From the sequence record OR258281.1: a DNA stretch of 64,000 nucleotides, one strand, 5' to 3'. The notes below the pieces were generated by a model that had not been told where the DNA came from, did no database searches, and saw nothing but the letters and a program-made list of their open reading frames with translations. How positions within the stretch are numbered: position 1 is the first letter of the stretch; each line of letters opens with the position of its first letter. Below, piece after piece: positions 1 through 64,000 of the stretch. The position numbers and the translations under genes were made by a program.

Positions 1-1
1 T

Positions 2-493
2 AAGAAAATCGTAATGGTTACACTGGCAGTACTGGCAATCTCTGCATGTGACGACAAAAAGCAACAGAATGTACAACAGCAGTACCCACAGAATCAACAG
101 GTGCAAAACCAGCAGTATCAAGATCAACAGCCACAGCAGGTATATGTACAGCAGCAGCCAGGACAGCAACCTGTAACTGTAATTAACCAGCAACCATCGC
201 ACGATAATGGTTTGGCAACTGCGGTGGTAGCAGGAGCAGCGGGTTATTACATGGGCCGGAACAGTAATAACTCAAATTATGATCGTAACCGTTATGATGA
301 CCGTGATCGTTCGTATAATAACCGTACTGTTAAGAACCGTACCGTAATTAATAACTATACAATTAATCAGGCTCCTAAACAGCAGAAGTCCAGTACTTAT
401 TACGGTTCAAGTTCAAAAAGTACTACATCCGTCTCAAGTTCTAGCTCTAAACCACGTAGTGTTTACAGCAAAGTATTCAACAAGAGACGTTAA
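2..493 (+). CDS. Putative lipoprotein with Gln/Asn/Ser-rich low-complexity segments, probably 5'-truncated
   Basis: The frame is open to the window edge (KKIVMVTLAVLAISA-C): basic N-terminus, hydrophobic stretch and lipobox-like Cys. Confidence 0.6.
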   Translation, partial: KKIVMVTLAVLAISACDDKKQQNVQQQYPQNQQVQNQQYQDQQPQQVYVQQQPGQQPVTVINQQPSHDNGLATAVVAGAAGYYMGRNSNNSNYDRNRYDDRDRSYNNRTVKNRTVINNYTINQAPKQQKSSTYYGSSSKSTTSVSSSSSKPRSVYSKVFNKRR

Positions 494-495
494 TT

Positions 496-915
496 ATGAC
501 TATTTTTAAAGTATGGCTAGTGTATGCTTTAATTCTAATAGGGTCTCTTTATGGTTGTTTTCATTTGATGCATAATGATCCAGATCGTATTGAACATCCA
601 TACACAATGAAGGTACTACGAATCATCCAGGAAGACCATAAATCAAGTACTAACTATCGCGGAGTATTTCAGATGGAAAGCGGTAAAGTAGTAGATTTTA
701 GTGTTACTGCGTCAGTATTCGTTAAGTACCAACCGGGTGATACTATTAGTTTTAACCTAAGTAACAGAGAACTAGGTATAGATAATAGTGAAAATAGTAC
801 CTATGCCTTTTTTGTTTTTATTTGGTGCTTTATTTTCGGATTTTTTGGTGCTGTATTAATAACTGAAAAAATTGAACCCAAAATTACAAGAAAACGACTG
901 TATAACAATAGATAA
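496..915 (+). CDS. Hypothetical membrane protein with two TM segments
   Basis: 139-aa ORF with N- and C-terminal hydrophobic helices, followed by a terminator. Confidence 0.6.
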   Translation: MTIFKVWLVYALILIGSLYGCFHLMHNDPDRIEHPYTMKVLRIIQEDHKSSTNYRGVFQMESGKVVDFSVTASVFVKYQPGDTISFNLSNRELGIDNSENSTYAFFVFIWCFIFGFFGAVLITEKIEPKITRKRLYNNR

Positions 916-918
916 CTT

Positions 919-949
919 AAAAAGGTACTCAAATTGAGTACCTTTTTTT
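919..949 (+). terminator. Rho-independent terminator
   Basis: aaaggtactc-aaatt-gagtaccttt followed by a T-run. Confidence 0.8.
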
Positions 950-967
950 ATTGGAGAAAATATAATA

Positions 968-2230
968 ATGAATCTGATTAAAGACTCTCGGGCATTAGTA
1001 ACTGTACGTACTATTAACAAAATTCTTCCTATTCCTGGTGCTGACTTTATTATGGAAGCACATATTGACGGATGGAGTTGTGTAGTAAAGAAAGATGAAT
1101 TCAAAGAAGGTGATTACTGTTTGTACTTCGAAATTGATTCATTCCTTCCGGCTAATGATCCTAAATTCCTGTTCCTTCGTAAAAATGGTGTAAAAACTGA
1201 TGATACTGGTGCAGAACGTATTCGTCTTCGTTCTATTAAACTTAAAGGTATCATTTCTCAAGGATTAGCACTTCCTTTAACGGTACTTGACGAACAAACA
1301 GTTCAAGAACTACTAATGGTAGTGGATTATAGTTCATATGATACTATTGATAATCATGCTATTGATGCAATGTATGAAGCACTGGAAACTGAACGTTATG
1401 GTATTGAAGAATTCCTGAACGTTACTAAGTACGAACGTCCAGACGAAAAGAATGGTGGTGCTGGTAATGCTAAAACTGCTGGTAATTTCCCATTAAGTAT
1501 TCCTAAAACCGACGAAGATCGTTTGCAGAACGTATATGGAACTCTTAGTACTCATTTTCAGGATGTTTATTTTCGTCCTAGTCTCAAGCTTGATGGTAGC
1601 AGTATTACTATTGGGTACTTCAGTGACCCGAGTTATTTCCTTACTAAGCTTGATGATGAAATGATTACGTACAATGAAGAAAAACAAGAACTAGAATGTA
1701 CTCCAATTCCATATCCTCATAATTATGGTACTTCTCAGGTAATTGTATGTTCACGTAATCTTGCGTTGAAGTACACACCTGAATCGCGGTTCTGGCAGGG
1801 AGTAAACAATAATGATCTTGCCACTCGCCTAAAAGAGTACTGTGAAGAATATGATGTACAACTTGCAGTACAGGGTGAACTAATGGGTCCGGGGATTCAG
1901 GGTAACCGTGAAAAACTGGAACAGTACGACATTTATGCATTCCGTATTTGGGATATTACTAATAAATGCTTCCTTGATGATAGTGAATTCATGGAGACAT
2001 GTACTAAATTGGGTATCAAAACTGTACCACAATATAATATTATTCAGCCTTTTATTGAGTACTCAAGCCTAAAAGAGTTTTTGGCTGCTTCTGATATTAA
2101 AAGTATCACGCATCCAATCGCTGAAGGTTTAGTATACAAGAGTATCAATAAAGTACTATATAAAGGTGTAATGCAAACACTGCACTTCAAAGTAATCAAT
2201 AATAAATTCCTACTGAAATGTGAGGATTAA
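968..2230 (+). CDS. ATP-dependent RNA ligase (DRB0094/Rnl2-like family)
   Basis: Nucleotidyltransferase motifs KLDG (motif I), QGELMGPGIQGN, EGLVYK and FKVINNKFLLK, plus the N-terminal extension typical of the family. Confidence 0.9.
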   Translation: MNLIKDSRALVTVRTINKILPIPGADFIMEAHIDGWSCVVKKDEFKEGDYCLYFEIDSFLPANDPKFLFLRKNGVKTDDTGAERIRLRSIKLKGIISQGLALPLTVLDEQTVQELLMVVDYSSYDTIDNHAIDAMYEALETERYGIEEFLNVTKYERPDEKNGGAGNAKTAGNFPLSIPKTDEDRLQNVYGTLSTHFQDVYFRPSLKLDGSSITIGYFSDPSYFLTKLDDEMITYNEEKQELECTPIPYPHNYGTSQVIVCSRNLALKYTPESRFWQGVNNNDLATRLKEYCEEYDVQLAVQGELMGPGIQGNREKLEQYDIYAFRIWDITNKCFLDDSEFMETCTKLGIKTVPQYNIIQPFIEYSSLKEFLAASDIKSITHPIAEGLVYKSINKVLYKGVMQTLHFKVINNKFLLKCED

Positions 2231-2232
2231 TT

Positions 2233-2457
2233 ATGTTAGTTACATATCTTGTGGTAGTAATGGGTGGTTATGCTAGTACTATTAACACAGTCCAAGTTCA
2301 ACCGTCTAAAGAAATTTGCGAAGCTGCTAAGACGATTCATTTAGAATTAGCACGACGAACACCAGCTTTTAGTTCTGAACGTGATATTAGTAAGCCTATC
2401 TTAGTTGAATGCAAAACTGTTGAAATACCTAAACCTTCAATGGAGTTAAAACCATGA
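2233..2457 (+). CDS. Small exported or membrane hypothetical protein
   Basis: Hydrophobic N-terminus, then S-K-E-I-C-E-A-A-K; similar layout to the next gene. Confidence 0.55.
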   Translation: MLVTYLVVVMGGYASTINTVQVQPSKEICEAAKTIHLELARRTPAFSSERDISKPILVECKTVEIPKPSMELKP

Positions 2458-2660
2458 TTAAAGTTATCTTTTTGGTGGCAGCTTTTTCTGGTCATAGTAC
2501 CAGTACTACAACTACTATGACACAAATGCCAGATATGGAAACATGTAAGAAAGCAGAACAAGTACTATACGATTTTAAACAAGAAAGAAAATCAACTTGG
2601 AGTGGTGCTTACCAGTTAGATGTTCAAGCACCTATTAAAACCAAATGCGTTGAATTATAA
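2454..2660 (+). CDS. Small exported or membrane hypothetical protein
   Basis: ATGA overlap with the previous gene; hydrophobic N-terminus, D-M-E-T-C-K-K-A and a C-terminal Cys. Confidence 0.55.
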   Translation: MIKVIFLVAAFSGHSTSTTTTMTQMPDMETCKKAEQVLYDFKQERKSTWSGAYQLDVQAPIKTKCVEL

Positions 2661-2669
2661 TTGTTACAC

Positions 2670-2696
2670 AAGGCACTCTTCGGGGTGCCTTTTTTT
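2670..2696 (+). terminator. Rho-independent terminator
   Basis: aaggcactc-ttcg-gggtgcctt followed by a T-run (UUCG loop). Confidence 0.85.
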
Positions 2697-2717
2697 ATAT
2701 AGTTTTGTAAAAACCTC

Positions 2718-2745
2718 TTGCATTCCCCGGCCCGTTTGATATTAT
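2718..2745 (+). promoter_or_regulatory. Sigma70-like promoter
   Basis: TTGCAT, 16-nt spacer containing TGn, then TATTAT, upstream of the HAD gene. Confidence 0.55.
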
Positions 2746-2782
2746 AAACACAACTTAAACGAAGTCTTAACGGGACAAAAAA

Positions 2783-3451
2783 ATGTCAATCAAACACCTG
2801 TCATTCGATGTATGGAACACCCTGATCACTCCTAACAAAGAATACGGTACTGAGCGTACTAAAGCTATTGCCCTTCATTTTGGCGTTACTGAGCAAGAAG
2901 CAAAAGACGCATATAAACAGTGTAAGAAGTTCCTTGATAACTGTGCTGAACTTGTTGGTTTCGGTATGTCATTAGAGAACAACTGGAAACTGTTAGAAAA
3001 AACTTTAGGTAAAAAAGATACCGATCTAAACGCTATCATCTCTGAATGTGATGAACTTTTCAAGGCGTATCAGCCAGCGTTTGATGATGAACTTAAAGAA
3101 GAACTGAAAGCATTAAAAGCAAAAGGATTTACTTTAAGTATCAAAAGTAATACCAATTTTATCAGTGGGAAAACACTGGCAACGGTACTATTCAATAGTT
3201 TAAATGTTTTCCAGTTCCAGCATTATTCAGATATGTTTGGTATTGCTAAACCTTCTATGAACTTTTATGTATTAAGTACTCATGAACTTTATAACAATCA
3301 CAATACACGTGATGTAGGTTGTACTAATATTTTACACATTGGTGATAATAAAATCACAGATGGTAAATGTATTGATATTGGTTGGAACTTTGAATATGTC
3401 AAAGGACCAGAAGAATTACTTCAGAAACTTAAAAATAACGAGATCGTATAA
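2783..3451 (+). CDS. HAD-superfamily hydrolase/phosphatase
   Basis: Motif I SFDVWNTL, motif II IKSNT, motif III AKP, motif IV HIGDNKITDG. Confidence 0.85.
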   Translation: MSIKHLSFDVWNTLITPNKEYGTERTKAIALHFGVTEQEAKDAYKQCKKFLDNCAELVGFGMSLENNWKLLEKTLGKKDTDLNAIISECDELFKAYQPAFDDELKEELKALKAKGFTLSIKSNTNFISGKTLATVLFNSLNVFQFQHYSDMFGIAKPSMNFYVLSTHELYNNHNTRDVGCTNILHIGDNKITDGKCIDIGWNFEYVKGPEELLQKLKNNEIV

Positions 3452-4266
3452 TGCGTAAAGACTACTCATACAGTGTTCATAAATTCAGTTCTCTGGAAAA
3501 CTGTTCTTTTGACCCTAAGATGTATTCATTTCTTAAATTTGGCTGCGATAAAGCTGCCCGAATGATGGGTTATGAACTGGCTGATTCGTTCTTTGCTGAT
3601 AATAAAAAAGAACTACTAGACCAGCGTTTAGTAGTAATTCCTTCTCCATATAATTATGTGAAGAACGCAGCAACAGTAATGTCAGAACACTTTGTTAACC
3701 GTTTGAATCATCATCTGGTACAAAATGGTTCTAATTCAGTCGAATGGGTAACTATTAATCGCAAAGTATCATATATCAAAGATTATGGTTTCCTTGATGC
3801 TGAGTCACGCCGTAAACTTATTGATGGCGACGAATTCTATTTCAGTACTGGATTCGTAGAAGGTAAAAAGCTTATTTTTATTGATGATGTATGCATTACT
3901 GGTACACATGAAGATAAATTAAAAGAAATTCTGGATAAGAACCACTTACAGAATGATTCATACTTCCTGTACTTTGCACAATATAATGGTTCACCGGGTA
4001 ATGCGAATATTGAAGGTGCACTTAACTTTAGTGGCGTAACTGGACTTGATGATTTTATTAAGCTAACTAAAGAAAAAGAACATCATGTAATTGTTCGTCC
4101 TATTAAGTACCTTATGGGTCAAGACCATTCGGTATTCAAAGATGTACTTGAACAATTACCACAGGAGTACTCAAAGAAATTATATAATGGTTGTTTGGCA
4201 GAAAACTATCATATGATAGATTCGTATAAAAACAATTTTGAGTACCTTAGTTCAAAATTTAATTAA
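3451..4266 (+). CDS. Type I phosphoribosyltransferase-like protein (resembles Ter-cluster PRTases)
   Basis: PRPP-binding loop LIFIDDVCITGTHE; translationally coupled to the HAD gene. Confidence 0.75.
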   Translation: MRKDYSYSVHKFSSLENCSFDPKMYSFLKFGCDKAARMMGYELADSFFADNKKELLDQRLVVIPSPYNYVKNAATVMSEHFVNRLNHHLVQNGSNSVEWVTINRKVSYIKDYGFLDAESRRKLIDGDEFYFSTGFVEGKKLIFIDDVCITGTHEDKLKEILDKNHLQNDSYFLYFAQYNGSPGNANIEGALNFSGVTGLDDFIKLTKEKEHHVIVRPIKYLMGQDHSVFKDVLEQLPQEYSKKLYNGCLAENYHMIDSYKNNFEYLSSKFN

Positions 4267-4270
4267 CAAC

Positions 4271-4296
4271 ATGGGATGCTAATGCATCCCATTTTT
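4271..4296 (+). terminator. Rho-independent terminator
   Basis: atgggatgc-taat-gcatcccat followed by a T-run. Confidence 0.8.
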
Positions 4297-4300
4297 ATTT

Positions 4301-4330
4301 TTGAAACGTTTTACGTATGTGTTCTATACT
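4301..4330 (+). promoter_or_regulatory. Recurrent phage promoter (TGAAAC-N17-TATACT)
   Basis: TGAAAC at 4302-4307 and TGTTC-TATACT ending at 4330; same layout at four other loci. Confidence 0.75.
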
Positions 4331-4390
4331 ATTCATACAATCAAGAAGTGAACAGCATCTAATCCAAATCCATTTCTGAAGGAAAAATAT

Positions 4391-5977
4391 ATGTCATTTA
4401 AGCAAGCAGTTAACAATTCACAATCATACGCTCCTAGCAATATTGCAAAAACCCATAACGGTGCTAATTCACTGAAAAGTACTAAGAATCCGGTTCTGGA
4501 CCTTTTTGCTATTGCTGCTGCTTTACGTGGAAAGCCATTCAATCAGTACGCTAGTACTTTTAATGCTGCATTTAACCACGATAAACGCCTCACTATGCAA
4601 CTTATTCTTTGGCTGCGTGATGTACGTGAGGGTGCCGGAGAACGTCAGACAGTGCGTGATATGCTTGTTTATATGCAGGATAACTATAAGCAAGATGCAC
4701 TTAAAATGATCCCAGTTCTTGCTGAATTTGGACGCTGGGATGACCTGTTAGTATTCACCGAATACGAATGTAAAGAACTGGCATACGATACCATTGTACA
4801 GGCTCTTAAATCCGGTAATGCACTTTGTGCTAAGTGGATGCCACGCCTGTATAAGATGAAAAAATCTAAAACAGTAACCAGTACTCAAACAATGCCAGGT
4901 ACATATGCACAGCCAGTTAAAACAACTACCGCTGTTGTGAATATGAACTCCCTATCTAACCAGAATCGTCGTAAGAATAATAAAATTGCTTATTCACTAA
5001 TGACCAAGTTGGGTATGAATGAAAAAGAGTACCGTAAACTTCTTTCTGGTTTAAGCAGTACGGTAGAACAGCAGATGTGTGCACGTGAATGGAATGCAAT
5101 TGAGTACTCAAAAGTACCTTCACTTGCAAGTACACGTTATCTGCCTGCATTCATGAAACATGATGAAACCCGGTATCGTGAATTCCTTGATGGTTTAGCT
5201 AAAGGTACTACTAAAATCAATGCATCAGTACTGTACCCATATGATGTAATGAAAAACCTAGTTGGTAGTCGTTATTCTAATCCAACTGCACAACAAGTAC
5301 AACTTGGTATTGCACAGTGGGACGGATTAAAGAATTTTATTGAAGATGCTAAAGTACTGCCTATGGTAGATACCTCAGCATCAATGAACCAGTATTCAAG
5401 TGGTGATACTGATCTAACCCCTAAATTTATGGCAGTATCATTAGGTTTATATATTGCTGATAAGCAGAAAGGTGCATTTAAAGATATGTTCCTGAACTTC
5501 AGTACTAAACCACAAGTTTTCCAGATCAAAGGTAATAATATTGCTGAAAAAGCATTTGATCTCGGTAATAACTATAATGGTCGTGAGTTTTGGGATGGAA
5601 GTACTAACTTAGTTGGTGCGTTTGATGAAGTACTTCGCATTGCAGTACAAAATAATCTTCCAGCAGAAGATATGCCTGATAGTATGATTGTATTCAGTGA
5701 TATGGAATTTAACAATAATAATTCTGCATGGGGTACTACTCCATTCAAGATAGTTAAATCTAAATTCGAACAAGCTGGTTATAACTTACCTAAAGTTATT
5801 TTCTGGAATCTGAATGGTCGTGCTGGTAACAATCCAGTTTCCAGTACTGATACTGGTGTAGTTATGGTAAGTGGATTCAGTACTAACGTATTGAAAACTG
5901 TACTTGGAGTACAAATAGCATCACCTGAACAGGCGATGATGGAAACAATTGATGTAGAACGTTATCAGGTATTCTGA
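4391..5977 (+). CDS. DUF2828-family (TROVE-like plus vWA) protein
   Basis: LWLRDVREGAGER, EFGRWDDL, CAKWMPR, VEQQMCAREW, YSKVPS, MIDAS-like MVDTSASM, VFSDMEF, IFWNL and VMVSGFS. Confidence 0.85.
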   Translation: MSFKQAVNNSQSYAPSNIAKTHNGANSLKSTKNPVLDLFAIAAALRGKPFNQYASTFNAAFNHDKRLTMQLILWLRDVREGAGERQTVRDMLVYMQDNYKQDALKMIPVLAEFGRWDDLLVFTEYECKELAYDTIVQALKSGNALCAKWMPRLYKMKKSKTVTSTQTMPGTYAQPVKTTTAVVNMNSLSNQNRRKNNKIAYSLMTKLGMNEKEYRKLLSGLSSTVEQQMCAREWNAIEYSKVPSLASTRYLPAFMKHDETRYREFLDGLAKGTTKINASVLYPYDVMKNLVGSRYSNPTAQQVQLGIAQWDGLKNFIEDAKVLPMVDTSASMNQYSSGDTDLTPKFMAVSLGLYIADKQKGAFKDMFLNFSTKPQVFQIKGNNIAEKAFDLGNNYNGREFWDGSTNLVGAFDEVLRIAVQNNLPAEDMPDSMIVFSDMEFNNNNSAWGTTPFKIVKSKFEQAGYNLPKVIFWNLNGRAGNNPVSSTDTGVVMVSGFSTNVLKTVLGVQIASPEQAMMETIDVERYQVF

Positions 5978-5984
5978 TTTATAT

Positions 5985-6010
5985 AAGGCCAACATTGTTG
6001 GCCTTTCTTT
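5985..6010 (+). terminator. Rho-independent terminator
   Basis: aaggccaac-att-gttggcctt followed by tcttt. Confidence 0.75.
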
Positions 6011-6022
6011 ATGGAGAAATAT

Positions 6023-6166
6023 ATGAAAAAAATGGTTCGGGATTCACTCTTTAGTGCGGCCTTGATGGTACGTACTTCATATGATATTAATCCAGTACAG
6101 ACATGTCTGTTAGTAATTGTCAGTACTATATTCTTAGGTTCTATTATTGGTATCTTCCTTGGATAA
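6023..6166 (+). CDS. Small membrane protein (47 aa, not in the ORF track)
   Basis: GGAGA Shine-Dalgarno, then MKKMVRDSLF...LLVIVSTIFLGSIIGIFLG*; fills the gap between terminator and next gene. Confidence 0.55.
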   Translation: MKKMVRDSLFSAALMVRTSYDINPVQTCLLVIVSTIFLGSIIGIFLG

Positions 6167-6169
6167 CAA

Positions 6170-6673
6170 ATGAAAGTCAAAACTTCATATTCTATTAGAA
6201 ATAAAACCACTGGACTTTATAGTACCGGTGGTGTTAGCCCTAAGTTTTCGCACAACGGTAAAGTATGGTCGCAGATTGGTCATGTAAAAGCACATTTACT
6301 AAAAATTACTGACCTTGAATTTTATAAGGATAGTGAGATTGTGGAAATGGTAGAAAAAGTAAATGAACCTAATGATTGTACTTTACAAAAATATCAGGAA
6401 CATGCCAGGTTAGTGCGTAATGATGACGGTGCGATTGGGTCATTGTTGCGTAATTTTGTTAAAACTGGTGCTTGTTATACTGATGAGCTACGTGATCTGA
6501 TTACAAATGAGAATCATCCGAAACGGGAACTGGCAGAGCGTTTTGTTCCTCATCAAATGATTGATAAGTTTGAAGTTTATCACAACAAGGGAATACGTGA
6601 TTGCACACCCGAGGAATTGGGTGCTATTATCTTGACAGCCACTGAGCGGCAGATTAAGATATATAAACTGTAA
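6170..6673 (+). CDS. Hypothetical protein
   Basis: 167-aa ORF with phage-like codon usage and co-directional packing. Confidence 0.65.
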   Translation: MKVKTSYSIRNKTTGLYSTGGVSPKFSHNGKVWSQIGHVKAHLLKITDLEFYKDSEIVEMVEKVNEPNDCTLQKYQEHARLVRNDDGAIGSLLRNFVKTGACYTDELRDLITNENHPKRELAERFVPHQMIDKFEVYHNKGIRDCTPEELGAIILTATERQIKIYKL

Positions 6674-6690
6674 CGCATATCCCAATGATT

Positions 6691-6698
6691 TATAAATA
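6691..6698 (+). promoter_or_regulatory. T4-like late promoter TATAAATA
   Basis: Exact T4 late consensus upstream of the lysozyme-HPF operon. Confidence 0.7.
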
Positions 6699-6818
6699 AA
6701 AAACATCATAGAAATATGGTTGGGGTCCAAGTAAGCTAGTACTTAGCTGTATGGACTAAAACATGTAGGCCATACGTGTACTAGCACTTGATAATAGTAA
6801 TTATGAAGTGGAGGTTCC

Positions 6819-7802
6819 GTGGAGATAGCTACACAAGGAACAAAAAACCCGAATGCTGTGTGTCTAGGGTTTATGATACTTGCGATGGCGATTGGAAATG
6901 TAATACATGGTTTCAACTTAAGTGATCGTACTGCGTCATTAGACTCAATAGAGTCAGCGGTACAGCAATCAGAATCTGAGCTACAGAAGATTCAACTGAA
7001 ATCAATTTCAAAGCCAGTATTGAAAATTCAAGATTCCCCGAAACAAATAAAGGAATCTGAACGAGTACAATATGAAGTGAAACTAGGTGATAATATTTGG
7101 GATATTGCCAAAATTATTAAACCTGAGAATGTTCTTATCAATGATTATGTAAGTATACTTAGTACTGTTAATAAAGGTAAAGTACTTTTACCTGGTGCTA
7201 TGATAGATGTACCTAATACAGAAGATTTGAAAGGCGTCTCACTTCCTAATGTAGATATTCTTTTTGAATTAAGCGATCCTGAGCTACTTTCAAATATCAA
7301 AGAAGCCGAAGGTACTATTCAATTACAATCAGTGATGAAGCGTAAGTTACTTGGTGGGAAATATGGTCCCGCTTTCCGTAATAAGAAGTTTTATCCTTAT
7401 CAAGATTCTCATGGTAACTGGACTATCGGGTACGGTCATTTCTTGGGTACTTCACGTGAAGTACAAAAAGCAAGAAAGTACAGTTCTGGTATTACAGTAC
7501 GTCAGGCAAATGAGTTTCTAAGTTCTGATATGGAATATGCGTACAATGATTTTGTACTCATGTTACAACAGAAAAAAGCAGTAGGTTTGCCACCAGACGT
7601 ACAGAAAGCTTTGTACGAAATGACCTTTAATATGGGTTCTGGTAAGGTAAAGGATTTTAAACGTATGTGGAAATCTCTTAACAAGGGAAATTACCTGAGA
7701 GCATCTAAGGAAATGAAAAATTCCGGCTGGGCTAAACAGGTAGGTGATAGAGCTACACGTATTGTGGATCTTGTTGCTGCCAGCCACATCAACAATTCGT
7801 AA
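6819..7802 (+). CDS. Endolysin-like muramidase: N-terminal hydrophobic anchor, LysM-like domain, T4-lysozyme (GH24)-like domain
   Basis: GTG start after GGAGGT. YEVKLGDNIWDIAK is LysM-like; EAEG...YQDSHGNWTIGYGH, EMTFNMG and WAKQVGDRATR match phage lysozymes. Confidence 0.85.
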   Translation: MEIATQGTKNPNAVCLGFMILAMAIGNVIHGFNLSDRTASLDSIESAVQQSESELQKIQLKSISKPVLKIQDSPKQIKESERVQYEVKLGDNIWDIAKIIKPENVLINDYVSILSTVNKGKVLLPGAMIDVPNTEDLKGVSLPNVDILFELSDPELLSNIKEAEGTIQLQSVMKRKLLGGKYGPAFRNKKFYPYQDSHGNWTIGYGHFLGTSREVQKARKYSSGITVRQANEFLSSDMEYAYNDFVLMLQQKKAVGLPPDVQKALYEMTFNMGSGKVKDFKRMWKSLNKGNYLRASKEMKNSGWAKQVGDRATRIVDLVAASHINNS

Positions 7803-7811
7803 GGGGAGTTT

Positions 7812-8201
7812 ATGGAAATTAGTGTTTACGGTCATAAAGTACAAGTAACGGATGCAATTAAGGAACATATTGATTCTCAGTTCAAAAAACTTGAGAAATT
7901 TGGTTCTTTTATTACTTCAATTAATGTAGTACTTGAAGTACGTAATGAAGAACATATTGCTAAATGTACGGTTAAAGTACCCCACCAGCATGACATTCAT
8001 GCGGAAAGTACCAGTACTGATATGTATAACAGTATCGATTCAGTAGTCACCAAAACAGAACAACAGTTGCGTAAGGTAAAAGGCATTATTGCCAGCAAGA
8101 CGCACACCAAAGACCCTTCAGCCAAGCTACAAGCTGCTATGAATGAAGCAGATGATATTGCTGACAATCATCGAACATATGACGATGATGAAGACGAATA
8201 A
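7812..8201 (+). CDS. hpf: Ribosome hibernation promoting factor (HPF/RaiA, S30Ae family)
   Basis: ISVYGHKVQVTDAIKEHIDSQFKKL...DMYNSIDSVVTKTEQQLRK matches the short HPF fold; acidic tail. Confidence 0.9.
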   Translation: MEISVYGHKVQVTDAIKEHIDSQFKKLEKFGSFITSINVVLEVRNEEHIAKCTVKVPHQHDIHAESTSTDMYNSIDSVVTKTEQQLRKVKGIIASKTHTKDPSAKLQAAMNEADDIADNHRTYDDDEDE

Positions 8202-8209
8202 TTAAAACT

Positions 8210-8237
8210 AAGGACAGTACTTGCTACTGTCCTTTTT
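8210..8237 (+). terminator. Rho-independent terminator
   Basis: aaggacagta-cttgc-tactgtcctt followed by a T-run. Confidence 0.85.
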
Positions 8238-8257
8238 ATTTTCATAGGATTCAAATA

Positions 8258-8431
8258 ATGATTACTAAATTAAAGACAATTGATGAATTTACTAAAGAAG
8301 AATTATTTAAATTCTATGAGGAAATTCGCACACAAGAAACTTATGTCTTCAATGGTGATTCTGTAGTACCTAACGAACACCTTCTTGATGATATTGAATA
8401 CTTAGTAAAAGATATGGAAAAGCAAAAATGA
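8258..8431 (+). CDS. Small hypothetical protein (57 aa, not in the ORF track)
   Basis: AGGA upstream; MITKLKTIDEF...EKQK*; ATGA overlap with the next ORF. Confidence 0.55.
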   Translation: MITKLKTIDEFTKEELFKFYEEIRTQETYVFNGDSVVPNEHLLDDIEYLVKDMEKQK

Positions 8432-8568
8432 TCCTAGTACTTGAAGAAAATTGGGGAGTTAGTGACCAAGGTACTGATGATTATATCTTCCCTGAATATT
8501 CAGACTCTGAATCTTCTTGGTACGATAGACTTAAAAAATTTATTGGTGATATTCTATTCGGGAGTTAA
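8428..8568 (+). CDS. Small hypothetical protein (46 aa, not in the ORF track)
   Basis: Coupled ATGA start; MILVLEENWG...ILFGS*; ends 2 nt before cca. Confidence 0.5.
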   Translation: MILVLEENWGVSDQGTDDYIFPEYSDSESSWYDRLKKFIGDILFGS

Positions 8569-8570
8569 AG

Positions 8571-9692
8571 ATGAAAAAGAAATATATCGTAGGTGGATTT
8601 TGCCGTGATAAACTGATGGGATTAAAACCAAAAGATAAAGATTGGTTACTCGTTGGTTATAACGAATGGGATGTTAAACAACTTATTATCAATGGCTATC
8701 AACAAGTTGGTGCAGACTTCCCTGTATTCCTTTCTCCAGCAGGAGAAGAACATGCTTTAGCTCGAATTGAACGTAAGGATGGTACTGGTTATGGCGGCTT
8801 TGAAGTACAAACTAAAAACGTTACTTTAGAGCAGGACTTGTTACGCCGGGACTTTACTATTAATGCTATCTGTTATGATCCAGTAAAAAAGGAATATATT
8901 GATCCTTATGGTGGACAAATTGATATTAAAAACAAATTGCTTCGACATGTATCGGATGCATTTAAAGAAGACCCATTAAGGGTACTTCGCCTAGCACGCT
9001 TCCTTGCACGTCTTCCTGATTTTAAAGTACATCCAAGTACTGATGAAATGGTTCGTGATATGGTGAAGAATGGTGAGATCGATCACCTCACTAAAGAACG
9101 TGTTTATGTGGAGTTCGAAAAAGCATGTACTGAAAAAGCACCAAGTATATTTTTCAAGTACCTTAATGATATTAATGCATTACAAGTACTGTTACCTGAA
9201 TTCAAATGCACACAGGTAAATCAGAAACGCATAGATAATATTGCAAAAAACTGTACTGAAGCATTTACCCCGGATTTTATCTGGACCGTTCTTCTTGAGA
9301 AAATGGATCTAAGTAAAATCAAAGGTGGTAATATCGGTAAGATGAAAGTACCAGTTCATTTGATTAAATTCGCAAATACAGTACAGAAACATTCTGATAG
9401 TATTACTAAGTTCAGAAAACTAAAACCAATAGAAATGGTTGAGTTGTTTGACTCTATGAATGTTAAAAACTTAGGTGGTGAAGACTTCCTTTATAAGTTC
9501 TGTGAGTACTTTATTTTGAATAAAGAACTTGATATTGAACATGAAGATTTGATCATTAAGGTATACGATACTTATATTGGTACTGACTTATCTGAGATCC
9601 AAGAAAAGCAACAGAATGGAGATATTACAGGTTTAGAAGCCCGTGATATGGTACGTGAATTGCGTCTTAAACGTGTATCTAAGATGTTTTAA
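8571..9692 (+). CDS. cca: Class II tRNA nucleotidyltransferase (CCA-adding enzyme)
   Basis: YIVGGFCRD, DKD catalytic DxD, DLLRRDFTINA, EDPLRVLRLARF and KERVYVE; no HD phosphatase domain. Confidence 0.9.
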   Translation: MKKKYIVGGFCRDKLMGLKPKDKDWLLVGYNEWDVKQLIINGYQQVGADFPVFLSPAGEEHALARIERKDGTGYGGFEVQTKNVTLEQDLLRRDFTINAICYDPVKKEYIDPYGGQIDIKNKLLRHVSDAFKEDPLRVLRLARFLARLPDFKVHPSTDEMVRDMVKNGEIDHLTKERVYVEFEKACTEKAPSIFFKYLNDINALQVLLPEFKCTQVNQKRIDNIAKNCTEAFTPDFIWTVLLEKMDLSKIKGGNIGKMKVPVHLIKFANTVQKHSDSITKFRKLKPIEMVELFDSMNVKNLGGEDFLYKFCEYFILNKELDIEHEDLIIKVYDTYIGTDLSEIQEKQQNGDITGLEARDMVRELRLKRVSKMF

Positions 9693-9696
9693 TTTG

Positions 9697-9726
9697 TTGA
9701 AACATTTTTAAATAATGTTCTATACT
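9697..9726 (+). promoter_or_regulatory. Recurrent phage promoter (TGAAAC-N17-TATACT)
   Basis: TGAAAC at 9698-9703; TGTTC-TATACT ending at 9726. Confidence 0.75.
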
Positions 9727-9758
9727 AATATCATCTAAGACTATCTGAGAATTTAATC

Positions 9759-10190
9759 ATGCGTCATTCGTGTGGAATTATCTTTTATAAGAATGGTCAG
9801 ATATTAGTTGGACATGCTACGGGTCAGGAACATTGGGACTTACCTAAAGGTAAAACTGAAGAAGGTGAAACATTTAAACAAGCTGCTATTCGTGAGTGTG
9901 ACGAAGAGATTGGGTTTAATGCACTGGAAGAGAATTTAATACTTTTAGGTGAGGTTTCGTATCGTAAAGGAAAAAGATTAGTACTATTCTTTTATGCATC
10001 ACGTAACGTTCCTGATGTGGATGACTGTACCTGTAAAAGTACTTATACCAATCGTTATGGTCAGAATAAACCTGAGTTTGACGAATTCAAGTACATTGAT
10101 GTTCAGGATTGTACTGAATATTTGACTGCTAGAATGTGCAAAAGTATTTGTGCCGCCGTGGAGATTTATAAACAAGGAATAGAAAAATGA
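9759..10190 (+). CDS. NUDIX hydrolase
   Basis: Nudix box GKTEEGETFKQAAIRECDEEIG. Confidence 0.9.
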   Translation: MRHSCGIIFYKNGQILVGHATGQEHWDLPKGKTEEGETFKQAAIRECDEEIGFNALEENLILLGEVSYRKGKRLVLFFYASRNVPDVDDCTCKSTYTNRYGQNKPEFDEFKYIDVQDCTEYLTARMCKSICAAVEIYKQGIEK

Positions 10191-10429
10191 GTTATGAAGT
10201 TAAAATTTATGGTCGTGTAAAAGGCTGTCGTTTTTGTGATACCGCAAAACAAATCTGTGAAATGAATGAATACAAAATGGAATTCATCGATGTTGAAGCA
10301 GAAGGCATTGACGGCCCTAAACTACAGGAAATCTGTGGTGAGCCAGTTCGTACTGTACCACAAATCTTTGTTGATGGTAAGTATATTGGTGGTTGTGATA
10401 AGTTTATTGAGTTTTTAAAAGGAGAATAA
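10187..10429 (+). CDS. Glutaredoxin
   Basis: CRFC active site and TVPQIFVDGKYIGGCD. Confidence 0.9.
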   Translation: MSYEVKIYGRVKGCRFCDTAKQICEMNEYKMEFIDVEAEGIDGPKLQEICGEPVRTVPQIFVDGKYIGGCDKFIEFLKGE

Positions 10430-10430
10430 A

Positions 10431-10862
10431 ATGTTGTTTCAACAGATCAAGGAAGATCGTATGAAGCACTTAGGAAAAGACAGTGTTTCATTTAGTATTC
10501 TAGGATTAGTAATTTCTGAAATTCAGCGAACTACATTAAGTGATGATGTACCCGATGCACAGGTAGTAAAAGTGATTAAGAAACTTAATCAGGGAATTGA
10601 AGAGTCACTATTAGAATTTTGTAAGCATAATGATATTTCTTCAGAAACGGCATTAAAGCTTGTCAAAGAACGTGACACACTTACTTCTTACCTTCCTAAA
10701 CAATTAAGTACTGAAGAACTTACCGAAATCATGCGTAATGTTGCTGAAGAATTTCCAGAATATAAAACAAACAAAGGTGCAATGTTCAAGTTCTTAAAAA
10801 GTAACTATGATTCATTGTATGACGGAAAATCTGCTAACGAGATCTATGGAAAATTATGGTAA
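10431..10862 (+). CDS. GatB/YqeY-domain protein
   Basis: LFQQIKEDRMK...VISEIQ...VVKVIKK...ERDTLTSYLPKQLSTEEL...KGAMFK...YDGK pattern. Confidence 0.75.
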   Translation: MLFQQIKEDRMKHLGKDSVSFSILGLVISEIQRTTLSDDVPDAQVVKVIKKLNQGIEESLLEFCKHNDISSETALKLVKERDTLTSYLPKQLSTEELTEIMRNVAEEFPEYKTNKGAMFKFLKSNYDSLYDGKSANEIYGKLW

Positions 10863-11197
10863 TTAAAGAATTAGGCGATGATATTAATCCGTATATTTGC
10901 AATGATGCAAATCGATACGCATTGAAGTTCACCCATTATACAATTGACGGTACTAAGTACCGTGACTTACAAGAAAAACAGTTCGAAAAGCGTCAGCGTC
11001 TATTAAAAATGGCTGAAGCTGCTGGTGTAGTACTGAAAGAAACTAATGTACAACAAGTAATTGAACGTACTGAAGCCCGTCTTGAATATCTTCGTAATAA
11101 AGACACGTATGATGCTATTTTTGGTGAAGCATTGAAGTCACTTGAACCTCATGAAATCGCCCAATATCTTGAAAACCATATAAAAAATAAATCCTAA
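10856..11197 (+). CDS. Hypothetical protein
   Basis: 113-aa ORF overlapping the previous stop codon. Confidence 0.6.
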   Translation: MVIKELGDDINPYICNDANRYALKFTHYTIDGTKYRDLQEKQFEKRQRLLKMAEAAGVVLKETNVQQVIERTEARLEYLRNKDTYDAIFGEALKSLEPHEIAQYLENHIKNKS

Positions 11198-11268
11198 ATA
11201 ATTATGAAGTACTTCGTAATGTACTTTAATAGTACAAAGTACTTCATATTCTATAATTTAATTTAGGA
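11192..11268 (+). promoter_or_regulatory. Late promoter CTAAATA inside an SD-sequestering hairpin
   Basis: TCCTAAAT (11192-11199) pairs with ATTTAGGA (11261-11268); inner stem tatgaagtactt/aagtacttcata. Confidence 0.6.
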
Positions 11269-11276
11269 GAATTTGT

Positions 11277-11531
11277 ATGCTTAGTTTACGTGAAAGATTA
11301 GCTCAAGGCGTTGTTGATTTCTCAGAGAAAGTAGTAGATGTTCCAAAGAAATCAGAATTTTTAGGTTTGATTACTGAAGATGGTTATTGTGATTACAATG
11401 TACCTGAAGAAGATAAATCATACATTGAAAAGGATAATACAAAGGCAATGAGAATGCAAAGTAGTACACGTGCTCGGAAGCATCGCCAAGAACTCAGAAA
11501 ATTCAGAACATCTGGAAATTCTGGTCATTAA
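11277..11531 (+). CDS. Hypothetical protein, probably monocistronic and late
   Basis: AGGAGA Shine-Dalgarno; basic C-terminus; flanked by a late motif and a terminator. Confidence 0.65.
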   Translation: MLSLRERLAQGVVDFSEKVVDVPKKSEFLGLITEDGYCDYNVPEEDKSYIEKDNTKAMRMQSSTRARKHRQELRKFRTSGNSGH

Positions 11532-11534
11532 TTT

Positions 11535-11559
11535 AAAGGGACTCTTAACGAGTCCTTTT
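11535..11559 (+). terminator. Rho-independent terminator
   Basis: aagggactc-ttaac-gagtccttt followed by T. Confidence 0.75.
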
Positions 11560-11576
11560 ATTTTGGAGAAACAAAT

Positions 11577-11759
11577 ATGATGTTTTGGATCATCTGCGGG
11601 TTGATTATATACGCAAGTACTTTAGTAATGGTAAATCGTAAAATGGGTACTTCGGTTCCTATGAATGATGAAAGTCTATTGTTGATGGTTACTTTTGCAG
11701 TACTTGGTCCAATTTCAATCGTACTAGGAAGTATGATATTAAATGATTTCAATAATTGA
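11577..11759 (+). CDS. Small two-TM membrane protein
   Basis: GGAGA Shine-Dalgarno; two hydrophobic segments. Confidence 0.55.
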   Translation: MMFWIICGLIIYASTLVMVNRKMGTSVPMNDESLLLMVTFAVLGPISIVLGSMILNDFNN

Positions 11760-12201
11760 AGGTGACCTATTCGACTTCGTTAAAAGTTCTGAAGATAAGA
11801 CTATCATTATTGCTCATGGTTGCAATGCACAGGGTAAAATGAGAACAGGTTTTGCTAAAGTACTAAGAGATAAAAACGAAAACGTATTTAAAACATACAA
11901 AAACTCCGGTCACAAATTAGGTACTGCATCGTTCTATGAACTTGAACCTAATGTATTTGTGGCTAACTGCGTAACTCAGGAATTCTATGGTTACGATGGT
12001 AAGAAATATACCTCATATGATGCTGTCCACGACAGTTTCACTGAGTTACAGAAGTTTATAGACCAATTTGATACAGAAGTTTTATTATATTTCCCAAAAC
12101 TAGGTGCAGTACTTGGTGGTGGGAACAATAATGTAATAAAAACCATTATTGATGAAGTCATTGATGACAAAGTAACAAAAATACAATTTATAAAGGAATA
12201 A
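11743..12201 (+). CDS. Macrodomain (ADP-ribose binding or hydrolysing) protein
   Basis: IIEGDLF, IAHGCNAQGKMRTGFA, VANCVTQ and FPKLGAVLGGG motifs. Confidence 0.85.
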   Translation: MISIIEGDLFDFVKSSEDKTIIIAHGCNAQGKMRTGFAKVLRDKNENVFKTYKNSGHKLGTASFYELEPNVFVANCVTQEFYGYDGKKYTSYDAVHDSFTELQKFIDQFDTEVLLYFPKLGAVLGGGNNNVIKTIIDEVIDDKVTKIQFIKE

Positions 12202-12205
12202 TATA

Positions 12206-12505
12206 ATGGCAACTGCAAAAATTCTAGTAATCAACAGTATCGGTCCAGTAGTAGTAGAACTGGTTAAAGAAGAAAGTGATAAGTTCCTGGTACGTAATCC
12301 AGTTCAGCTTTCTCCAGCAGGCGAAGGACAAATGTCTTTCAACCCACTACTTGATTTTATGGTACAAGACGATGAAGTGCATGAAATTCTAAAGTCAAGC
12401 GTTTCTGTTGTCGTTAATCCAAATCCACAACTTGGAGAAGCATATCTGAAAGCAATGAATCCTAACGCAATCATCATGCCTCCTGAGAAAAAATTCATCG
12501 TTTAA
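12206..12505 (+). CDS. Hypothetical protein (small beta-rich fold)
   Basis: 99-aa ORF with AAGGA Shine-Dalgarno. Confidence 0.65.
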   Translation: MATAKILVINSIGPVVVELVKEESDKFLVRNPVQLSPAGEGQMSFNPLLDFMVQDDEVHEILKSSVSVVVNPNPQLGEAYLKAMNPNAIIMPPEKKFIV

Positions 12506-12507
12506 GG

Positions 12508-12536
12508 TTGCATTAGGAGCCGCGAAAAGGTAATAT
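12508..12536 (+). promoter_or_regulatory. Possible sigma70-like promoter
   Basis: TTGCAT-N17-TAATAT with the same -35 as at 2718; lies very close to the next GTG. Confidence 0.3.
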
Positions 12537-12540
12537 ATCT

Positions 12541-12831
12541 GTGAAAAGAAAGTACTATCCTACACCGGAACAGGCACTTACTATCCTTGAGGAAAATTTA
12601 CATGCTAACTTTATCGTAGATAGCATGTATGATATTCCGTTTGTTTATCCTTGTGACCAGACCTGTCATTTCCATTTTGATGTGATGGATATAGTTACCA
12701 CATCCGATCATGATTATGGTAAACGATTGGAAATGGTCAAAGACGAATGGGATAAAGAAGCAATCGAAGATTTTAAGATCCATTTCTACAAATACAAACA
12801 ACGTCATATCGATTGGGAATCTAACTACTAA
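12541..12831 (+). CDS. Hypothetical protein
   Basis: 96-aa ORF with a GTG start; the start is uncertain. Confidence 0.55.
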   Translation: MKRKYYPTPEQALTILEENLHANFIVDSMYDIPFVYPCDQTCHFHFDVMDIVTTSDHDYGKRLEMVKDEWDKEAIEDFKIHFYKYKQRHIDWESNY

Positions 12832-12832
12832 T

Positions 12833-13231
12833 ATGAAAACTCAACTACCAGAAGAAACACTGCAAGTAGTAATCGTCCGTAAAGATTCAAAACTGTCACA
12901 AGCTGGTTTGGCTCTTAGTATTTCACGTGCTAGTATTGAACTGCGTGATAAGTACGATCCTACTCATAAAGACTATGTTGGTCGTTATGAAGAAGATTTC
13001 TTTAAGAAAGTAATGAACCAATGGATTGCAGAAGGTCGTACTCAGGAATATTATGAGGTTGATGACTTTAACGATCTGCTTGAAATTGCGTTCCAGTGTT
13101 CGATGGAATCAGTACCTTCTAGCTTCATTACAAAAGAAGAACAAGACACTGTACATTGTTTAGTGCTTGGACCATTCGATAAGTACCGTCTGGAAGACCT
13201 TGTTCAGTACGCTAAGTACATTCCAGTATAA
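12833..13231 (+). CDS. Peptidyl-tRNA hydrolase II (Pth2)-like protein with degenerate catalytic motifs
   Basis: QVVIVRKDSKLS, W(IAE)G, EVDDFNDLLE and HCLVLGP follow the Pth2 pattern; start moved to the ATG right after the upstream stop. Confidence 0.6.
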   Translation: MKTQLPEETLQVVIVRKDSKLSQAGLALSISRASIELRDKYDPTHKDYVGRYEEDFFKKVMNQWIAEGRTQEYYEVDDFNDLLEIAFQCSMESVPSSFITKEEQDTVHCLVLGPFDKYRLEDLVQYAKYIPV

Positions 13232-13239
13232 TACATTTT

Positions 13240-13280
13240 AATCCTCTAAATATGTTATAATCATAACTGTTTAGAGGATT
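13240..13280 (+). promoter_or_regulatory. Late promoter CTAAATA inside an SD-sequestering hairpin
   Basis: AATCCTCTAAA (13240-13250) pairs perfectly with TTTAGAGGATT (13270-13280). Confidence 0.75.
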
Positions 13281-13286
13281 TTTTTT

Positions 13287-14057
13287 ATGTACGAAGATGA
13301 TAATTCTTCAGTGGATTACCGTGAAGAACTTAAAGGTACTATACAGACCCTTTTAGGCGGTGGAACCGTTGATGTTGAAGTAACTGATGAACAATACGAA
13401 CAAGCAATAACAAACGCAGTACGTAACTATCGTGCATGGTCTTCCAATGCACAGGAAGAAGCTTTCTTGCACATGAAGATGTATGAAAGCGAATCAGTAT
13501 ATACTCTCCCTCGCGAAGTCAGCAAAGTACAAAAGATATATCGCCGTGGTAATGGTGTTGTATCTGGTTCTGGTGCTACTGTTGACCCATTCAGCCTTTC
13601 TTATAGCAATACCTACATGTTAAGTGCAGTGCGTGGTAGTACTGGCGGTGGACTATTAACATATGACCTGTATCATCAATTTGATGAAACTGTTGCCCGT
13701 ATGTTTGGTCGAGATATTATTTTTAATTTCAATCCAGTAACCAAAAAACTTTCACTGCAACGTGATATTCGTGGTGAAGAAGAAGTACTATTACATGTGT
13801 ATCAGACTAAACCTGAAGGATTACTATTTTTAGATGATAGTATATATCCATGGATCAGAGATTGGTCTTTATCCGAAGCCATGTTAATGCTTGGAAGAAC
13901 ACGTGGTAAATATGGTACTATTGCTGGTCCACAAGGTTCAATTACGTTAGATGGTGAATCACTAAAACAAGAAGCACTGCAAATGCAGGAACGTTTAAAA
14001 GAAGATTTAAAACGTTTCCGCGATGGTGGTACTCCTTATGGATTTATTATCGGTTAA
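13287..14057 (+). CDS. Neck protein (T4 gp13-like)
   Basis: LGGGTVDVEVTDEQ...WIRDWSLS...LGRTRGKYGTIAGPQGSITLDGESLKQEA pattern of gp13-like necks. Confidence 0.75.
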   Translation: MYEDDNSSVDYREELKGTIQTLLGGGTVDVEVTDEQYEQAITNAVRNYRAWSSNAQEEAFLHMKMYESESVYTLPREVSKVQKIYRRGNGVVSGSGATVDPFSLSYSNTYMLSAVRGSTGGGLLTYDLYHQFDETVARMFGRDIIFNFNPVTKKLSLQRDIRGEEEVLLHVYQTKPEGLLFLDDSIYPWIRDWSLSEAMLMLGRTRGKYGTIAGPQGSITLDGESLKQEALQMQERLKEDLKRFRDGGTPYGFIIG

Positions 14058-14099
14058 TTACTAAATACCATAACAAAGGTAACATGTTATGGTGTTTAT

Positions 14100-14351
14100 A
14101 TGGAATATGTAAAATACAAAGCCTATCTAGGTGTTGATACATTATTCGACGTAAGTGACGCCGATGAACTATTAAACTCAATGTGTATACTAATAGATTC
14201 AGTTGAGAAAGAACATATAGAAAGTACTTTCGATATTGTTGCTGAATATATTAATCACACTCCTTTCTACTATGCACACGTTTGCATACCGAAATGGTCA
14301 GAAAGTTTGCTCTTTATAAAATTTCCTGAGTATGAATGGAAGATAGAATGA
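14100..14351 (+). CDS. Hypothetical protein
   Basis: 83-aa ORF followed by a terminator. Confidence 0.5.
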   Translation: MEYVKYKAYLGVDTLFDVSDADELLNSMCILIDSVEKEHIESTFDIVAEYINHTPFYYAHVCIPKWSESLLFIKFPEYEWKIE

Positions 14352-14360
14352 AACGTAAAT

Positions 14361-14391
14361 AGGGAAGTACTGTAATGGTACTTCCCTTTTT
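14361..14391 (+). terminator. Rho-independent terminator
   Basis: agggaagtac-tgtaatg-gtacttccct followed by a T-run. Confidence 0.85.
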
Positions 14392-14415
14392 GTATATGGA
14401 AATATGGAGAATTAC

Positions 14416-15102
14416 ATGGAACGTAAAATTATTGCAATTAATGGAACAATTGGGTCAGGAAAAGATACCTTCGCAAAAACGTTTATTACTAACGGTTTTA
14501 CACGAATGTCATTTGCAGAAACACTAAAAGATGCAGTTGCTGCAATATTTGGCTGGGATCGTGAAATGCTTGAAGGTAGTACTGAAGAATCAAGAAAGAT
14601 TCGTGAAAGTGTTGATGAATTCTGGAGTGCTGAACTTGGGTATGAAATAACCCCACGCTATGTTTTACAACACTTAGGTACTGATATACTCCGTGAGTAT
14701 TTTTGTGATGATCTATGGATTCTTAGTCTTAAGCGTAAACTACTTCAGACTAAAGGGAATGTAATTATAACTGACTGTCGTTTCCCTAATGAAGTAGAAA
14801 TGCTTCGTAAAATGAATGCAACTATTATTGAGGTACAACGAGTACTACCAGTATGGTATGAAGATGCGGTGTGGTATAACAATTTCATTGAAGAAAAATA
14901 TGAAGAAATTGCAAAACAAAATTATTATGATGACAGCGAAATACAAATGAAGCTTGAGTGTTATATGCCAGCTTCATTACACCACATACATAAATCTGAA
15001 TATTCTTGGGTTGGTATGAATCATCCAGACTATATTGTACAGAATACAGATGGAATAGAAGAACTACAACAGAAGGCGTTGGACATTATCACTAAGATTT
15101 AA
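14416..15102 (+). CDS. Deoxynucleoside monophosphate kinase (T4 gp1-like)
   Basis: P-loop GTIGSGKD, SFAETLK, TPRYVLQHLGT and ITDCRFPNE; start set by GGAGA spacing. Confidence 0.85.
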   Translation: MERKIIAINGTIGSGKDTFAKTFITNGFTRMSFAETLKDAVAAIFGWDREMLEGSTEESRKIRESVDEFWSAELGYEITPRYVLQHLGTDILREYFCDDLWILSLKRKLLQTKGNVIITDCRFPNEVEMLRKMNATIIEVQRVLPVWYEDAVWYNNFIEEKYEEIAKQNYYDDSEIQMKLECYMPASLHHIHKSEYSWVGMNHPDYIVQNTDGIEELQQKALDIITKI

Positions 15103-15124
15103 CGTTTTCTATATATACATTTTG

Positions 15125-15185
15125 ATCCTCCAATAAATAGAAGTATACGAATATTCGATATACCATTAAACCAAATTTGGAGGAT
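15125..15185 (+). promoter_or_regulatory. Late promoter ATAAATA next to an anti-SD arm
   Basis: ATCCTCCAA (15125-15133) pairs with TTGGAGGAT (15177-15185); ATAAATA at 15133-15139. Confidence 0.75.
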
Positions 15186-15189
15186 TTAA

Positions 15190-17826
15190 ATGGCTGACTT
15201 ACTATCTCCCGGTGTAAGCGTTAATTTTACTGATGATTCAATCAGTACTGCTTCAAGTGCCGGTACAGTGCCTCTATTTTTTATTGCTACCGCTCAGGAT
15301 AAAGTAATTTCTAATAGTAGTACAATCGCATCTGGTACTACTGCTTCTAACGCTGGCAAGCTTATTACCGTAACATCACAAAAAAATGTTTTAGAAACCT
15401 TTGGCTCACCAATCTTCCAGAAAGATGCAACTGGTGCTGTTGTCCAAGGTGATGAATTAAATGAATATGGTCTACATGGACTATATAGCTATATGGGTAT
15501 GGCAAACCGTGCATATGTATTACGTGCGGGTATTGACTTAGCTCAACTACAACCTACTGGCGTAGAACCAACTGGCCCGGTATCTAACGGTACTCTATGG
15601 CTAGATCTAAAATCAAGCCAAGTAGAAGCATATGTTGCCAAAGTTGCAAACCCAACTTCTTTCTATGATTGGACTTTAACTCCAGTAACTTTAGTAAGTG
15701 CTGAAACACTAGCTGCTGTTGATACTAGTCTATTCAACCTAAATGATCTAGTTATCCGTGTAGTACCAAGTACTGGTCAGATGCTAGTATATATGATGAC
15801 TGCTAATGGTCTAGCACAACAGGATAGTGTACTATCTCCAATCAATAAAGTACCATCTGCTGGTAAAGTTTGGATTCGTAGTGGTTATACTCAGAGTGGT
15901 ACTTCTTACTTCGGTACTCGCTTCGTAATGAGTCGCTACCGTAGTACTACTGGTGTTTGGGCTGATGTTCCAGTTCATACTGGCAATAACTTCTATGAAG
16001 TTGAAGCACAAACCGGTAAAATGGATAATACTTACGCTGCTGCTATTTTTGATGCTGACAGTAACAGTTTTAGTCTTTTCATGAACAGTGAATCTAACCC
16101 TACGGTAAGTGCCGCTGGTACTCCACTTGGTGGAACTGCAACGGCTGCTGGTTACTTAACTATTAAGTTCCTAAACAAATCTATCAAAGTACAAGTTCTT
16201 GCACTTAATGATACTATCAATGCTAGTACTATTATTGGTAAACTTGGTTTAGTTGCTGACCTAGTAAATGCTGGCTTCACGTTCACTGGTACTAGTACTC
16301 TAACTATTACTAACAAGAAAGGCTATAGCTTCTCTGTATCACAAAGTGGTGTTGCTTCTTTCAGTACTTCTGAAATTGCACAACTAAGTACAGATGGTAC
16401 TATCAACTATGATATGATCAGTGCTGGTAACTTAGCCGCTTCTGTAAGTGTTCCAACTGGTGCTGCTTCTGAAGGTACTTACTGGTTTAACTTCAGTAAT
16501 AGTGATTCTCTAACTGTAACACTATATACTGCTGATGTTGTTAACGACCAATGGGTAGTTGTTCCAGAAAACAACAAGTATATCCAGCTTGATGAACCTA
16601 ATGCAGACCGTGATTTTTGGGTTAAACCACTATCTCAGGGTATTGAAGGTTATCAGTTCTTCCGTAATGTAAGTGGTGCATGGAGTGAACTAGATCAAAC
16701 TGACCAGAGTACTCTTAAAGGTCTAGTATTTGAAGACTTCTCTAAAGATGTACCTGCTGCTGATCTATTCATGAATGGCACTCTTGCAGTAGATATGGGT
16801 AGAACCGAAGGTGTAGTACTTAAACGTTCTGGTGGTGTTTGGAATGTTGTAAGTGGTACTGCTCTAAATGGTGCAGGTCTATTTGGTCGTCATGCACAGC
16901 GTCAGGTTATTGTAGAGTCCATTGCAAGTGCTATTGTTTCTAACGATTCAATTCGTGCTGAATCTGTAGACTTCAACCTAATTTGTGCTCCAGGTTATGC
17001 TGAACTACTAGATGAAATGGTAACACTAAACACTGATCGTAAGGAAACTGCTTTCATTGTTACTGATGTACCAGCACGTCTAACTCCAAGTGCAACTGCT
17101 GTATCTGCATGGGCTACGAATGCAAACAACGCTGCAAGTAATGGTGATGTAGGTCGTACTACTGCTTATGACTTTGCTGCTCAGTATATGGGTTGGTGCT
17201 TAGGTACTAACGTTGATGGTTCTGAAATTGCTATCCCTGGTTCTTCTGTAGCTATGCGTACCTATGCATACAGTGACAGTGTTAGTTATGTATGGTTCCC
17301 GCCAGCAGGTACACAACGCGGTGTAGTAAGTAATGCTGCAAGTGTTGGTTATATTAATGAAGAAGGTGAATACGAGCCAGTTGTTTACAACCAAGGCCAG
17401 CGTGACACCATGTACACTAATAATATTAACCCAATTGCTATGCGTCCTAACCGTGGACTACTTGTATATGGTGATAAAACTCTAGCTGCTGAAAGTACTT
17501 CTGCAATTAGTCGTGTGAACGTTGCTCGTCTAGTAGTTTATATTCGTAAGCAAATTGCACTACTAGCTGAACCGTTCCTATTCCAGCTAAACACTGCAAG
17601 TACACGTCAGGCATTTACTTCAGTTGTTACCAGTTTCCTAGCTGAAATTGCACAACTAGATGGTCTAACTGACTTCTTAGTAGTATGTGATGAGTCTAAC
17701 AACACCGTTACACGTATTAATCGTGAGGAATTATGGATGGATATTGCGATTGTTCCAACACGTTCAATCAACTTCATTTATGTTCCGATTCGTTTAGTTA
17801 ACGATGCAAGTTCATTAAGTTCTTAA
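15190..17826 (+). CDS. Contractile tail sheath protein (gp18-like)
   Basis: LLSPGVSV N-terminus; C-terminal WFPPAG, LYT/YTNNINPI, YGDKT, SRVNVARL and FLVVCDESNNT motifs. Confidence 0.95.
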   Translation: MADLLSPGVSVNFTDDSISTASSAGTVPLFFIATAQDKVISNSSTIASGTTASNAGKLITVTSQKNVLETFGSPIFQKDATGAVVQGDELNEYGLHGLYSYMGMANRAYVLRAGIDLAQLQPTGVEPTGPVSNGTLWLDLKSSQVEAYVAKVANPTSFYDWTLTPVTLVSAETLAAVDTSLFNLNDLVIRVVPSTGQMLVYMMTANGLAQQDSVLSPINKVPSAGKVWIRSGYTQSGTSYFGTRFVMSRYRSTTGVWADVPVHTGNNFYEVEAQTGKMDNTYAAAIFDADSNSFSLFMNSESNPTVSAAGTPLGGTATAAGYLTIKFLNKSIKVQVLALNDTINASTIIGKLGLVADLVNAGFTFTGTSTLTITNKKGYSFSVSQSGVASFSTSEIAQLSTDGTINYDMISAGNLAASVSVPTGAASEGTYWFNFSNSDSLTVTLYTADVVNDQWVVVPENNKYIQLDEPNADRDFWVKPLSQGIEGYQFFRNVSGAWSELDQTDQSTLKGLVFEDFSKDVPAADLFMNGTLAVDMGRTEGVVLKRSGGVWNVVSGTALNGAGLFGRHAQRQVIVESIASAIVSNDSIRAESVDFNLICAPGYAELLDEMVTLNTDRKETAFIVTDVPARLTPSATAVSAWATNANNAASNGDVGRTTAYDFAAQYMGWCLGTNVDGSEIAIPGSSVAMRTYAYSDSVSYVWFPPAGTQRGVVSNAASVGYINEEGEYEPVVYNQGQRDTMYTNNINPIAMRPNRGLLVYGDKTLAAESTSAISRVNVARLVVYIRKQIALLAEPFLFQLNTASTRQAFTSVVTSFLAEIAQLDGLTDFLVVCDESNNTVTRINREELWMDIAIVPTRSINFIYVPIRLVNDASSLSS

Positions 17827-17830
17827 AATT

Positions 17831-17854
17831 AAGCACCCTACGGGGTGCTTTTTT
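17831..17854 (+). terminator. Rho-independent terminator
   Basis: aagcaccc-tacg-gggtgctt followed by a T-run. Confidence 0.85.
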
Positions 17855-17876
17855 GTTGTAACTTTGAAATTAATTC

Positions 17877-17920
17877 TCTCCTAAATAAATAGTATAAAAG
17901 AATATTCTTTAATTAGGAGA
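17877..17920 (+). promoter_or_regulatory. Late promoter (CTAAATAAATA) inside an SD-sequestering hairpin
   Basis: TCTCCTAA (17877-17884) pairs with TTAGGAGA (17913-17920). Confidence 0.7.
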
Positions 17921-17926
17921 ATGACA

Positions 17927-18616
17927 ATGAGTAGTGTTCTAGATAAATTTGGTGTTCCAATTCCTGGTGGCGGTCGCTCATCAATGAAACAACCAAAGCC
18001 AAAAAATAAATTCCGTATTTTGCTATTCGGATTTGGTGCTGCAAATGATGGTACTTTCATTACCATTGATACCAATAACGTTGGTGCACCTAATCAGTCT
18101 TTCGCAAAAACTGAAGTACATAGTTATAACTCAGTTTCTAACTTCAAAGGTAAGTATACTTGGGAAGAAATTGAAGTTGCGTTCCGTGATACCGTTGGTT
18201 CACAGCCGCTAAAAGCTCTATATAACCAGATGCGTAGAGAATTTAACCCTTATTCTCAGGAATCTCGTAAATCTGCAAGTCAGTATAAATTTGAAATGTG
18301 GATTCAGGTTCTTGATGGTTCTAACAGTGATGAAACAACTAACCTTTATCAAGGTACTCTAAGTACTTGGGTATGTCAGGGTTGCTTTATCGTTAGTACT
18401 AACTTCGGTGAATGGGATTATTCTAGTTCTGAATCGCAGTTGGTAACTTTCTCAGTACAACCAGACTATTGTGTACTGCTTAATGAAAATGGTGATGCTA
18501 TGGGTGATGAAGTTTCCGGTAACGGTACTCCAGAAACTGCAAATGGTATGACTGTTAGTCAGCATCAAATCGATTCCAATACCCTCAAGGATCAAAACTT
18601 TTTCCGTGGTCAATAA
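17927..18616 (+). CDS. Tail tube protein (gp19-like), paralogue 1
   Basis: Directly after the sheath; KNKFRI, KGKYTWEEIEVAFRDT and GEWDYSSS...VTFSVQPDY; second ATG fits SD spacing. Confidence 0.8.
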   Translation: MSSVLDKFGVPIPGGGRSSMKQPKPKNKFRILLFGFGAANDGTFITIDTNNVGAPNQSFAKTEVHSYNSVSNFKGKYTWEEIEVAFRDTVGSQPLKALYNQMRREFNPYSQESRKSASQYKFEMWIQVLDGSNSDETTNLYQGTLSTWVCQGCFIVSTNFGEWDYSSSESQLVTFSVQPDYCVLLNENGDAMGDEVSGNGTPETANGMTVSQHQIDSNTLKDQNFFRGQ

Positions 18617-18639
18617 TGCAATGTTATTGGCATCAATTG

Positions 18640-18671
18640 AAGCCCTGCACAATGCGGGGCTTTTCTTTTTT
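18640..18671 (+). terminator. Rho-independent terminator
   Basis: aagccctgca-caa-tgcggggctt followed by a T-rich tail. Confidence 0.75.
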
Positions 18672-18672
18672 G

Positions 18673-18679
18673 CTAAATA
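18673..18679 (+). promoter_or_regulatory. Late promoter motif CTAAATA
   Basis: Between the terminator and the second tube gene. Confidence 0.6.
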
Positions 18680-18714
18680 ATAATATATGTAGTTAAGATA
18701 AAAGGAATTATTAT

Positions 18715-19488
18715 ATGGCAAACATTATGGATAAATTCGGTGTTCCACTACCAAGCGGAAGAAACCGAACTATGAGCCAGCCTAAGATTAAGCATAAGTT
18801 CCGTGTAGTAGTATATAATTTTGGTACTGATATGTACGAGAAGGATAATATTGCACTTAACGTTGATGAAATTGATCGTCCAAGCGTTGAGTTTGAAGTA
18901 CATCAGTTACAGTACTTTAATAGCAATACTAAGTACTTTGGTAAACATAACTGGAAACCAATTACTTTAACTATTCGTGACTCCGTAGATAACTTAGCAG
19001 CAAAAGCAGTTTATAGACAGCTACAAAAACAATTAGATTTCCAACGTAGAATATCATTACGTTCAGATCAAAACACCGCATCATATAAGTTCCGTCTTAT
19101 GCTGGAAACTACAGGTGGAGCTAACCCACTTGATACAGTTACTAACTTGATACGTGATACTGCGGTAGATTCTGCTACTGCTATTACCAACAATGAAGGC
19201 TTAGTAAATGATGTTGACCAATTTATAGGTGGTAAAGGATATAATGCTATTGATACTTTGGATCGTTGGGTATGTTATGGCTGTATGATAAGTGATATTG
19301 AATGGGATTCAGTTAACTATGGCTCATCAGAGTACATTACCATGAAACTTACTATTGAATATGACAATGCAGTACAGTATGACATGATTGAAGAAATGTA
19401 TTCGGACAAAATTAGCTCACTACTACCTGATAAAATCGACAGTGCTCTTGATATTGTTGATAAAATATTTGGAAATGTAGGTATATAA
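18715..19488 (+). CDS. Tail tube protein (gp19-like), paralogue 2
   Basis: Shares DKFGVPxPxGxxRxMxQPKxKxKFR with the previous gene; GKHNWKPITLTIRD and MKLTIEYD. Confidence 0.75.
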   Translation: MANIMDKFGVPLPSGRNRTMSQPKIKHKFRVVVYNFGTDMYEKDNIALNVDEIDRPSVEFEVHQLQYFNSNTKYFGKHNWKPITLTIRDSVDNLAAKAVYRQLQKQLDFQRRISLRSDQNTASYKFRLMLETTGGANPLDTVTNLIRDTAVDSATAITNNEGLVNDVDQFIGGKGYNAIDTLDRWVCYGCMISDIEWDSVNYGSSEYITMKLTIEYDNAVQYDMIEEMYSDKISSLLPDKIDSALDIVDKIFGNVGI

Positions 19489-19497
19489 GGATATGAC

Positions 19498-20589
19498 ATG
19501 AGTGATTTTATTGAGAATTTTGTCAGTTCTGCTGGTAATACTATTAAATCTGTTGCAAGTTCTGCAACTATTATCAAAGACCCTGACAACCAACAGTTTA
19601 ACGCAGCACAGATGACATTTGGTACTGCGGGTGAGGCCGGATTTATATCTTATAACCTCCCTAAAATGAAGTTCAGTTTTGTTGTGGAATTTATTTTGTC
19701 CGAACAAGCAAAGTATTTCATCCAAAACCAGCTTTCAGATACACATACAGCGTTTTCGGTACTTAATTGTTCTTTTTTTGTAAAAGACGCTAAGTTACCA
19801 AGTGTATCTTTTAATTTAGACGAAATAAACCAGTACAACAAGACCCGTTACCAGACTGGTCGTATCAAATATAAACCAAGTACCATTACATTCTATGATA
19901 CGGTAGACAGTAGTGCGGTACTATTAATGGATGCTTATAAAAAGTTCTATTATGGTGACTTCTTTGATAAGGATGGTACTTCATTCTTTAATGACTCATA
20001 CTCTTCACCTACATTATTTGAAAGTGCTTCCAGTAATTGGGGTCGTTCTGTAATTAATAATGGTGAACAAGATAATCAGTACTTCTTTAAAGCTATTAAC
20101 ATATATGAAATTGATACTGAAAAGTACACTGTGCATAATATGTATAATGTTTTTGTTGAAGATATTGAAACTGAGATGAAAAGTCACGAAAGTACAGGTG
20201 AACCGTCATTACTAAGTATTAACTGTCGTTATGAAGGTATGGGTAACAACAGTTCTATCGGTACTAGTATTGGTGCAAGTACTGTAGAAATCGGTAATCT
20301 ACTAACAAATACTTCATTATTTGGTAAGCAAGGATTTTTCAAGTACTATGGTGAAATGGATGATAAGAATGTTGGTAAATTAACAGTAGGCAAGGTAATT
20401 CGTGCTGGAACCAGTGCTTATGATATTGTTACTTCAGTTAAAGACATTCTTAACGGTGATCTAAATGCAGATACCATACGTAATATTGGTAGTGCTGTTA
20501 CTAAAGGGGCTAATTCAGTAGGATTAGGTTCAGTAGTAAGCCAAGCAAGTTCTAAATTAGGACTTGGTAATATATTGGGGGATTTTTAA
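19498..20589 (+). CDS. Tail-tube-fold baseplate or tube-initiator protein (gp48/gp54-like)
   Basis: VKDAKLPSVSF...NQYNKTR...IKYKPSTITFYD pattern; position after the tube genes. Confidence 0.55.
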   Translation: MSDFIENFVSSAGNTIKSVASSATIIKDPDNQQFNAAQMTFGTAGEAGFISYNLPKMKFSFVVEFILSEQAKYFIQNQLSDTHTAFSVLNCSFFVKDAKLPSVSFNLDEINQYNKTRYQTGRIKYKPSTITFYDTVDSSAVLLMDAYKKFYYGDFFDKDGTSFFNDSYSSPTLFESASSNWGRSVINNGEQDNQYFFKAINIYEIDTEKYTVHNMYNVFVEDIETEMKSHESTGEPSLLSINCRYEGMGNNSSIGTSIGASTVEIGNLLTNTSLFGKQGFFKYYGEMDDKNVGKLTVGKVIRAGTSAYDIVTSVKDILNGDLNADTIRNIGSAVTKGANSVGLGSVVSQASSKLGLGNILGDF

Positions 20590-21041
20590 TGCAATCATTT
20601 AATCCTGCGAAGATTGGCAACAGCCGCCAGGCACAAGGTGTATACAATATTATTAATCCAGCTAAGTATATTGGTACAAATGCTCCAATTTATCGTAGTT
20701 CATGGGAAAAAGATTTCATGATTACCTGTGATATGAATCCTGCGATATTTGAATGGGCTGTTGAACCATTCCCGATTCCATACGTATGCCCTTTTGATCG
20801 AAAAGTTAAGAATTACTGGCCTGATTTCATCATTAAATATATGCAAGCAGATGGAACTATTATAACTCAAGTAGTTGAAATAAAGCCGTACAAACAAACC
20901 AATATGGAAAGTGCTCGTGGTAAAAAAGATAAGATGATGGTACAAGTCAACTTATATAAATGGGCTTATGCACAGAAGTACTGCGAAGATAACGGAATTG
21001 AGTTTAAAATACTTACAGAAAAGGACTTATATAAGAAATGA
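20589..21041 (+). CDS. Head completion protein (T4 gp4-like, TnsA-type nuclease fold)
   Basis: YRSSWE, WAVEPFPIPY, YWPDF, VEIKP, NLYKW and FKILTE. Confidence 0.85.
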   Translation: MQSFNPAKIGNSRQAQGVYNIINPAKYIGTNAPIYRSSWEKDFMITCDMNPAIFEWAVEPFPIPYVCPFDRKVKNYWPDFIIKYMQADGTIITQVVEIKPYKQTNMESARGKKDKMMVQVNLYKWAYAQKYCEDNGIEFKILTEKDLYKK

Positions 21042-21583
21042 AAGAGAAGAAAGGTATAGCTGAAGCATTAAATCTTCCTACTCCAGAACAGTTGAGTGCC
21101 TTAACTGGTACTCAACTACCTGATCTTTACGATGAGGAAGACGAAGAAGATAATAGTACTGAAATCAGTATGGAAGATGCTAAAAGAGCAATGGAAGAAC
21201 TAAAGAAAATGCGTGTTCAATTGAAGGATATACCTGACATTACATCACGTAAATCTATGTTAGACCGTTTAGCTAATTTAGCGGAAGAAAAATTTAATGA
21301 TATATTTGATCGTGCATTTAATTGTGAAGACCGATATGCGTCAGAAATGATTAATGCAGCAACAAGTATGTTAAAGATTGCTTTAGATGCACATGCTAAA
21401 GTAATTGATTCAGATGTTAAGTTAATTGATCTACAAATCAAAAAAGATAAGATTGAAATAGAACTCAATCAGTCTAAAGGTACTTTGCTAGGACAGAATA
21501 GTACTGAATCATCTATTGAAGGTGAGAAGGTACAACTCATGAGTCGCAATGAAAGACTTGCACAAAGAAATACCAATAAATAA
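21038..21583 (+). CDS. Hypothetical helical protein, possibly small terminase (gp16-like)
   Basis: Helical core ending KLIDLQIKK, reminiscent of T4-like small terminases; not decisive. Confidence 0.35.
   Translation: MKEKKGIAEALNLPTPEQLSALTGTQLPDLYDEEDEEDNSTEISMEDAKRAMEELKKMRVQLKDIPDITSRKSMLDRLANLAEEKFNDIFDRAFNCEDRYASEMINAATSMLKIALDAHAKVIDSDVKLIDLQIKKDKIEIELNQSKGTLLGQNSTESSIEGEKVQLMSRNERLAQRNTNK
21576..21582 (+). promoter_or_regulatory. Late promoter motif ATAAATA
   Basis: Overlaps the upstream stop, about 30 nt before the next start. Confidence 0.5.
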
Positions 21584-21609
21584 ATTAAAATACTGATTGG
21601 AGTTTTATA

Positions 21610-22158
21610 ATGAACAGATTGCAAGAAATTTTAACTGCACTTAAACCAGTGTTTTCATATCGTATCAAGTTCGCAAATGAACCTACAAAGGAAGAACTAC
21701 ATGCAGTAGTTACTCGCCTAACTGATCGTTATGATGCATTTGAAGTAGGTGCCATGAAGAAGACTATTTTCCAAACTTCCCCTGTAGATTTTTATAATCT
21801 TGATTGTGGTGAAATTTGGATGTTTGATTTTAAATGTAATCGTGGTATTCAGCCAGACGTATTGCTATTTGAAATCGGAGCACTACTAAAGTGGTCAGAA
21901 TCACTAATTCATGTTCGCAGTAATGATGAACCTTATCAAGAAGAACTTGCAGATTTAGAAGATGATATTGATTTTGATGAAGTACATTCACCTCTTCTAC
22001 TAGATCCAGAATACAGTGAAGTACCTGAAGTAGATGCAGAAGAAATCGCGGGTCAAGGTCGTGCTGATACAGCCACCAAGGAAGCTATTGACTCTTACAA
22101 TAAAGACAAAAAGCCGTACTTTGAATTTTTATCGGCTGGTTTTGGTAAAAAGGAGTAA
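21610..22158 (+). CDS. Hypothetical virion-associated protein
   Basis: 182-aa ORF in the late cluster; acidic C-terminus. Confidence 0.6.
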   Translation: MNRLQEILTALKPVFSYRIKFANEPTKEELHAVVTRLTDRYDAFEVGAMKKTIFQTSPVDFYNLDCGEIWMFDFKCNRGIQPDVLLFEIGALLKWSESLIHVRSNDEPYQEELADLEDDIDFDEVHSPLLLDPEYSEVPEVDAEEIAGQGRADTATKEAIDSYNKDKKPYFEFLSAGFGKKE

Positions 22159-22161
22159 TGT

Positions 22162-22731
22162 ATGTCCCTATTGGAAGAAGTATTCAACGAAGATTCCGCT
22201 AATAAGCAATTGAATGAACTTACACAACCTTATAGTCGTACACAATCTGCAATTAACCGTTCTAAAAGTGCTGTTAAAGGTTTAGTTGGTGGTGGACAGT
22301 ATGAACAAGGTGCAGAACAAGCAGGACAGCTTGCAAACCGTTTGTTCCTGAACTTTAAACGTTATATTGGTACTAAGTATGGTAAAAAACCATCTTACGT
22401 TACTTTTAAAGATGTAGCTAGTTTTATGCAACAGAATGGTATGGATTCTAAATTACTAGGTAATAACAGTAATATGACATATACTCCAAAAGATGTAGCT
22501 AATGTATTTTTACAAGCTGCACAGGAAATGTCTTCACGTATGGGTGATTCAGAACCACAGCAGCAGCCACAAGCTGGTAATGCACCACAACAGCAACAAC
22601 CACCGGCTGGTAATGCACCTAGTACTGTACAACCACAGAATAATAGTACTGGAACAGGTTCTGGTACATTAAGTTCACTCTCAGACCAAGAAAGAGCACA
22701 GCTATTATCTATTCTATCTAAAATGCAGTAA
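22162..22731 (+). CDS. Hypothetical head-associated protein with a Q/P-rich linker
   Basis: 189 aa; N-terminal LLEE...LNE motifs. Confidence 0.6.
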   Translation: MSLLEEVFNEDSANKQLNELTQPYSRTQSAINRSKSAVKGLVGGGQYEQGAEQAGQLANRLFLNFKRYIGTKYGKKPSYVTFKDVASFMQQNGMDSKLLGNNSNMTYTPKDVANVFLQAAQEMSSRMGDSEPQQQPQAGNAPQQQQPPAGNAPSTVQPQNNSTGTGSGTLSSLSDQERAQLLSILSKMQ

Positions 22732-22742
22732 GGAGTGTACAT

Positions 22743-24599
22743 ATGTCAATTTTAAATTCGGTATTTGATGATGAACACCGTAATAAAAAACCAGTAGGTA
22801 CTAAAATTACTCATAGTAATGGAAAAGTATATGTTAAAGAAAGTACTGGATGGTATAATGCTGCTAGTGGGGTAAAATTAGACTATAAAAGTAGTCTAAT
22901 TTTAGAAAGTGGTATGAATTATGAATCAAATGCTAATGGTGATTTCATTAATGGTCAGAAGTTAACACCACAACAAGCATATCCATTCAAGGGATTACAT
23001 TACCGTAATGGTAAATGGGTAAATGCTGACGGTAATGGTGTAATTGACCAAAATAAGCAGGATGAACTTAATAAAATCTTTAAGAAAACCCAAAAAGAGA
23101 TTGAAGATAATAAAAAACCTGCTGAATCTATCAAAGGTAAAGGTTTTGAATCTAACAAAGATGGTTACTATGTTGATGGTCAAAAGCTAAGCCCTGAACA
23201 AGCTAAATATTTTAAAGATTTAACATATAATAATGGTGTATGGTCGAATAAAGACAGATCTCAAGGTGTTATTGATGCTAGTACCCAATTGTTTCTTAAT
23301 AATAAACTAGATTCAGTTAAAAAAGAACTTAGTTCAAAAAAAGATACTGAAACTAAGCCTAAAGTTAAAAGTACTCCAGTACAGCAACCAGTACAACCGA
23401 GTACATCTGCTGTTAAAAGTACTCCAGTACAGCAACCAGTACAACCGAGTACATCTGCTGTTAAAAGCACTCCAGTACAGCAACCAGCACCAGTACAACC
23501 GGGTACATCTGCTGTTAAAAGTACTCCAGTACAGCAACCAGTACAAAATAGTGAACCAGCAGAACCTGAACAAAAACAACCTGAAGTTAATGATGAACAA
23601 ACTGAAACTAATCCTTAAGTTAAAAGTACTCCATTACATCAACCAGTACAACATAGTACATCTTCTGTTAAAAGTACTCCAGTACAGCAACCAGTACAAC
23701 CGAGTACATCTGCTGTTAAAAGCACTCCAGTACAGCAACCAGCACCAGTACAACCGGGTACATCTGCTGTTAAAAGTACTCCAGTACAGCAACCAGTACA
23801 AAATAGTGAACCAGCAGAACCTGAACAAAAACAACCTGAAGTTAATGATGAACCAGCAAAAGTATCTTCAACTGTTCCTAATGGTTATGTTTATAGTTCA
23901 GGAAAAGGAAACAAGTACATTATGAAGAATGGTACTTGGTATAGCATTAGTACTAAAAAACCAGTTCTATCATCTAACGTTAATATGTTGAATAGAGCAG
24001 CAGAAAAAAGTATTGAGAACTTCAATGCAACTTCTGACGTTAAAATTGGTGATAAAGTTACTTCAAACGCTGGTACTGAATATACATTCAATGGCACCGG
24101 ATTTACTAATCCTAATGGAAAGTTACTAACTGGTGGTGCTGCACAATCAGCAATGAATAAACTCAAGCAACAGGCTGCTGCTAAAGAACCAGAAGCAAAA
24201 TCTGAGGAACCTGAAGTTGTTCCGGGTGAAAGTGCAGTAGATACTAGTACTGAACCATCTAGTACCACTCAACCTGAAGAACAGAATACTGATACTGCGG
24301 GTCCAAGTGCACAGAGTATTGTTAATCAAGGTGGTAATACATCACAAGGGGAGCCTAGTACTGAACCATCTAATACTTCTCCAGTAAATGAACCTAATCC
24401 TTCTTCTCCAAGTGAAGGTACTGGTCCACTAAAAAACCTTGCTAAACAAATTAAAGGTAATAAGTACGCTAAACAAATAGTACAACTACTCAGTCGTGGT
24501 GGTAATGTTAATCTTATAGCTGCTGATGTATTGTTAAAAGGTAATATTTCTGAAGTTATTGGTGAATTAAACGCACTAAATAATTCAAATACACAATAA
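22743..24599 (+). pseudogene. Single repetitive structural ORF interrupted by one in-frame TAA (23616-23618) inside a tandem duplication
   Basis: Track ORFs 22743..23618 and 23922..24599 are in the same frame, and no other stop lies between them. The TAA corresponds to AAA in the first duplicate copy. May be an assembly artefact rather than a true pseudogene. Confidence 0.7.
23346..23853 (+). repeat. 255-bp-period tandem duplication containing 48-bp VKSTPVQQPVQPSTSA repeats
   Basis: 23346-23598 matches 23601-23853; mismatches cluster in the first ~70 nt of copy 2. Confidence 0.9.
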
Positions 24600-24610
24600 G
24601 GATATTGATA

Positions 24611-25531
24611 ATGACAAGAAAACTTAAAGAAGCTGCTGTAAAGATTGATATTAGTGGTTTAGAAACTAATGATCTTACAGAACTTGCTCGTATGATGGAA
24701 CTAGCTGGTCAAATTGATGTTAGTTCTCAAAACGTACAACCTGATTTAAGTCAGGGAATTAGTGCATTAGATATTAATGCACCTAGTACCGACTTAGGAA
24801 TGGATACTGGTATTGAAAGTTCTTTTGAAGAACCAGTAAGTACTGAACCTGATCTAAGTCAGGGCGTTTCAATGGTTGGTGATTCGGAGCCTGCTTCTGA
24901 TATATCTCCAGACGAAACAGTTGACATTAGCATGAGTCCTGACTTACAATCCGAGTCTGATTCGTTAGGTGATGTTGTTGGACAAGACGATATATCTAAT
25001 GAAACAGACAGTATGTTCGAAGATGCATTTGATATGGCCCGTATGAGCAGTCTAGCTGGCCTTACTGAAGACATTTCTGATGATGATGACAATATGGATA
25101 ATGAATCCTCTGATGAAGATTCAGATGCAGAAGATTTAGATGAAGCTCGCTTGCTTCCTGATCTCTCGCTGAATGAAGGTCCAGAAGAATTCGGTCCATT
25201 CCGTACTGAACAGGAATGTGAAATGAATGGTCAGATGGAAACTAATGGTGTTAGTGGTAATAACTTTATTGTTATGTCTAAACCAGACGGTTACTACTGG
25301 AAACGTACTGTACAGGAAGATGTTGTGAATCGTCCTGAACCACATGAAGTGAATACCGATGGTATTGAAAACTCCCGTCATGAATTCCGCCATAAACGTA
25401 CCAAACTAGGTGATAACACTATTCTTTCTGATATTCATGAAAGTACTGAAGATGATGAAGACGAAGAATCAGTAGAACAAATCCATGAATCTCTAAATGA
25501 ACGCTACAAGCAGTTCCTTGGGGGTATGTAA
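24611..25531 (+). CDS. Highly acidic protein, candidate prohead core or scaffold component
   Basis: D/E-rich, many L/I-x-E sites, late-cluster position. Confidence 0.55.
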   Translation: MTRKLKEAAVKIDISGLETNDLTELARMMELAGQIDVSSQNVQPDLSQGISALDINAPSTDLGMDTGIESSFEEPVSTEPDLSQGVSMVGDSEPASDISPDETVDISMSPDLQSESDSLGDVVGQDDISNETDSMFEDAFDMARMSSLAGLTEDISDDDDNMDNESSDEDSDAEDLDEARLLPDLSLNEGPEEFGPFRTEQECEMNGQMETNGVSGNNFIVMSKPDGYYWKRTVQEDVVNRPEPHEVNTDGIENSRHEFRHKRTKLGDNTILSDIHESTEDDEDEESVEQIHESLNERYKQFLGGM

Positions 25532-25920
25532 TGGATGACGTTAAATCTTTACGTTCTATGTATGAGTCTTTAGAAGAACTAGGTGCTTTTGATAATGAAT
25601 CTGAAGGTACTGAACATGAAGCTATGAGTGATGAACAAGTAGCTTCTGATCCAATGACTTCATTAAGTACTATTATGTCCGGTATTAAATCGATTGTATC
25701 TGCTATCCAAAGTGGCGAACATATTGATGATATTACCAGTGGATTACATAATATTGCTCAATCAGTAAAAGAACTAAGTGATTCAGTTGGTACTCTTGAA
25801 GAGAACTATGGTGCTGATGGAATGGAACCTAAACTAGTCAAAGATGGTGATGCCGTACTACAGGTATATGCCAATCCTTGCGGTGATTCATTTCCTGAAA
25901 GGAAAGGTTTTGTGGGGTGA
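25531..25920 (+). CDS. Acidic hypothetical protein
   Basis: Coupled start (TAATG); 129 aa. Confidence 0.6.
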   Translation: MDDVKSLRSMYESLEELGAFDNESEGTEHEAMSDEQVASDPMTSLSTIMSGIKSIVSAIQSGEHIDDITSGLHNIAQSVKELSDSVGTLEENYGADGMEPKLVKDGDAVLQVYANPCGDSFPERKGFVG

Positions 25921-25923
25921 TGT

Positions 25924-26295
25924 ATGATCCCACATACCGACCGTACTGAAATACAAACTAATGTACTTAACCTTATTAAATCCATACACGAAAATGACGG
26001 TATTAGTGATCGAATCATATTAATGAATATATTCGAGAATTATCGTACTGGTGGTGGTTTAAGATTAAGTTCGGCTGGTTATGATATTTGTATTAAAAAT
26101 AGTCTGTACATATTCTATGAAGTACACCTTCCTAGAGTAAAGCAAACATCGATGATATTTACATCGCTGGACAGAATATGCAAAACCCCGTATTACGCAT
26201 TAGGCAACAAAATTTTCTTATCTGACAGGATGGTGTTTACACATTACACGCTCTGCGGCGATGATTTCGAAAAAACTTTTGAATCATTTTCGTGA
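25924..26295 (+). CDS. Hypothetical protein
   Basis: 123-aa ORF ending at the next promoter. Confidence 0.6.
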   Translation: MIPHTDRTEIQTNVLNLIKSIHENDGISDRIILMNIFENYRTGGGLRLSSAGYDICIKNSLYIFYEVHLPRVKQTSMIFTSLDRICKTPYYALGNKIFLSDRMVFTHYTLCGDDFEKTFESFS

Positions 26296-26321
26296 AACGA
26301 TTTTTAAATGTGTCCTATACT
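26292..26321 (+). promoter_or_regulatory. Recurrent phage promoter (TGAAAC-N17-TATACT)
   Basis: TGAAAC at 26293-26298; TGTCC-TATACT ending at 26321. Confidence 0.75.
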
Positions 26322-26350
26322 ATGAGTGTTGATGAGATGAAGCGAAAACA

Positions 26351-26379
26351 AAGGCACTCAACGCAGTGCCTTCTCTTTT
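26351..26379 (+). terminator. Terminator-like hairpin inside the leader of the AAA gene
   Basis: AAGGCACT-caacgc-AGTGCCTT-ctctttt, about 25 nt downstream of the predicted start site. Confidence 0.45.
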
Positions 26380-26442
26380 GAAGCAACAAAACTACTTAAT
26401 CTACTAAGAAACAATAACTGTTTACCACAAAGGAATTATATA

Positions 26443-27771
26443 ATGGCTAAAGAAACTCGTAATGAAAAAATCCAGAACGAAGTAAACCTGAAACCTTCTC
26501 AGGTATACAAAGCAATGCGTATTGCAGCGTTTGTTGGTGACAGTATGATGGTTTGGGGTGCACCGGGCATCGGTAAATCAACCCTGGCAAAACAATATGC
26601 CGATGAAAACTATCCACTGCTGAAAGACAATCTGGAAGAAATTGCGAAACTTGAAGCTCGTGTTGCTGATGCAGATGATGAATACAAACAGTCTCAACTG
26701 GATAAATTCAAAAGTACACTACTGGATCAGGAAACTAACTTTATTGACTTCCGTCTATCACAAATCGAACCTACTGACCTTCGTGGTATTCCAGTACCGG
26801 TTAAACGTTTTATGGATGAAGCTGGTAATGTAGTATTCCAGCATGAAATCAAAAAAGGTGAAACCTATAAAGAAACTACTTCTGTAGAATGGGCTGCACC
26901 TTCTGCACTGAAATTGGATGCAGATTGGAAAGGCGTTATCATCTTTGATGAAATTAACTCTGCAATGCCAATCGTACAGGCTGCATCTTACCAGTTGATT
27001 CTTGATCGCCGCATCGGTGAACTGGTACTGCCTAAATCAGCATTTATCATGGCTGCTGGTAACCGCGATACTGATGGTGGTGTGACTTTCGCACTGGCAA
27101 CTCCGCTGCGTGACCGTATGACTCACGTAACAATGAAAGCGGATCTGGAAGATTGGGTAAACAACTACGCTGTTAAGCATCGTGTTCACCCTCGCGTTGT
27201 AGGTTATCTGAAGTCTGCTGACAGCCACTTCAATACCCTGTCACCGCAAGACCCAAGTCAGTCAGGTGGTACTTCACCTCGTTCATGGGTACGTGTTTCA
27301 GACTTTGAGTACTACAAAGATGAAAACCCAAATACTGAACGTGAAATTATGAAAGCTATGATTTCCGGTCGTGTTGGTGATGCAATCGGTGCTACTTACA
27401 TGGCATATACCGAAAACGTTGCAGACCTGCCAGCTACAATGGATATTCTGAACGGTAAGATTACCAAACTGAAAGAGAACCTGGATATTTCACAGAACTA
27501 CTTTGTTTCTCTGAACCTGGTTTATAAGATTATCGACCTGAACGAAGGCAAAAACAATAAGAGCATCACTGCTAAAGAGTGGGCTACATATTGCGGTAAC
27601 TTCCTGGAGTTCATCGATTCTAACTTCGGTAACAAGAGCAAAGAACTGGTTATTCTGTCAATTCGTACTCTGACCGAAAACAAATGTATGATTCGTACTA
27701 AAGAAGTTCCACGCTACGAAGCATTTGTTGAGAAATATTCTGAACTGGTAATTAAATCTCGTCAGATTTAA
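26443..27771 (+). CDS. MoxR-like AAA+ ATPase
   Basis: Walker A WGAPGIGKS, Walker B IIFDEIN, YQLILDRRIG, AAGN, LRDR and TSPRSW. Confidence 0.9.
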   Translation: MAKETRNEKIQNEVNLKPSQVYKAMRIAAFVGDSMMVWGAPGIGKSTLAKQYADENYPLLKDNLEEIAKLEARVADADDEYKQSQLDKFKSTLLDQETNFIDFRLSQIEPTDLRGIPVPVKRFMDEAGNVVFQHEIKKGETYKETTSVEWAAPSALKLDADWKGVIIFDEINSAMPIVQAASYQLILDRRIGELVLPKSAFIMAAGNRDTDGGVTFALATPLRDRMTHVTMKADLEDWVNNYAVKHRVHPRVVGYLKSADSHFNTLSPQDPSQSGGTSPRSWVRVSDFEYYKDENPNTEREIMKAMISGRVGDAIGATYMAYTENVADLPATMDILNGKITKLKENLDISQNYFVSLNLVYKIIDLNEGKNNKSITAKEWATYCGNFLEFIDSNFGNKSKELVILSIRTLTENKCMIRTKEVPRYEAFVEKYSELVIKSRQI

Positions 27772-27796
27772 TAGAAGTAGAATTCTAATAGTACTG

Positions 27797-27824
27797 AAGG
27801 ACTACAATTTTGTAGTCCTTTTTT
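27797..27824 (+). terminator. Rho-independent terminator or stabilising hairpin
   Basis: aaggactaca-attt-tgtagtcctt followed by a T-run, between the AAA and vWA genes. Confidence 0.7.
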
Positions 27825-27837
27825 ATGGAGAAATAAT

Positions 27838-29217
27838 ATGTCTCGTTTATTACCTACACGTGAAGAAAGTGAAAAGTGTCTTGATCGTCTAATGGTAGCA
27901 CGTACCGCACTGGTACTTCGTTTCCCATTCTTCGGTATTCTGGCATGTAAACTTATTCCAGTTGAGCAGAATACATGGTGTCAGACACTTGCTGTTGATG
28001 GTCGCCACCTGTATTATAATGTTAAGTTCATTATGGGTGTAACTGATCCAGAAGAACGTAAAGAGAAAGAAGAACTGATTCTGAAAAAACTGCCAGATAC
28101 TTCTCCTGAGCAGATGAAACAGTACTTAGCTGGTCTGACTGATAAAAACCTGCTTGCAGCAATTTGCCATGAAATCCTGCACTGTGCATATAACCACTTC
28201 CTTCGTCGTGGTTCACGCGATCCACAACTGTTTAACAAAGCAGCGGATTATGCAATCAATCAGATTCTGGTTCGTGATAAAATCGGTGAAATTCAAAGTA
28301 CCTGGCTGTATGATACACGTTTCGACGGTATGAATGCTGAAGAGATTTATAACATTCTCCAGCAGGAAAAGCAGGATGACCAAGATGGTAGCGGTCAGGG
28401 TGGTACTTTTGACCAGCATGGTTCACCAGATGATTCTGGTTCCGGTCAATCACGTGGTAAAGCTGGCGATGTAATGTCAGGTTCCGGCGGCGGCAGCGGT
28501 GAAGGTGACGAAGATCAAGACGGTCCAAATATCTCGAAAGAAGATATGGAAAAATATATGGACGATTTCCAAAGTACTATGCAGAACGCAAGTGGTGCAG
28601 GTAGTACTCCAGCAGAAATCGAACGTATGGTTAACAAACTTCGTAACCCACGAATTGACTGGCGTTCTAAGTTGCACCGTACCCTTCGTTCATGTATCAA
28701 GAACGATGTAACATTCATGAACCCGTCTCGTCGTTCATGGAGTAATATGGGTATGGCAGGTTCAGCATTCGGTTCTCCGATCTTCCCTGGACTTAAGCCT
28801 GAAGAAGAAATCGATATTTGTGTTGCTATCGATACTTCCGGTTCGATTGGCGAACAGATGTTACGTGACTTCCTGTCAGAAGTATACGGCATTACTAAAC
28901 AGTTTACTCAGTTCAAGATTAAGCTTCTGTGTTTTGATACTTCAGTACATAATCCAAAAGATTATGATCCAAGTAATGTATCTAAACTTCTTGAATATGA
29001 TATTCGTGGTGGTGGTGGTACTCTCTTCGAATGCGTATGGGAACATATGAAAGAAGAAGGTTATAAGCCTGCACAACTGGTAATGTTCACCGATGGTATG
29101 CCTTGTCATACTTGGGGCGAAGAAGATTACTGTAAGACACTGTTCGTCGTACATACCTATGATGTTGATGCACCATTTGGTGACACCGTACATTATAACT
29201 ACGAAGAAAAAGACTAA
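27838..29217 (+). CDS. DUF2201-type putative metallopeptidase plus vWA domain
   Basis: TLAVDG, HExxH (CHEILHCAYNH), AADYAIN, MIDAS-like IDTSGS, GGGGT and FTDG. Confidence 0.85.
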   Translation: MSRLLPTREESEKCLDRLMVARTALVLRFPFFGILACKLIPVEQNTWCQTLAVDGRHLYYNVKFIMGVTDPEERKEKEELILKKLPDTSPEQMKQYLAGLTDKNLLAAICHEILHCAYNHFLRRGSRDPQLFNKAADYAINQILVRDKIGEIQSTWLYDTRFDGMNAEEIYNILQQEKQDDQDGSGQGGTFDQHGSPDDSGSGQSRGKAGDVMSGSGGGSGEGDEDQDGPNISKEDMEKYMDDFQSTMQNASGAGSTPAEIERMVNKLRNPRIDWRSKLHRTLRSCIKNDVTFMNPSRRSWSNMGMAGSAFGSPIFPGLKPEEEIDICVAIDTSGSIGEQMLRDFLSEVYGITKQFTQFKIKLLCFDTSVHNPKDYDPSNVSKLLEYDIRGGGGTLFECVWEHMKEEGYKPAQLVMFTDGMPCHTWGEEDYCKTLFVVHTYDVDAPFGDTVHYNYEEKD

Positions 29218-29227
29218 TAAATAAAAC

Positions 29228-29265
29228 CAGCCTGCATAATTCGTTATGCGGGCTGTAATTATTTT
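29228..29265 (+). terminator. Hairpin terminator (UUCG loop)
   Basis: cagcctgcataa-ttcg-ttatgcgggctg followed by an AT-rich tail. Confidence 0.65.
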
Positions 29266-29294
29266 TGAAACAAATGCAAAAGATGTACTATACT
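29265..29294 (+). promoter_or_regulatory. Recurrent phage promoter (TGAAAC-N17-TATACT)
   Basis: TGAAAC at 29266-29271; TGTAC-TATACT ending at 29294. Confidence 0.7.
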
Positions 29295-29340
29295 ATATAG
29301 GTACAGGAAGTACCTTTAAAAATAACATGGAGATATTATA

Positions 29341-29583
29341 ATGGAACAACCAATCAATGAACAAGCACCAGAAGTAATCGAAGCTACTCCGGCAAATGGT
29401 CCTGAACAACCAGAACAACCTGCGGGGGTAGATGTTACCCAGCTAATGTTCGATTCTCTAGTAATTATTGAAGAATCTATTAACCGTGGAACCTTCAAAG
29501 CTAATGAACTTTCTGGTGTAATGCGTGTTTATGATCAGCTTGCTGATTTAAAGAAACAAATTGCTGAGCAGGGAGCTAAGTAA
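29341..29583 (+). CDS. Small hypothetical protein
   Basis: GGAG Shine-Dalgarno; C-terminal RGTFKANELSGV helix. Confidence 0.65.
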   Translation: MEQPINEQAPEVIEATPANGPEQPEQPAGVDVTQLMFDSLVIIEESINRGTFKANELSGVMRVYDQLADLKKQIAEQGAK

Positions 29584-30233
29584 TGGCTATTCGTCATATT
29601 GGTGTTATTAAAAATACCGGGTCTTCAGTATTTGTAGTTTATCGTAAACTACCAGATAATGATGGTAAGTGTCTTATCCTATATCGTGATTCTCTTCCTG
29701 ATGTTTTTTCACATCGTATAGTCAGTACCGTTGAAGGAAAGGGTCAGCGTTCAGTAGATCTATTTGAAGTTATGAATGAAGAACGCCTTGAAGGTCGTCA
29801 TATGCTAACTGCACTTCATAACCATGGACTACTAAAAGCTGTAGATACCTCTACTGTTGTTATGCATGTCGGCGGTAATCAAACTATTCGCCTTGATGAA
29901 CTCAATAACATTATTGATTCTGAAATGAAAATCCAAGGTGATAATGTTAAGAAGTACAATCCATTTGATATGGGTAGTGCTGAAGCTAAAGATGCATTGG
30001 AAGACCGTGGATTAGTACATCGTCTTACTGAGCAGGCCAAGTTTCATCATGAAGAAGCAGTTAAGCTTTTCGAACGTATTGCTCAAATTGATGAATCATT
30101 AGTACCTAATGAATTTAAAACTGCGAAAAGTACCAGTTCTACTAGTGTAGAACTACCAGAAGGTATTTCTCAGACTAAAGCAATCGAACTAGTCAAGAAA
30201 GCCTTGAAAGAACGTGAAAATAAAGATGAGTAA
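29583..30233 (+). CDS. Hypothetical protein
   Basis: 216-aa ORF with a coupled start. Confidence 0.7.
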   Translation: MAIRHIGVIKNTGSSVFVVYRKLPDNDGKCLILYRDSLPDVFSHRIVSTVEGKGQRSVDLFEVMNEERLEGRHMLTALHNHGLLKAVDTSTVVMHVGGNQTIRLDELNNIIDSEMKIQGDNVKKYNPFDMGSAEAKDALEDRGLVHRLTEQAKFHHEEAVKLFERIAQIDESLVPNEFKTAKSTSSTSVELPEGISQTKAIELVKKALKERENKDE

Positions 30234-30540
30234 TATAAGTCGTGATTTAATTGTCAAGATGATAGTTGAAGAAAGACTAAAACAATTAGACAGTCCTAAT
30301 AGTACTAATGATTCTTTATTAACGAAGAATGACTGGACTGCTAAAATTGGGTATTATCTTTATAGTACTGCATCTAGACCAGATAAACATATTTCCTTTG
30401 AAGAATTTCGTGAGTCTTTGATTACTGTGGGTGCATTAGTACTAAGTGCACTCGAAAATAGTTATGAACACGAATCAAATAAGGAAATAGATGAACTATT
30501 GGATAAAATAAAAAATGACGGACAGAGTGGAACTCTTTGA
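30226..30540 (+). CDS. Hypothetical helical protein, weakly MazG-like
   Basis: DW...FRESLITVGALVLSALE resembles MazG-like helices, but the acidic catalytic motif is not evident. Confidence 0.4.
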   Translation: MSNISRDLIVKMIVEERLKQLDSPNSTNDSLLTKNDWTAKIGYYLYSTASRPDKHISFEEFRESLITVGALVLSALENSYEHESNKEIDELLDKIKNDGQSGTL

Positions 30541-31123
30541 GTCTTTACTAAGTGCATCATTACAATCTAATAATGTATGTTATAGCGGTGGAGCCAAAGG
30601 CTCTGACCGCTTTTTTGGTATATGGGCCGCTGAAAAAGGTCATGATGTACTACATTTTGGGTTTGATGAGCATAGCTATAAAGGTCACGATAAATTATTA
30701 AACGTACCAGTACCGGATGTACTATTACAATCTAGTACTATTAAAGATAGTTTAATAAAAGCTAATTTAAAACTAAAACGCAAAGTCCCAAGCTGGGGTT
30801 ACGTATATAAACTTCTGGCACGTAATTCTTACCAAATACTACATACTGAACGTGTTTATTGTATGGTTGAAGAAGTTAATAAAGACACTGTAAGTGGTGG
30901 TACAGGTTGGGCGGTTCAGATGTACATAGATTCATGTCCTGAACCGGAATTATATGTATACAATATTCATACCGATAAGTGCTATCAGTATGAGGTTAAA
31001 CAAAAGAAATTTGTTGAAGTACTACATGTACCAGAACCACACGGAAAGTGGACAGGTATAGGAACACGAAACTGTGTAATTCAGCATCTAAAGAAATTCA
31101 GTTCACGCTTTATCAAGGAATGA
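30515..31123 (+). CDS. SLOG-superfamily-like (YspA/DprA-type Rossmann) protein
   Basis: YSGGAKGSD, LLARN and SGGTGWA motifs. Confidence 0.55.
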   Translation: MTDRVELFESLLSASLQSNNVCYSGGAKGSDRFFGIWAAEKGHDVLHFGFDEHSYKGHDKLLNVPVPDVLLQSSTIKDSLIKANLKLKRKVPSWGYVYKLLARNSYQILHTERVYCMVEEVNKDTVSGGTGWAVQMYIDSCPEPELYVYNIHTDKCYQYEVKQKKFVEVLHVPEPHGKWTGIGTRNCVIQHLKKFSSRFIKE

Positions 31124-31126
31124 TAA

Positions 31127-31402
31127 ATGGCAAATGTCACAACAACTACTGGTGGAACCATTACAGTTAATGGTGCTATTAATGCATCAAGTTACAATTC
31201 GGGAATTTATGGTAGCCATACACATAATTGGGTAGGTAATTCTCCAGCAAAACAATGGATTAAAATTAATCAAGATAATGAAATTGAACTTGATAATGGT
31301 GATCGAATTGCAGTAGAAGAGTTAGTAAGTACCTTTAAGTACCTGAAAGAAGAACATCCTAACGTATTTGCAGACCTTATTTTAAAAGGCATTATAAAAT
31401 GA
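31127..31402 (+). CDS. Hypothetical protein
   Basis: 91-aa ORF with AAGGA Shine-Dalgarno. Confidence 0.55.
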   Translation: MANVTTTTGGTITVNGAINASSYNSGIYGSHTHNWVGNSPAKQWIKINQDNEIELDNGDRIAVEELVSTFKYLKEEHPNVFADLILKGIIK

Positions 31403-31752
31403 ATTTAGATTCTCAGAGTTATCAGGAAGGATTTGTTGACGGGTATAATGAAGGTTTTGATAAGGGTTTTAACTCTGGTTATGATACCGGTCATGATAAC
31501 GCCAGAAATGAAATTACTGAATATTATGACTCTGAAATTTTAGAACTAAATTATAAACACGGTTATGAATTACAGGAAGTGCGTGAAGAAGTAGAACGGA
31601 ATATTACTGACAAGTTTCACAGCAAAATTGATGAATATCTAAGAGTAATTGAACTACTTAAAACCGAACTGAAAAATACTACGGAAAATTATTATACTCT
31701 AAGGAAAGAGCATGAAGCAATACAACGACTTATTACAAAAAATTCTGAATGA
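31399..31752 (+). CDS. Hypothetical protein with GYxEGF repeats and a coiled coil
   Basis: YQEGFVDGYNEGFDKGFNSGYDTGHD, then a helical tail. Confidence 0.55.
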   Translation: MNLDSQSYQEGFVDGYNEGFDKGFNSGYDTGHDNARNEITEYYDSEILELNYKHGYELQEVREEVERNITDKFHSKIDEYLRVIELLKTELKNTTENYYTLRKEHEAIQRLITKNSE

Positions 31753-32626
31753 AGGTATCGAGTGTAAGGATCGTACTGGTGTAGGTACAATCAGCCTTAT
31801 CGGACAGCAAATGCGTTTTAATTTAAGCGAAGGATTCCCGGCTGTAACTACTAAACGCCTTGCATGGAAATCAGTAGTATCTGAATTACTGTGGTTTATT
31901 GAGGGAAGTACCAATGAACGCCGCCTTGCTGAAATTTTACATGGTGATAACGTTTCAGATGATAAAACTACTATCTGGACAGGGAACTATAACAAGCAAG
32001 CGAAAGACTTAGGATATAGTGGTGGTGAACTAGGTTCAGTATATGGTGAGAACTTCCGTAAATGGCCTTCTTATGAGATTTTAGAAGCAGGTAGTGTTGA
32101 GAGTACTGCTAATGGTGAAATGCTCTACAAAGACGCTGTAGTGCGTAAAAAGTACGTAGACCAGGTACAGGAACTGATTCACGGACTTATTCATGATCCT
32201 GATTCACGCCGTCACATTATTACTCTATGGAACCCAAGTACTATGGATAAGGCTGCTTTACCGGCCTGTCACGCATTCTCGCAGTACTTTGTGAAGAATG
32301 GTAAGCTAAGCTGCCATTTGTATCAGCGTTCGTGTGACGTGTTCTTAGGCGTTCCATTTAACATTGCATCCTATTCACTATTCACACATATGCTTGCACA
32401 GGTATGCGGATTGGAAGTCGGAGAATTTATCTGGACGGGTGGTGATGTTCATATCTATTCAAATCATGTTGAACAGGTAAAAGAACAGTTACTACGTGAA
32501 CCAAAAGAATTACCAGAATTGTACATTGATAAAAGTGTAGAAGATATTGAAGGATTTACGATGGATTCATTCAAACTACTGAATTATGATCCACATCCTA
32601 CTATTAAAGCACCAATGGCAGTATAA
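31712..32626 (+). CDS. thyA: Thymidylate synthase (ThyA type), no intron
   Basis: DRTGVGT, ELLWFI, PDSRR, ALPACH, YQRSCDVFLGVPFNIASY and GDVHIYSNH. Confidence 0.97.
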   Translation: MKQYNDLLQKILNEGIECKDRTGVGTISLIGQQMRFNLSEGFPAVTTKRLAWKSVVSELLWFIEGSTNERRLAEILHGDNVSDDKTTIWTGNYNKQAKDLGYSGGELGSVYGENFRKWPSYEILEAGSVESTANGEMLYKDAVVRKKYVDQVQELIHGLIHDPDSRRHIITLWNPSTMDKAALPACHAFSQYFVKNGKLSCHLYQRSCDVFLGVPFNIASYSLFTHMLAQVCGLEVGEFIWTGGDVHIYSNHVEQVKEQLLREPKELPELYIDKSVEDIEGFTMDSFKLLNYDPHPTIKAPMAV

Positions 32627-32628
32627 AC

Positions 32629-32656
32629 AAAAAAGGAGCCTAAAGGCTCCTTTTTT
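32629..32656. terminator. Bidirectional terminator
   Basis: A-run, ggagcc-taaa-ggctcc, T-run, between convergent genes. Confidence 0.85.
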
Positions 32657-34802
32657 ATTGGGAAATAACACAACGTCCATTGAATCTTAAATCGGTAGTA
32701 CTTGGTATTTTAATAGTTACGGTAGTTCCTGTAATATTAACAGTATCAACATCAACTAAGTTGTATGATGAATCTGCTTGTAGTTCATAAACCTGTACCA
32801 TCTTAGCATTAGCAATTGTGTATTGAATCTGATAATAACCAGAATTTAGTACCCAATCGGTAGTGCTGAACGTATTAGTAGCACTAGTACCTATTCTAAC
32901 CCATGTGCCTGCAATCTTCTGTATTGTACTATTAAGATCAGTACTATATGCAATCATTCCATCTTCACCAACACTATTATTAACTGGTGAAAGTACTGGA
33001 AGTTTAATACCATAACGATTGAATTTAGTACGTACAGTAGACCCGTCTAAAATAGAAACATCATCGTATGAACTCATATTCAAATCAAAGGATGTGCTAC
33101 TCTTAGCAATAACAATAGGATTTGTACCCTGGAATGTCAATGTTGCACTTGGTGCAATTTGAATACCTAAGAAATTATTAATAGAATTACTGAAGGTACT
33201 ACTAGCTTGAACATTAAATGTATCGCTAGAATTGTCACCTAATACCGTGTTTCCTTTTACTAAGAAGTTCCCATTAATAGTTGCATTATTTGTAAAAGTA
33301 CTAGCTGCATTGACTGTCAGTGTATCAGTGTTTGCATCACCTAATACCGTGTTACCATTAACAGTAAGATTATTAACCTGAACGTCAGAGAATGTTGCTG
33401 GTGCATTAAAAGTACTGGTAGCATTAACTACTAATGTATCACTTGTAGCATCACCAAGAACACTGTTGCCGTTAATCTGCAAATCACCAAGTGATTGTAG
33501 TTTTGTATTGGAAAGAATAGTACTTGTGCCTGTAACCGTACCATAAAAAGTAGTAGCAGATGGTGCAAATGAAATATTCACCGAACCGTTAGATACGAAC
33601 TGAATACGGTTGTTAACTGCATTGATTCCTAAACCAGTATTACTTGTATTAGAAAACACAATATTCGGAGCAGAGTTTGAAGCAGAACTATCAGTACTGA
33701 TAATGAACTGAGTCGGGCTAATTCTGAATTTCTCTGAACCTGATGCAGTGAATCCAATACTTCCGGTAGCAGGATGGAATAAACCTGTAGTATTATCAGA
33801 CCATTTAGAAGGATCTGTTCCTGGGTTATTAATTGCATCGAATGCATTATTATTGAAGGTTAAACTTGGAGAACTTGCAGAACCATATACAATACCAAAA
33901 CGACCAGTACCTGTTCCACTGTTAACCATTGAGTCACCAGTGCGTTGTAATGTATTCTGTATTAATGAATCTACTACAGTTTGCACAGTACCGGATGGTT
34001 GGTCAGCAAGTATGCGGTTATTACTGTACATCAATGTTTTATCGAATACAACTGCACCAGCAAGAATACTTACTCGGTTATTACGTTGTGCATTCCATTT
34101 TACTGAACTGCCAATAATGAAATCACCATCAGCTAGACCTTTTTCTGCACCAATGTTATTGGCAGTATCAAAGGGGTCAGTAAGATTAAGATCAGTACTT
34201 AATGATAATAGTCCTTCGTGTCCTGTAGCCGGTATTTGGTCTTCAATAATACGTGCAAAAGCGTAGTTTACCATTTTAGCTGTAGGTGTAACAGGGTCAG
34301 TACCAAAATAGTACTTAATCTCTAACCAGTTTCCCGCTCCACTCGGATTAGTTGGAGTAAAAGTAACTGGTGATGTACCAGTTGGATTGGCTTTAAGATG
34401 TGTAGTTGCTGCATCATAGATACCACGAATAATGTAGTAGTCACCACTAGTAGTAGCATCGGGTGCAGGTAATTTATCATATACGCCAGCGGTAACTGGA
34501 GGATCTATATCATCAGAAAGTGGTGCATAAGTACCGATATAGTCTAATCCAGAAGTAATGGAATCCGGTAATTGTGAAGTTGATAGTCTTCCATGTTCGT
34601 CTAGGTTAGGGAATCTGCGATATGCAATTGAATCATCGGTGAATTGTAAAGTACCTTCAAATGCCTGTAATTCATTATTATAACGAATCATACCCGGACG
34701 TTTTGTTTCCGTAGTCTGTGCAGTATCTGCTTTAGGTAATTCAAGATATTTTTTACTTTCAATTACAACCCCATCTGAACCTTTAATTCTAGTTGTGCTC
34801 AT
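32655..34802 (-). CDS. Virion structural or fibre-associated protein
   Basis: LELPK...GMIRYN N-terminal motif, GNTVLGDAxxDT beta-repeats, late motif upstream. Confidence 0.65.
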   Translation of the reverse strand: MSTTRIKGSDGVVIESKKYLELPKADTAQTTETKRPGMIRYNNELQAFEGTLQFTDDSIAYRRFPNLDEHGRLSTSQLPDSITSGLDYIGTYAPLSDDIDPPVTAGVYDKLPAPDATTSGDYYIIRGIYDAATTHLKANPTGTSPVTFTPTNPSGAGNWLEIKYYFGTDPVTPTAKMVNYAFARIIEDQIPATGHEGLLSLSTDLNLTDPFDTANNIGAEKGLADGDFIIGSSVKWNAQRNNRVSILAGAVVFDKTLMYSNNRILADQPSGTVQTVVDSLIQNTLQRTGDSMVNSGTGTGRFGIVYGSASSPSLTFNNNAFDAINNPGTDPSKWSDNTTGLFHPATGSIGFTASGSEKFRISPTQFIISTDSSASNSAPNIVFSNTSNTGLGINAVNNRIQFVSNGSVNISFAPSATTFYGTVTGTSTILSNTKLQSLGDLQINGNSVLGDATSDTLVVNATSTFNAPATFSDVQVNNLTVNGNTVLGDANTDTLTVNAASTFTNNATINGNFLVKGNTVLGDNSSDTFNVQASSTFSNSINNFLGIQIAPSATLTFQGTNPIVIAKSSTSFDLNMSSYDDVSILDGSTVRTKFNRYGIKLPVLSPVNNSVGEDGMIAYSTDLNSTIQKIAGTWVRIGTSATNTFSTTDWVLNSGYYQIQYTIANAKMVQVYELQADSSYNLVDVDTVNITGTTVTIKIPSTTDLRFNGRCVISQ

Positions 34803-34833
34803 TAAAAAATCCTCAGATCGTGTTTATATTACT

Positions 34834-34840
34834 TATTTAT
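34834..34840 (-). promoter_or_regulatory. Late promoter motif ATAAATA
   Basis: TATTTAT on the + strand, about 30 nt upstream of the minus-strand start. Confidence 0.65.
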
Positions 34841-34856
34841 TTGGTACTGATAAAAT

Positions 34857-34881
34857 AAAAGCCAGTCTAAAAGACTGGCTT
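34857..34881 (-). terminator. Rho-independent terminator
   Basis: aaaagccagtc-taaaa-gactggctt; the A-run gives a U-tail on the minus strand. Confidence 0.75.
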
Positions 34882-34890
34882 AGTTTATTG

Positions 34891-36933
34891 CTATTTTGAA
34901 AGAGTTATTTTGTACAATTGACCATTAATGTAAATCGGTAATTGGTTATTAACAACGTCAACGGTACTTAAACCGATATATCCGTCAGAACCAACAACGA
35001 TACCATTTTTTCCAGCAGCAATACATAGTTGTGCTGGTGCTTGTACTAATCCACTAATCTTATTAAAATCGGCATCAGCGATATTAGTTCCTGCTGGAGT
35101 CCAGCGGAAACATACACCTGCGTTGTAACGATCTTTGGAAGTACTTTCAACGATTGAAATACAATTCATTACCCATGGTCCAAGCTTCACGTATACAGCA
35201 CAATCAGTTTTGTTATTGGAAGCAACGTACATTACATCCTGAACTGCGGTTGCACCTGAAGATTCCCAAGTTAATTGTACTCCTGAATTTTTCTTCTGAG
35301 CACGAATAATACTTTCGCCACCACCGAATCCTGCACCACCAACTTTGTGCTCAACACCAACACTACTGAAACCCAAAGTACCGATAATGCGAATATTAAC
35401 AGTATCACCATCATTAGGAACAAAGAGGTCACCCACTTTTACCCATCCTGCATTAGCTTGACTGTTTCTGAAACGGTTTTCTGAAGTTAAGAAACCATAA
35501 TTCATTGCACCAGTAGTTTTGATACCGAAGTTTTCAATCTCAGTATTACCATCTTCCCATATAGATAACCAACGAGTTTTGGTACTATCGGTAGTAGTAA
35601 TTGAAGAAGCACCTTGAAGGTTTTTCTGAGATAAAATATAACGACAGTAAGTTAAATTCAATGGTGTAGTACAGTCTTCCATACTTAATGCTTCAATTAC
35701 CCATTGACCATTAGATAGATCGCCAGGAGTTGTAGTCTTTTCAATCCAACCATTACGTAGAATAGATTGAGTACAACGTTGAATATCAAATACTGGAGTT
35801 GGGCCGGTACAACTTTGAATATTGAAGTTACTTAGTTCGATTGCAGTACTATGATCCCATGAACCAGTAGCAGAACCACTCCAAGTAGCTTTTACAATAC
35901 CACCAGTACAGTTACCAGCATAGAACTGGTCAATCTTGGTATCTAATGTATCTACTAATTGCAGTGCATAACCACCTAGACGTTGAAATAGCATATTCTG
36001 CACACGAACAAACTGACCTTCAATACAGGTATTTTGGAAGAACCCTTTGGTGTTAGCCTGCTTATCAATTTCGCCATTTACATAGAAGTTTGAAATTTCA
36101 GTCCAACGTGCTTTAACTTTTACCATTACGTCACTTCCGCGATCTGATACAAGGTAAGTAGCAGGGAAATAACCATAAGAAACCATCGCACCAACCATAC
36201 GGAAGTTAGCAACTTGGCTTGCTGAAAAATCAACAGAATTGATTTTAAAAGTACCAGCAGGGAATTGAATACCAATACGTGGATAGTACTTCTGACTCCA
36301 CTTGAACATTGCCATTACAGCAGCAGAACAATCAGTTTTGCCATCAGGAATTGCACCGAAGTGGGTTACGTTAACTAAGTTAGGATCGCTAACAATACGC
36401 TTCCATCGTGCACCTTTAGCAGTTACAATAACCATACCGCCATCATCAGCACTGGATTTATCAGTACTGTCATAAAAGAAGTCACCGCCACCGAAAGTAC
36501 TTGCGGTAGAACAACTTTTCACACTCGCTTTGGTTAAAGTAACAGAAGGTTCTGTTTTTCTAAGGTTAGAAAGCACATCAACTTGGAAAACGTTACCAGA
36601 AGTAACAACTGTAGTAGCTGCTGAACTCACCTTAGATTGAGCAGCAGTTAAAGCTTGATTAGCAATTGTATTAGCAGATTCAGCAAGTTTCTTTGCTTCT
36701 GCTGCAACGCTATTAGCTGAGGTAATTAAAGCTGCAAAATCAGCTTCAGTACCAGTATACCCTTTTTCTTTTGCAATATCATAAGCACTTTTACCAGCAG
36801 TGCTAGGCTGGACATAGTAACCATTATCCTTTTTCACAAGGGCGTTACCCGCATCCGGGCTTACGCTAATGTCAAAAGTCATCCCATCCAGATCAATTGT
36901 ACCATTGATCTTTGCATTCCCACTATAACTCAT
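34891..36933 (-). CDS. Tailspike/depolymerase, AmsF/WceF-like beta-helix protein 1
   Basis: VTHFGAIPDGKTDC, GIQFPAG, DTLDTKIDQFY, WDHSTAIELSNFN and NGWIE...PGDLSNGQW. Confidence 0.75.
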   Translation of the reverse strand: MSYSGNAKINGTIDLDGMTFDISVSPDAGNALVKKDNGYYVQPSTAGKSAYDIAKEKGYTGTEADFAALITSANSVAAEAKKLAESANTIANQALTAAQSKVSSAATTVVTSGNVFQVDVLSNLRKTEPSVTLTKASVKSCSTASTFGGGDFFYDSTDKSSADDGGMVIVTAKGARWKRIVSDPNLVNVTHFGAIPDGKTDCSAAVMAMFKWSQKYYPRIGIQFPAGTFKINSVDFSASQVANFRMVGAMVSYGYFPATYLVSDRGSDVMVKVKARWTEISNFYVNGEIDKQANTKGFFQNTCIEGQFVRVQNMLFQRLGGYALQLVDTLDTKIDQFYAGNCTGGIVKATWSGSATGSWDHSTAIELSNFNIQSCTGPTPVFDIQRCTQSILRNGWIEKTTTPGDLSNGQWVIEALSMEDCTTPLNLTYCRYILSQKNLQGASSITTTDSTKTRWLSIWEDGNTEIENFGIKTTGAMNYGFLTSENRFRNSQANAGWVKVGDLFVPNDGDTVNIRIIGTLGFSSVGVEHKVGGAGFGGGESIIRAQKKNSGVQLTWESSGATAVQDVMYVASNNKTDCAVYVKLGPWVMNCISIVESTSKDRYNAGVCFRWTPAGTNIADADFNKISGLVQAPAQLCIAAGKNGIVVGSDGYIGLSTVDVVNNQLPIYINGQLYKITLSK

Positions 36934-36987
36934 AATAGGCTCCTTTTAACTATATCCAGATTGTAATACAGGTTCTTCCTGCACAGC

Positions 36988-36994
36988 TATTTAG
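36988..36994 (-). promoter_or_regulatory. Late promoter motif CTAAATA
   Basis: TATTTAG on the + strand, upstream of tailspike 1. Confidence 0.55.
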
Positions 36995-37004
36995 TTGTAC
37001 TAAT

Positions 37005-37032
37005 AAAAAAGCCTCCATAAAGGAGGCTATTT
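37005..37032 (-). terminator. Rho-independent terminator
   Basis: A-run, gcctcc-ataaa-ggaggc. Confidence 0.75.
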
Positions 37033-37035
37033 TAA

Positions 37036-39543
37036 TTAACTAGTTGGACGCCAAGTACTATTAGATGGGTCCGACATTAAGTACCAAGTTGAACCATTAG
37101 AGAACAGTGGTTGCAATGGTTGTGCTAAAGTCGTATTTCTGCAAAGTACCATACCATATACGTTAGTACTAGGGGATGGTAAATCAGCATAAGCATATAC
37201 TGGAATACGAATTGATTGGTTAGTCGCCTGTAATGGAATATACTGGTCAACACCATAGAACGATACCTGTAAGTGTCTTGAAGCAGCATTATCTACATAA
37301 GTAGAGTTCAATACTACTTTACCAGAATCTAAGTCCATTCCAATACCAGGAGCATCATAATCTCCTGAGTTGATAGCCCAACGCTTAACAGCAGTTGCAA
37401 TATTACTTACAGCTAGTACTTCATCTTCTGTCATAATAATATTATCGGCTCTTAGCCAAAATGGGTTACCAGTTTGAAGACGAGATGTACCATTACATTC
37501 TAAGAACACTGCTGCTGATTTAGTGTAAGAACCCATTTTAACATATACAGTACAATAACCCCATGAGTGTAGATACTTAACTGCTTTAATAGGACATGAA
37601 CCTTCACCATACCAATGCATTTCGCCGGTAGTAGTATTTTGTGATGATGGAGATTTACTTTCAAAATAAATCGTAGCATTACCGCCGCCAAAGTTAGTAC
37701 CTGCTGGTCTGACTAATGCACTATTTGCACTATCCCAACCGTTAGTACCTAAAATATTCATTTTCCAAGTACTACCCTGACCTTGTGTGCAAATACGACC
37801 TACTTGTACCCACTGTTCAGCGTTAGAACTGTTAGTAAGAATTAGGTTAGAATATTGGAATTCGTTAGAAATACCACAATCAAATTTAGCACCAGCGGGT
37901 TTTATTTCAACAACACCTTGGTCATATCCATTTGTTACCCATGAAGGCATATTACCAGAACCACCATTGGCTAAATCCATATCCTGTGTATATCCAGAAA
38001 CAGTATTGTCTAGTCCTTTACCTTGTTCCCAACGACAGTTTATTTGTACTAATTTACTATATTGAATACCTGCTGGATTAGTAGCGTTTTCCATTGTAAT
38101 ATTATCAAGCGTCCAACCACCCTGAGAAATGTCAAATGGATATTCACAGTGGTCAAACCAACCATTATACATCATTGACTGACCAGCACGAATTGCACTT
38201 ACTGCATATTCATTTTTGTGGGAGTTAAAGTTGAAGTTACTAATTTCAATAGCAGTAGGGTGATCCCAAGAACCCGGAGATAAGTTAGACCAAGTTACCC
38301 ACAGGAATGCAGCATTACCGTTATAAGAATAGATTTGGTCAAACTTACAGTCCAATGTATCAATTAGCTGGAATGCACGACCGCCAATGTAATCAGTACG
38401 AATACTGTGTACACGTGCGAATGCACCGCGTGTAACTGTATTCTTAAAGAACGGCTGAACTGTACCAGTACCTAATAAACGTAAGTTTGATACTTCCATA
38501 CGACGAGCACAGAAGGTAAACATTGGAGTAGTTTGAGTCTTACTGAATGGTACTAAAGTAGCAGAAACTAAGTGACCATAAGCACGTTCTGGACCACGAA
38601 TTTTAAAACTTGAAATTTCGGCAGTACCCAAATCAACAACATCAACCGCAGTACTCCCAGCAGGAAGAATTACACCCGGTCCAAAGTTTCCACCAGTAGC
38701 TAATGACCATTTATGCATTTTGATAATGGCAGCAGCATCATCAGTTTTACCATCACACATTGCACCAAAGTGAGTAATATCTAAGTCATCAACTGCTGGG
38801 GTTGCACGTCTCCAACCACCTTTACTATCAACACGGAAGAACAAACCACCATCTTCAACGGTACTGGTATCAGCAACATAATAGAAATTACCACCACCAA
38901 TATTAGTACCAGCATTATAACCACGTACTGCTACAACTGGATTTGCTAAAGTTGGTTGCATTGTTTTAAGAGTAGCAATAGAATCAATACTATTAGCAAT
39001 AGTTAGATTGTAATAGTTTTGTGCGTTAGTTGCACTTGTTGCGGAGTTGGTTTCTGAAGTTTTAGCATTAGTAGCACTGGTAGCTGCTGCGGTAGCTGAA
39101 CTTGCAGAATTAGTTTCAGAGGTTTTAGCATTAGTCTCTGAAGTTTTGGAGTTAGTTTCAGAGGTTTTAGCATTTGAAGCGTAAGTACTTGCAGATGTTG
39201 CAGAACTTGCAGAATTAGTTTCTGAAGTTTTAGCATTATTCTCAGAGGTTTTAGCATTTGTTTCAGAAGCTTTCGCGTTTGCAGCACTAGTACCAGCAGC
39301 AGTTTCTTTTGCAATGTAATCAGACAAAGTACCCGGATAACCCTGTTCCTGTGCTAATTCATATGAACTTTTACCTGGAGCACCCGGTTGACTAGGAGCA
39401 ACATAATAACCATTATTAGTTTCAATTAACGCATTATCAGCTTGCGGATCTAATTCTATACTACCAACAATATTACCAGTTACACTGAAAGTACCGTTTA
39501 CATTCACATTACCTTGTACTTTTAAATCACTGTTTATATCCAT
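37036..39543 (-). CDS. Tailspike/depolymerase, AmsF/WceF-like beta-helix protein 2
   Basis: ITHFGAMCDGKTDD, DTLDCKFDQIY and WDHPTAIEISNFN; paralogous to tailspike 1, with an added coiled stalk. Confidence 0.75.
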   Translation of the reverse strand: MDINSDLKVQGNVNVNGTFSVTGNIVGSIELDPQADNALIETNNGYYVAPSQPGAPGKSSYELAQEQGYPGTLSDYIAKETAAGTSAANAKASETNAKTSENNAKTSETNSASSATSASTYASNAKTSETNSKTSETNAKTSETNSASSATAAATSATNAKTSETNSATSATNAQNYYNLTIANSIDSIATLKTMQPTLANPVVAVRGYNAGTNIGGGNFYYVADTSTVEDGGLFFRVDSKGGWRRATPAVDDLDITHFGAMCDGKTDDAAAIIKMHKWSLATGGNFGPGVILPAGSTAVDVVDLGTAEISSFKIRGPERAYGHLVSATLVPFSKTQTTPMFTFCARRMEVSNLRLLGTGTVQPFFKNTVTRGAFARVHSIRTDYIGGRAFQLIDTLDCKFDQIYSYNGNAAFLWVTWSNLSPGSWDHPTAIEISNFNFNSHKNEYAVSAIRAGQSMMYNGWFDHCEYPFDISQGGWTLDNITMENATNPAGIQYSKLVQINCRWEQGKGLDNTVSGYTQDMDLANGGSGNMPSWVTNGYDQGVVEIKPAGAKFDCGISNEFQYSNLILTNSSNAEQWVQVGRICTQGQGSTWKMNILGTNGWDSANSALVRPAGTNFGGGNATIYFESKSPSSQNTTTGEMHWYGEGSCPIKAVKYLHSWGYCTVYVKMGSYTKSAAVFLECNGTSRLQTGNPFWLRADNIIMTEDEVLAVSNIATAVKRWAINSGDYDAPGIGMDLDSGKVVLNSTYVDNAASRHLQVSFYGVDQYIPLQATNQSIRIPVYAYADLPSPSTNVYGMVLCRNTTLAQPLQPLFSNGSTWYLMSDPSNSTWRPTS
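39015..39290 (-). repeat. Heptad (21-bp) NAKTSET repeats, lambda Stf-like stalk
   Basis: NAKASETNAKTSENNAKTSETN... in the translation; recurring gaagttttagcatt on the + strand. Confidence 0.85.
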
Positions 39544-39580
39544 AAAATTAATTTCCCTTTAATTTGTATTGTTTTCCTGA

Positions 39581-39587
39581 TATTTAT
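39581..39587 (-). promoter_or_regulatory. Late promoter motif ATAAATA
   Basis: TATTTAT on the + strand, upstream of tailspike 2. Confidence 0.6.
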
Positions 39588-39611
39588 CATGTACTTGATA
39601 AAAATAAAAAG

Positions 39612-39640
39612 AAAAGCCGGGTATTATCCCGGCTTATTTT
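39612..39640 (-). terminator. Rho-independent terminator
   Basis: aaaagccggg-tattat-cccggctt. Confidence 0.8.
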
Positions 39641-39641
39641 A

Positions 39642-40277
39642 TTATAGTGCAATACCATCCCATGTTGCGGCGGTACGTGCTTCTTCATATGTAGTTGCAG
39701 CATCAATAGCAGCTTTAAGGCTCCATGATGTTTGGTACTGTGTATTAGTGAACGCGAATAAAGCCAAAGTAAAAGCTTTGAATTTATCAGCATCCATTGG
39801 AACATTAACATCATCCATAGTACGCCATACGAAATCGCTTGTAATAACGTCTATATCAGATAGAATGGCAACCTGAGCACCAATAATATTCATTACAGAA
39901 ATTTGGTCAGTTGCATAAATGTGACTGTCGTATGTAAATCCGCTGTTTAGTACTTCAGAACGTTTTGAATCTACACGATTTTTAAGGTCAGCTTTAATAT
40001 CATCCAATGGCATTAATTCATATGTATAGGTATTGGTTACTACTGCTGTTTCTTCATCGAAAGTAATAACTTTCTCTTTGAATAGCATATATTCACCTTG
40101 ACCTTCATATACATCTTCTTGAGTCCAGAAACCTTCAGCAATACGAGTAGCTAGATCCAATCTAGTGATATCACCATAGGTGATACCACTATTTCCGCGA
40201 ACGTTAACTGGATTAGTTATAACTCGTACAATACTAAAAGAACCATCATCATTTTTAATTACGTACAAATATAACAT
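39642..40277 (-). CDS. DUF4376-like tail fibre assembly protein
   Basis: C-terminal KRSEVLNSGFTYD...WRTMDDVNVPM...LKAAIDAATT...W pattern, directly after a fibre gene. Confidence 0.7.
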   Translation of the reverse strand: MLYLYVIKNDDGSFSIVRVITNPVNVRGNSGITYGDITRLDLATRIAEGFWTQEDVYEGQGEYMLFKEKVITFDEETAVVTNTYTYELMPLDDIKADLKNRVDSKRSEVLNSGFTYDSHIYATDQISVMNIIGAQVAILSDIDVITSDFVWRTMDDVNVPMDADKFKAFTLALFAFTNTQYQTSWSLKAAIDAATTYEEARTAATWDGIAL

Positions 40278-40291
40278 ATTTTATTTCCCTA

Positions 40292-43200
40292 TTATGGACG
40301 TTGTGCAATAAACACATCGTACTGAGTACCAACACCACTATATACAACCTGACAAATGCTCACTGAGTTCGCAGTAGTATTAACGGTGCCACCAATGATT
40401 GAATAGTTAGTAGCCCAAGTTACAGCATGACCACCAGTACTATCTTGAGTGATGTAGAAGAACCATGAACCACCGCTATTTGCAGGTACGTTTGCAATTG
40501 CCTGAATTGCTGTATCAGCAGCTACAGTAATTGGATAAATGTTACTTGTTCCATCTGGAGTCCAAGTAGAAGTACTTACTGTTTGTGCTGCATGTGGGCC
40601 AACATAGTAAGAGTTCGTTTTGAACGAAGAAGTAACAACGTTAGACAAGTTAGCAGTGAAAGTACCGTTAACTGTTAAGTCCTGAACTGTAGTTGCACCA
40701 GTTACACCTAAAGTACCACTTAGAGTACTGTTACCAGAAACACTCAGAGTGCTTGCGGTTAGTCCTGCTAGAGTAGTTGCACCAGTTACGCCTAAAGTAC
40801 CACCAAAAGTACTATTACCACTGAAAGTACCAGTAGTTGCACTTAAAGCTTTAAGAGTAGTTGCACCAGTTACACCTAAAGTACCACCAACTGTTGTGTT
40901 TCCTGAAATATTTGGAGCACCGGTAATAGTACCAGTTGAACCTAATACTAAAGCAGCACTTCCGCCAATAGTAATGTTTCCGGTTGTAGTGGTGAAACTC
41001 TTAGCACTAACATCAGAAGTACTCTGATCAAGTGTACCAATAATTTTACCGTGTACTGTAAAGTCACCGGATGTTACTGCGTTACCGTTGATTTGTAGGT
41101 TATTATTAGTACTTCCACTTGCACCTAGTACAGCACTTGCAGCAGTTAAGGTAGTGCTGGTTGTAATACCTTGTGCAGCAGTAATTGTTCCACTTGCAGA
41201 GATATTACGTGGTGAAATATCACGAGATGTTAGGTCAATTGACGAGTTGATAGTACCAGTACAAGTAATGTTACCCGTGAATAATGAATCACCAGTTACG
41301 TTAGTTACATAGTTAGCATTATGTGTTGCACCACCAACTAGAACCTCGGTACTTGCAATTGTCTTAACAGTAGTACTTGCACCATTTACAGTTAAATTAC
41401 CACTTAATGTAGTTGCACCAGTTACACCTAAAGTACCACCAACTGTTGTGTTGCCACTAAATCCGCCAGTAGTTGCACTTAATGCATTGACAGTAGTTGT
41501 AGTACCGTTAACGGTTAAGTTGCCAGTTAATGTACTGTTGCCTGTTACCCCTAAAGTGCCACCAACTGTTAGGTTTGTACCGATGGAACCAATACCTGAT
41601 GTTGTAACACTTGCAATTGATAAATCAGCAGAACCTAAGTTTAAACCACCGCTTGGCGTTAGGGTTCCAGTAACAGTTACGTTATTTGCAAAAGTAGTGT
41701 TGCCATTAATAGTTGGAACTGTTAATGAAGTTGCAGTTACACCAGCTAAGGTAGTTGCACCAGTTACTCCCAAAGTACCACCAATTGTGGTGTTCCCTGA
41801 AATAGCAGGAGAACCAGTAATAGTGCCAGTAGTTAGTTTTAGTGCACCACCTACAGTTGCATCACCAGAACTGTTGATTGAAGCTACTGATAGATTAGTT
41901 GCACTTAGATCAAATGAGCCATCAACTGTTAGATCGCCAACAACATGTGCGTTACCATTAGAAACTAAAGATTTTACAGTTACATCAGTGGTACTTAAAT
42001 CAAGAGAACCAGGAGTTACTTTACCAGAAACCGTTAAGTCGCCAGTAATAGACGTATTCTTAGCAATTGCTACAGTACTGTTTGTAGAAGTAATGTTGCC
42101 ATTAAAGGTTGCATCACCAGTACTAGTTAAAGTACTTACAGTAGTTCCACCAGCAGTTAAACCAGCAACAGTACTTGTACCATTTACGGTTAGATTTCCT
42201 GAAGAAGTAATGCTTGTAGCAGTCACAACACCTAGAGTACTTGTACCATTAGCAGTCAATTTAGTAGTACTTACTTCTACACTACTTAGCTTAGGAAGTA
42301 CTGAAGCGTTAGTTGTATCAGATACAGTAACAACACCAGAAGTACTAAGTGATTTTGCACTAATATCAGCAGCACTTAGGTCAAACGTTCCGTCAACAAT
42401 TAGATCGTTTCCAACATGAACATTTCCAGTAGTTGAAAGTGATTTTGACGCAATATCAGTACCACTTAGGTCAATACCACCTGCACTTAATGTTCCAGTA
42501 ACCGTTAGGTCATCTGCCATAGTTACTTCAGAGGTAAAGTTTACTGGACTTGAGCCATTACCAATACTTGGTGAACTAACTGAACTTGCACTTACTGAGT
42601 TGGCGGTAACTGCTCCAGTAGTGGTAACGCTTGCAGATTGTACTGCACCAGTACTGCTCAACGAGGCAACCTGTACAGTCCCTGCTGTTACGCCAGATAG
42701 GGTACTTGCACCAGTTACTTTTAGAGTACTTGCAACATCTACTGAATTCGGCTTAATATCAAGACCATCAACGTTTGCAGTTGCGGTAACACCAGTAGTA
42801 GTACCAGTAACAACTAAATCTTTAACAGTAACGGTTTGACCATTTACAGTTAAGTTACCACTTAATGTACTTGCACCAGTTACACCTAATGTACCTGCGA
42901 CACTGGCATTACCAGATGAATTTAATGAAGTAGCTGTTACAGTTCCAGCGTTAACGGTTGCTAAAGTACTTGTACCAGATGCGTTTAGAGTAGTAGTGGT
43001 CACTCCAGCAGTAGCTTTTAATGCTGATTTAAAGTTACCAGTAACTGACAGATCACCACCAACAGTACTGTCACCCGTAGTAACTACAGTCTTAGGTTTA
43101 ATATCTAGTCCATCAACGTTAGCAGCAACAGATACACCAGTAGTAGTACCAGTAACAACTAAGTTGTTAACTGTAGTAGTACCTGAAGAACCATTTAATG

Positions 43201-44146
43201 ATGCATCACCGGCAACAGTAATTTTACCACCTACGGTAGCATTACCTGTAGTACTTGAAGTTGCTGAACCAACATTTGTAGTAGCGGTTACTGAATTAAC
43301 ATTGATATCCTGACCAGAAAGATCAACACTAATACCGGTTACTGTACCAGTTACTTCTAGATCTTTTAATGTAGTTTTACCAGCAACAGTTAGTTGTGAT
43401 TTACTAGGAGATGCAGTACTGTTACCAGTAATGTTTAGGTAGTCAATCTCACCGATACCATCAACTTTAAGACCTGGATTTGTAAAGTTCACATCACCAA
43501 CAGTAATATAGTCAGAATCTACATTATTACTGTTAAGAACAGAAGTTGTCATTTGATATGGAGATACAGTACTCTTTAAGTCTGAAGGGCGAGTATTGTC
43601 GGTGTATGTAAACTGAACCTGTGAAGTCTGGTCAGATAGTGTTACACTTTTTAGAGTTGCTGGAGTTTGCAAACCTGTTAGTGAACCAGTACCAGTTAAT
43701 ACAGTATTACCCGAAATGGAGATATTTTTGGTACTTGTATTATTGGTAACCGTTACGTTGTTGAATTGTCCTTGATCCTGACTAAAAGTACCACCTAGTG
43801 TACCATTAATTACTACATCATTAAGAGTAGCAGTTCCTGTACTAGTAATATCACCAGTGATCACTTCACCATTAACTGTAACATTTCCACCAACTGAAAC
43901 ATCACCGGTAGTTTCCATTGTTGCAGTTTTAACATCTTTAACTGAAAGAACTGTGTTTGCACCAGTAAGTGAACCAGTGAGATTAAGATCCCCGTTTAAT
44001 GTAATTTTTGTAAAAGTCGCGTCCTTGAATGATACTGAACCATTAACCGTCATGTTACTAGCAATTACTGCACTGCCGCTTATAAGAAGGTCTTTGGAGA
44101 TAGTACCATTACCAGTTACGATTATATCTGTATTAATAGGATACAT
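40292..44146 (-). CDS. Long tail fibre-like protein (1284 aa, T/G/V/S-rich beta repeats)
   Basis: Recurrent VGGTLGVTGATTL and DLSxxDIxxKS units; C-terminal globular domain. Confidence 0.7.
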   Translation of the reverse strand: MYPINTDIIVTGNGTISKDLLISGSAVIASNMTVNGSVSFKDATFTKITLNGDLNLTGSLTGANTVLSVKDVKTATMETTGDVSVGGNVTVNGEVITGDITSTGTATLNDVVINGTLGGTFSQDQGQFNNVTVTNNTSTKNISISGNTVLTGTGSLTGLQTPATLKSVTLSDQTSQVQFTYTDNTRPSDLKSTVSPYQMTTSVLNSNNVDSDYITVGDVNFTNPGLKVDGIGEIDYLNITGNSTASPSKSQLTVAGKTTLKDLEVTGTVTGISVDLSGQDINVNSVTATTNVGSATSSTTGNATVGGKITVAGDASLNGSSGTTTVNNLVVTGTTTGVSVAANVDGLDIKPKTVVTTGDSTVGGDLSVTGNFKSALKATAGVTTTTLNASGTSTLATVNAGTVTATSLNSSGNASVAGTLGVTGASTLSGNLTVNGQTVTVKDLVVTGTTTGVTATANVDGLDIKPNSVDVASTLKVTGASTLSGVTAGTVQVASLSSTGAVQSASVTTTGAVTANSVSASSVSSPSIGNGSSPVNFTSEVTMADDLTVTGTLSAGGIDLSGTDIASKSLSTTGNVHVGNDLIVDGTFDLSAADISAKSLSTSGVVTVSDTTNASVLPKLSSVEVSTTKLTANGTSTLGVVTATSITSSGNLTVNGTSTVAGLTAGGTTVSTLTSTGDATFNGNITSTNSTVAIAKNTSITGDLTVSGKVTPGSLDLSTTDVTVKSLVSNGNAHVVGDLTVDGSFDLSATNLSVASINSSGDATVGGALKLTTGTITGSPAISGNTTIGGTLGVTGATTLAGVTATSLTVPTINGNTTFANNVTVTGTLTPSGGLNLGSADLSIASVTTSGIGSIGTNLTVGGTLGVTGNSTLTGNLTVNGTTTTVNALSATTGGFSGNTTVGGTLGVTGATTLSGNLTVNGASTTVKTIASTEVLVGGATHNANYVTNVTGDSLFTGNITCTGTINSSIDLTSRDISPRNISASGTITAAQGITTSTTLTAASAVLGASGSTNNNLQINGNAVTSGDFTVHGKIIGTLDQSTSDVSAKSFTTTTGNITIGGSAALVLGSTGTITGAPNISGNTTVGGTLGVTGATTLKALSATTGTFSGNSTFGGTLGVTGATTLAGLTASTLSVSGNSTLSGTLGVTGATTVQDLTVNGTFTANLSNVVTSSFKTNSYYVGPHAAQTVSTSTWTPDGTSNIYPITVAADTAIQAIANVPANSGGSWFFYITQDSTGGHAVTWATNYSIIGGTVNTTANSVSICQVVYSGVGTQYDVFIAQRP

Positions 44147-44186
44147 GTTCCCTCCGTTGGATTAATCGGAATAGCTTTATTTGATG

Positions 44187-44193
44187 TATTTAT
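44187..44193 (-). promoter_or_regulatory. Late promoter motif ATAAATA
   Basis: TATTTAT on the + strand, about 40 nt upstream of the start. Confidence 0.6.
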
Positions 44194-44226
44194 CCATAAA
44201 GTACCTAATATTATAAGGATAGAAAT

Positions 44227-44259
44227 AAAAAAGCCCTGAATATATTATTCAGGGCTTTT
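44227..44259 (-). terminator. Rho-independent terminator
   Basis: aaaaaagccctgaata-tat-tattcagggctttt. Confidence 0.85.
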
Positions 44260-44261
44260 CA

Positions 44262-47200
44262 TTAATCTAATTTTTCTACAACCATTGTAAAACCTTGATA
44301 AGTATTGAGTATTGAACTAGACATATATGAACAGCATATGTTTTGTCCTGCGGCAACACTTACAATTTCGCAAAAAGAAACGTTACTAATTGTATTGACA
44401 GATAATGCATCGATGCGGTATGCTGCACCACTTATTGAAGTTCCTGCACCTAAACCTACACCAAACTGATGACCACCGTTAATCAAACCGGCAGTTATCA
44501 TCGCAGTACAAGTTACTTTATATAATCCAGCAACTGCAACACTGACTCCAGTTGTATTACCAGTATATAACGAGGTATTACCGGTTACTGTCATTGCAGA
44601 GTTAGCGGTCATTGGACCAAATGCAAGTAATGATGCTTTGTTTACAGTATTATAACAGCTTACACGAGCAGCGTTATTCACACCACCCCAAGTACCATTA
44701 GCCTTAAGCATATGGTTGTGACTGTCAGCAATAGATGGTGCAGGTACTAAGCCAATTGACCCTGCTGCACTTGAAGTACTTCCAGTAAAGGTTCCACTGA
44801 ATGTATCAAGTTTAGATTTATCTGCTGCACTCATCAAACCAGATGTAGTGCTATTAGCATTATACATAGCAGTCTGTGGTTGCCAGATTGCAGTATTAGT
44901 GCCGTTAGCTATAAGGATATGTCCTGCTACTGGTGAACCACTGACGCTTATACCGTTGATTCTAGACACTACTGGAGCGGTTGCAGTACCACTTAGATCT
45001 CCAGATAAAGTAATGTTACCTGATGTGGTTGTGGTGGCTGGAACGTTAGTTACAATATTACCTGAACCTAGTAAACTTGTACCATTGATGCTTTTTATAT
45101 TAGTACCAGATATCAAAGTACTTTGCTTAGTATCAATCTGAGAACTTAATATAACACCTTGATTGGCACTTAATGGTCTTGAACTTGAAACGGTAGTTAA
45201 ATTATCAACAATATCTGAAATATTAACTTTATTAGACAAAATTACACTAATAACCGCACCCTGATTAGCACTCAATGGCTTATTTGGGTTTGTACTGGTT
45301 AAACTATCAATAATATCTGAAGTATTAACTTTTGTTCCAATTAATGTATTAAGAACCGTACCTTGTCTAGCACTAAGAGGGAAGATAATACTGGTACTTG
45401 TTAATGAATCAACAATATCAGCAGTATTAATCTTAGTACCGATTTTATCATTAAGAACTTTACCTTGATTTGCACTGAGTGCCTGATTGGTAGTTGTAAG
45501 TGTTACACTATCAATAATATCACTTACATTCAGCTTAGCTTGTACTTGATTGTTAAGAATCCTACCTTGATTTGCACTAAGTGGAGCACTAATTGATATA
45601 CTTGTCAGGTTATCAGTAACATCCGATATATTAACTTTGTTACTTAACGCAGTATTAATAACACTACCCTGATTAGCACTCAAAGGAGCAACAGTACTGG
45701 TACTTGTTAAAGAATCAACAATATCAGCAGTGTTAATCTTTGTATTAATTGAAGCTTGAAGTATTTTACCTTGTTTAGCACTTAGTGGAACCGTTGAATT
45801 TGAGCTTAACAGGTTATCAACAATATCTGAAGTACTAACTTTAGTGCTAATTAAACCGTTTAGAACGTTACCCTGATGTGCACTCAATGCTTTATTTGTA
45901 CTTACATCAATAAGGTTATCTACAACATCAGAAATATTAAGCTTAGTTCCTACCATTGAGCTTAAGATATATCCCTGATTTGCACTTAGAACCGAAGATC
46001 CCGATGTACTGGTAAGATTATCAACAATACTACTTGTTCCGATCTTCTGATCAAGTAAATTGCCGATTATGTAACCTTGATTAGCACTAAGAGCTTTTGA
46101 TGGTGAAGTATTCAATAAGCTATCAACAACATCAGTACTATTAAGTTTTAACTGAATATTAGAGCTTAATACTCTACCTTGATTGGCACTTAATGGCACA
46201 GATGTGCTTGTACTATTAAGATTATCAACTATATCATCAGAATTAGACTTATTAGCAATTAGTCCAGCTAAAATACGACCCTGATTTGCACTTAAAGGTT
46301 TGTTTGCACTATTATCAGATAAGTTATCCACAATATCAGATGTGCTTGCTTTAGTTGCAATCAAATCATTAAGTAAAGTACCCTGATTTGCACTTAGTGG
46401 TAAAACCCCTGAAGTACTGCCAATTGTATCAACAACATCAAGTGGAGTAATTACAGATTTGTATGTTCCGTCACCAAAGAATGCTTTGTTGTTATCACCA
46501 GCTTTAGGAGAAGGTACGTTTCCTGCAATCCCCGGTGAAGTTAAAGTACTTCCTACCATAATAGCAGTAGCTTGTGGTATTAGCGTAAAATTATTAAGAT
46601 TAGTTGGGGTACTTGGGGTATCAGTATTACAAAATAGTTCATCACCTGCATTATAAGTCTGACTACCAATTTTACCAGAAGCATTTGCTTTCCAAAAGTC
46701 ACCGCGAACTGAACCAGCTAATGCGGTTAGTGTATTCGGCAGAATGCCTCTGAAAGAACCTTTCTGTAGAGTATTGAAGTTTTTAAGCTTAGTAACATCA
46801 ATATTTGCAACATCAGCAGTAATATTAAATGTGTTATCAAATGCTAAACCAGTACCAATACTTACTGAAACTTTACCTTGTGAGTCAACATTTAAACCAT
46901 TGTGTGGTATAATAGTACCAGCAACAGTTGACGTGGCTAGTGGATTTATATTTGTTTCAATACTAAAGTAATCAGTTGAATTAATGGTTGTGACTGTACC
47001 GGTAGTCCTAGTACAAACTATTTTATCACCAATATTAAAGCTAATCCCATCAAGTACACCAGCAGTTTCTGCTTTCCAGTATGAATTTCTTACTGCATTA
47101 TTAAATTGTGATACACCTGCACCAAAATTAATAGAACCCATGAATGTACCATTCATTAATTGGTCTACGTTATTAAGCGAAAGCACATCTAAACGTTCAT

Positions 47201-48986
47201 TTTGAGGTAAATTACGTAAAGATTCAGCAATAACAGAAATATCATTTGTAGTAAGCACTTGATATTCGTCAAAATTTCTATATTTTAGTGAAATATACGG
47301 TTTCTGACCATTATTACTAAGTACTTTTACTGGAATGCCATCTGAATCTAGTACTTGATAGTGCATCGTATCGGTCTCATTGCTCCATAATGGGCAATCA
47401 AACTGAAATTCATATGATTCGCCAGAAGTCATAGAAACATTAGGTACTTTGTAGTCAATTAATGATGTATCAGTCGCTTCATTTGCTACTAAAATTCGTA
47501 TTTCACCGGTATAATCTTCGGCGGGAACCGCTGTAATAGAAAATACTGCTGAATTACTTGATGTATCATATTTTCCTTCAAAATCTACAGTATTTGGTCC
47601 AACTGAGCCATTTACTTCAAGATTATCCATTTCAGAATAAATCTTTGACATTGGTAAGCCAGCAACCGTACCATCATTACTTAGTTTTTGAAGAACAGGA
47701 GACAATGACATACCATTAGTTGTATTGACCCATGTTACGTTATTAATAAATGCAGCATTAAGTGTATCACCTAATGTTAAGAAATTTGTGTTGACTGCAT
47801 CAGTGCTAGATTCACCAACAGTCATGATATTACCACTTATAACAAGGTCAGTACTGTTTATAGTATTGACATTTATTTCAGCAGTTGTAATTGTGCCAGA
47901 ACTAACAATATTCCCGGTAGTAATTGAACCGGTAGTTGTAATAGTATCTGATTGTATGTCTTTGGTTGTTAAAGTTCCAGTACTGATGACGTCTTTTGCG
48001 TTGATCATTCTTGTACTGTTTATGACCTGACTATTAATAACGCCAGAACTGTGAAGATCCTTAGTTATAATGGCTTGGTCTGTTGTAATATTAGAAGCAC
48101 TCACCATTCCTGTGCTTGTAATATTTTTAGTTTTGATACTTTCTGTACTGTTTAAGGAATTTGTGGTTATTACTCCAGTGCTTACTAGACTAGAAGTATT
48201 GATGCCATTGGTGTTGTTAATAACATTAGACTCAATAGTATTAGAGCTTATGACTCCAGAACTACTAACATCCTTTGTAATAATACTGTTGTTATTATTA
48301 ATGGTATCAGAATTGATAGTACCTGTACTTGTAAGGTTCACTGCGTGAACTTCACTAGCTGTGGTAACATTTGATGTAATTGTACCAGTACTTACAACAT
48401 CTTTTGTTTTAATTCCATTCGTATTTGTTATAGTGTCAGAAGTAATCGTACCTGTACTAGATAGATCCTTCGTCTGAATGGTTTGTGAAGATATTGAACC
48501 TGTACTAGATAAATCCTTGGTGTTAATCACATTAGAATTAATCATTGTATCGGAGGTAATAGTTCCTGTACTGACTAAATCCGTAGTGTTAATTTTATTT
48601 GAAGTGACACTAACAGTACTTACTAAGTCTTTAGTGTTAATTTTATTAGAATTTATAATATGGTCAGAGGATATTGTACCTGTACTCGTTAAATCAGTGG
48701 TACTTATTTTTGTAGTACTAATATCTTCCGTATTTACTTTATTGAATGTGGCCTCAGTGTTATCTGAACCAATCAAGTCACCATCAACATTTATATTACC
48801 AGATATTGCTATAGTGGAGGCAGAAATATCCTGCCCCACGTCAACCTTAGTAAATGTTGCATTGGTAAAACTTGCATCACCAGTAGCAGTGATGTTATTA
48901 TCTATCACCGCATTACCCTGTACTTTCATATCCTGTTGTACAGTGGTTGTTCCTTGAATGCTTACATCAGTTTTTATAGAATGCAT
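44262..48986 (-). CDS. Long tail fibre-like protein (1574 aa)
   Basis: N-terminal STGTITS repeats, a central domain, 13 LSANQG repeats and TNIKSINGTSLLGSGNI. Confidence 0.7.
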   Translation of the reverse strand: MHSIKTDVSIQGTTTVQQDMKVQGNAVIDNNITATGDASFTNATFTKVDVGQDISASTIAISGNINVDGDLIGSDNTEATFNKVNTEDISTTKISTTDLTSTGTISSDHIINSNKINTKDLVSTVSVTSNKINTTDLVSTGTITSDTMINSNVINTKDLSSTGSISSQTIQTKDLSSTGTITSDTITNTNGIKTKDVVSTGTITSNVTTASEVHAVNLTSTGTINSDTINNNNSIITKDVSSSGVISSNTIESNVINNTNGINTSSLVSTGVITTNSLNSTESIKTKNITSTGMVSASNITTDQAIITKDLHSSGVINSQVINSTRMINAKDVISTGTLTTKDIQSDTITTTGSITTGNIVSSGTITTAEINVNTINSTDLVISGNIMTVGESSTDAVNTNFLTLGDTLNAAFINNVTWVNTTNGMSLSPVLQKLSNDGTVAGLPMSKIYSEMDNLEVNGSVGPNTVDFEGKYDTSSNSAVFSITAVPAEDYTGEIRILVANEATDTSLIDYKVPNVSMTSGESYEFQFDCPLWSNETDTMHYQVLDSDGIPVKVLSNNGQKPYISLKYRNFDEYQVLTTNDISVIAESLRNLPQNERLDVLSLNNVDQLMNGTFMGSINFGAGVSQFNNAVRNSYWKAETAGVLDGISFNIGDKIVCTRTTGTVTTINSTDYFSIETNINPLATSTVAGTIIPHNGLNVDSQGKVSVSIGTGLAFDNTFNITADVANIDVTKLKNFNTLQKGSFRGILPNTLTALAGSVRGDFWKANASGKIGSQTYNAGDELFCNTDTPSTPTNLNNFTLIPQATAIMVGSTLTSPGIAGNVPSPKAGDNNKAFFGDGTYKSVITPLDVVDTIGSTSGVLPLSANQGTLLNDLIATKASTSDIVDNLSDNSANKPLSANQGRILAGLIANKSNSDDIVDNLNSTSTSVPLSANQGRVLSSNIQLKLNSTDVVDSLLNTSPSKALSANQGYIIGNLLDQKIGTSSIVDNLTSTSGSSVLSANQGYILSSMVGTKLNISDVVDNLIDVSTNKALSAHQGNVLNGLISTKVSTSDIVDNLLSSNSTVPLSAKQGKILQASINTKINTADIVDSLTSTSTVAPLSANQGSVINTALSNKVNISDVTDNLTSISISAPLSANQGRILNNQVQAKLNVSDIIDSVTLTTTNQALSANQGKVLNDKIGTKINTADIVDSLTSTSIIFPLSARQGTVLNTLIGTKVNTSDIIDSLTSTNPNKPLSANQGAVISVILSNKVNISDIVDNLTTVSSSRPLSANQGVILSSQIDTKQSTLISGTNIKSINGTSLLGSGNIVTNVPATTTTSGNITLSGDLSGTATAPVVSRINGISVSGSPVAGHILIANGTNTAIWQPQTAMYNANSTTSGLMSAADKSKLDTFSGTFTGSTSSAAGSIGLVPAPSIADSHNHMLKANGTWGGVNNAARVSCYNTVNKASLLAFGPMTANSAMTVTGNTSLYTGNTTGVSVAVAGLYKVTCTAMITAGLINGGHQFGVGLGAGTSISGAAYRIDALSVNTISNVSFCEIVSVAAGQNICCSYMSSSILNTYQGFTMVVEKLD
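45126..46436 (-). repeat. 13 tandem 34-aa (102-bp) IVDxLxSTSxxxPLSANQGxxL repeats
   Basis: Counted in the provided translation. Confidence 0.9.
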
Positions 48987-49000
48987 TTACTATCTCTCCA

Positions 49001-49873
49001 TTATTTGCCGCTTATTACAACTTTTCCACTAAAAGTAATATTACTTTTCAAGGTAATATTTCCAGAAGTATCAATAGCAGTTTCTAGGCCAACAATGATA
49101 AATGGTGAAGCACTTGAATTTCCGTCAACTGTATTTTGATATACTGTGATGAATAACGGCCCTGTTGCCTGATTATGAGTACTTGCAGGAATACTGAACT
49201 CATAATGATCACCTACGGTACTCCAATCTGACTTATTAATTGGATTACTATATGGGGTACTCATTGTGGTTGCTCCTATGATAAGAATATTAACACTTGA
49301 TGTTGGCTGGACGTTGGTACTTACAGTTATATTACCGAATCCATCAACAACTACATCATCCATATTAACTGAACCATCAACATCTTGTAGCTGAACAACA
49401 ATGTTATCACCACGTTCGTGTGTAGTTGCAGATAATTGGTACTTATATACAGAATTACTTAAAGTCCAATCACTAGGTTTAACTGTATATGTACTTACAT
49501 AATCAGAATCCTGTGTTGGTGGGGTAGTACTATAAGGTTTCCATATACCTTCGTCTTTGAAATAAATTCCAAGAATACTTGTTGCATCAATTTTGAAATA
49601 CACATTAGAATCTTCGCCTAAACTTGGCAGCGGGGTATCAATTCCATGAAGAATTGTACTATTACCGCCACCGCTCCCATTATGAGAGTTAAAATAAGCT
49701 AAGTTAACCGCGTGTGTATCGTCAGTTGGGGTTGCAACACTGATAGGTACTAAATCACTTTCGGTATAGTTCATTAGGCGTAAAGCACCGTTTTGGAAAA
49801 CAAGCTTCGCACCACCTTTACCTATAACGAATGACTTTTTCATGGTTCCTTCTAAATTAGAAAAAACTGCCAT
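49001..49873 (-). CDS. Virion structural protein with duplicated SDW beta-domains
   Basis: VATPTDDTHAVNLAY fibre-type motif; two SDW...Y...I/L..STH repeats. Confidence 0.65.
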   Translation of the reverse strand: MAVFSNLEGTMKKSFVIGKGGAKLVFQNGALRLMNYTESDLVPISVATPTDDTHAVNLAYFNSHNGSGGGNSTILHGIDTPLPSLGEDSNVYFKIDATSILGIYFKDEGIWKPYSTTPPTQDSDYVSTYTVKPSDWTLSNSVYKYQLSATTHERGDNIVVQLQDVDGSVNMDDVVVDGFGNITVSTNVQPTSSVNILIIGATTMSTPYSNPINKSDWSTVGDHYEFSIPASTHNQATGPLFITVYQNTVDGNSSASPFIIVGLETAIDTSGNITLKSNITFSGKVVISGK

Positions 49874-49905
49874 CGATACATCTCCTAAAAAGGTTTCGTT
49901 TGATG

Positions 49906-49912
49906 TATTTAT
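49906..49912 (-). promoter_or_regulatory. Late promoter motif ATAAATA
   Basis: Divergent pair with 49948-49954. Confidence 0.6.
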
Positions 49913-49947
49913 TCCATATTAGGCGTAAAATACCATGTAAAATAGAC

Positions 49948-49954
49948 ATAAATA
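49948..49954 (+). promoter_or_regulatory. Late promoter motif ATAAATA
   Basis: 28 nt upstream of the ART-like gene. Confidence 0.6.
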
Positions 49955-49982
49955 TTATATAATTTTCAAAGGAATATAGAAT

Positions 49983-50576
49983 ATGAAGACATTAGGCGAA
50001 ATGGCAAGATCTATTGGATCAGTTATTGTTGAAGGTAATATTGGTACGTTCTATCATGGAAGTACTCATAAAATCAGTACATTTAATGATGAGTTTGTTG
50101 GTTCAGGTAATGATCAACTAGGTCCGGGGATTTATTTCAGTTCAAGTCTGAAAGATGCCCTTGGTTATTCAGATAATAATGGATATATCTATGAAGTGCA
50201 GATTAACTTACGAAATGACTTAGATATGAAATCTAAGGTTAATCCACGATTAGTAAAAGCACTTATTCAAGCATCACCTGACGATTATGCATGGCAGAAT
50301 TGGTCCGAAAATAAGAAGCAAGGTATCGAATTAGGTTACCGAAATACTCTTGAAATTTCTGATAATATGCTTGAAGCAATTGATAACATCAATGGTGATT
50401 GGTACAGACAATATGAGAAAGATTTTGTACGACAGCTTACAAAATTAGGATTTGACGGTAGTATTCATCGAAATGTTAATGGGTCCGATAGTACTTGGGT
50501 TGTTGTTTATAATCCACAAGCTATTACCCTAGTTAAAGTACATTTAGCAAGTAATTTGATTAAAAATGGAGCCTGA
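49983..50576 (+). CDS. ADP-ribosyltransferase-like protein (ART-PolyVal type)
   Basis: FYHGS, GPGIYFS, ALGY, GYIYEV, GFDG and VVYNP follow the ART-PolyVal pattern. Confidence 0.6.
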   Translation: MKTLGEMARSIGSVIVEGNIGTFYHGSTHKISTFNDEFVGSGNDQLGPGIYFSSSLKDALGYSDNNGYIYEVQINLRNDLDMKSKVNPRLVKALIQASPDDYAWQNWSENKKQGIELGYRNTLEISDNMLEAIDNINGDWYRQYEKDFVRQLTKLGFDGSIHRNVNGSDSTWVVVYNPQAITLVKVHLASNLIKNGA

Positions 50577-50590
50577 TGGCTCCATTTTTA
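50562..50590. terminator. Bidirectional terminator
   Basis: aaaaatggagcc-tgat-ggctccattttt, overlapping the ART stop. Confidence 0.8.
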
Positions 50591-51661
50591 TTAGATAGGA
50601 ATATTAGAGGTAGGAAGTTGTTTACCAATGGTTACTTTGATCTTTACGATACCAGTATCACTGTTGAGAGGGGCATAATCAAAAACTGCACTTACGATTT
50701 CATCTTTAGTACTTGGTTCATGATTAATTTCATTTACGATGTAACGACTTTGACGATTCAGATCAAAATAATCTTTTTCAGCAATAATAACTGAACCAGT
50801 ATCATCTTGTACTGTACCACCAAATCGAATTTCCATATCTACTACATTGGTATTAAGTGGAGTTGCAATATTAACATCAATATTGGTAACCACATAACCT
50901 TCAGGACAAGTACCAATTACAATAAGGGTATTTGCTAGACTGAAATCAACAGTGTTTGATATGATATACTCAGCCGCTGGACCAACTGGACCTTGAATAC
51001 CAACACCCTGTGGACCAGTGAACTGATCACCAGCACTCCATAGTAAAGCACCAGTACCATCTTCATATACGTAATATAATTTGCCTTCATCAGTCTTAAG
51101 GAAAGTATATCCATCATACAGGCCCGTAGTTGCTGGTAATGTAGTACCACGATCATTAATACGGAATTGACCCTGTTCTCCACGGTCACCCTTCCATTGA
51201 TAACCAGTACTCCACTGTAAAGAAACCTGTTTAATATAAACCATACCAGTATCGGTATTAAGGAAAGTATATCCTACTTCTAATCCTTGTGGATCTGGAA
51301 GAGTTGTCCCACTTCCATCGATATTGAATGGGTCACCTTTATCGCCCTTGCCATATTCGGCACTAACCCAAGTAACAGGAGAAACACCAGGTAAAGAGGT
51401 TTTGAAATACAATGTAACTACACCATTAGCATAACTCTGGTATACAAAACCTTGTGGTTCTGCAACGTACATAGTACCATCTGGAATTAAATTCCCTTGT
51501 GCATCAGGTTTAAAGTCTTTACCATCAGCACCAACTACTTTACCAATAATTTCAGCGGTATCATCACTATATGTGACTACTAAATTACCGTCAGAATCAA
51601 TCTTTGCAGATTTAATACTCTTGTTACTTGAACAGGTAGAGCTATTGAATGAAATAGCCAT
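50591..51661 (-). CDS. Virion structural protein with short collagen-like and duplicated GTTLP modules
   Basis: GKGDKGDP, GDRGEQGQ and GPQGVGIQGPVGP; two GTTLP..G....YTFL.TD.G..Y repeats. Confidence 0.65.
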   Translation of the reverse strand: MAISFNSSTCSSNKSIKSAKIDSDGNLVVTYSDDTAEIIGKVVGADGKDFKPDAQGNLIPDGTMYVAEPQGFVYQSYANGVVTLYFKTSLPGVSPVTWVSAEYGKGDKGDPFNIDGSGTTLPDPQGLEVGYTFLNTDTGMVYIKQVSLQWSTGYQWKGDRGEQGQFRINDRGTTLPATTGLYDGYTFLKTDEGKLYYVYEDGTGALLWSAGDQFTGPQGVGIQGPVGPAAEYIISNTVDFSLANTLIVIGTCPEGYVVTNIDVNIATPLNTNVVDMEIRFGGTVQDDTGSVIIAEKDYFDLNRQSRYIVNEINHEPSTKDEIVSAVFDYAPLNSDTGIVKIKVTIGKQLPTSNIPI

Positions 51662-51694
51662 ATTTATTTTTCTCCTAAAATGTTCAATTTAAGG

Positions 51695-51701
51695 TATTTA
51701 T
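51695..51701 (-). promoter_or_regulatory. Late promoter motif ATAAATA
   Basis: TATTTAT on the + strand, upstream of the minus-strand start. Confidence 0.6.
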
Positions 51702-51724
51702 CTGGTATTCTGTACAGACGGACT

Positions 51725-51758
51725 CCTTCTATAAATAATATAAAGTTCAAATAGAAGG
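51725..51758 (+). promoter_or_regulatory. Late promoter TATAAATA inside an SD-sequestering hairpin
   Basis: CCTTCTAT (51725-51732) pairs with ATAGAAGG (51751-51758); TATAAATA at 51730-51737. Confidence 0.7.
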
Positions 51759-51768
51759 GACTATTAAA

Positions 51769-52266
51769 ATGGGATTAAGATCTAAAAATTTCATCTTTCG
51801 TCGTAAAAACAAAGATGGACAATATCTAGATTATCAGGAAAGTGACACATTCTACGTTACTAATCCTGATTATCAATGGAATGAAAAATCAGTAAGTCTA
51901 CCAGCAGGTGGATATTACGGAAGTACTACTGGTCTTCACACTCTGAGTTTCACATTACGTAATTTCGTCGGTCGTATTTCAGTACAAGCAACTCTTGCCT
52001 CTATACCAACGGAAGAAGATTGGTTTAATATCCAGTTCGGTGATAAAGAAGATTATGTAGAAATAACACCTGAACAGATTTATGATATGTATAACTCTGA
52101 ACGTGTAATTTATGCATACGGAAGTACGGGAACATTTTCAAAAACAGTAATTGGCAATTTTACATATCTGAGAATTGTTATTTCACGTGATTATATTAGT
52201 ACAGAACCTACTGATTACCAAAAACAAAGTGTTGGTAAATTAGAAGAAGTACTTATCAACTATTAA
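51769..52266 (+). CDS. Virion structural protein (hypothetical)
   Basis: 165-aa ORF after a late promoter; beta-sandwich-like. Confidence 0.6.
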   Translation: MGLRSKNFIFRRKNKDGQYLDYQESDTFYVTNPDYQWNEKSVSLPAGGYYGSTTGLHTLSFTLRNFVGRISVQATLASIPTEEDWFNIQFGDKEDYVEITPEQIYDMYNSERVIYAYGSTGTFSKTVIGNFTYLRIVISRDYISTEPTDYQKQSVGKLEEVLINY

Positions 52267-52278
52267 GGGATTAAACGA

Positions 52279-52887
52279 ATGAGTAATTTAAATGAAGCAC
52301 CACGTCTTCATGTAGAAGGACATGTACTGATTCAGGATATTACTGATCCTAACAACATTTCTGTTGTACTGGATAAAAAGAACGCAATCCATCCAGAAAA
52401 TATGTCATTTGCTATTGCCAACTCTCTTGCAGCACTTACAGACAATCAGGGCAAAAGTATTGGTGCTATTTCAGAAATGCGTTTCGGTAATGGCGGTACT
52501 GTAGTACTTAGTACTGGTCGTGTACAATATAAAAAGCCACGTGTTAGTTCATTAGGTGGTTTATATTCTGAAACTTATACTAAACAGATCAATGCTAATG
52601 TAAACAGTGGTGTTGAGGGTGAATATAATAGTGTTAGTACTGTACATATTCCTGGTCAGGTTTATTCTGACATTGTTTGTTTGTGTACTTTAGGTTTAGG
52701 TGAACCGTCTGACCAGAACGTTAGTAGTACTACTGACATGGAAGGTAAGTATGTATTTGATGAGCTTGCTCTTTATACTGATGGTGATAGTGGTATTGCA
52801 TTAACACATATTATTTTCCATCCAGTAGAAAAAAGTGCAAACCGTGTACTCCAAGTCAAATACAGTATCCGAATTCAGTTACAATAA
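52279..52887 (+). CDS. Virion structural protein, baseplate or fibre-attachment-like
   Basis: KKNAIH...FDELAL...LTHIIFHPVEKSANR pattern of fibre-attachment domains. Confidence 0.6.
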   Translation: MSNLNEAPRLHVEGHVLIQDITDPNNISVVLDKKNAIHPENMSFAIANSLAALTDNQGKSIGAISEMRFGNGGTVVLSTGRVQYKKPRVSSLGGLYSETYTKQINANVNSGVEGEYNSVSTVHIPGQVYSDIVCLCTLGLGEPSDQNVSSTTDMEGKYVFDELALYTDGDSGIALTHIIFHPVEKSANRVLQVKYSIRIQLQ

Positions 52888-52897
52888 GGAATAGATA

Positions 52898-54007
52898 ATG
52901 GATTACAGTATTAAAAGAAGTAATGGTAAGTTATTCGCTACCATTCCATCAAACGTAGTACTTGGCCCTAAAACAAGTGCATCACAGCCTACACCAATTA
53001 ATTTGGTAGGTAAGAATAAAGTATCTTATGGTCAGTACTTGAATGAAAACAGCTTATGGCTTGCGGAGAACTTTGCTGGCCCTACTGCACCAACTGGTAA
53101 CGTACCCGGTCAGTTATGGTACAATTCAAATAATGGTACTGGTCAGCTATTAATTTCATTAGTAGATGGTGCTCCACAGCCAGACAATTCAGATCCTACT
53201 ACTGAATCTAAATGGGCCAGTGTACCAATGATTTCATTGTTCAATACTGTACCCGATGCTGAAAGTTCATTAATGGGTCGTATGATTTTAACCAACAGTG
53301 CTGATTCACTAATGGTACTGATGAAGAACAAAGAATGGCGTGAAATCCAGACTACTCGTCCAGTTAATAAGCAGTATGAATCTTTACTTGATATTAACTA
53401 CGATACTGGTAAACAATATATCGCATTCGACCAAAGTCAGAGTAATAAAACTATTGCATTCTTTAATGATGGTGGTGGTATCACTACCAGTACTGATGGT
53501 TTTACTGTATTCCAAGATGGTAACGGTGTTCTACGATTTGGTAGTAATTATTTCTATGAAATGAACATTATGGTTCGTGTAGTACAAGATAGTAATGGTA
53601 CGGTAACTCCTAGTCCTGCTTCATATAAAACATGGAAAGTTACTGGTTCATTCTATGTAGATAATCAGGGTGCATTTACTGCGGGTACAACAACTGCTGT
53701 AGCTATCCCTGACCCTCGTAAGCTTGCTGGTTTAACCAGTATTACCAATACTTACGATCAGAGTGGTTCTACTACTGATAACTGGACAGTAAACGTTGCT
53801 ATTAATGGCGTGGATAGTACTTTACCGAATCAGTCAGGTACTACTGAAGCAGATTATAATGCGTTCGTAAACGGTGCACTGAATACTAAAAAACATTTAG
53901 GATTTAAGATAAACGGTTCAATTGCTGGATTAACTACTGGTCAGTCAGTACTAACACAATGGTCAGTACTGCTGAAATTGACGGGGATTCCACCTGTTGG
54001 TGTTTAA
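52898..54007 (+). CDS. Virion structural protein (tail or baseplate-associated)
   Basis: LVGKNKVSYGQYLNENSLWLAENFA...PTG...GQLWYN N-terminal motif. Confidence 0.6.
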   Translation: MDYSIKRSNGKLFATIPSNVVLGPKTSASQPTPINLVGKNKVSYGQYLNENSLWLAENFAGPTAPTGNVPGQLWYNSNNGTGQLLISLVDGAPQPDNSDPTTESKWASVPMISLFNTVPDAESSLMGRMILTNSADSLMVLMKNKEWREIQTTRPVNKQYESLLDINYDTGKQYIAFDQSQSNKTIAFFNDGGGITTSTDGFTVFQDGNGVLRFGSNYFYEMNIMVRVVQDSNGTVTPSPASYKTWKVTGSFYVDNQGAFTAGTTTAVAIPDPRKLAGLTSITNTYDQSGSTTDNWTVNVAINGVDSTLPNQSGTTEADYNAFVNGALNTKKHLGFKINGSIAGLTTGQSVLTQWSVLLKLTGIPPVGV

Positions 54008-54471
54008 AATGGATATGGCAGACTGTTAGTAAATGGTCTGCCATTTTTTATTGATTCCCATAAAGAATTAAAGTCCATAACAATGTTGTCATTGTATAAA
54101 GTACTTTTAGCTCCAGGGTGTAGAGGTTTAGGCCAGTTTCCAATTTTAACCCAAGAATACCCTGAGCTTTCTGAATTGAGTACCGGAATGAATTCATCAG
54201 AAACTACTATAATGAAAGAATAGTATTTAAACTTTTCATTTTTAGTACTGAATACATCAAAAGGAATTATATCTTCTATTACAGGGACACTATCACCTAA
54301 TTCTTCATGAATTTCACGATGTAATGCCTGTAATGGTGCTTCATCCCTTTCCACTTTTCCACCAACAAAGCCCCAATAATTAGCATATGTAACAGAATCA
54401 GAACGAAGGTTCAACATCATTCTACCTGTACTTTTTGATAAAAATATTGCACCTACTGCTTCGTTGGACAT
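54004..54471 (-). CDS. NUDIX hydrolase
   Basis: Nudix box GGKVERDEAPLQALHREIHEELG; LHPG. Confidence 0.85.
   Translation of the reverse strand: MSNEAVGAIFLSKSTGRMMLNLRSDSVTYANYWGFVGGKVERDEAPLQALHREIHEELGDSVPVIEDIIPFDVFSTKNEKFKYYSFIIVVSDEFIPVLNSESSGYSWVKIGNWPKPLHPGAKSTLYNDNIVMDFNSLWESIKNGRPFTNSLPYPF
54015..54049 (+). terminator. Terminator hairpin
   Basis: atggcagac...gtctgccat followed by a T-run; lies in the 3' end of the convergent NUDIX gene. Confidence 0.6.
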
Positions 54472-54481
54472 ACAATCCTCC

Positions 54482-55813
54482 TTAAATTTCGGTGAAGCCG
54501 ATTCTCCAGTAACCAGGTCTGTATGTACTTAATACAGTTCTGTACCATCCAAACTCATCATCGAAACGATAAAATAATTGATCAATTGCATTATAAATTA
54601 CGTGGTCTGGACTCAACTTATTGAGTACTTCCCATATACCATTATTTAGAAATACAATATCGTTAGGTTTTAGTATTACATAGTTCAAGTCAATATCACG
54701 ATCCCCAATATAAACAAAAGTACTACCTTCAGGTGCACCATGAAGAACTAAATCATCTATAATGAATTTGTCTACTGTATATTTCACTTGATACTGTGAA
54801 CTATCTAATTCAACTTGTAACTTATTAGAAGTTTTACCAGAACCGATACTAACTACCATACCCTTCATTGGATTATCTTCTTCAATTTGAGTCTGGAACT
54901 TAATAGATAATTGTTTATCTTTATAATCAGGTTCTAAGTAATTGAGATACTTATTCCAGTCATATATTTTACCAGCATCATTTACTTCAGAGTTATTACT
55001 ATTCATTAGAGTTAATTCATACAATTCTAAAGAATTGGTCTGAGATAACTTATCTACCTTAATACTGAAATTTTTAGGAGTGAAGACTTCAGTTAAAATA
55101 TGTTCAGGATCAAAGATTAACTCCTGTTCATCACGTACCGCACCAATATTAGTAACAATCTGGTTAATCAGTAATGCACGTTGATCAATAGCTGGTAGAC
55201 TGAAGTAAATTTGAGTAGTAAATGTTAATTTGGCAATGTCCAAATCACTATCTGTACCTTGTGGGACAGCACGGGTACTGAATTCTGAACCTATTAGTTC
55301 AACCGTACTCAATGAAGTCCAATCAAGGGGGTTAGTACTCAACTGTAACTGAATACTTGGATTGAAGATTGTTGCAATCTGTTCAATAAGTTCCATTTTG
55401 TTAGTCAGAGTGGTAGTCCATATATTAACATCAAATTCAAAAGTCCATGGCACCGGGTTATAACGTTTTACATGGTGTATAGTATCAAGTTCACTGGTAT
55501 AATTACCTGATTCATCTTGTTTATTTTTACCAAGTATTACATCCTGCGAAACTGGTGCTCTCATTTCCTTTCTATTGATATTAAGTGACTTAACTGAAAT
55601 AGTCATGAACGGAGCACTATTAAGTATGTTCTCTGAATTTGCTATATTGTACTGTGCCTGTCTTGACATATCAGCATACAGGCACGGTACTTTACGGTAC
55701 TTGACATTATTTTCAGAATCCACACCATTTTGTACTTGGAATTCTCCAAAAACTCTGATAAGATGCTTTAATACGCGGCGAAACTGCTCGTCGTAAAAAT
55801 AATCTAATTTCAT
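54482..55813 (-). CDS. Tail sheath stabiliser / terminator protein (T4 gp15-like)
   Basis: YFYDEQFRR...F, RKVPCLYA, APFM, PVPWTFEFDVNIWT and IEQIATIFNP. Confidence 0.8.
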   Translation of the reverse strand: MKLDYFYDEQFRRVLKHLIRVFGEFQVQNGVDSENNVKYRKVPCLYADMSRQAQYNIANSENILNSAPFMTISVKSLNINRKEMRAPVSQDVILGKNKQDESGNYTSELDTIHHVKRYNPVPWTFEFDVNIWTTTLTNKMELIEQIATIFNPSIQLQLSTNPLDWTSLSTVELIGSEFSTRAVPQGTDSDLDIAKLTFTTQIYFSLPAIDQRALLINQIVTNIGAVRDEQELIFDPEHILTEVFTPKNFSIKVDKLSQTNSLELYELTLMNSNNSEVNDAGKIYDWNKYLNYLEPDYKDKQLSIKFQTQIEEDNPMKGMVVSIGSGKTSNKLQVELDSSQYQVKYTVDKFIIDDLVLHGAPEGSTFVYIGDRDIDLNYVILKPNDIVFLNNGIWEVLNKLSPDHVIYNAIDQLFYRFDDEFGWYRTVLSTYRPGYWRIGFTEI

Positions 55814-55824
55814 ATTGACCTCTA

Positions 55825-57300
55825 TTATTGTTTTATGTTAGGCTTAACTACATCATGAATAGAGACGCGATTTTTACTATTCACAAACTCAGCTTGTACC
55901 TGATCTGGACCAACCCACGGTAAACGACCACCATATGGGAACAATGTCCATTTGTTTTGATCAGCACTATATTGCCATACACGTGCAGGAGTGTAATCAG
56001 TACGATAGAAGTACATATTATCAGTTGGGTCAGATGGGAACTCATCACCTTCTGGTATAGTACCACGTACTGGTGGTATACCACCGCGAACATCATCATG
56101 TGTAGTACGGTTACCAGCAATATCTTTAGATGTAAATGGTTTCATAATAGTACTCATATCAGTTTCAGTCCATTTAGTACCATTGTACATGTAAAGCACT
56201 GGAGATTGATAGTAATAATAGAATTCAGTTGCATTAGCAGGAACCTGATCAACATCAGTACTTGGTATTAAACATTCATACCATTGTTTATCCTGTAATT
56301 CATACTGATATAGTTTGTATTGTACTTCATCAGTAACGGAATCCTGAACTTTAAAATAAAATGTTCCGTCTTTTGGCTTGCTTGGGAATCTTACACCGTA
56401 CTTACTTTCAAGTACTTCCCACTCAGTACCATTCTTCCCATAAAGAATTGGAGTCGAAAGCTTTTTAAAGTACATTCCATTATTTTTGATTTTAGGGAAA
56501 CTAAATCCTGATGGTATTGGTGATTTTAAATACTCTGCCCCTACACTATCATCATATATGTGCTCATTATCCCAATGCATATATGGTACTTCCGAATCTG
56601 CTTGTTGAATGATGGTATTCATCATATCAAGTTGTTTGTCGCCAGTACTAATACCGGAATTATCAGTGTTATCAGGATTAGTATCGTTGGGATCATCAGA
56701 TGTGCTTGGATAAGTATCTTTAATCTTGTCTACTAAGTCTGAAAACTCTGGAGAATCAGTAAGTGGTTTAACACGGAGTTTCCATATGTGGTGGTTCCAT
56801 GTAGCAGAATAACCTTCTGCGGCTTTAAATGCATCTTGTACTACATACCATTTATTCATAGATACGGTTGACCCATATATATCAGTATCACGAAGGTTAG
56901 GTAGTTCTAGTACATCACCAGGAATTATCTTTCTTCCTACACGTTGCATCATAGTATTATAATGTAATGTTATATCCATTGTATTGAAGTTAAAGAACAA
57001 ACCCGGTAGTTTTAAATCAGGAGTTGCTTCTTGAATCTGATAAACAACTGGTAGTTTTATAGCTTCTGGATTGTATTTTCTGTTAACTGTTTCACCAAAT
57101 ATACTATCACCAATGACTTTTAATGATGTATTTTTGGTTAAGTCCGGTTTAGTTGAATCAGTACTACCAGCATTACCTGTTGCTCCTTCAAACGTATACA
57201 GATATGCGTCAACTCCACCAACATTGTAACTTTCTGCCATAACACCATCAAAAAACCGATAGTCATTTGATTTGTTAGGCTTGTATATTCTATATGACAT
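55825..57300 (-). CDS. Neck protein (T4 gp14-like) with a C-terminal extension
   Basis: GVDAYLY, GDVLELPN and WYVVQD pattern; upstream of the gp15-like gene. Confidence 0.65.
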   Translation of the reverse strand: MSYRIYKPNKSNDYRFFDGVMAESYNVGGVDAYLYTFEGATGNAGSTDSTKPDLTKNTSLKVIGDSIFGETVNRKYNPEAIKLPVVYQIQEATPDLKLPGLFFNFNTMDITLHYNTMMQRVGRKIIPGDVLELPNLRDTDIYGSTVSMNKWYVVQDAFKAAEGYSATWNHHIWKLRVKPLTDSPEFSDLVDKIKDTYPSTSDDPNDTNPDNTDNSGISTGDKQLDMMNTIIQQADSEVPYMHWDNEHIYDDSVGAEYLKSPIPSGFSFPKIKNNGMYFKKLSTPILYGKNGTEWEVLESKYGVRFPSKPKDGTFYFKVQDSVTDEVQYKLYQYELQDKQWYECLIPSTDVDQVPANATEFYYYYQSPVLYMYNGTKWTETDMSTIMKPFTSKDIAGNRTTHDDVRGGIPPVRGTIPEGDEFPSDPTDNMYFYRTDYTPARVWQYSADQNKWTLFPYGGRLPWVGPDQVQAEFVNSKNRVSIHDVVKPNIKQ

Positions 57301-57322
57301 AGGATTCTCCTTATATATGTTG

Positions 57323-57329
57323 TATTTAT
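57323..57329 (-). promoter_or_regulatory. Late promoter motif ATAAATA
   Basis: Back-to-back with the clpA promoter. Confidence 0.6.
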
Positions 57330-57331
57330 TT

Positions 57332-57361
57332 TTGAAACACCTGCTGAATGTGTCCTATACT
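57332..57361 (+). promoter_or_regulatory. Recurrent phage promoter (TGAAAC-N17-TATACT)
   Basis: TGAAAC at 57333-57338; TGTCC-TATACT ending at 57361. Confidence 0.75.
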
Positions 57362-57403
57362 AAAGAAGCTAGGTTTATACCGAATTTTAAACAGGAGCAA
57401 TAA

Positions 57404-59728
57404 ATGAGCCACACTATTGATTCACTATTCAAAGACAGTAATGAATTAGCTAAGAAGTTTAAACATGATTTAGTTACTACTGATCATTTAGCTCTTGCTA
57501 CAATTAAAGTACCAAGTATTCGTGATTTCTTCTTAGAAATTGGACATAACCCAAGAGAAATTGAAGAAAAACTTGAAGCTGCGGTAAGTTCTCTGAACAT
57601 TCCAAAGATGACTAATATTGGTCAGGAACCAATTGGTACTTCAAACTTTGGTACTATTAAACTTGATGTTAAGAAAGAAGCAATCATTCAGCAGTTGAAA
57701 GCAAACAACGTTGAAATTGAACCTTTCTTCATTTTGCTTGAATGTCTGAGCTTCACTGATACTGTATTTGAAAAAGTACTGGAAACAGAAGATACAACTG
57801 CATCTGAAATTGCAGCACAATTACAATCATACCTTAATGAACGTGATTACAATCTTGATATTAAAGCAGCACAGGAAGATATGAACGAAGAACCAAGTGC
57901 TGAAAATCTTGGTGGTACTTCTCGCGGTAAAAGTGCAAAATCTGCTATCGAAGAATATACTACCGATCTTACTCAAGATGCAAAAGATGGTAAACTTGAT
58001 CCACTAATCGGACGTGAAGTAGAACTTCATGATATTATCCAGGTACTGTCACGTAAAACTAAAAAGAACGTTGCATTAACTGGTGATCCGGGTGTGGGTA
58101 AAACTCAGATCGTTAATGGTCTGGCACATATGATCGTATCAGGGAACGTACCTGAAAGCCTCAAGGCTGCACGTATTCTTAACCTGAACGTCAGTACCTT
58201 ACTTGCTGGTACAAAGTTCCGTGGTGAGTTTGAGAGCCGCGTTGAGCGTCTTATCAAAGAAGTAAAAGAGAACCCGGAAATTGTACTGTTCATTGATGAA
58301 ATTCATACAATGATGGGTGCAGGCGGTGGTGGTTCAAGTGGTGGTACTGATATGAGTAACATGCTTAAGCCCGCACTGTCTAAAGGTGAAATGCGTGTAA
58401 TCGGTGCAACTACTTACGAAGAGTACAACAAACATATTGAGAAAGATCCGGCATTAACTCGTCGTTTCATGAAACTCAATGTAGCTGAACCTACTTTCGA
58501 AGAAACCAAACTGATCATTACTGGTCTGAAAAAGACTTATGAAAAATTCCATAACGTTAAGTACCCTCGTCGTACTCTTGATGTTATTATGGATCTTGCT
58601 AGTAAGTACATTACTAATAAAAAGTTCCCTGATAAAGCAATTGATCTGATGGATGCAGCAGGTGCACGTAATAAAGTAAAAGAAGTACCAAATACCAGTA
58701 TTACCCGTGAAGATATTGAGTACGAAGTTTCTCGTATTGCTAACCTTCCGATTGAGATTGTAAGTTGTCAGGAATCTGACCGTATGATGAATCTTGAAGA
58801 TAACCTGCGTAAGCAAGTATTCGGTCAAGATAAAGCTATTACTTCTCTGGTTGATAACGTAATGGTAGCTCGTGCTGGTCTTCGTGATAAAGCAAGTATT
58901 CAAGGTGCGTTCCTGTTCGTAGGACCATCAGGTACTGGTAAAACCGAAATTAGTAAAGCACTGGCTGAATCACTTGGTGTAGAGCTTATTCGTTTCGATA
59001 TGGCTGAATACGCACAAGAACATACTGTATCTAAACTGATCGGTTCACCTCCAGGTTATGTTGGTCATGATTCTGGTAATGGTGCACTGCTTGATAAAGT
59101 AGAACAGCAGCCGAACTGTGTATTACTGTTTGATGAAATTGAAAAAGCACATCCAAAAGTTATGCAAACTTTCCTGCAACTACTGGATGAAGGTCGCCTA
59201 ACTGGTTCTCATGGCAAGACTGTATATTTCAATAACGTTACGGTAATTATGACTTCTAACTTGGGTGCACGTAATGTTGATGTACGTCCAGTTGGTTTCG
59301 GTGGTTCAAAAGGTAAAGATGGAATCGATACTGCGGTTCGTGCAGCATTAGCACCTGAATTTATCAACCGTCTGGATGCAATTATTAAGTTCAATGAACT
59401 TGATGAATCAGCAATCGAAAGTATCATTGATAAGTTCATTACTATCATTAACGACGATATTAAAGATCGTAAGGTTAAAGTAGTACTGGATGCAAGTGCT
59501 AAGAAATGGCTGGCAGCTAATGGTACTGAGAAAGGTATGGGTGCACGTCCGATGAAACGTTGCATTAACGAGAATATTAAACGCGTACTTGCAAAAGAAA
59601 TGCTGTTTGGTACTTTGGTTGGTGGCGGGAAAGCGAAGTTCACTGCAACTGAAAACGGTATTGAGCTTGTAAAAGTAAAAGTTGTTACTGCTGAAGTTGA
59701 AGAAGTACTTCCGGTAATCGAAGAGTAA
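57404..59728 (+). CDS. clpA: ClpA-type Hsp100 AAA+ unfoldase
   Basis: Clp N-domain; two AAA modules (GDPGVGKT/FIDEIH and GPSGTGKT/FDEIEKAH); GSPPGYVG pore loop; no ClpB middle domain; VGF loop. Confidence 0.9.
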   Translation: MSHTIDSLFKDSNELAKKFKHDLVTTDHLALATIKVPSIRDFFLEIGHNPREIEEKLEAAVSSLNIPKMTNIGQEPIGTSNFGTIKLDVKKEAIIQQLKANNVEIEPFFILLECLSFTDTVFEKVLETEDTTASEIAAQLQSYLNERDYNLDIKAAQEDMNEEPSAENLGGTSRGKSAKSAIEEYTTDLTQDAKDGKLDPLIGREVELHDIIQVLSRKTKKNVALTGDPGVGKTQIVNGLAHMIVSGNVPESLKAARILNLNVSTLLAGTKFRGEFESRVERLIKEVKENPEIVLFIDEIHTMMGAGGGGSSGGTDMSNMLKPALSKGEMRVIGATTYEEYNKHIEKDPALTRRFMKLNVAEPTFEETKLIITGLKKTYEKFHNVKYPRRTLDVIMDLASKYITNKKFPDKAIDLMDAAGARNKVKEVPNTSITREDIEYEVSRIANLPIEIVSCQESDRMMNLEDNLRKQVFGQDKAITSLVDNVMVARAGLRDKASIQGAFLFVGPSGTGKTEISKALAESLGVELIRFDMAEYAQEHTVSKLIGSPPGYVGHDSGNGALLDKVEQQPNCVLLFDEIEKAHPKVMQTFLQLLDEGRLTGSHGKTVYFNNVTVIMTSNLGARNVDVRPVGFGGSKGKDGIDTAVRAALAPEFINRLDAIIKFNELDESAIESIIDKFITIINDDIKDRKVKVVLDASAKKWLAANGTEKGMGARPMKRCINENIKRVLAKEMLFGTLVGGGKAKFTATENGIELVKVKVVTAEVEEVLPVIEE

Positions 59729-59757
59729 AAAAAAGGGAGGCTTAATGCCTCCCTTTA
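59727..59757. terminator. Bidirectional terminator
   Basis: A-run, gggaggc-ttaat-gcctccc, ttt. Confidence 0.8.
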
Positions 59758-62700
59758 TTATTTTTGTTTTAGTAAATCGCCAACTGTACTAACTGACAAT
59801 CCTTTAGTATAAACATCTAAACCAATAGGATTAAACATATCTGAATAGTACTCGAATTTAACATTCGGCCCTAAGTTAGCTGCTAGAACATTATAAGTAG
59901 TACCTTTAACATAGTTTCTTTCGATACTGTTGTAAAGTCCTCTTAACATATATCCATTTCGGATTTCGACAACTTCTGAGTTAACAGAAATCACATCACC
60001 CTCACTAACATTTCCAGATTGAACTACATTATTAATTACTTCAATATTTTCTATACTGTGCGGTGCACCAACATAGTATTTCTCTAGGTTCTTAATCATG
60101 TATGTCAATTTAGCCGGGACTGAATCAATATAAACACCATCCACTACATTTCCTGTATGTTTCCATACAGAATTAGTATTGTCATAAACAGGCTTAACTA
60201 CTGCACTGTCATATTCATAAATGAATATTTGCAATTCTTCTTGTCCCACAATACGAACTAGTTCGCTTAGAGCACCTTTACCATAAACTGGCTGATAGAA
60301 ACCATGATCTACTTCATTACCTTCAGGATCAGTACCATACTCGTTAGATGTATACCACAAATCAACTTCATCAGTACCGAATGCACTAGAAGATATAGTT
60401 CTGTCATAGAAAACATCGTAATCCATGCTGGCTATACTATATTTTCTTGAAGTACTATACAATGTTCCAGTACTTGGACTGAATGACGCATCATTGAAGT
60501 TAACAACACGAACTACAGATATACTTGTACCATAAGATGAACGAATATAATCAGCATTTTTGGAACTGTATGTATTAGCGAAAGATAAACCACCAATACG
60601 AACGTTATTACCAGATACTGAAGATACGGTGAAGATTTTAGGTCTATTTTGGTTCTTAATAACAGATGCATTCATGATTAATGTTTTAGTACCATCAACC
60701 TTAGCTTCGTAATAGTCATCAGTATCTGGTAAGAATACTGCAACACGATCACCAGTTTTAAGGTTATGATTAGGAATAGTAACAGTACCAGTTTTGTTAA
60801 CAATATCGCTTACACGATGGATGTAACGTATTTCTGTTCTGTTAAAATTCATTTTATCTAGGTACTGTAACGCTTCATCATACTTAGGTATACTTACTAG
60901 TACTTCTTTAAGATTGTAAGGGTTTTGTAGTACTAGACCTTCAATCTGGAAGTTACCAAAGTCACGTAATGCAGTGTTATCTGGAGTTTCAAAACCATAT
61001 CCATCTACAGTAAATCGTAAGTTAGCTACATCACGACCTTCTGGATTAATATCAGAAATATCAATAAAGATGGGGTCTTGAGTACTGTTAACTACGCCAC
61101 TTGCTTTCTGTTCTACAATATTGTACTGTGATTCTAAAGCTAGATTATCAAATGAGTTCATATCATCGACATATTCATTTGAATTTTTAGAACTTTGTAC
61201 CAAAGACAGAACTTCACTATATAGTGGATTGCTATCATCTACCGGTAAATCATCTAGGCTGATTTCATTAAGAATCCAAACTTCGTTATCCTTAATTGCC
61301 TGTGCTTCCATAAACTCATCAAGACCAGTTCCCATAGGGACAGTGTAGTTAACACCTGTTTCCTGATTAGTTACCGAAACATATTTTCTTGGTACAAGTA
61401 CCATGCAATACGAATCTACAGTTGGAGTACTTAATATTGCCTTAGCAACATCATAAGAATCAACATCACCAGTTACATAGTTGTTAAGCATTCCTGCTAG
61501 TACATAATATGTATCGGTATAGTATCTTCCGTTACTATCCATATCCTGAGTCCAAGAATATAAACCATATTCATAACTTAGGTACTGCATAACTTCATCC
61601 TCAGAGAATGCAGGATTAGCTTTTAGCACTAAATCTTTGAACTGATTGTATAGGCTTTCGGATTTAAGGATATATCCTTTGTTCATATCAGGTTCAGCAC
61701 TGAAACCGAACGGTAAACGACTATTTGGATTATCGTTTAATACAATACCTTTAAATGGACAGTTAACGTCATATCCAATTGTTTCGTTTGTTTTATTAGT
61801 ATACAAACTTAGGCGGTTAGCCAAGGTATTGTACTGAATGTACTGCGTTGCTTCCTTGATACCGGAATCTGCTTTATACGCTTCATTTAGAAGAACGGTA
61901 AGATCAGTAGTGAACTGTTCAGTACCTTCAATATCATCTTTTAGAGTAACATAAGCATCGTTGATAGCATCTACATAACCTAAGTTAGTGTTAATAAAAT
62001 CATATTTTGCTTTCAATGAATACAATACTGATGATGTTGCAGAACTTGTATCAACAACTGGAGTACTGAACTTAAAACGTTGAAGTTTAAAGTGATTACC
62101 AGTACCTAATACATCCTGAGAAGTACTTTGATACTTTTTATTCACAGCTTCTAACGCAAGTACAGAATCTAGTTCATCTGGAGTACATTGTACGTTATCA
62201 AATACTAGAATCTCATTACTTTCCTGGAAAGGTCTCTGAGGTTCAACGAAATCACTAGGTAGAGAACCAGTGGTTACATACTTTTCCTGAATTTCGTCGT
62301 ATTGTGCGTATTCATAATCCCAAATATCTTTCTCTACTTTGATCCATGAGCCATTTTCGAAAACATAACCGTTAGGACCAAGATCGTTGGAGATACCATT
62401 AATTTCATCTTCATCAGAAGTTTTCTGTTCAATCTGAGAACGAATTTTAGTTCTGTAAGGTTTAACTTCTTCAAAGTACTCAACAATCTGATTAATTAAA
62501 TCATCTTGTTGTAGGTAATTTTTCTGTAATGGTTGTTCTAAACCAACCACGAAGATATAAGAGGTTTTATAAACCCAATCTACCACATTTTGTTCAACGT
62601 GTACATACTTAACCATATCAAACACCATTCTACTCTGAACAGTATCGAAGGTACTTTTTAGTAAAGTAATTGCCTGACGAACATTTTTCTCAATTGCAGT

Positions 62701-64000
62701 TTCTGCACCAGTACTATCATACTGATTATATCCACTGAAGAGTTTTTCATTCATTTTGATTGTACTATTCTGACGACCAACAGCCTGCCATAGTAGTTTA
62801 TTACGTGATACTGTTTTAACATATAGTGTCCAGATACCATCTGAACCAGTAACACGAATACAATCACCTTCCTGATAGTTTTTCTGGTCTGCAATGTCAG
62901 TACTGGTTTCAACTGTAAATTCAGTACTATCATTATAACCATTACTATACCAATCAGTTAGTGACCAGTACTGAGTCATATCTAAATCAGTACCTAGACT
63001 AGAAACATAATCTGCCTGTTTGATAATACTGTGTTTACCAACACCAAGATCAGAAATTGTAATCGGAACAACATTACCATCTGAGCTTGCAGTACGCATT
63101 AACTGTATATAACCTTCATCAGTAATATGTACGAAGTAAACATCAGTATTTGTTAACGGAGATGGCAGTTCACCAGTGGTACTTACCAGAACTGTATCGT
63201 TTTCAACAAATGCTTTATCAGAAACACTAAGAACGTATTGGTTATTATAACTAATAACTTTGAATAACTTCTGGTTAGGGTTAACTTTATTAGTTTTAAC
63301 ATTAAACACAGAGTCCATCAGGACAGTATCAGTAGTAATGTTGATAGTCTTATAAATGCGGTTCATTGCTGAAACGAATTCACGACGAGCTTCCATTACG
63401 TCCATGAACCAAGTTTTATTAGGTTCACAACCAAGTAAAGTACTTGGGTACTGAATTACATTCACTTTATCTTCATCTAATTGTTCTTCACAAGTTAGTG
63501 AGTTGAATAGTGAATTCCAGATATTCGGATTGAAGTTATAATCCATACCTTCTTTACATAACTGGAACTGTTCGTGCTTAACTACTTCAGTTTTATCTTC
63601 CTGATAGTTAATAGTCAGAACACTTTTATCATCAGTAACTAAAGTTTCCTTTGAATTGATGATGAATGAATTACTATCTACCGGAGCGAACCATGGAACA
63701 TTTAGTTCAGATGGATCTTGAAGTGCACGTGCAATTTCATTGATTGTTTTGTTTCTAGAACTAATTTTCGGTACGTATATTGCATTCTGAACCCAAAAAT
63801 AGTAGAATGTTTTATAAGATGAAGTACTTTCATCCCATTCTTCAAATTGTGACCAGTCATCCTGAACAGCAGTACCACTTGGAACCCATGAAGAAGGATC
63901 TTTGTTTAGCTTCTGCTGGATATTACAATATTTTTCCCATTCCAGCGGTGATTTTGGAGATTTAACCCACTCATATACTACAATCTCACCATCCGGTAGT
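59758..64000 (-). CDS. C-terminal part (>1400 aa) of a giant virion structural protein, baseplate-wedge-like
   Basis: Translating upstream of the track ATG (63546) shows no stop up to the window edge (…WFAPVDSNSFII…HEQFQLCKEG MDYNFNP), so the gene starts outside the window. Confidence 0.75.
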   Translation of the reverse strand, partial: LPDGEIVVYEWVKSPKSPLEWEKYCNIQQKLNKDPSSWVPSGTAVQDDWSQFEEWDESTSSYKTFYYFWVQNAIYVPKISSRNKTINEIARALQDPSELNVPWFAPVDSNSFIINSKETLVTDDKSVLTINYQEDKTEVVKHEQFQLCKEGMDYNFNPNIWNSLFNSLTCEEQLDEDKVNVIQYPSTLLGCEPNKTWFMDVMEARREFVSAMNRIYKTINITTDTVLMDSVFNVKTNKVNPNQKLFKVISYNNQYVLSVSDKAFVENDTVLVSTTGELPSPLTNTDVYFVHITDEGYIQLMRTASSDGNVVPITISDLGVGKHSIIKQADYVSSLGTDLDMTQYWSLTDWYSNGYNDSTEFTVETSTDIADQKNYQEGDCIRVTGSDGIWTLYVKTVSRNKLLWQAVGRQNSTIKMNEKLFSGYNQYDSTGAETAIEKNVRQAITLLKSTFDTVQSRMVFDMVKYVHVEQNVVDWVYKTSYIFVVGLEQPLQKNYLQQDDLINQIVEYFEEVKPYRTKIRSQIEQKTSDEDEINGISNDLGPNGYVFENGSWIKVEKDIWDYEYAQYDEIQEKYVTTGSLPSDFVEPQRPFQESNEILVFDNVQCTPDELDSVLALEAVNKKYQSTSQDVLGTGNHFKLQRFKFSTPVVDTSSATSSVLYSLKAKYDFINTNLGYVDAINDAYVTLKDDIEGTEQFTTDLTVLLNEAYKADSGIKEATQYIQYNTLANRLSLYTNKTNETIGYDVNCPFKGIVLNDNPNSRLPFGFSAEPDMNKGYILKSESLYNQFKDLVLKANPAFSEDEVMQYLSYEYGLYSWTQDMDSNGRYYTDTYYVLAGMLNNYVTGDVDSYDVAKAILSTPTVDSYCMVLVPRKYVSVTNQETGVNYTVPMGTGLDEFMEAQAIKDNEVWILNEISLDDLPVDDSNPLYSEVLSLVQSSKNSNEYVDDMNSFDNLALESQYNIVEQKASGVVNSTQDPIFIDISDINPEGRDVANLRFTVDGYGFETPDNTALRDFGNFQIEGLVLQNPYNLKEVLVSIPKYDEALQYLDKMNFNRTEIRYIHRVSDIVNKTGTVTIPNHNLKTGDRVAVFLPDTDDYYEAKVDGTKTLIMNASVIKNQNRPKIFTVSSVSGNNVRIGGLSFANTYSSKNADYIRSSYGTSISVVRVVNFNDASFSPSTGTLYSTSRKYSIASMDYDVFYDRTISSSAFGTDEVDLWYTSNEYGTDPEGNEVDHGFYQPVYGKGALSELVRIVGQEELQIFIYEYDSAVVKPVYDNTNSVWKHTGNVVDGVYIDSVPAKLTYMIKNLEKYYVGAPHSIENIEVINNVVQSGNVSEGDVISVNSEVVEIRNGYMLRGLYNSIERNYVKGTTYNVLAANLGPNVKFEYYSDMFNPIGLDVYTKGLSVSTVGDLLKQK

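Follow-up and report, generated by a model that had tools for sequence, protein, structure and literature searches.

Genes, hairpins and repeats in the window

XaC1 is a giant (jumbo) Xanthomonas phage, and the window analyzed here, a stretch of 64,000 nt, corresponds to bases 124001-188000 of its genome. Its genes include a deoxynucleotide monophosphate kinase (14416..15102, + strand), which we checked as a marker and which gave no sign of non-canonical nucleotides, and a canonical thymidylate synthase (ThyA equivalog; 31712..32626, + strand). Three terminator-like hairpins lie on the + strand: one at 916..950 with GTAC in both stem arms (AAAAAGGTACTCA...TGAGTACCTTTTT; -15.4 kcal/mol, z -6.7), one at 8205..8240 with AGTACT in the 5' arm (-13.1 kcal/mol, z -5.2) and one at 14358..14395, again with GTAC in both arms (-16.5 kcal/mol, z -5.2). 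An intergenic nested palindrome at 11198..11255 (+ strand; -19 kcal/mol, z -6.05) holds four GTAC. An earlier note on this DNA, made from the sequence by eye, had cited these structures near 919, 8210 and 14361 and at 11203-11247; folding confirmed all of them, and all contain GTAC. Another intergenic region (29218..29340, + strand) has three GTAC, one of them within a promoter-like TGTACTATACT box. The local density peak, at 42 GTAC per kb, is a tandem repeat (23346..23853, + strand) with a 48-nt unit that has four GTAC and encodes VKSTPVQQPVQPSTSA, and with two copies of a 255-nt unit that are 97% identical. This repeat supplies about 30 of the 731 sites in the window and leaves the overall picture unchanged.

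These 731 GTAC sites (11.4 per kb) compare with a zero-order expectation of 215 and with 505 under a maximal-order Markov model (z 14.2), and AGTACT occurs 204 times versus 22 expected. The two words rank first among over-represented 4-mers and 6-mers of the window, respectively, and every 2-kb bin contains between 15 and 42 GTAC. The counts given earlier for the first 2160 bases, 33 GTAC and 8 AGTACT, were exact, and recounting and folding showed that the excess described there is real, extends across the window on both strands and includes regulatory hairpins. The whole genome contains 3941 GTAC versus 1123 expected (observed/expected ratio [O/E] 3.5) and 1356 AGTACT versus 118 (O/E 11.5). 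The excess is greatest in the least constrained DNA, namely non-coding DNA and small early open reading frames. The literature we searched made no mention of a GTAC excess in these phages.

Sites are placed at random, Poisson-like spacing. The earlier note had proposed a check for spacing periodicity, which revealed neither a helical period nor a dimer spacing; spacing was geometric, with the 3-nt coding period only. The flank consensus is H-A-GTAC-T-D, and the preferences are symmetric (A at -1 in 56%, T at +1 in 54%) and independent, which counts toward palindromic recognition of GTAC.

Coding constraint, palindrome avoidance and mutation

One explanation traces the GTAC excess to amino-acid content and codon choice, through Ser-Thr, Gly-Thr and Val-Leu dipeptides combined with a preference for AGT, ACT, GGT and GTA codons. 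Coding phase and codon usage lean this way: xGT|ACx is the phase of 57% of the GTAC in coding DNA, 69% of AGTACT read AGT|ACT, and the GTAC expectation from codon usage alone (340) already exceeds that from base composition (about 207). However, the excess remained after the shuffle that the earlier note had named as its refuter, in which amino acids and codon usage are kept. Synonymous shuffling within genes gave 481 ± 13 GTAC versus 710 observed (z 17.5) and 75 ± 7 AGTACT versus 198 observed, and codon permutation, with its expectation of 340, left the same 710 sites far in excess (z 23). Additionally, GTAC ranks first or second of 256 4-mers in each of the three codon phases, and the excess in non-coding DNA is at least as strong as in genes and larger in fold terms, with 416 GTAC versus 94 expected (4.4 fold) and 174 AGTACT versus 10.5 expected (16 fold). 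Shuffles, per-phase ranking and non-coding counts together refute a codon or dipeptide cause, which we regard as barely credible.

The proteins nevertheless carry an imprint of the word. Dipeptides that can be encoded with GTAC are 1.43-1.50 fold enriched in XaC1 and RaK2 proteins (z about 20 in XaC1), versus 0.9-1.07 in those of T4 and PA5oct, and 61-78% of the capable Val-X and X-Thr dipeptides in XaC1 are encoded with GTAC. Since this dipeptide excess is clade-specific, it is an effect of the GTAC excess and not its cause. The bias toward GTAC is thus strong enough to alter amino-acid sequences.

Phage genomes typically avoid short palindromes, and the sign of the GTAC excess is opposite to this norm, as the earlier note had pointed out. 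XaC1 avoids nearly all other palindromes. Its genome is without GCGC and without 23 of the 64 palindromic hexamers, including GGTACC and CGTACG; palindromic hexamers have a median O/E of 0.48, and 14 of the 15 other palindromic 4-mers have an O/E of at most 1.26, with TGCA at 1.64. The complete absence of GCGC and of 23 hexamers makes efficient selection on short words plausible in XaC1. This would be the same kind of selection on short palindromes as in the restriction-site avoidance of phages, very strong in XaC1 but with its sign reversed for GTAC and AGTACT. The depletion of other palindromes also favors a passive account, in which they are purged and sequence "flows" into GTAC as the one palindrome that escapes host restriction enzymes. 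Release from avoidance, however, would bring O/E near 1, not 3.5 or 11.5, and displaced sequence would go into non-palindromic words. Moreover, GTAC is below 1 in T4, PA5oct and Atu_ph07, and purging leaves both the proteome imprint and the promoter positions described below unexplained. We consider it very improbable.

A mutational or repair bias that creates GTAC, one of the options raised earlier, suits an excess that is genome-wide, Poisson-like, independent of position and greatest where constraint is least. Such a bias could be a context-dependent polymerase error or a very-short-patch (VSP)-like repair of one neighbor, with GTAT/ATAC or GTGC/GCAC as candidate donors. There is a precedent in Escherichia coli, where the excess of CCWGG, a palindromic methylase site over-represented genome-wide beyond codon usage, is attributed to Vsr repair. 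The absence of GCGC and mild enrichment of GTGC/GCAC also look superficially like a deamination series from GCGC through GTGC/GCAC to GTAC. But the donors are not depleted. One-step neighbors of GTAC in non-coding DNA have O/E values of 0.86-1.43, including 0.92 for ATAC/GTAT and 1.43 for GCAC/GTGC, whereas simulated donor-specific bias left donors at 0.1-0.55, and at 0.1-0.3 where it raised GTAC to 2.1-3.6. A simulated 4-fold allele-independent bias gave GTAC 3.9 with neighbors at 0.8-1.1. The lack of any depleted neighbor is therefore what preferential fixation of GTAC would leave, unlike mutation biased toward a particular donor, and the deamination series was rejected on the same grounds. 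VSP repair, by comparison, depletes its donors CTWGG and CCWAG and yields a far smaller fold excess, and neither Vsr nor a Dcm-like cytosine-5 methyltransferase is annotated among the 550 XaC1 proteins (~77% of them hypothetical). We know of no mutational mechanism that favors GTAC equally over all 12 neighbors, and mutation would not account for GTAC at fixed early-promoter positions across genera. We therefore disfavor this option and judge it unlikely. Together, these results show that the bias acts on DNA rather than codons, is genome-wide and favors GTAC over all one-letter neighbors alike.

Distribution among phages and placement at early promoters

The earlier note had also suggested a comparison with related phages, which found the excess to be clade-wide and absent from the genomes compared outside the clade. 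Its carriers, XaC1, Mimasvirus, Eneladusvirus, Asteriusvirus, EJP2, Hallingskeid and RaK2, form one clade. Across ten clade genomes (XaC1, GAP32, XbC2, CBB, fHe-Yen9-04, EJP2, Hallingskeid, 121Q, TH47 and RaK2), O/E ranged from 1.7 to 3.5 for GTAC and from 6 to 11.5 for AGTACT, and in PA5oct, XacN1, Atu_ph07 and T4 it was 0.36-0.99 and about 0, respectively. XacN1 is without the excess even though its host genus is the same as that of XaC1. The GTAC excess is thus a host-independent synapomorphy of one clade. A search of IMG/VR for relatives by tail sheath gave no match.

Individual sites are not specially conserved. Positions of GTAC shared between genera were no more common than those of other words (percentile 43-46), and retention and gain of GTAC were both high between relatives, matching the high usage of the word. 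Density is preserved while individual sites turn over. Among close Asteriusvirus genomes, in which few events are available and recombination dominates, a parsimony tally of young changes (EC22.5-2, 121Q and PBECO4, with TH47 as outgroup) gave 9 versus 5 events, or at best 16 gains versus 9 losses.

In early promoters, GTAC is a positioned element beside the -35 and -10 boxes. Of the early promoters, 20 of 28 in XaC1 and 10 of 19 in GAP32 have a GTAC that begins 6 nt upstream of the -10 box. In 14 of the 28 and 11 of the 19, respectively, a GTAC is found no more than 8 nt upstream of the -35 box, usually beginning 4-5 nt ahead of that box. Early promoters may be paralogs of one another, and positional conservation would then be overstated within one genome, though not between XaC1 and GAP32. 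Another 23 promoter-like sites elsewhere in XaC1 had no GTAC at the early-promoter positions. Late promoters have no positioned GTAC, with only 4 of 34 showing one that begins 7 nt upstream of their ATAAATA box, so any regulatory role would be confined to early promoters. This arrangement resembles the Dam GATC promoters of P1, Mu mom and IS10, in which a 4-bp palindrome also lies within or beside -35 and -10 elements, and by this likeness the word could make promoter activity depend on whether the DNA is modified or occupied. In those systems, however, GATC is not enriched genome-wide, and for GTAC both methylation and a bound protein are hypothetical.

DNA modification and a putative reader of GTAC

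Site-specific modification of GTAC, by methylation or a bulkier adduct, could favor a dense word. Each modified site would shield nearby DNA from host nucleases or CRISPR, so that selection would raise site number, and this "more sites, more benefit" logic suits turnover with maintained density. XaC1 DNA has been reported to be NdeI-resistant and RaK2 DNA to be methylated (PMC11273794, PMC3622015); the resistance is found despite 162 CATATG (NdeI) sites in the XaC1 genome, 24 of them in the window. Additionally, of the ten enzymes with normal cutting of the Asteriusvirus fEgEco12, none has GTAC or RTAY in its site. The literature searched reports no RsaI or ScaI digest. Several observations count against modification. 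We sought a GTAC methyltransferase or hypermodification gene among the annotated and scanned proteins of XaC1 and found none, which leaves the methylase option of the earlier note without a supporting gene. The only methyltransferase conserved clade-wide, including in RaK2, is XaC1_104, but it belongs to the Dam family PF05869 and its closest characterized homolog found, M.Phi93DAM (45% identity), methylates GATC; we set it aside as a candidate GTAC methyltransferase. Other members of PF05869 are reported to be GATC-specific or non-specific (PMC3299994). For the second methyltransferase in the annotation, the match is weak and generic. The canonical ThyA argues for ordinary thymine and makes hypermodification based on 5-hydroxymethyl-dU unlikely, and XaC1 purges restriction sites as unmodified DNA would. 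We therefore find modification of GTAC doubtful.

Something appears to read GTAC across the genome. We interpret GTAC, preferably as AGTACT, as a double-stranded DNA word held dense by a continuing fixation bias, likely selection, and serving a clade-specific reader, an interpretation to which we give about an even chance of being right. Natural selection is the most likely source of the fixation bias, although allele-independent biased conversion, indistinguishable from selection in these data, may be acting instead. Among the three options offered earlier, a putative phage DNA-binding or DNA-organizing protein is the best fit. The putative reader would be a phage-encoded protein specific to the clade, probably acting as a dimer, or else a modification enzyme with GTAC as its target site; since GTAC is conserved across phages of different host orders, any reader must be phage-encoded. 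It could mark or coat the otherwise unmodified phage DNA as "self", for example by attenuating a nuclease in a Chi-like manner or by covering the DNA, with each additional site adding a small benefit, and the same putative factor may bind at the early-promoter GTAC boxes. The proposed search for a GTAC methyltransferase or DNA-binding protein, run on annotations and window protein scans, identified no protein that recognizes GTAC, and PHROG and Pfam scans of the unknown proteins of the window gave no DNA-binding or nuclease candidate.

A more specific and tentative version, which we consider possible but not probable, treats AGTACT/GTAC as a phage-encoded "self" word that is also an early-promoter off-switch, with the absence of GCGC as its counterpart. 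A protein of the RaK2/GAP32/121Q/XaC1 clade would read the palindrome roughly once every 90 bp and so separate chemically ordinary phage DNA from host DNA, either attenuating phage or host nucleases in an orientation-free, Chi-like way or forming a protective coat. It would also shut early promoters, whose -35 and -10 boxes GTAC flanks, and a phage nuclease that degrades host DNA would target GCGC, hence the total absence of that word.

Extreme palindrome avoidance alongside one palindrome enriched up to 11-fold, in a clade of 350-kb phages, points to an unrecognized sequence-reading function, which could be self-marking, protection or genome-wide regulation. Phages of this group (121Q/PBECO4-like coliphages, GAP32, CBB, RaK2 and XaC1) are widely isolated and under consideration in therapy and biocontrol, and efforts to recode or engineer such phages or to predict their restriction sensitivity should allow for GTAC.

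Known word-reading systems offer partial parallels to the proposed reader. Chi, the attenuator of RecBCD/AddAB, and KOPS are likewise oligomers in excess by which a processive machine recognizes DNA as "own", with a benefit that grows with density and with exact position immaterial. They are, however, polar, 5-8 nt long and host-specific, whereas GTAC is palindromic and orientation-free, and its link to a nuclease is drawn by analogy. The uptake sequences of Haemophilus (USS) and Neisseria (DUS) are 9-12 nt, non-palindromic words of cellular genomes, driven by biased uptake and recombination and themselves read by a protein; GTAC is a 4-6 bp palindrome of a lytic phage clade for which a reader is only proposed. 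As in USS and DUS, a short word is very dense genome-wide, and GTAC shows the marks of USS-, DUS- and Chi-type words: over-representation beyond composition and coding in genes and spacers alike, density kept amid site turnover, and a measurable imprint on the encoded peptides.

GTAC excess in the XaC1 genome

The sequence analyzed here belongs to Xanthomonas phage XaC1, a jumbo myovirus of 348,967 bp. A search matched window bases 1-20000 to XaC1 (OR258281.1) at 100% identity, and the fetched record positions 124001-188000 are identical to the entire window. Its 68 annotated genes have functions in the tail, neck, tail fibres, and nucleotide metabolism. The whole XaC1 genome was put together from seven fetched pieces, and relatives and outgroups were compared on samples of 30-49 kb.

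The excess of GTAC is real and robust. For the first 2160 bases, the earlier note gave 33 GTAC and 8 AGTACT, and both numbers are exact. The window contains 731 GTAC, compared with 215 expected from base composition and 505 under a maximal-order Markov model (z 14.2), and 204 AGTACT compared with 22 expected. Across the whole genome, there were 3941 GTAC (1123 expected) and 1356 AGTACT (118 expected). Among 4-mers in the window, GTAC has the strongest over-representation, and AGTACT, GTACTG/CAGTAC, and GGTACT/AGTACC lead the 6-mers. Flanking preferences are symmetric and independent, with A at -1 in 56% and T at +1 in 54% of sites, G avoided at -2, and C avoided at +2; AGTACT does not exceed the frequency predicted from AGTAC and GTACT, and GGTACC and CGTACG have zero copies. 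Density peaks at the two ends of the genome, in 1-40 kb and in 340-349 kb; these early regions of small ORFs reach observed/expected ratios (O/E) of 5-5.6. The GTAC hairpins at 916-950, 8205-8240, and 14358-14395 and the palindrome with four GTAC at 11198-11255, all singled out by eye in the earlier note, fold far better than shuffled controls. A tandem repeat at 23346-23853 supplies ~30 GTAC sites; it has a 48-nt unit that encodes VKSTPVQQPVQPSTSA and two copies of a 255-nt unit that are 97% identical. The repeat takes in the end of XaC1_281 and the larger part of XaC1_282; these are annotated as two overlapping genes but may be a single repeat-containing gene or a recent duplication.

Most coding GTAC sites (406 of 710) lie in the xGT-ACx phase, and 137 of the 198 coding AGTACT read AGT-ACT (Ser-Thr). 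The possibility that codon and dipeptide content explained the excess had been raised at the outset, but the excess outlasts a codon-preserving shuffle: synonymous shuffling within genes gave 481 ± 13 GTAC compared with 710 observed (z 17.5) and 75 AGTACT compared with 198 in window coding sequence, and codon permutation within genes gave 340 GTAC (z 23). All three codon phases were enriched (208, 406, and 96 GTAC versus 151, 289, and 42), and GTAC ranked first among 256 words in two phases and second, behind AGTA, in the third. In non-coding DNA, taken as the 31 kb of the genome outside a simple ORF call, we found 416 GTAC versus 94 expected and 174 AGTACT versus 10.5 expected, so enrichment there is at least equal to that in coding sequence. 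The shuffles, three-phase enrichment, and non-coding counts together rule out a coding artefact as the source.

Clade distribution and avoidance of other palindromes

The GTAC excess is a trait of the clade, not of the host. Nine sampled relatives had O/E of 1.7-2.6 for GTAC and 5.8-10 for AGTACT: GAP32, XbC2, and CBB (Mimasvirus), fHe-Yen9-04 (Eneladusvirus), EJP2, Hallingskeid, 121Q and TH47 (Asteriusvirus), and RaK2 (Alcyoneusvirus). XaC1, which shares ~74-75% nucleotide identity in conserved genes with GAP32, CBB, XbC2, EJP2, Hallingskeid, and fHe-Yen9-04, is the extreme of the clade (3.5 and 11.5, respectively). In the outgroups PA5oct, XacN1, Atu_ph07, and T4, GTAC O/E was 0.36-0.99 and AGTACT was nearly absent, although XacN1 is also a Xanthomonas jumbo phage. 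We found no report of a GTAC excess in these clade phages in the literature searched.

Other palindromes are strongly avoided. GCGC is missing from XaC1 (71 copies expected in the window and 327 in the genome) and from all samples of the GTAC-rich clade, and only that clade; its level is normal in T4, PA5oct, and Atu_ph07. Because this absolute ban holds across hosts of different orders, it suggests either a GCGC nuclease that the phage encodes and turns on host DNA or a host enzyme of very wide distribution. The XaC1 genome also lacks 23 of 64 palindromic hexamers, each expected in 10-34 copies, including PstI, PvuII, XhoI, SacI, SphI, NheI, BamHI, KpnI, SalI, SmaI, and StuI sites; CGATCG and TGGCCA are each present as a single copy, and the median palindromic hexamer is at 0.48 of expectation. 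With GCGC and these hexamers missing and the median this low, XaC1 has the behaviour expected of unmodified DNA when restriction avoidance is intense, and this sets off GTAC as the single enriched palindrome.

Several other words varied. The non-palindromic GATGTC/GACATC is nearly missing from XaC1 (4 and 3 copies versus ~64 expected). TGCA is at 0.29 in XbC2 versus 1.5-2.2 in all other clade members, EJP2 and Hallingskeid have TTAA at 0.34-0.39, and CCGG is at 1.26 in XaC1 versus 0.2-0.4 in most relatives; these lineage differences resemble the traces that different host restriction enzymes would leave. Counting both strands, the XaC1 genome carries 21 copies of the E. coli Chi octamer, GCTGGTGG, versus ~2 expected, and the octamer's sub-words CTGGTG and TGCTGG rank among the top hexamers of relatives. 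The Chi excess in XaC1 may merely reflect CTG-GTG codon usage.

A fixation bias that keeps density, not positions

Our results show that a fixation bias for the palindrome (A)GTAC(T), that is, GTAC preferably inside AGTACT, is continuing, acts at the DNA level, and is specific to the clade whatever the host. In non-coding DNA, GTAC was the top word at 4.55 fold, and its twelve one-step neighbours were at 0.86-1.43. A simulated 4-fold fixation advantage for any GTAC-creating change matched this observation, giving GTAC at 3.9 fold and neighbours at 0.8-1.1. The mutational bias proposed in the earlier note is not borne out in its donor-specific form, in which simulated donors fell to 0.1-0.3. 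Accelerating ATAC/GTAT to GTAC alone, an analogue of very-short-patch repair, reached 3.6 fold only with donors at 0.25-0.3, and accelerating GCAC/GTGC to GTAC alone in a simple simulation reached a maximum of ~2.1 fold with donors at 0.1-0.2. A deamination series from GCGC through GTGC/GCAC to GTAC, suggested by the absence of GCGC, is likewise excluded by neighbour levels and simulation, since donor-specific simulations deplete donors, unlike the observed neighbours. This leaves natural selection or allele-independent biased conversion, and we know of no mechanism for such conversion toward GTAC. In homing and recombination-hotspot biology, site-cutting nucleases drive site loss, not gain.

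Young mutations in 121Q, PBECO4, and EC22.5-2, polarised with TH47, comprised 9 GTAC gains versus 5 losses by a scripted criterion and 16 versus 9 in a parsimony re-tally of the same patterns, with too few events and confounding by mosaic recombination in both tallies. The Escherichia phages EC22.5-2 (OR845138) and ECO103 4-12-1 (OR844650) are identical across the 48.8 kb compared and equal in total length, and are probably one phage deposited twice.

The fixation bias keeps density rather than positions, reshapes proteins, and coexists with the extreme avoidance of other palindromes. GTAC spacing is geometric (median 66 bp versus 67 expected; largest gap 779 bp), the only periodicity is the 3-nt coding period, and spacing analysis showed neither helical phasing of GTAC sites nor a favoured distance between pairs of them. 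In orthologues aligned codon-wise between genera (~52-57% amino-acid identity), XaC1 shared GTAC positions with GAP32 or XbC2 at 1.8-1.9 times the independence prediction, which is the median for all 4-mers (percentile 43-46). At conserved dipeptides, GTAC was used at 27-42% of capable sites, with high retention and high gain, a combination expected of a word at high equilibrium frequency, not at fixed places. The pressure extends to protein sequences. Val-[Leu/Pro/His/Gln/Arg] and [Ser/Gly/Cys/Arg]-Thr dipeptides occur in XaC1 at 1.43 and 1.48 times the amino-acid-shuffle prediction (z ~20), compared with ~1.5 times in RaK2 and 0.9-1.07 in T4 and PA5oct, and GTAC spells 61% (Val-X) and 78% (X-Thr) of these in XaC1 versus 8-27% in outgroups.

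Early promoters and the search for a reader

In early promoters, GTAC occupies set positions. A sigma-70-type promoter recurs in the left 32 kb of XaC1 and consists of AAAAGTAC(C)TTGCAA, a 17-nt spacer ending GGGTACTT, TATAAT, and then GTACTTA. The same design is found in GAP32 (bases 1-22000; AAAAGTACTTGCAA ... GAGTACTTTATAAT), a phage with only ~53-57% identity to XaC1 in its core proteins, and the architecture common to both is an A-tract, GTAC, TTGCAA, a 17-nt spacer ending GTACTT, TATAAT, and often GTACTTA. Of the early promoters, 20 of 28 in XaC1 and 10 of 19 in GAP32 have a GTAC that begins exactly 6 nt ahead of the -10 hexamer. In 14 of the XaC1 and 11 of the GAP32 promoters, GTAC is found no more than 8 nt upstream of the -35 hexamer, for the most part with its start 4-5 nt ahead of that hexamer, and 13 of the XaC1 promoters have GTAC after the -10 box. 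In the rest of XaC1, GTAC was missing from these positions in all 23 promoter-like matches. Late promoters (ATAAATA) do not have GTAC as an element, with just 4 of 34 showing GTAC starting 7 nt upstream of the box. The position-conserved GTAC in early promoters is the best hint of something binding GTAC or sensing its state.

Other promoter-related features were also seen. Three AGTACTTAAAA repeats with 11-bp phasing lie at 3.7 kb in XaC1. A second promoter type, TTGAAAC ... TGT(T/C)CTATACT, carries no GTAC and occurs in the window intergenic regions 4267-4390, 9693-9758, 26296-26442, and 57301-57403; it matches the divergent promoters with a TGAAACG -35 element described for CBB and GAP32.

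We infer that a clade-specific factor reads (A)GTAC(T), for which the most plausible candidates are a dimeric DNA-binding protein and a site-specific modifying enzyme. Such a reader would mark, protect, or organise the phage's own DNA and would also act at early promoters. Among unknown proteins of the window that were scanned against Pfam and PHROG, no candidate emerged. For the GTAC methylase suggested in the earlier note, we found no convincing gene among the two methyltransferases annotated in XaC1. XaC1_104, a Dam-family enzyme (PF05869), is kept at 47-55% identity in every GTAC-rich genus including RaK2, usually beside a cytidyltransferase gene. It is unconvincing as a GTAC enzyme because its closest characterised homologue found, M.Phi93DAM of Lactococcus phage phi93 (45% identity), methylates GATC, and other members of its family are reported to be non-specific (PMC3299994). 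The second, XaC1_538, has weak and generic methyltransferase matches. XaC1 ThyA is a canonical equivalog, and thymine is therefore probably ordinary.

Published digests are compatible with site-specific modification without demonstrating one. XaC1 DNA was reported to be left uncut by NdeI (162 genome sites) and EcoRV (only 27) but not by EcoRI, and the XaC1 paper infers DNA modification (PMC11273794). The window has 24 CATATG (NdeI) and 3 GATATC (EcoRV) sites; EcoRV sites are so few that fragments would average ~13 kb, but site scarcity does not account for the NdeI resistance, and no enzyme behind it was found. RaK2 DNA has been reported as methylated (PMC3622015), and digestion of fEgEco12 was normal with ten enzymes that lack GTAC in their sites.

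We also note that the gene at 27838-29217, annotated as an HNH endonuclease, matches DUF2201_N (a putative metallopeptidase) and a VWA-like domain, not HNH, and that the preceding gene (26443-27771) has weak AAA-type ATPase matches. Judging from these domain matches, the pair resembles a MoxR-type ATPase and VWA module, and it is kept across the clade.

Follow-up and report, generated by a model that had tools for sequence, protein, structure and literature searches.

Candidate T4-Type Late-Promoter Hairpins Predicted to Mask Ribosome-Binding Sites at a Subset of Late Genes in the Jumbo Phage XaC1

Introduction

In phage T4, the genes e, soc, 49, and I-TevI have their Shine-Dalgarno (SD) sequence and/or AUG buried in a helix, and the late promoter encodes the 5′ strand of that helix (PMC3014915). 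This precedent, which a preliminary description of the DNA studied here had invoked, is a real one, and the present work concerns a set of hairpins that resemble it in a different group of phages. The DNA, referred to below as the window, is a 64,000-nucleotide stretch (positions 124001-188000 of OR258281.1) of Xanthomonas phage XaC1, a jumbo myovirus of 349 kb that belongs to the RaK2/GAP32/CBB/121Q group. We put a probability of roughly 0.6 on the reading that the XaC1 hairpins are a real, conserved case of e/soc/49/I-TevI type control, with late promoters built into hairpins at a subset of late genes, in a new phage group.

Results

XaC1 appears, as judged from its sequence, to have a T4-type late apparatus together with a late box. 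It encodes a gp55-like late sigma (XaC1_320; phrog_12791, E = 4.5e-136; also phrog_234), and (A/C)TAAATA lies 28-82 nt 5′ of its late and structural genes. For structural genes of CBB and GAP32, ATAAATA has been put forward independently as the late promoter (PMC5259590), and we take TAAATA as the putative late promoter of XaC1. All six early/middle-type promoters in the window (TGAAAC-N-TATACT) are oriented along the + strand; an early-type promoter at 9698 feeds into XaC1_264, and none was found directly 5′ of the neck or dNMP kinase genes. A scan for sigma-70-type promoters was set aside because it gave fewer matches than expected from shuffled sequence. On inspection of all 56 late regions, no general CCTC-like sequence bias was seen 5′ of the late box.

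The preliminary description listed five pairs of complementary arms, all of which are present as perfect helices of 8-11 bp (Table 1). As it proposed, the 5′ arm overlaps or abuts the TAAATA hexamer at all five sites, and such arms are absent from the minus-strand late genes of the window. Four of the five sites lie downstream of co-directional + strand genes; the upstream neighbor of the fifth is divergent, with no co-directional gene ahead of it. The 3′ arms at these sites cover a purine-rich SD located 5-11 nt before the ATG. A sixth case, missed in that description, precedes XaC1_271, and five more occur elsewhere in the genome, outside the window. At ∼60 other gene starts in the window, the best SD-directed helices reach only 4-7 bp, with the single exception of an AT-only helix within coding sequence. 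No Rfam family matched any part of the window at its gathering score.

Table 1. Positions and predicted properties of the six leaders in the window (all coordinates refer to the window; SD values are unpaired probabilities, read-through RNA to late RNA)
Leader	Span	Strand	5′ arm	3′ arm	Helix	Late box	ATG	MFE (kcal/mol); z	SD	Character
XaC1_264 (site 1)	11192..11268	+	TCCTAAAT 11192-11199	ATTTAGGA 11261-11268	8 bp outer helix	11195-11200, overlapped by arm			0.33 to 0.38 (longer context)	weak outer helix
XaC1_270, neck (head-tail adaptor Ad2)	13240..13280	+	AATCCTCTAAA 13240-13250	TTTAGAGGATT 13270-13280	11 bp perfect core helix	TAAATA 13247-13252, inside 5′ arm	13287	-18.3 (stem of 13+5 pairs); -6.4	0.00 to 0.31	conserved, compensatory changes
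XaC1_271	14062..14093	+	ACCATAACA 14067-14075	TGTTATGGT 14085-14093	9 bp perfect	TAAATA 14062-14067, arm begins directly after	14100	-14.9; -4.35	0.00 to 0.51	conserved, wobble changes only
XaC1_273, tail sheath	15125..15185	+	ATCCTCCAA 15125-15133	TTGGAGGAT 15177-15185	9 bp perfect	TAAATA 15134-15139, abutted by arm	15190	-17; -3.0	0.00 to 0.67	conserved, nearly invariant arm
XaC1_274, tail-tube paralogue 1	17877..17920	+	TCTCCTAA 17877-17884	TTAGGAGA 17913-17920	8 bp perfect	17882-17887 and 17886-17891, overlapped by arm	17927	-13.8; -3.15	0.01 to 0.82	lineage-specific arm
XaC1_305, virion structural protein (site 5)	51725..51758	+	CCTTCTAT 51725-51732	ATAGAAGG 51751-51758	8 bp	TAAATA 51732-51737, abutted by arm	51769	-9.2; -1.1		thermodynamically ordinary

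A region was counted as a case if it held a helix of 8 bp or more with its 5′ arm in contact with the hexamer. By this measure, 6 of the 19 late-promoter regions in the window and 13 of 56 genome-wide qualify, against a null rate of 0.7% per region obtained from pseudo-promoter positions placed in other upstream regions (binomial P = 3e-9 in the window, 1e-16 genome-wide). When the 20 nt preceding the hexamers were shuffled, the count never rose to 13 (mean 5.0, maximum 7), and late promoters have stronger structure across the predicted start than control positions do (median -6.85 vs -2.9 kcal/mol, Mann-Whitney p = 2e-6). These numbers bear on whether the complementarity could arise simply by chance where leaders are AT-rich, or follow from the sequence preferences of promoters and SDs. 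Helices of 8 bp or more have a genome-wide background of ∼4%, so one or two of the 56 regions are expected by chance; site 5 is unconserved with an unremarkable z score, and the outer helix of site 1 is not recovered as a consensus. The excess over the promoter-touching null, the lack of a general CCTC-like bias 5′ of the late box, and the covariation of the neck arms with the SD flanks make such an origin very improbable for the set as a whole; it is refuted for neck, sheath, and XaC1_271 and viable only at sites 1 and 5.

Folding of the late RNA assumed T4 geometry, with the +1 position borrowed from T4, where the late box occupies -13 to -6 (PMC2988020). On this basis transcription from the late promoter is predicted to begin 3′ of the arm at all five originally listed sites. 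At five of the six window sites, the predicted unpaired probability of the SD is ≤0.05 in read-through RNA and increases to 0.31-0.82 in late RNA. In 15 control late genes the same quantity changed little, yet 4 of the 15 increased by 0.2-0.4. By these folds, RNA begun at the late promoter is the only kind in which the SD is expected to open. For neck, sheath, XaC1_271, and tube 1, the SD or start codon lies within the 3′ strand of a stable helix; XaC1_264 and XaC1_305 are marginal in this respect.

The neck leader provides the clearest comparative case. Its hairpin, whose 3′ arm holds the SD AGAGGA followed by T8, is found in 20/20 distinct relatives with compensatory changes at four pairs, and the observed covariation score was matched by none of 500 shuffles. 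Pairing is 84% in the real structure and at most 59% in slid controls. Across the 20 leaders, 44 of 60 Watson-Crick pairs fall outside the SD core, compared with 29.4 when partners are shuffled. We note that MAFFT leaves the Munch-like group 2 nt out of register in this alignment because their box is TATAAATA; the arms were therefore anchored on the C/G core by script. The comparative data support selection on pairing at the neck.

Because of its T-run, the neck hairpin also looks like an intrinsic terminator, a stable stem followed by U8, and it may act mainly as one, which the preliminary description had not considered. Most of the 20 relatives retain at least four T after the stem. Such structures could be mainly transcriptional insulators, in which a late promoter inside a terminator lets late RNA escape and SD masking is incidental. 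XaC1_404, with a 13-bp stem containing GGAG and then U6, fits this idea, as do the late genes XaC1_223 and XaC1_376, which have classical terminator hairpins that carry TAAATA in their loop or 5′ arm and leave the SD free on the downstream side. However, the stems of sheath, tube 1, XaC1_271, XaC1_264, and XaC1_305 lack a U-run, as do the neck stems of RaK2 and Hallingskeid, the sheath loop is 43 nt long, and the 3′ arm is centered on the SD at all sites. A simple terminator pattern scan called none of the five sites, the neck escaping it because its loop is long. We therefore consider insulation an unlikely primary function, and T4-type masking of the SD the better reading of the set.

The tail-sheath arm, paired with a 3′ arm that covers the SD GGAGGA, is retained in 15/16 distinct leaders, in every case stopping 1 nt short of the hexamer. 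Pairing is 91.7%, and the only changes to the otherwise invariant arm are C-to-U wobbles. The XaC1_271 helix, whose 3′ arm covers an SD-like GGTG, is kept in 10/10 distinct leaders at 96% pairing, and its variation is G-U wobble only. Neither set of distinct leaders contains a double compensatory change, and the counts are thus no proof of structure or of its absence. The one-sided changes in both arms preserve G-U pairs, which fits pairing of the sense RNA. Related loci were located through alignment of neck proteins; the sheath protein alone as query returned no related loci. The upstream neighbor of the sheath gene is a dNMP kinase gene, which runs into the leader with no terminator in between.

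These leaders also allow us to weigh two further explanations. The inverted repeats include the promoter and could act as DNA, for example by binding a dimeric late-gene regulator or by forming cruciforms; T4 DsbA binds AT-rich sites overlapping late promoters (PMC2988020). Against this, the arm sequences vary between genes and phages yet remain complementary, their spacing ranges from 9 to ∼60 nt, and the one-sided changes that G-U pairing tolerates would give A-C mismatches in the opposite strand, leaving a DNA-level role highly doubtful. Alternatively, transcription might start upstream of or inside the arm, so that the structures are also present in late mRNAs and tune translation or stability, or bind a translational regulator. 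The +1 used here is that of T4 geometry, and at XaC1_271, where the arm starts right after the box and the predicted +1 (∼14073) lies within it, a shift of a few nucleotides would keep part of the arm. The XaC1_264 leader has a conserved 5′-terminal hairpin, and the sheath leader, 78% conserved as a whole, is conserved well past its arms, including a small CGAA/UUCG hairpin. Yet in five of the six cases the arm is inside the box or precedes it, where RNA polymerase at a -10-type box cannot start if the geometry is as in T4, and strongly expressed genes such as the sheath would be ill served by an SD-masking stem of -17 kcal/mol. Structure retained in late mRNAs is thus improbable, and loss of the 5′ strand from late RNA remains the reading we prefer.

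The other three leaders are less uniform. The arm of tube 1 is absent in Mimasvirus, Eneladusvirus, and Asteriusvirus, and a canonical terminator (17831-17850) lies just 5′ of its leader; RaK2 (ATTTCTCCA/TGGAGAAAT) and Hallingskeid (CTCCAATTC/GAATTGGAG) have tube arms of their own matched to their own SD. At XaC1_264, the outer arm also overlaps the XaC1_263 stop codon, and ribosomes terminating there would interfere with the helix on read-through RNA; the SD is not reliably hidden in longer context. The MFE fold contains an inner hairpin (∼11203-11247) that would form the 5′ end of the late RNA. Across relatives, RNAalifold recovers only this inner hairpin as consensus, with compensatory changes at 3/8 pairs, and most relatives retain of the outer helix only CCTAAAT/ATTTGGG, with one wobble. 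The XaC1_305 arm is absent in the orthologous leaders of CBB, 121Q, 7t3, and RaK2, and 24/200 shuffles fold equally well. Its absence in these four relatives and its ordinary thermodynamics make a chance origin likely; the arm is probably fortuitous or XaC1-specific. In the comparison across relatives that the preliminary description suggested, the neck shows compensation, sheath and XaC1_271 show conservation lacking double compensation, and sites 1 and 5 fail. The proposed extension of the device to major structural genes has good support at neck and sheath; the tube arm is not conserved.

Discussion

In the mechanism we propose, late transcription in XaC1 would be of T4 type, using the gp55-like sigma with (A/C)TAAATA as its box near -10. 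At a subset of late genes downstream of co-directional genes, the box would be built into or beside the 5′ strand of a hairpin with the SD in its 3′ strand. RNA begun further upstream would contain both strands, fold, and hide the SD, and the U-run after the neck stem means that this hairpin probably also terminates such RNA. RNA begun at the late promoter would start ∼6 nt past the box and lack the 5′ strand, so that the SD would be open and no terminator would form. Expression of these cistrons would thereby be tied to their own late promoter. The evidence argues well for this mechanism at neck, sheath, and XaC1_271, moderately at tube 1, and weakly at XaC1_264; it probably does not apply to XaC1_305.

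We infer the identity of the promoter, the +1 position, the translational effect, and the existence of read-through RNA, the last from gene order alone because no early or middle promoter was found directly 5′ of the neck gene or of the dNMP kinase gene. Early read-through is no obvious threat at XaC1_271, which comes after the late neck gene, or at tube 1, which has a strong terminator ahead of it. No sequencing run with XaC1 RNA turned up, a literature search found no transcriptome study, 5′-end data, or expression data for these genera, and the "RNA" datasets covering the 121Q-like locus are probably DNA or wastewater metatranscriptome contigs, with no 5′ ends and no usable depth steps.

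The XaC1 hairpins reveal no new principle. They would take a classic T4 device beyond a handful of accessory genes, to the neck adaptor and sheath as core virion genes, and place it in a distant, poorly studied group of 350-kb phages, where at the neck it appears to be maintained by compensatory evolution over at least five genera. They would also account for late genes that immediately follow metabolic genes in the same orientation, and they offer strong predictions of where late promoters and start sites lie in phages without transcript maps. Composite terminator/promoter/RBS elements are possible compact insulators for phage engineering. A broader and more tentative possibility is that about a fifth of late promoters, the five sites among them, are nested in hairpins that act on whatever RNA comes in from upstream and mask the SD, terminate, or do both within one composite element, as a genome-wide "insulation grammar" of RaK2-like jumbo phages. 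If so, each nested late cistron would be expressed only from its own promoter, and late structural genes could be interspersed among early and middle genes that share their strand.

The hairpin design seems, from the genomes compared, to be confined to the RaK2-like clade: the neck and sheath genes of PA5oct and Atu_ph07 have the TAAATA box and lack the arms. We found no description of these hairpins in the literature; the CBB genome paper (PMC5259590) does not mention stem-loops, and the XaC1 genome paper mentions neither promoters nor hairpins. Like T4 e, soc, 49, and I-TevI, the XaC1 leaders have a TATAAATA-type late box in or beside the 5′ strand, the SD and/or AUG in the 3′ strand, a late RNA that is predicted to lack the 5′ strand, and a late sigma of gp55 type. 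They differ in belonging to RaK2/GAP32/121Q-like jumbo phages and in their targets: a neck adaptor, the tail sheath, and a small conserved ORF in XaC1, as opposed to lysis, decoration, resolvase, and homing-endonuclease genes in T4. The XaC1 homologue of T4 gene 49 (endonuclease VII) has only a weak AU-rich stem beside its SD.

Two other systems invite comparison. The neck and XaC1_404 stems, GC-rich at the base and followed by a U-run, resemble intrinsic terminators, and XaC1_223 and XaC1_376 have classical terminator shapes; however, the promoter lies inside the XaC1 stem-loop, the 3′ arm doubles as the SD at neck and XaC1_404, and the loops are long with internal pairing. PeSL (promoter-early stem-loop) cassettes of RB49/phi1-type T4 relatives carry early promoters and are discussed as recombination or shuffling modules. 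They share with XaC1 a promoter embedded in an intergenic stem-loop of a T4-related phage, but in XaC1 late promoters are involved and the gene's own SD forms the 3′ arm.

Arm Pairs at Late Promoters

The window is 100% identical to positions 124001-188000 of Xanthomonas phage XaC1 (OR258281.1), a jumbo myovirus of 348,967 bp. Among sequenced phages, the RaK2/GAP32/CBB/121Q-like group is closest to it (62-68% identity in the sheath protein). ATAAATA was earlier proposed as the late promoter of CBB and GAP32 structural genes from analogy with T4 TATAAATA, in a genome paper on CBB that does not mention hairpins (PMC5259590). The XaC1 genome paper gives no treatment of promoters. A gp55-like late sigma, XaC1_320, is encoded outside the window.

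All five arm pairs of the preliminary description lie where it placed them, as perfect Watson-Crick helices of 8, 11, 9, 8, and 8 bp, and at every one the 5′ arm overlaps or abuts the TAAATA hexamer (the box) while the 3′ arm covers the Shine-Dalgarno sequence (SD). The observation of SD-pairing arms at late boxes is thereby confirmed in the XaC1 sequence. At the other annotated starts in the window, a mechanical search returned a best SD-directed helix of only 4-7 bp, with two exceptions: an AT-only palindrome within coding sequence, and XaC1_271, a real case that had been missed, in which a 9-bp 5′ arm starts directly after the box and the predicted late start lands within that arm.

The whole XaC1 genome was assembled from annotated stretches, with genes called by a simple script that matched 60 of 68 annotated window starts. 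A box lies upstream of a gene in 56 intergenic regions, and an SD-directed helix of at least 8 bp is found in 17 of these (30%), as compared with 21 of 526 other starts (4%). Helices of at least 8 bp whose 5′ arm touches the hexamer occur in 13/56 regions genome-wide and 6/19 in the window, against a null rate of 0.7% for hexamer-touching helices at pseudo-promoter positions (P = 1e-16 and 3e-9, respectively). When the 20 nt 5′ of the boxes were shuffled, no run reached the observed number of touching helices. Structure spanning the predicted start has a median of -6.85 kcal/mol at late promoters versus -2.9 kcal/mol at control positions (p = 2e-6).

Predicted Folding and SD Accessibility

Leaders were folded in isolation, and SD accessibility was compared between a 115-nt read-through RNA and the RNA from the predicted +1. 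The start position was taken from T4 late promoter geometry, in which the 8-bp box occupies -13 to -6 (PMC2988020). Among 15 control late genes without arms, SD accessibility is little altered, yet four rise by 0.2-0.4.

Genes behind the arm pairs, folding of their isolated leaders, and predicted unpaired SD in the two RNAs
Gene	Product	MFE (kcal/mol)	z	SD unpaired, read-through	SD unpaired, late RNA
XaC1_264 (site 1)	conserved ORF, 84 aa	-24.5	-5.2 (inner hairpin supplying most)	0.33	0.38
XaC1_270 (neck)	neck protein / head-tail adaptor Ad2	-18.3	-6.4	0.00	0.31
XaC1_271		-14.9	-4.35	0.00	0.51
XaC1_273 (sheath)	tail sheath	-17.0	-3.0	0.00	0.67
XaC1_274 (tube 1)	tail tube paralogue	-13.8	-3.15	0.01	0.82
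XaC1_305 (fifth site)	virion structural protein, from structural annotation of orthologue	-9.2	-1.1 (24/200 shuffles fold equally well)	0.05	0.72

Conservation in Relatives

We compared the neck-to-tube region in 12 named phages and 19 IMG/VR loci, giving 16-20 distinct leaders per gene. The check by covariation that had been proposed for the arms gave a divided answer: compensatory changes are found at the neck, the sheath and XaC1_271 are conserved without them, the tube 1 arm is lineage-specific, and the XaC1_305 arm is absent from the four relatives compared.

A neck helix of 8-17 bp containing both box and SD is present in 20 of 20 leaders. The flanks of the SD core differ by lineage (GGATT, GGGGTAT, GGGGTGC, GGGGTAC, GGGGTT, GAGGTGC(TA)), and the 5′ arms are altered to match, in the same order (AATCC, ATACCCC, GCACCCC, GTACCCC, AACCCC, (TA)GCACCTC). 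With 12 sequences, four pairs carry compensatory changes, pairing is 84% versus at most 59% with slid partners, and the covariation score was reached by 0 of 500 shuffles. Across the 20 core-anchored leaders, Watson-Crick pairing holds at 44 of 60 non-core positions, versus 29.4 with shuffled partners (maximum 41 in 5000); the counts should not be read as independent events, because the leaders fall into about five or six lineages.

The sheath arm is kept in 15/16 leaders, its end invariably 1 nt short of the box. Its helix is almost invariant, altered only by C-to-U substitutions, which preserve pairing as G-U, and by a single C-to-G break, in a leader with 78% identity overall across genera. 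The XaC1_271 hairpin is found in 10/10 leaders, 96% paired and with wobble changes only. We note that the stretch between the sheath arms is unusually conserved and contains the palindrome CGAATATTCG, to which AAAGAATATTCTTT in the XaC1 tube 1 leader is related. In 121Q and RaK2 the sheath-leader stem CGA(A)/(U)UCG is retained around a different loop, which suggests a small RNA hairpin.

Leaders of Mimasvirus, Eneladusvirus, and Asteriusvirus have no tube 1 arm. RaK2 and Hallingskeid both have a 9-bp arm matched to their own SD: ATTTCTCCA/TGGAGAAAT in RaK2, directly adjoining the box, and CTCCAATTC/GAATTGGAG in Hallingskeid, 16 nt upstream of it; on this thin evidence, tube 1 arms look to have been gained repeatedly. 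For XaC1_264, RNAalifold finds only an inner hairpin across relatives, with compensatory changes (GAAGGAA/TTCCTTC, GAAGAAC/GTTCTTC, GAAGAC/GTCTTC); the outer anti-SD helix is perfect in XaC1 only and 7 bp long in L024, its closest relative. This inner hairpin is strong, starts within a few nt of the predicted late +1, and is conserved in 13 relatives; because its base coincides with that +1, it would be the 5′-terminal stem-loop of the late mRNA, and it looks like a stabilizing one. The XaC1_305 arm is absent from the orthologous leaders of CBB, 121Q, 7t3, and RaK2, in all of which the gene upstream of the orthologue is likewise divergent. In the more distantly related PA5oct and Atu_ph07, the box is there and the arms are missing.

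Hairpin control, proposed for all five sites, stands in part. As an interpretation, it is well supported at the neck, the sheath, and the newly found XaC1_271, and plausible at tube 1; the case is weak at XaC1_264, and such control is unlikely at XaC1_305.

Terminator-like Hairpins and Further Nested Late Promoters

In XaC1, U8 comes immediately after the neck stem, and most relatives also have a U-run at this point; the stem therefore looks like an intrinsic terminator carrying a late promoter in its 5′ arm. Elsewhere in the XaC1 genome there are five further nested late promoters (z-scores of -5 to -7). The stems of XaC1_37, XaC1_339, and XaC1_404 are 10-15 bp long, with z-scores in that same range. 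At XaC1_223 and XaC1_376 the box occupies the hairpin loop or 5′ arm, with the SD free downstream; these hairpins would be terminators bypassed by late transcripts starting inside them. Given these additional cases, we infer that the five sites belong to a broader arrangement, which takes in about 11 of the 56 late promoters.

XaC1_323 (endonuclease VII) is a homologue of T4 gene 49, itself under this hairpin control in T4. Its AU-rich 8-bp stem, AATACTAT/ATAGTATT, overlaps the end of the late box and stops adjoining a weak SD, and is too weak to call.

Coordinates of features (window positions unless marked; L013, L015, L016, and L017 are XaC1 genome stretches outside the window)
Feature	Position	Strand	Description
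Early/middle-type promoter	4302	+	TGAAAC-N15-19-TATACT
Early/middle-type promoter	9698	+	TGAAAC-N15-19-TATACT
Early/middle-type promoter	26293	+	TGAAAC-N15-19-TATACT
Early/middle-type promoter	29266	+	TGAAAC-N15-19-TATACT
Early/middle-type promoter	50941	+	TGAAAC-N15-19-TATACT, less canonical
Early/middle-type promoter	57333	+	TGAAAC-N15-19-TATACT
XaC1_264 inner hairpin	11203-11247		
XaC1_271 start	14100		ATG
dNMP kinase leader	14361-14400		orthologues in relatives L004, L023, L025, L027, L029-L032, L034
Between sheath arms	15140-15176		contains palindrome
Tube 1 leader palindrome	17898-17911		
Divergent intergenic region	49874-49982		back-to-back late boxes
Divergent intergenic region	51662-51768		back-to-back late boxes
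XaC1_37, virion protein	genome 16292-16345 (L013:16292-16345)		SD in 3′ arm at late box
XaC1_223	genome about 112049-112083 (L015:12049-12083)		classical terminator hairpin + U-run
XaC1_323	L016:20930-20960	-	AU-rich stem
XaC1_339, tail fibre	genome 221749-221789 (L016:33749-33789)		SD in 3′ arm at late box
XaC1_376	genome about 252225-252274 (L017:14225-14274)		classical terminator hairpin + U-run
XaC1_404	genome 270465-270500 (L017:32465-32500)		SD in 3′ arm; U6 after stem

Gene Order and Possible Read-Through

TGAAAC-N-TATACT is the early/middle-type promoter motif reported for CBB and GAP32 (PMC5259590). All six matches in the window are on the + strand and five are canonical; genome-wide, 44 are on + and 10 on -. 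The remaining window match lies antisense within XaC1_304, upstream of the XaC1_305 site. The promoter at 9698 starts an operon that reaches XaC1_264 without a terminator, the first one coming only after that gene, and just 23 nt, again free of terminators, separate the end of the dNMP kinase gene from the sheath arm. Minus-strand late promoters had been described as lacking clear arms, and we likewise found none there; those genes lie behind other late genes and behind terminators. In T4, early and middle transcription is of a single polarity (PMC2988020). The arrangement in XaC1 matches this rule and fits arms that would guard against co-directional read-through. Such a guard leaves two genes unaccounted for: XaC1_271, preceded by the late neck gene, and tube 1, preceded by a strong terminator. 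Read more broadly, every cistron would be translated only from RNA of its own promoter.

The two divergent intergenic regions serve oppositely oriented structural genes, and in each, one gene's SD is the reverse complement of sequence within the far leader of the other. In the dNMP kinase leaders of Mimasvirus- and Eneladusvirus-type relatives, the 3′ half and T-run of the upstream terminator (TTCCTTT) are complementary to the SD of the gene (AAAGGAA), a match that the T-run alone may have produced; in XaC1 the best helix of this kind is only 4 bp.

Palindrome Usage

AGTACT far outranks every other 6-mer palindrome in XaC1: it is 11.5-fold over-represented (1356 seen vs 118 expected; GTAC, 3941 vs 1123) and occurs in every reading frame as well as between genes. 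It spans the entire genome at 70-178 per 25 kb, with its highest density toward the left end, and is frequently found immediately 5′ of late boxes, e.g., gagtacTAAATA. The excess is 6-10-fold in every RaK2-like relative sampled (loci L003, L005, L007, L008, L010, L012, L020, and L024 listed) and is not seen in PA5oct (0 vs 3.9 expected) or Atu_ph07 (1 vs 3.9 expected). Our literature search found no mention of this over-representation. The GC-rich palindromes CCCGGG, CAGCTG, AGGCCT, and AGCGCT each number 0 in the genome versus 10-34 expected, consistent with restriction-site avoidance.

Comparison with Known Control

No Rfam family was matched within the window, and our literature searches found neither a transcript study of these genera nor a description of these hairpin elements in these phages. 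A search of public RNA data likewise turned up nothing usable. T4 genes e, soc, 49, and I-TevI are established cases of the same late-promoter-in-hairpin logic (PMC3014915). The XaC1 sites have the sequence-level features that define those cases, and the XaC1 elements would represent a conserved addition to T4-type control, with an interesting terminator-combined variant.

Follow-up and report, generated by a model that had tools for sequence, protein, structure and literature searches.

The 64,000-nt window (the whole stretch of DNA that we analyzed) matches the record of Xanthomonas phage XaC1 (OR258281.1), a jumbo phage of 349 kb published in 2024 (PMC11273794), at 100% identity. It contains two adjacent ORFs on the minus strand, 34891-36933 (680 aa) and 37036-39543 (835 aa), which are surrounded by tail-fibre genes and are referred to here as ORF297 and ORF298. 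The product of ORF298 is labelled 'EPS depolymerase' in the record, and that of ORF297 merely 'prophage tail fiber N-terminal domain-containing protein'. The features of the locus are as follows:

32655..34802, minus strand: XaC1_296 (ORF296, 715 aa), fibre-like structural protein conserved in GAP32/CBB/RaK2-type jumbo phages
34891..36933, minus strand: XaC1_297 (ORF297, 680 aa), tailspike depolymerase that groups with the AmsF/WceF and jumbo-phage subfamily
34969..36591, minus strand: ORF297 residues 115-655, neck, right-handed beta-helix, triple beta-helix and beta-sandwich, corresponding to WceF residues 167-699
36709..36933, minus strand: ORF297 residues 1-75, lineage-specific N-terminal attachment module, ...NALVKKDNGYYV..., then a GKSAY…GYTGT motif
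36988..37001, minus strand: AGTAC-N3-TAAATA motif (late-promoter-like) upstream of ORF297
37010..37028, minus strand: terminator-like hairpin and T-run between ORF298 and ORF297
37036..39543, minus strand: XaC1_298 (ORF298, 835 aa), tailspike depolymerase that groups with the classical Dpo (phiEa1h/L1) subfamily
37039..37446, minus strand: ORF298 residues 700-835, additional beta-rich C-terminal domain
37447..39000, minus strand: ORF298 residues 182-699, neck, beta-helix and beta-sandwich, corresponding to WceF residues 166-662
39043..39299, minus strand: ORF298 stalk, 21-nt (7-aa) units of the NAKTSET type in tandem, with a higher-order period of 105 nt
39304..39543, minus strand: ORF298 residues 1-80, N-terminal attachment module shared with ORF297
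39581..39595, minus strand: AGTAC-N4-TAAATA motif upstream of ORF298
39614..39635, minus strand: terminator-like hairpin between ORF299 and ORF298
39642..40277, minus strand: XaC1_299 (211 aa, DUF4376, 'virion structural protein')
40292..44146, minus strand: XaC1_300 (1284 aa), tail fibre protein encoded in the same module

XaC1_296 is the downstream neighbour of the depolymerase pair, the depolymerase slot of every relative seen has a gene of the XaC1_299 type immediately upstream, and the homologue of XaC1_300 in the uncultured relative L095 bears PF26209. Because ORF297 and ORF298 each have their own hairpin terminator and ATAAATA-type late-promoter-like motif, each apparently forms a separate expression cassette. 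Hairpins of the kind found in the ORF298/ORF297 spacer matched terminators in Erwiniaceae genomes.

ORF297 and ORF298 matched phrog_4250 ('EPS depolymerase') at 4.7e-189 and 4.8e-199, respectively (~1e-190), both carry a precomputed assignment to PF27114 ('Phage_tail_beta'), and both matched the WceF sequence of PDB 6TGF from the neck to the sandwich (E 4e-130 and 3e-62). When AF2 models of the two proteins, built as monomers, were analyzed with Foldseek, WceF (6tgf) ranked first for each (E 6e-50 for ORF297 and 1.4e-39 for ORF298), the next matches lying at ~1e-12. The WceF-like fold, composed of a neck, a right-handed parallel beta-helix and a C-terminal beta-sandwich, is present in both monomer models; pLDDT is mostly >90 in the cores, and the N-terminal anchors were modelled at low confidence. 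These data bear out the resemblance to AmsF/WceF that had been proposed in the sequence-only reading, although the similarity covers WceF residues 166-699 and not its whole length. The common core claimed for the pair was likewise recovered, at the exact coordinates: the two proteins are 29% identical over ~700 columns (E 1e-87), and all five motifs (HFGAxxDGKTD, DTLDxKxDQ, WDHxTAIExSNFN, NGW and WVxVG) occur in both.

In a 60-sequence family alignment, D328, D331, D335, D360, H361, E366 and E419 (ORF297 numbering) were found to be invariant or nearly so, in at least 53 of the 60 sequences, and ORF298 has all of them. Altogether, 12 conserved Asp/Glu/His positions are retained by ORF297 and ORF298, with one E-to-D change, in ORF298. 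Motif conservation in the two proteins is far above chance. The WceF paper names no catalytic residues (PMC7949094). A candidate active site would comprise the conserved carboxylates of the beta-helix in DTLDxKxDQ, WDH and AIExSNFN, together with a later invariant Glu.

The N-termini of ORF297 and ORF298 contain no RR motif and no hydrophobic Tat/Sec signal, and PF09008, the P22-type head-binding domain, is absent from the domain assignments of both. Bacterial AmsF/WceF members start MKRR…ALSV. The earlier proposal that a phage anchor replaces the export signal is thus borne out, with the nuance that WceF itself has a different phage-type anchor, a P22-type head-binding domain (PF09008) placed behind its Tat signal (PMC7949094). 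The N-terminal module (45% identity) was confined to ORF297 and ORF298 when the whole 349-kb XaC1 record was searched, and it is kept in the depolymerases of XaC1-like metagenome phages irrespective of the catalytic module behind it. It is followed by an alpha-helical stalk of ~40 residues in ORF297 versus ~100 residues of heptad repeats in ORF298; the latter are a generic fibre-shaft repeat, common to many unrelated tail fibres, and phrog tail-fibre matches were found at ORF298 residues 78-178. The C-terminal domain of ORF298 does not align to WceF and is common to phiEa1h/PEp14-type Dpo proteins, and tblastn alignments of ORF298 to phiEa1h/L1-type Dpo extend to residues 821-830.

A phylogenetic tree placed ORF297 and ORF298 in two subfamilies split at 100/100 support. 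ORF298 belongs to a 14-row clade (100/100) with phiEa1H, Nifs112 and PEp14, from which ORF297 is excluded. What the two proteins have in common is the lineage-specific N-terminal module, their catalytic modules coming from two anciently split subfamilies. The two-spike arrangement also occurs in two uncultured relatives, L095 and L096. An ORF297 orthologue is found in L096 at 96%, and the ORF297 type is the spike retained by single-spike relatives.

The pair had previously been read as two diverged copies, exchanged between host EPS loci and phage. Local duplication of one gene and/or a recent gain from a host ams/wce EPS locus would account for two adjacent ORFs on the same strand with an N-terminal module and motifs in common, and for the 40-44% identity of bacterial AmsF to ORF297, slightly above that of cultured Erwinia phage enzymes (~38%). 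However, the catalytic cores are just 27-30% identical, and each protein has closer relatives elsewhere: the ORF298 core is 68-74% identical to spikes with a phiTE-gp241-type N-terminus, and the ORF297 core 60-69% identical to spikes of XaC1-like phages. Moreover, AmsF/WceF and Bdellovibrio sequences form a 100/100 clade, sister to that of the Erwinia jumbo phages, which leaves out both XaC1 proteins, and these lack the Tat signal and the PF09008 head domain. We regard duplication or recent capture as extremely improbable, and the tree already contradicts it. Of the exchange proposal, one part stands, in that the bacterial AmsF/WceF proteins form a single clade nested among phage clades, but neither XaC1 protein falls inside it; this topology fits an old capture from phage rather than exchange with XaC1. 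ORF297 and ORF298 sit in a phage tail-fibre module and not in an ams/wce polysaccharide synthesis cluster. The status of bacterial AmsF/WceF orthologue was rejected for the XaC1 proteins, which differ from that group in clade, operon location, Tat signal and PF09008.

Collectively, ORF297 and ORF298 are real neighbouring genes for predicted tailspike enzymes, and by analogy with their relatives both products almost certainly cut a bacterial slime capsule. It is highly probable that the tail-fibre module of the jumbo myovirus XaC1 encodes them as two distinct tailspike glycanases, which, like the relatives that have been solved or assayed, are presumably virion-borne trimers. WceF and the phiEa1h tailspike each hydrolyse stewartan to repeat units (PMC7949094), and experimental confirmation has been reported for the phi-Ea1h, L1, Bue1 and RAY depolymerases (PMC10194208). 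We propose that the phage-lineage-specific N-terminal module docks each spike on the tail and is followed by the alpha-helical stalk, the neck domain and the right-handed parallel beta-helix. By analogy with the phiEa1h, L1 and RAY Dpo proteins and WceF, the spikes would act on an acidic heteropolysaccharide, either capsule or EPS, of amylovoran/stewartan type and hydrolyse it to repeat-unit oligosaccharides, so that the XaC1 particle could tunnel through to the outer membrane. The assayed enzymes are 38-44% identical to the XaC1 spikes, too distant for the sequence to specify a substrate. Two ancient subfamilies are joined to the same anchor, and therefore XaC1 most likely has two different glycan specificities.

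One could also imagine that a single XaC1 spike is active and that the other is a lectin-like binding spike without catalysis. ORF297 falls in the WceF-side subfamily, and WceF, its closest solved relative, agglutinates with stewartan and works much more slowly than the phiEa1h tailspike (PMC7949094). Yet both proteins retain every conserved acidic/His position, the RAY enzyme, a jumbo-phage member of the ORF297 subfamily, is reported as experimentally confirmed (PMC10194208), and the ORF297 type is maintained in L096 and in single-spike relatives; loss of catalysis in one spike is therefore improbable.

According to the record and the paper, XaC1 infects Xanthomonas vesicatoria, with plaques on 3/5 strains (PMC11273794), whereas the sequence-only reading had pointed to an Erwinia- or Pantoea-like host. 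All of the sequence evidence favours the Erwiniaceae type. Named phages carrying the AmsF-WceF-Dpo family are labelled Erwinia (102), Pantoea (16), Serratia (9) and Xanthomonas (3), and the best 80 of 234 bacterial homologues come from Pantoea, Erwinia, Mixta, Izhakiella and similar genera, plus Bdellovibrio, with none from Xanthomonas. The backbone protein ORF296 was found in Enterobacterales phages only, XaC1 and XbC2 excepted. XbC2 was isolated on the same strains as XaC1 (PMC11273794), and its fibre module shares 86.5% DNA identity with that of an Erwinia aphidicola phage. Apart from XaC1, DIBBI is the sole 'X. vesicatoria' phage to carry this family, and its depolymerase gene is 96.7% identical to that of a Pantoea agglomerans phage. 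The GC content of the phage is ~35-38%, versus ~65% for Xanthomonas (PMC11273794). A CRISPR-spacer or other direct host link of XaC1 to Erwiniaceae was looked for and not found.

Alternatively, the depolymerase tailspikes may be as described above and X. vesicatoria the true host, an enterobacterial-type jumbo lineage having crossed into Xanthomonadales; the target would then be a strain-specific Xanthomonas capsule, an O-antigen, or an amylovoran-like EPS that some X. vesicatoria strains have acquired. This possibility draws on peer-reviewed isolation and a spot-test host range on X. vesicatoria strains (PMC11273794), on the presence of the family in two independent phages so labelled, XaC1 and DIBBI, and on the narrowness and strain specificity of the range (3/5), which is what a capsule-type-specific spike would give. 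Nevertheless, the method by which strains XvA and XvB were identified is not given in the paper (PMC11273794), and the Xanthomonas-free set of best 80 bacterial homologues, the restriction of all other backbone relatives to Enterobacterales, the XbC2 fibre module, the DIBBI spike and the 30-point GC gap all argue against it, so that we consider it doubtful. A narrower version, in which the host is right, some X. vesicatoria carry an amylovoran/stewartan-like capsule and a jumbo lineage otherwise confined to Enterobacterales crossed via two Erwiniaceae-type depolymerases, is rather unlikely; it would represent a cross-order host jump by receptor-binding modules despite that GC gap. We lean towards an Erwiniaceae-type bacterium, not Xanthomonas, as the natural, and perhaps also the actual propagating, host of XaC1. 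The recorded host conflicts with every sequence signal tested and may be a misidentified Erwiniaceae strain.

The enzyme family and its WceF link were known from the literature, and the record already lists ORF298 as a depolymerase; new here are the identity of ORF297 as a second XaC1 depolymerase, unrecognised in the record and the paper, and the host conflict. Because the AmsF-WceF-Dpo family, its tailspike fold and the AmsF/WceF link are established (PMC7949094, PMC10194208, PMC9915841), the biology of such spikes is in itself ordinary. The XaC1 pair offers a clear natural case of a single anchor module bearing catalytic modules of two deep subfamilies, and by analogy both proteins are candidate anti-biofilm reagents. 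Biocontrol of tomato bacterial spot has been proposed for XaC1 and XbC2 (PMC11273794), whose receptor-binding genes and whole backbone resemble their counterparts in Erwinia/Pantoea phages. Should the propagating strains be misidentified yellow Erwiniaceae, Xanthomonas will not be controlled by these phages; should they be genuine Xanthomonas, a rare cross-order host jump is at hand and worth study.

Among known systems, WceF of Pantoea stewartii, a stewartan hydrolase (6TGF), and AmsF of Erwinia amylovora resemble the XaC1 spikes in neck, triple beta-helix, beta-sandwich and motifs, and share with them an eight-rung right-handed beta-helix and an N-terminal helix cap (PMC7949094); they are 37-42% identical to ORF297 and ~26% to ORF298. 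They differ in being slow biofilm-remodelling enzymes that are encoded in wce/ams EPS operons and carry a P22-type head-binding domain besides their Tat signal, whereas the XaC1 spikes have another N-terminal anchor, a coiled-coil stalk, a location in a tail-fibre module and, in ORF298, the additional C-terminal domain. The Dpo proteins of Erwinia podophages phiEa1h/L1, with those of PEp14 and Pantoea phage Nifs112, belong to the ORF298 subfamily. These tail-associated EPS depolymerases, which cut amylovoran/stewartan backbones, are 39-44% identical to ORF298 over residues 186-829, C-terminal domain included, but use other virion adaptors (some begin almost at the neck domain, others have different N-termini), and their phages are of another type, 45-60 kb in size with one spike each. 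The Erwinia jumbo phages (Ea35-70/RAY group, PhiEaH1, Kwan and AH06) are, like XaC1, myoviruses with an AmsF-side spike. Their EPS depolymerases are 36-39% identical to ORF297 over ~85% of its length, but they form a separate clade and have other N-termini and unrelated phage backbones, and none of those compared has adjacent spikes from the two subfamilies. CBA120 (TSP1-4) and Klebsiella phages RaK2/K64-1 likewise mount several beta-helix depolymerase spikes, each differing in specificity, through N-terminal adaptor modules; the neck domain of the CBA120 tailspikes resembles that of the XaC1 spike family (PMC7949094), whereas the XaC1 N-terminal module differs from the CBA120 and RaK2 adaptors.

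A 6.5-kb part of the region was 100% identical to XaC1, a Xanthomonas jumbo myovirus from irrigation water in Mexico (OR258281.1, 348,967 bp) whose recorded host is X. vesicatoria; no sequencing runs containing the 4.6-kb two-gene region are listed. The publication describing XaC1, which dates from 2024 (PMC11273794), names ORF298 only, giving it the label 'EPS depolymerase' and a pectin-lyase fold, and ORF297 is labelled in the record as a 'prophage tail fiber N-terminal domain-containing protein'. The features of the two neighbouring spike genes are as follows.

34891-36933, minus strand: ORF297 (protein P0001), intact ORF of 680 aa
37036-39543, minus strand: ORF298 (protein P0002), intact ORF of 835 aa
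39043-39299, minus strand: array of 21-nt (7-aa) repeats encoding the ORF298 stalk

The two proteins aligned with 29% identity (E 1e-87), and every motif that a sequence-only reading had quoted as shared was indeed found in both. In a family alignment of 60 members, these motifs show little or no variation at their Asp, Glu and His positions; ORF297 and ORF298 keep all of them, together with one extra invariant Glu located downstream. The profile phrog_4250, 'EPS depolymerase', matched both proteins along almost the entire sequence (E 4.7e-189 for ORF297 and 4.8e-199 for ORF298). The sole strong match to either among PDB sequences was 6TGF, the Pantoea stewartii EPS-operon enzyme WceF, with residues 115-655 of ORF297 aligning to WceF 167-699 (E 4e-130) and residues 182-699 of ORF298 to WceF 166-662 (E 3e-62). 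WceF consists of a head (34-146), neck (166-229), beta-helix (236-514), triple beta-helix (517-531), sandwich (531-667) and stem (678-736), with no catalytic residues named in the paper describing it (PMC7949094). From these limits and the aligned ranges, the common part runs from the neck through the sandwich, and ORF297 additionally shares part of the stem. AlphaFold2 was confident in this core (mean pLDDT 86 in ORF297, and 75 in ORF298, where the stalk lowers it), and Foldseek placed WceF first for both models, more than 25 orders of magnitude ahead of other tailspikes. The proposed likeness to AmsF, the Erwinia amylovora counterpart, and WceF is thus borne out over that extent. A copy of Pfam that does not hold PF27114 returned a weak PF12708 match only, and the NCBIfam profile search of the proteins gave no meaningful match.

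The first ~45 residues of ORF297 and ORF298 form an anchor module (…NAL…K.DNGYYV), followed in both by a GKSxY…GY.GT motif. When ORF297 residues 1-78 were compared with the complete XaC1 record, they matched ORF297 itself and ORF298 only, the latter at 45% identity. Uncultured XaC1-like phages also keep the anchor in their depolymerases, regardless of the catalytic module behind it. A helical stalk is predicted at residues 63-104 of ORF297, and the ORF298 stalk repeat is a generic fibre-shaft repeat common to many unrelated tail fibres. Neither N-terminus carries a signal peptide, whereas bacterial AmsF/WceF proteins open with MKRR…ALSV, a signal of the Tat type, and continue with PF09008, a head-binding domain resembling that of P22 (PMC7949094). 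The view that the phage proteins carry an anchor instead of an export signal is therefore right for XaC1, with the nuance that the bacterial protein also has a phage-type anchor, a different one.

The catalytic cores nearest to that of ORF298 (68-74% identity), located in myovirus tail modules, stand behind a different N-terminus, the phiTE gp241 N-terminal domain PF26208; this arrangement is seen at loci L106 and L107. The homologue of XaC1 ORF300 in the uncultured relative L095 (L095:2938-6663) has the phiTE-gp241 C-terminal domain, PF26209. These occurrences of PF26208 and PF26209 suggest that XaC1-like jumbo phages and phiTE-like myoviruses have shuffled modules with each other.

The best matches to ORF297 were full-length proteins of 56-63% identity on metagenome contigs of ~349-356 kb, which represent uncultured XaC1-like phages; we found no mention of their run and assembly accessions in the literature. 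Both spike genes lie side by side in L095 (a 349.8-kb contig) and in a second relative, L096, whose cores are 96% identical to ORF297 and 89% to ORF298. The lineage of L002-L005 has one depolymerase only, in the slot equivalent to the XaC1 pair. Named relatives of ORF298, at 39-44% identity, are PEp14, Pavtok, Nifs112, LIMElight and the phiEa1h depolymerase (Dpo).

Two trees of the core were built, a quick one of 78 rows and a careful one of 50 rows with ultrafast bootstrap / SH-aLRT support. The careful tree showed two deep clades, split at 100/100. ORF298 fell in the classical Dpo clade and ORF297 in the second, where it groups with XaC1-like phage proteins at 100/99. This topology contradicts an origin of the XaC1 pair by local duplication, and the earlier description of the genes as two diverged copies has to be abandoned; the pair consists of modules with separate ancestries that share one type of anchor. 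Bacterial AmsF/WceF and Bdellovibrio proteins formed a single 100/100 clade, nested among phage lineages and sister (100/98) to the enzymes of the Erwinia jumbo phages Ea35-70, AH06 and Ea277G. Capture of a phage tailspike by Erwiniaceae is a published speculation (PMC7949094), and the nesting fits it, in a direction that we infer on an unrooted tree. The exchange between host EPS loci and phages proposed from the sequence is thus only partly supported, as a probable old capture, and the topology gives no sign of a recent exchange between XaC1 and a host EPS locus.

The Bdellovibrio genes, which are AmsF-like, lie on the chromosomes of the predatory strains HCB209, HCB274 and HCB185ZH (loci L022, L068 and L076; proteins P0016, P0023, P0028 and P0036), with two copies in one strain. 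Their products group with Erwiniaceae AmsF/WceF at 100/100 and have a homologous Tat-type signal (MKRRQVLQSAASS…ALSV) without the head-binding domain. They may be prey-derived (or shared) capsule hydrolases of the predator. The quick tree placed Bdellovibrio inside the Pantoea AmsF group; the careful tree gave no firm branching order within the clade, and we claim one joint clade only. Many Pantoea and Erwinia genomes also hold a second paralogue of ~610-635 aa without signal peptide or head domain (for example P0083, P0091, P0029 and P0050; loci L051, L058 and L062), and these paralogues form their own 100/100 clade.

The spike genes belong to a tail-fibre module. Its members are, in order, ORF301, which has 1574 aa and 11 phage fibre repeats; the fibre protein ORF300 (1284 aa); the virion structural protein ORF299 (DUF4376, 211 aa); ORF298 and ORF297; and ORF296, a 715-aa structural protein conserved among jumbo phages of the GAP32/CBB/RaK2 type. 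After the module comes thyA, on the opposite strand. Upstream of each of ORF298, ORF297 and ORF296 lies a GC-rich hairpin plus T-run and, between it and the gene, the motif AGTAC-N3-4-TAAATA, 45-55 nt ahead of the start codon.

31712-32626: XaC1 thyA, intact
34834-34881, minus strand: hairpin and AGTAC-N3-4-TAAATA upstream of ORF296
36988-37028, minus strand: hairpin and AGTAC-N3-4-TAAATA upstream of ORF297
39581-39635, minus strand: hairpin and AGTAC-N3-4-TAAATA upstream of ORF298

The pattern has three matches in the 64-kb window, all at these three genes, and the layout of a hairpin followed by ATAAATA also occurs in the relatives L003, L095, L096 and XbC2, a co-isolated Xanthomonas phage. 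The motif resembles the T4 late-promoter consensus, TATAAATA. The three genes would be separate late expression cassettes, and the hairpin with its promoter-like motif probably also frames exchangeable spike genes. In L095, the thymidylate synthase call is divided into pieces of 78 and 206 aa, ~390 nt apart (L095:14269-15515), and the gene may be intron-split, as in T4 td.

The sequence-only reading had proposed an Erwinia- or Pantoea-like host, contrary to the published X. vesicatoria host range (PMC11273794). Among 50,697 phage records, the family was carried by 102 phages of Erwinia, 16 of Pantoea, 9 of Serratia and a few of other hosts; of the Xanthomonas phages, XaC1 and vB_XveM_DIBBI alone had it. 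The depolymerase genes of DIBBI (L010:1141-3699) and Pantoea agglomerans phage vB_PagM_PSKM share 96.7% DNA identity, and DIBBI looks like a second 'X. vesicatoria' phage of Erwiniaceae-phage appearance; many of its gene notes point to Erwinia or Pantoea homologues. An alignment-based scan of ~185,000 species genomes gave 234 bacterial homologues (a single-protein query of genome contigs gave none), the best 80 of which came from Pantoea, Erwinia, Mixta, Izhakiella, Buttiauxella, Enterobacterales MAGs and Bdellovibrio, with no Xanthomonas within those 80. ORF296 homologues were confined to phages of Enterobacterales, XaC1 and XbC2 excepted. XbC2 (OP292654.1) was isolated on the same two strains as XaC1; its fibre module (L108:8829-15905) aligns along 99% of its length with that of Kaldavass, a phage of Erwinia aphidicola, at 86.5% identity, and the equivalent slot in XbC2 holds no depolymerase. 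GC content is ~35-38% in the phage versus ~65% in the recorded host, and no identification method is given for the isolation strains XvA and XvB (PMC11273794). Against an Erwiniaceae-type host stands, besides the published host range, the lack of a CRISPR-spacer match or other direct link between window positions 30001-50000 and four named genomes, or between 32700-52699 and 301 genomes of the Pantoea agglomerans family. These searches took in one stretch of the phage and a subset of genomes, and carry little weight. The matches they returned were to coding sequence resembling thyA and amsF or to rho-independent terminator hairpins, none of them spacers. On balance, we lean slightly towards a true host of Erwiniaceae type.

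Assayed relatives hydrolyze EPS of the amylovoran/stewartan type: stewartan is cut to its repeat units by WceF and, much faster, by the phiEa1h tailspike (PMC7949094), and experimental confirmation is cited for the depolymerases of phi-Ea1h, L1, Bue1 and RAY, the last of which stands for the jumbo-phage branch (PMC10194208). Since all conserved carboxylates are retained, the sequences argue that both XaC1 spikes would be active. Their placement in two subfamilies suggests that one phage may carry two specificities; yet WceF and the phiEa1h enzyme, themselves of different subfamilies, cut the same polymer. The likeness of phage depolymerases to AmsF/WceF is already in the literature (PMC7949094, PMC10194208, PMC9915841), as is the model in which the N-terminus anchors and the C-terminus cleaves. 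The new points are that ORF297 is recognized as a second depolymerase, belonging to the other subfamily; that it has a lineage-specific anchor in common with ORF298; that uncultured relatives conserve the two-spike cassette; and that the clash between sequence signals and the recorded host is now documented.
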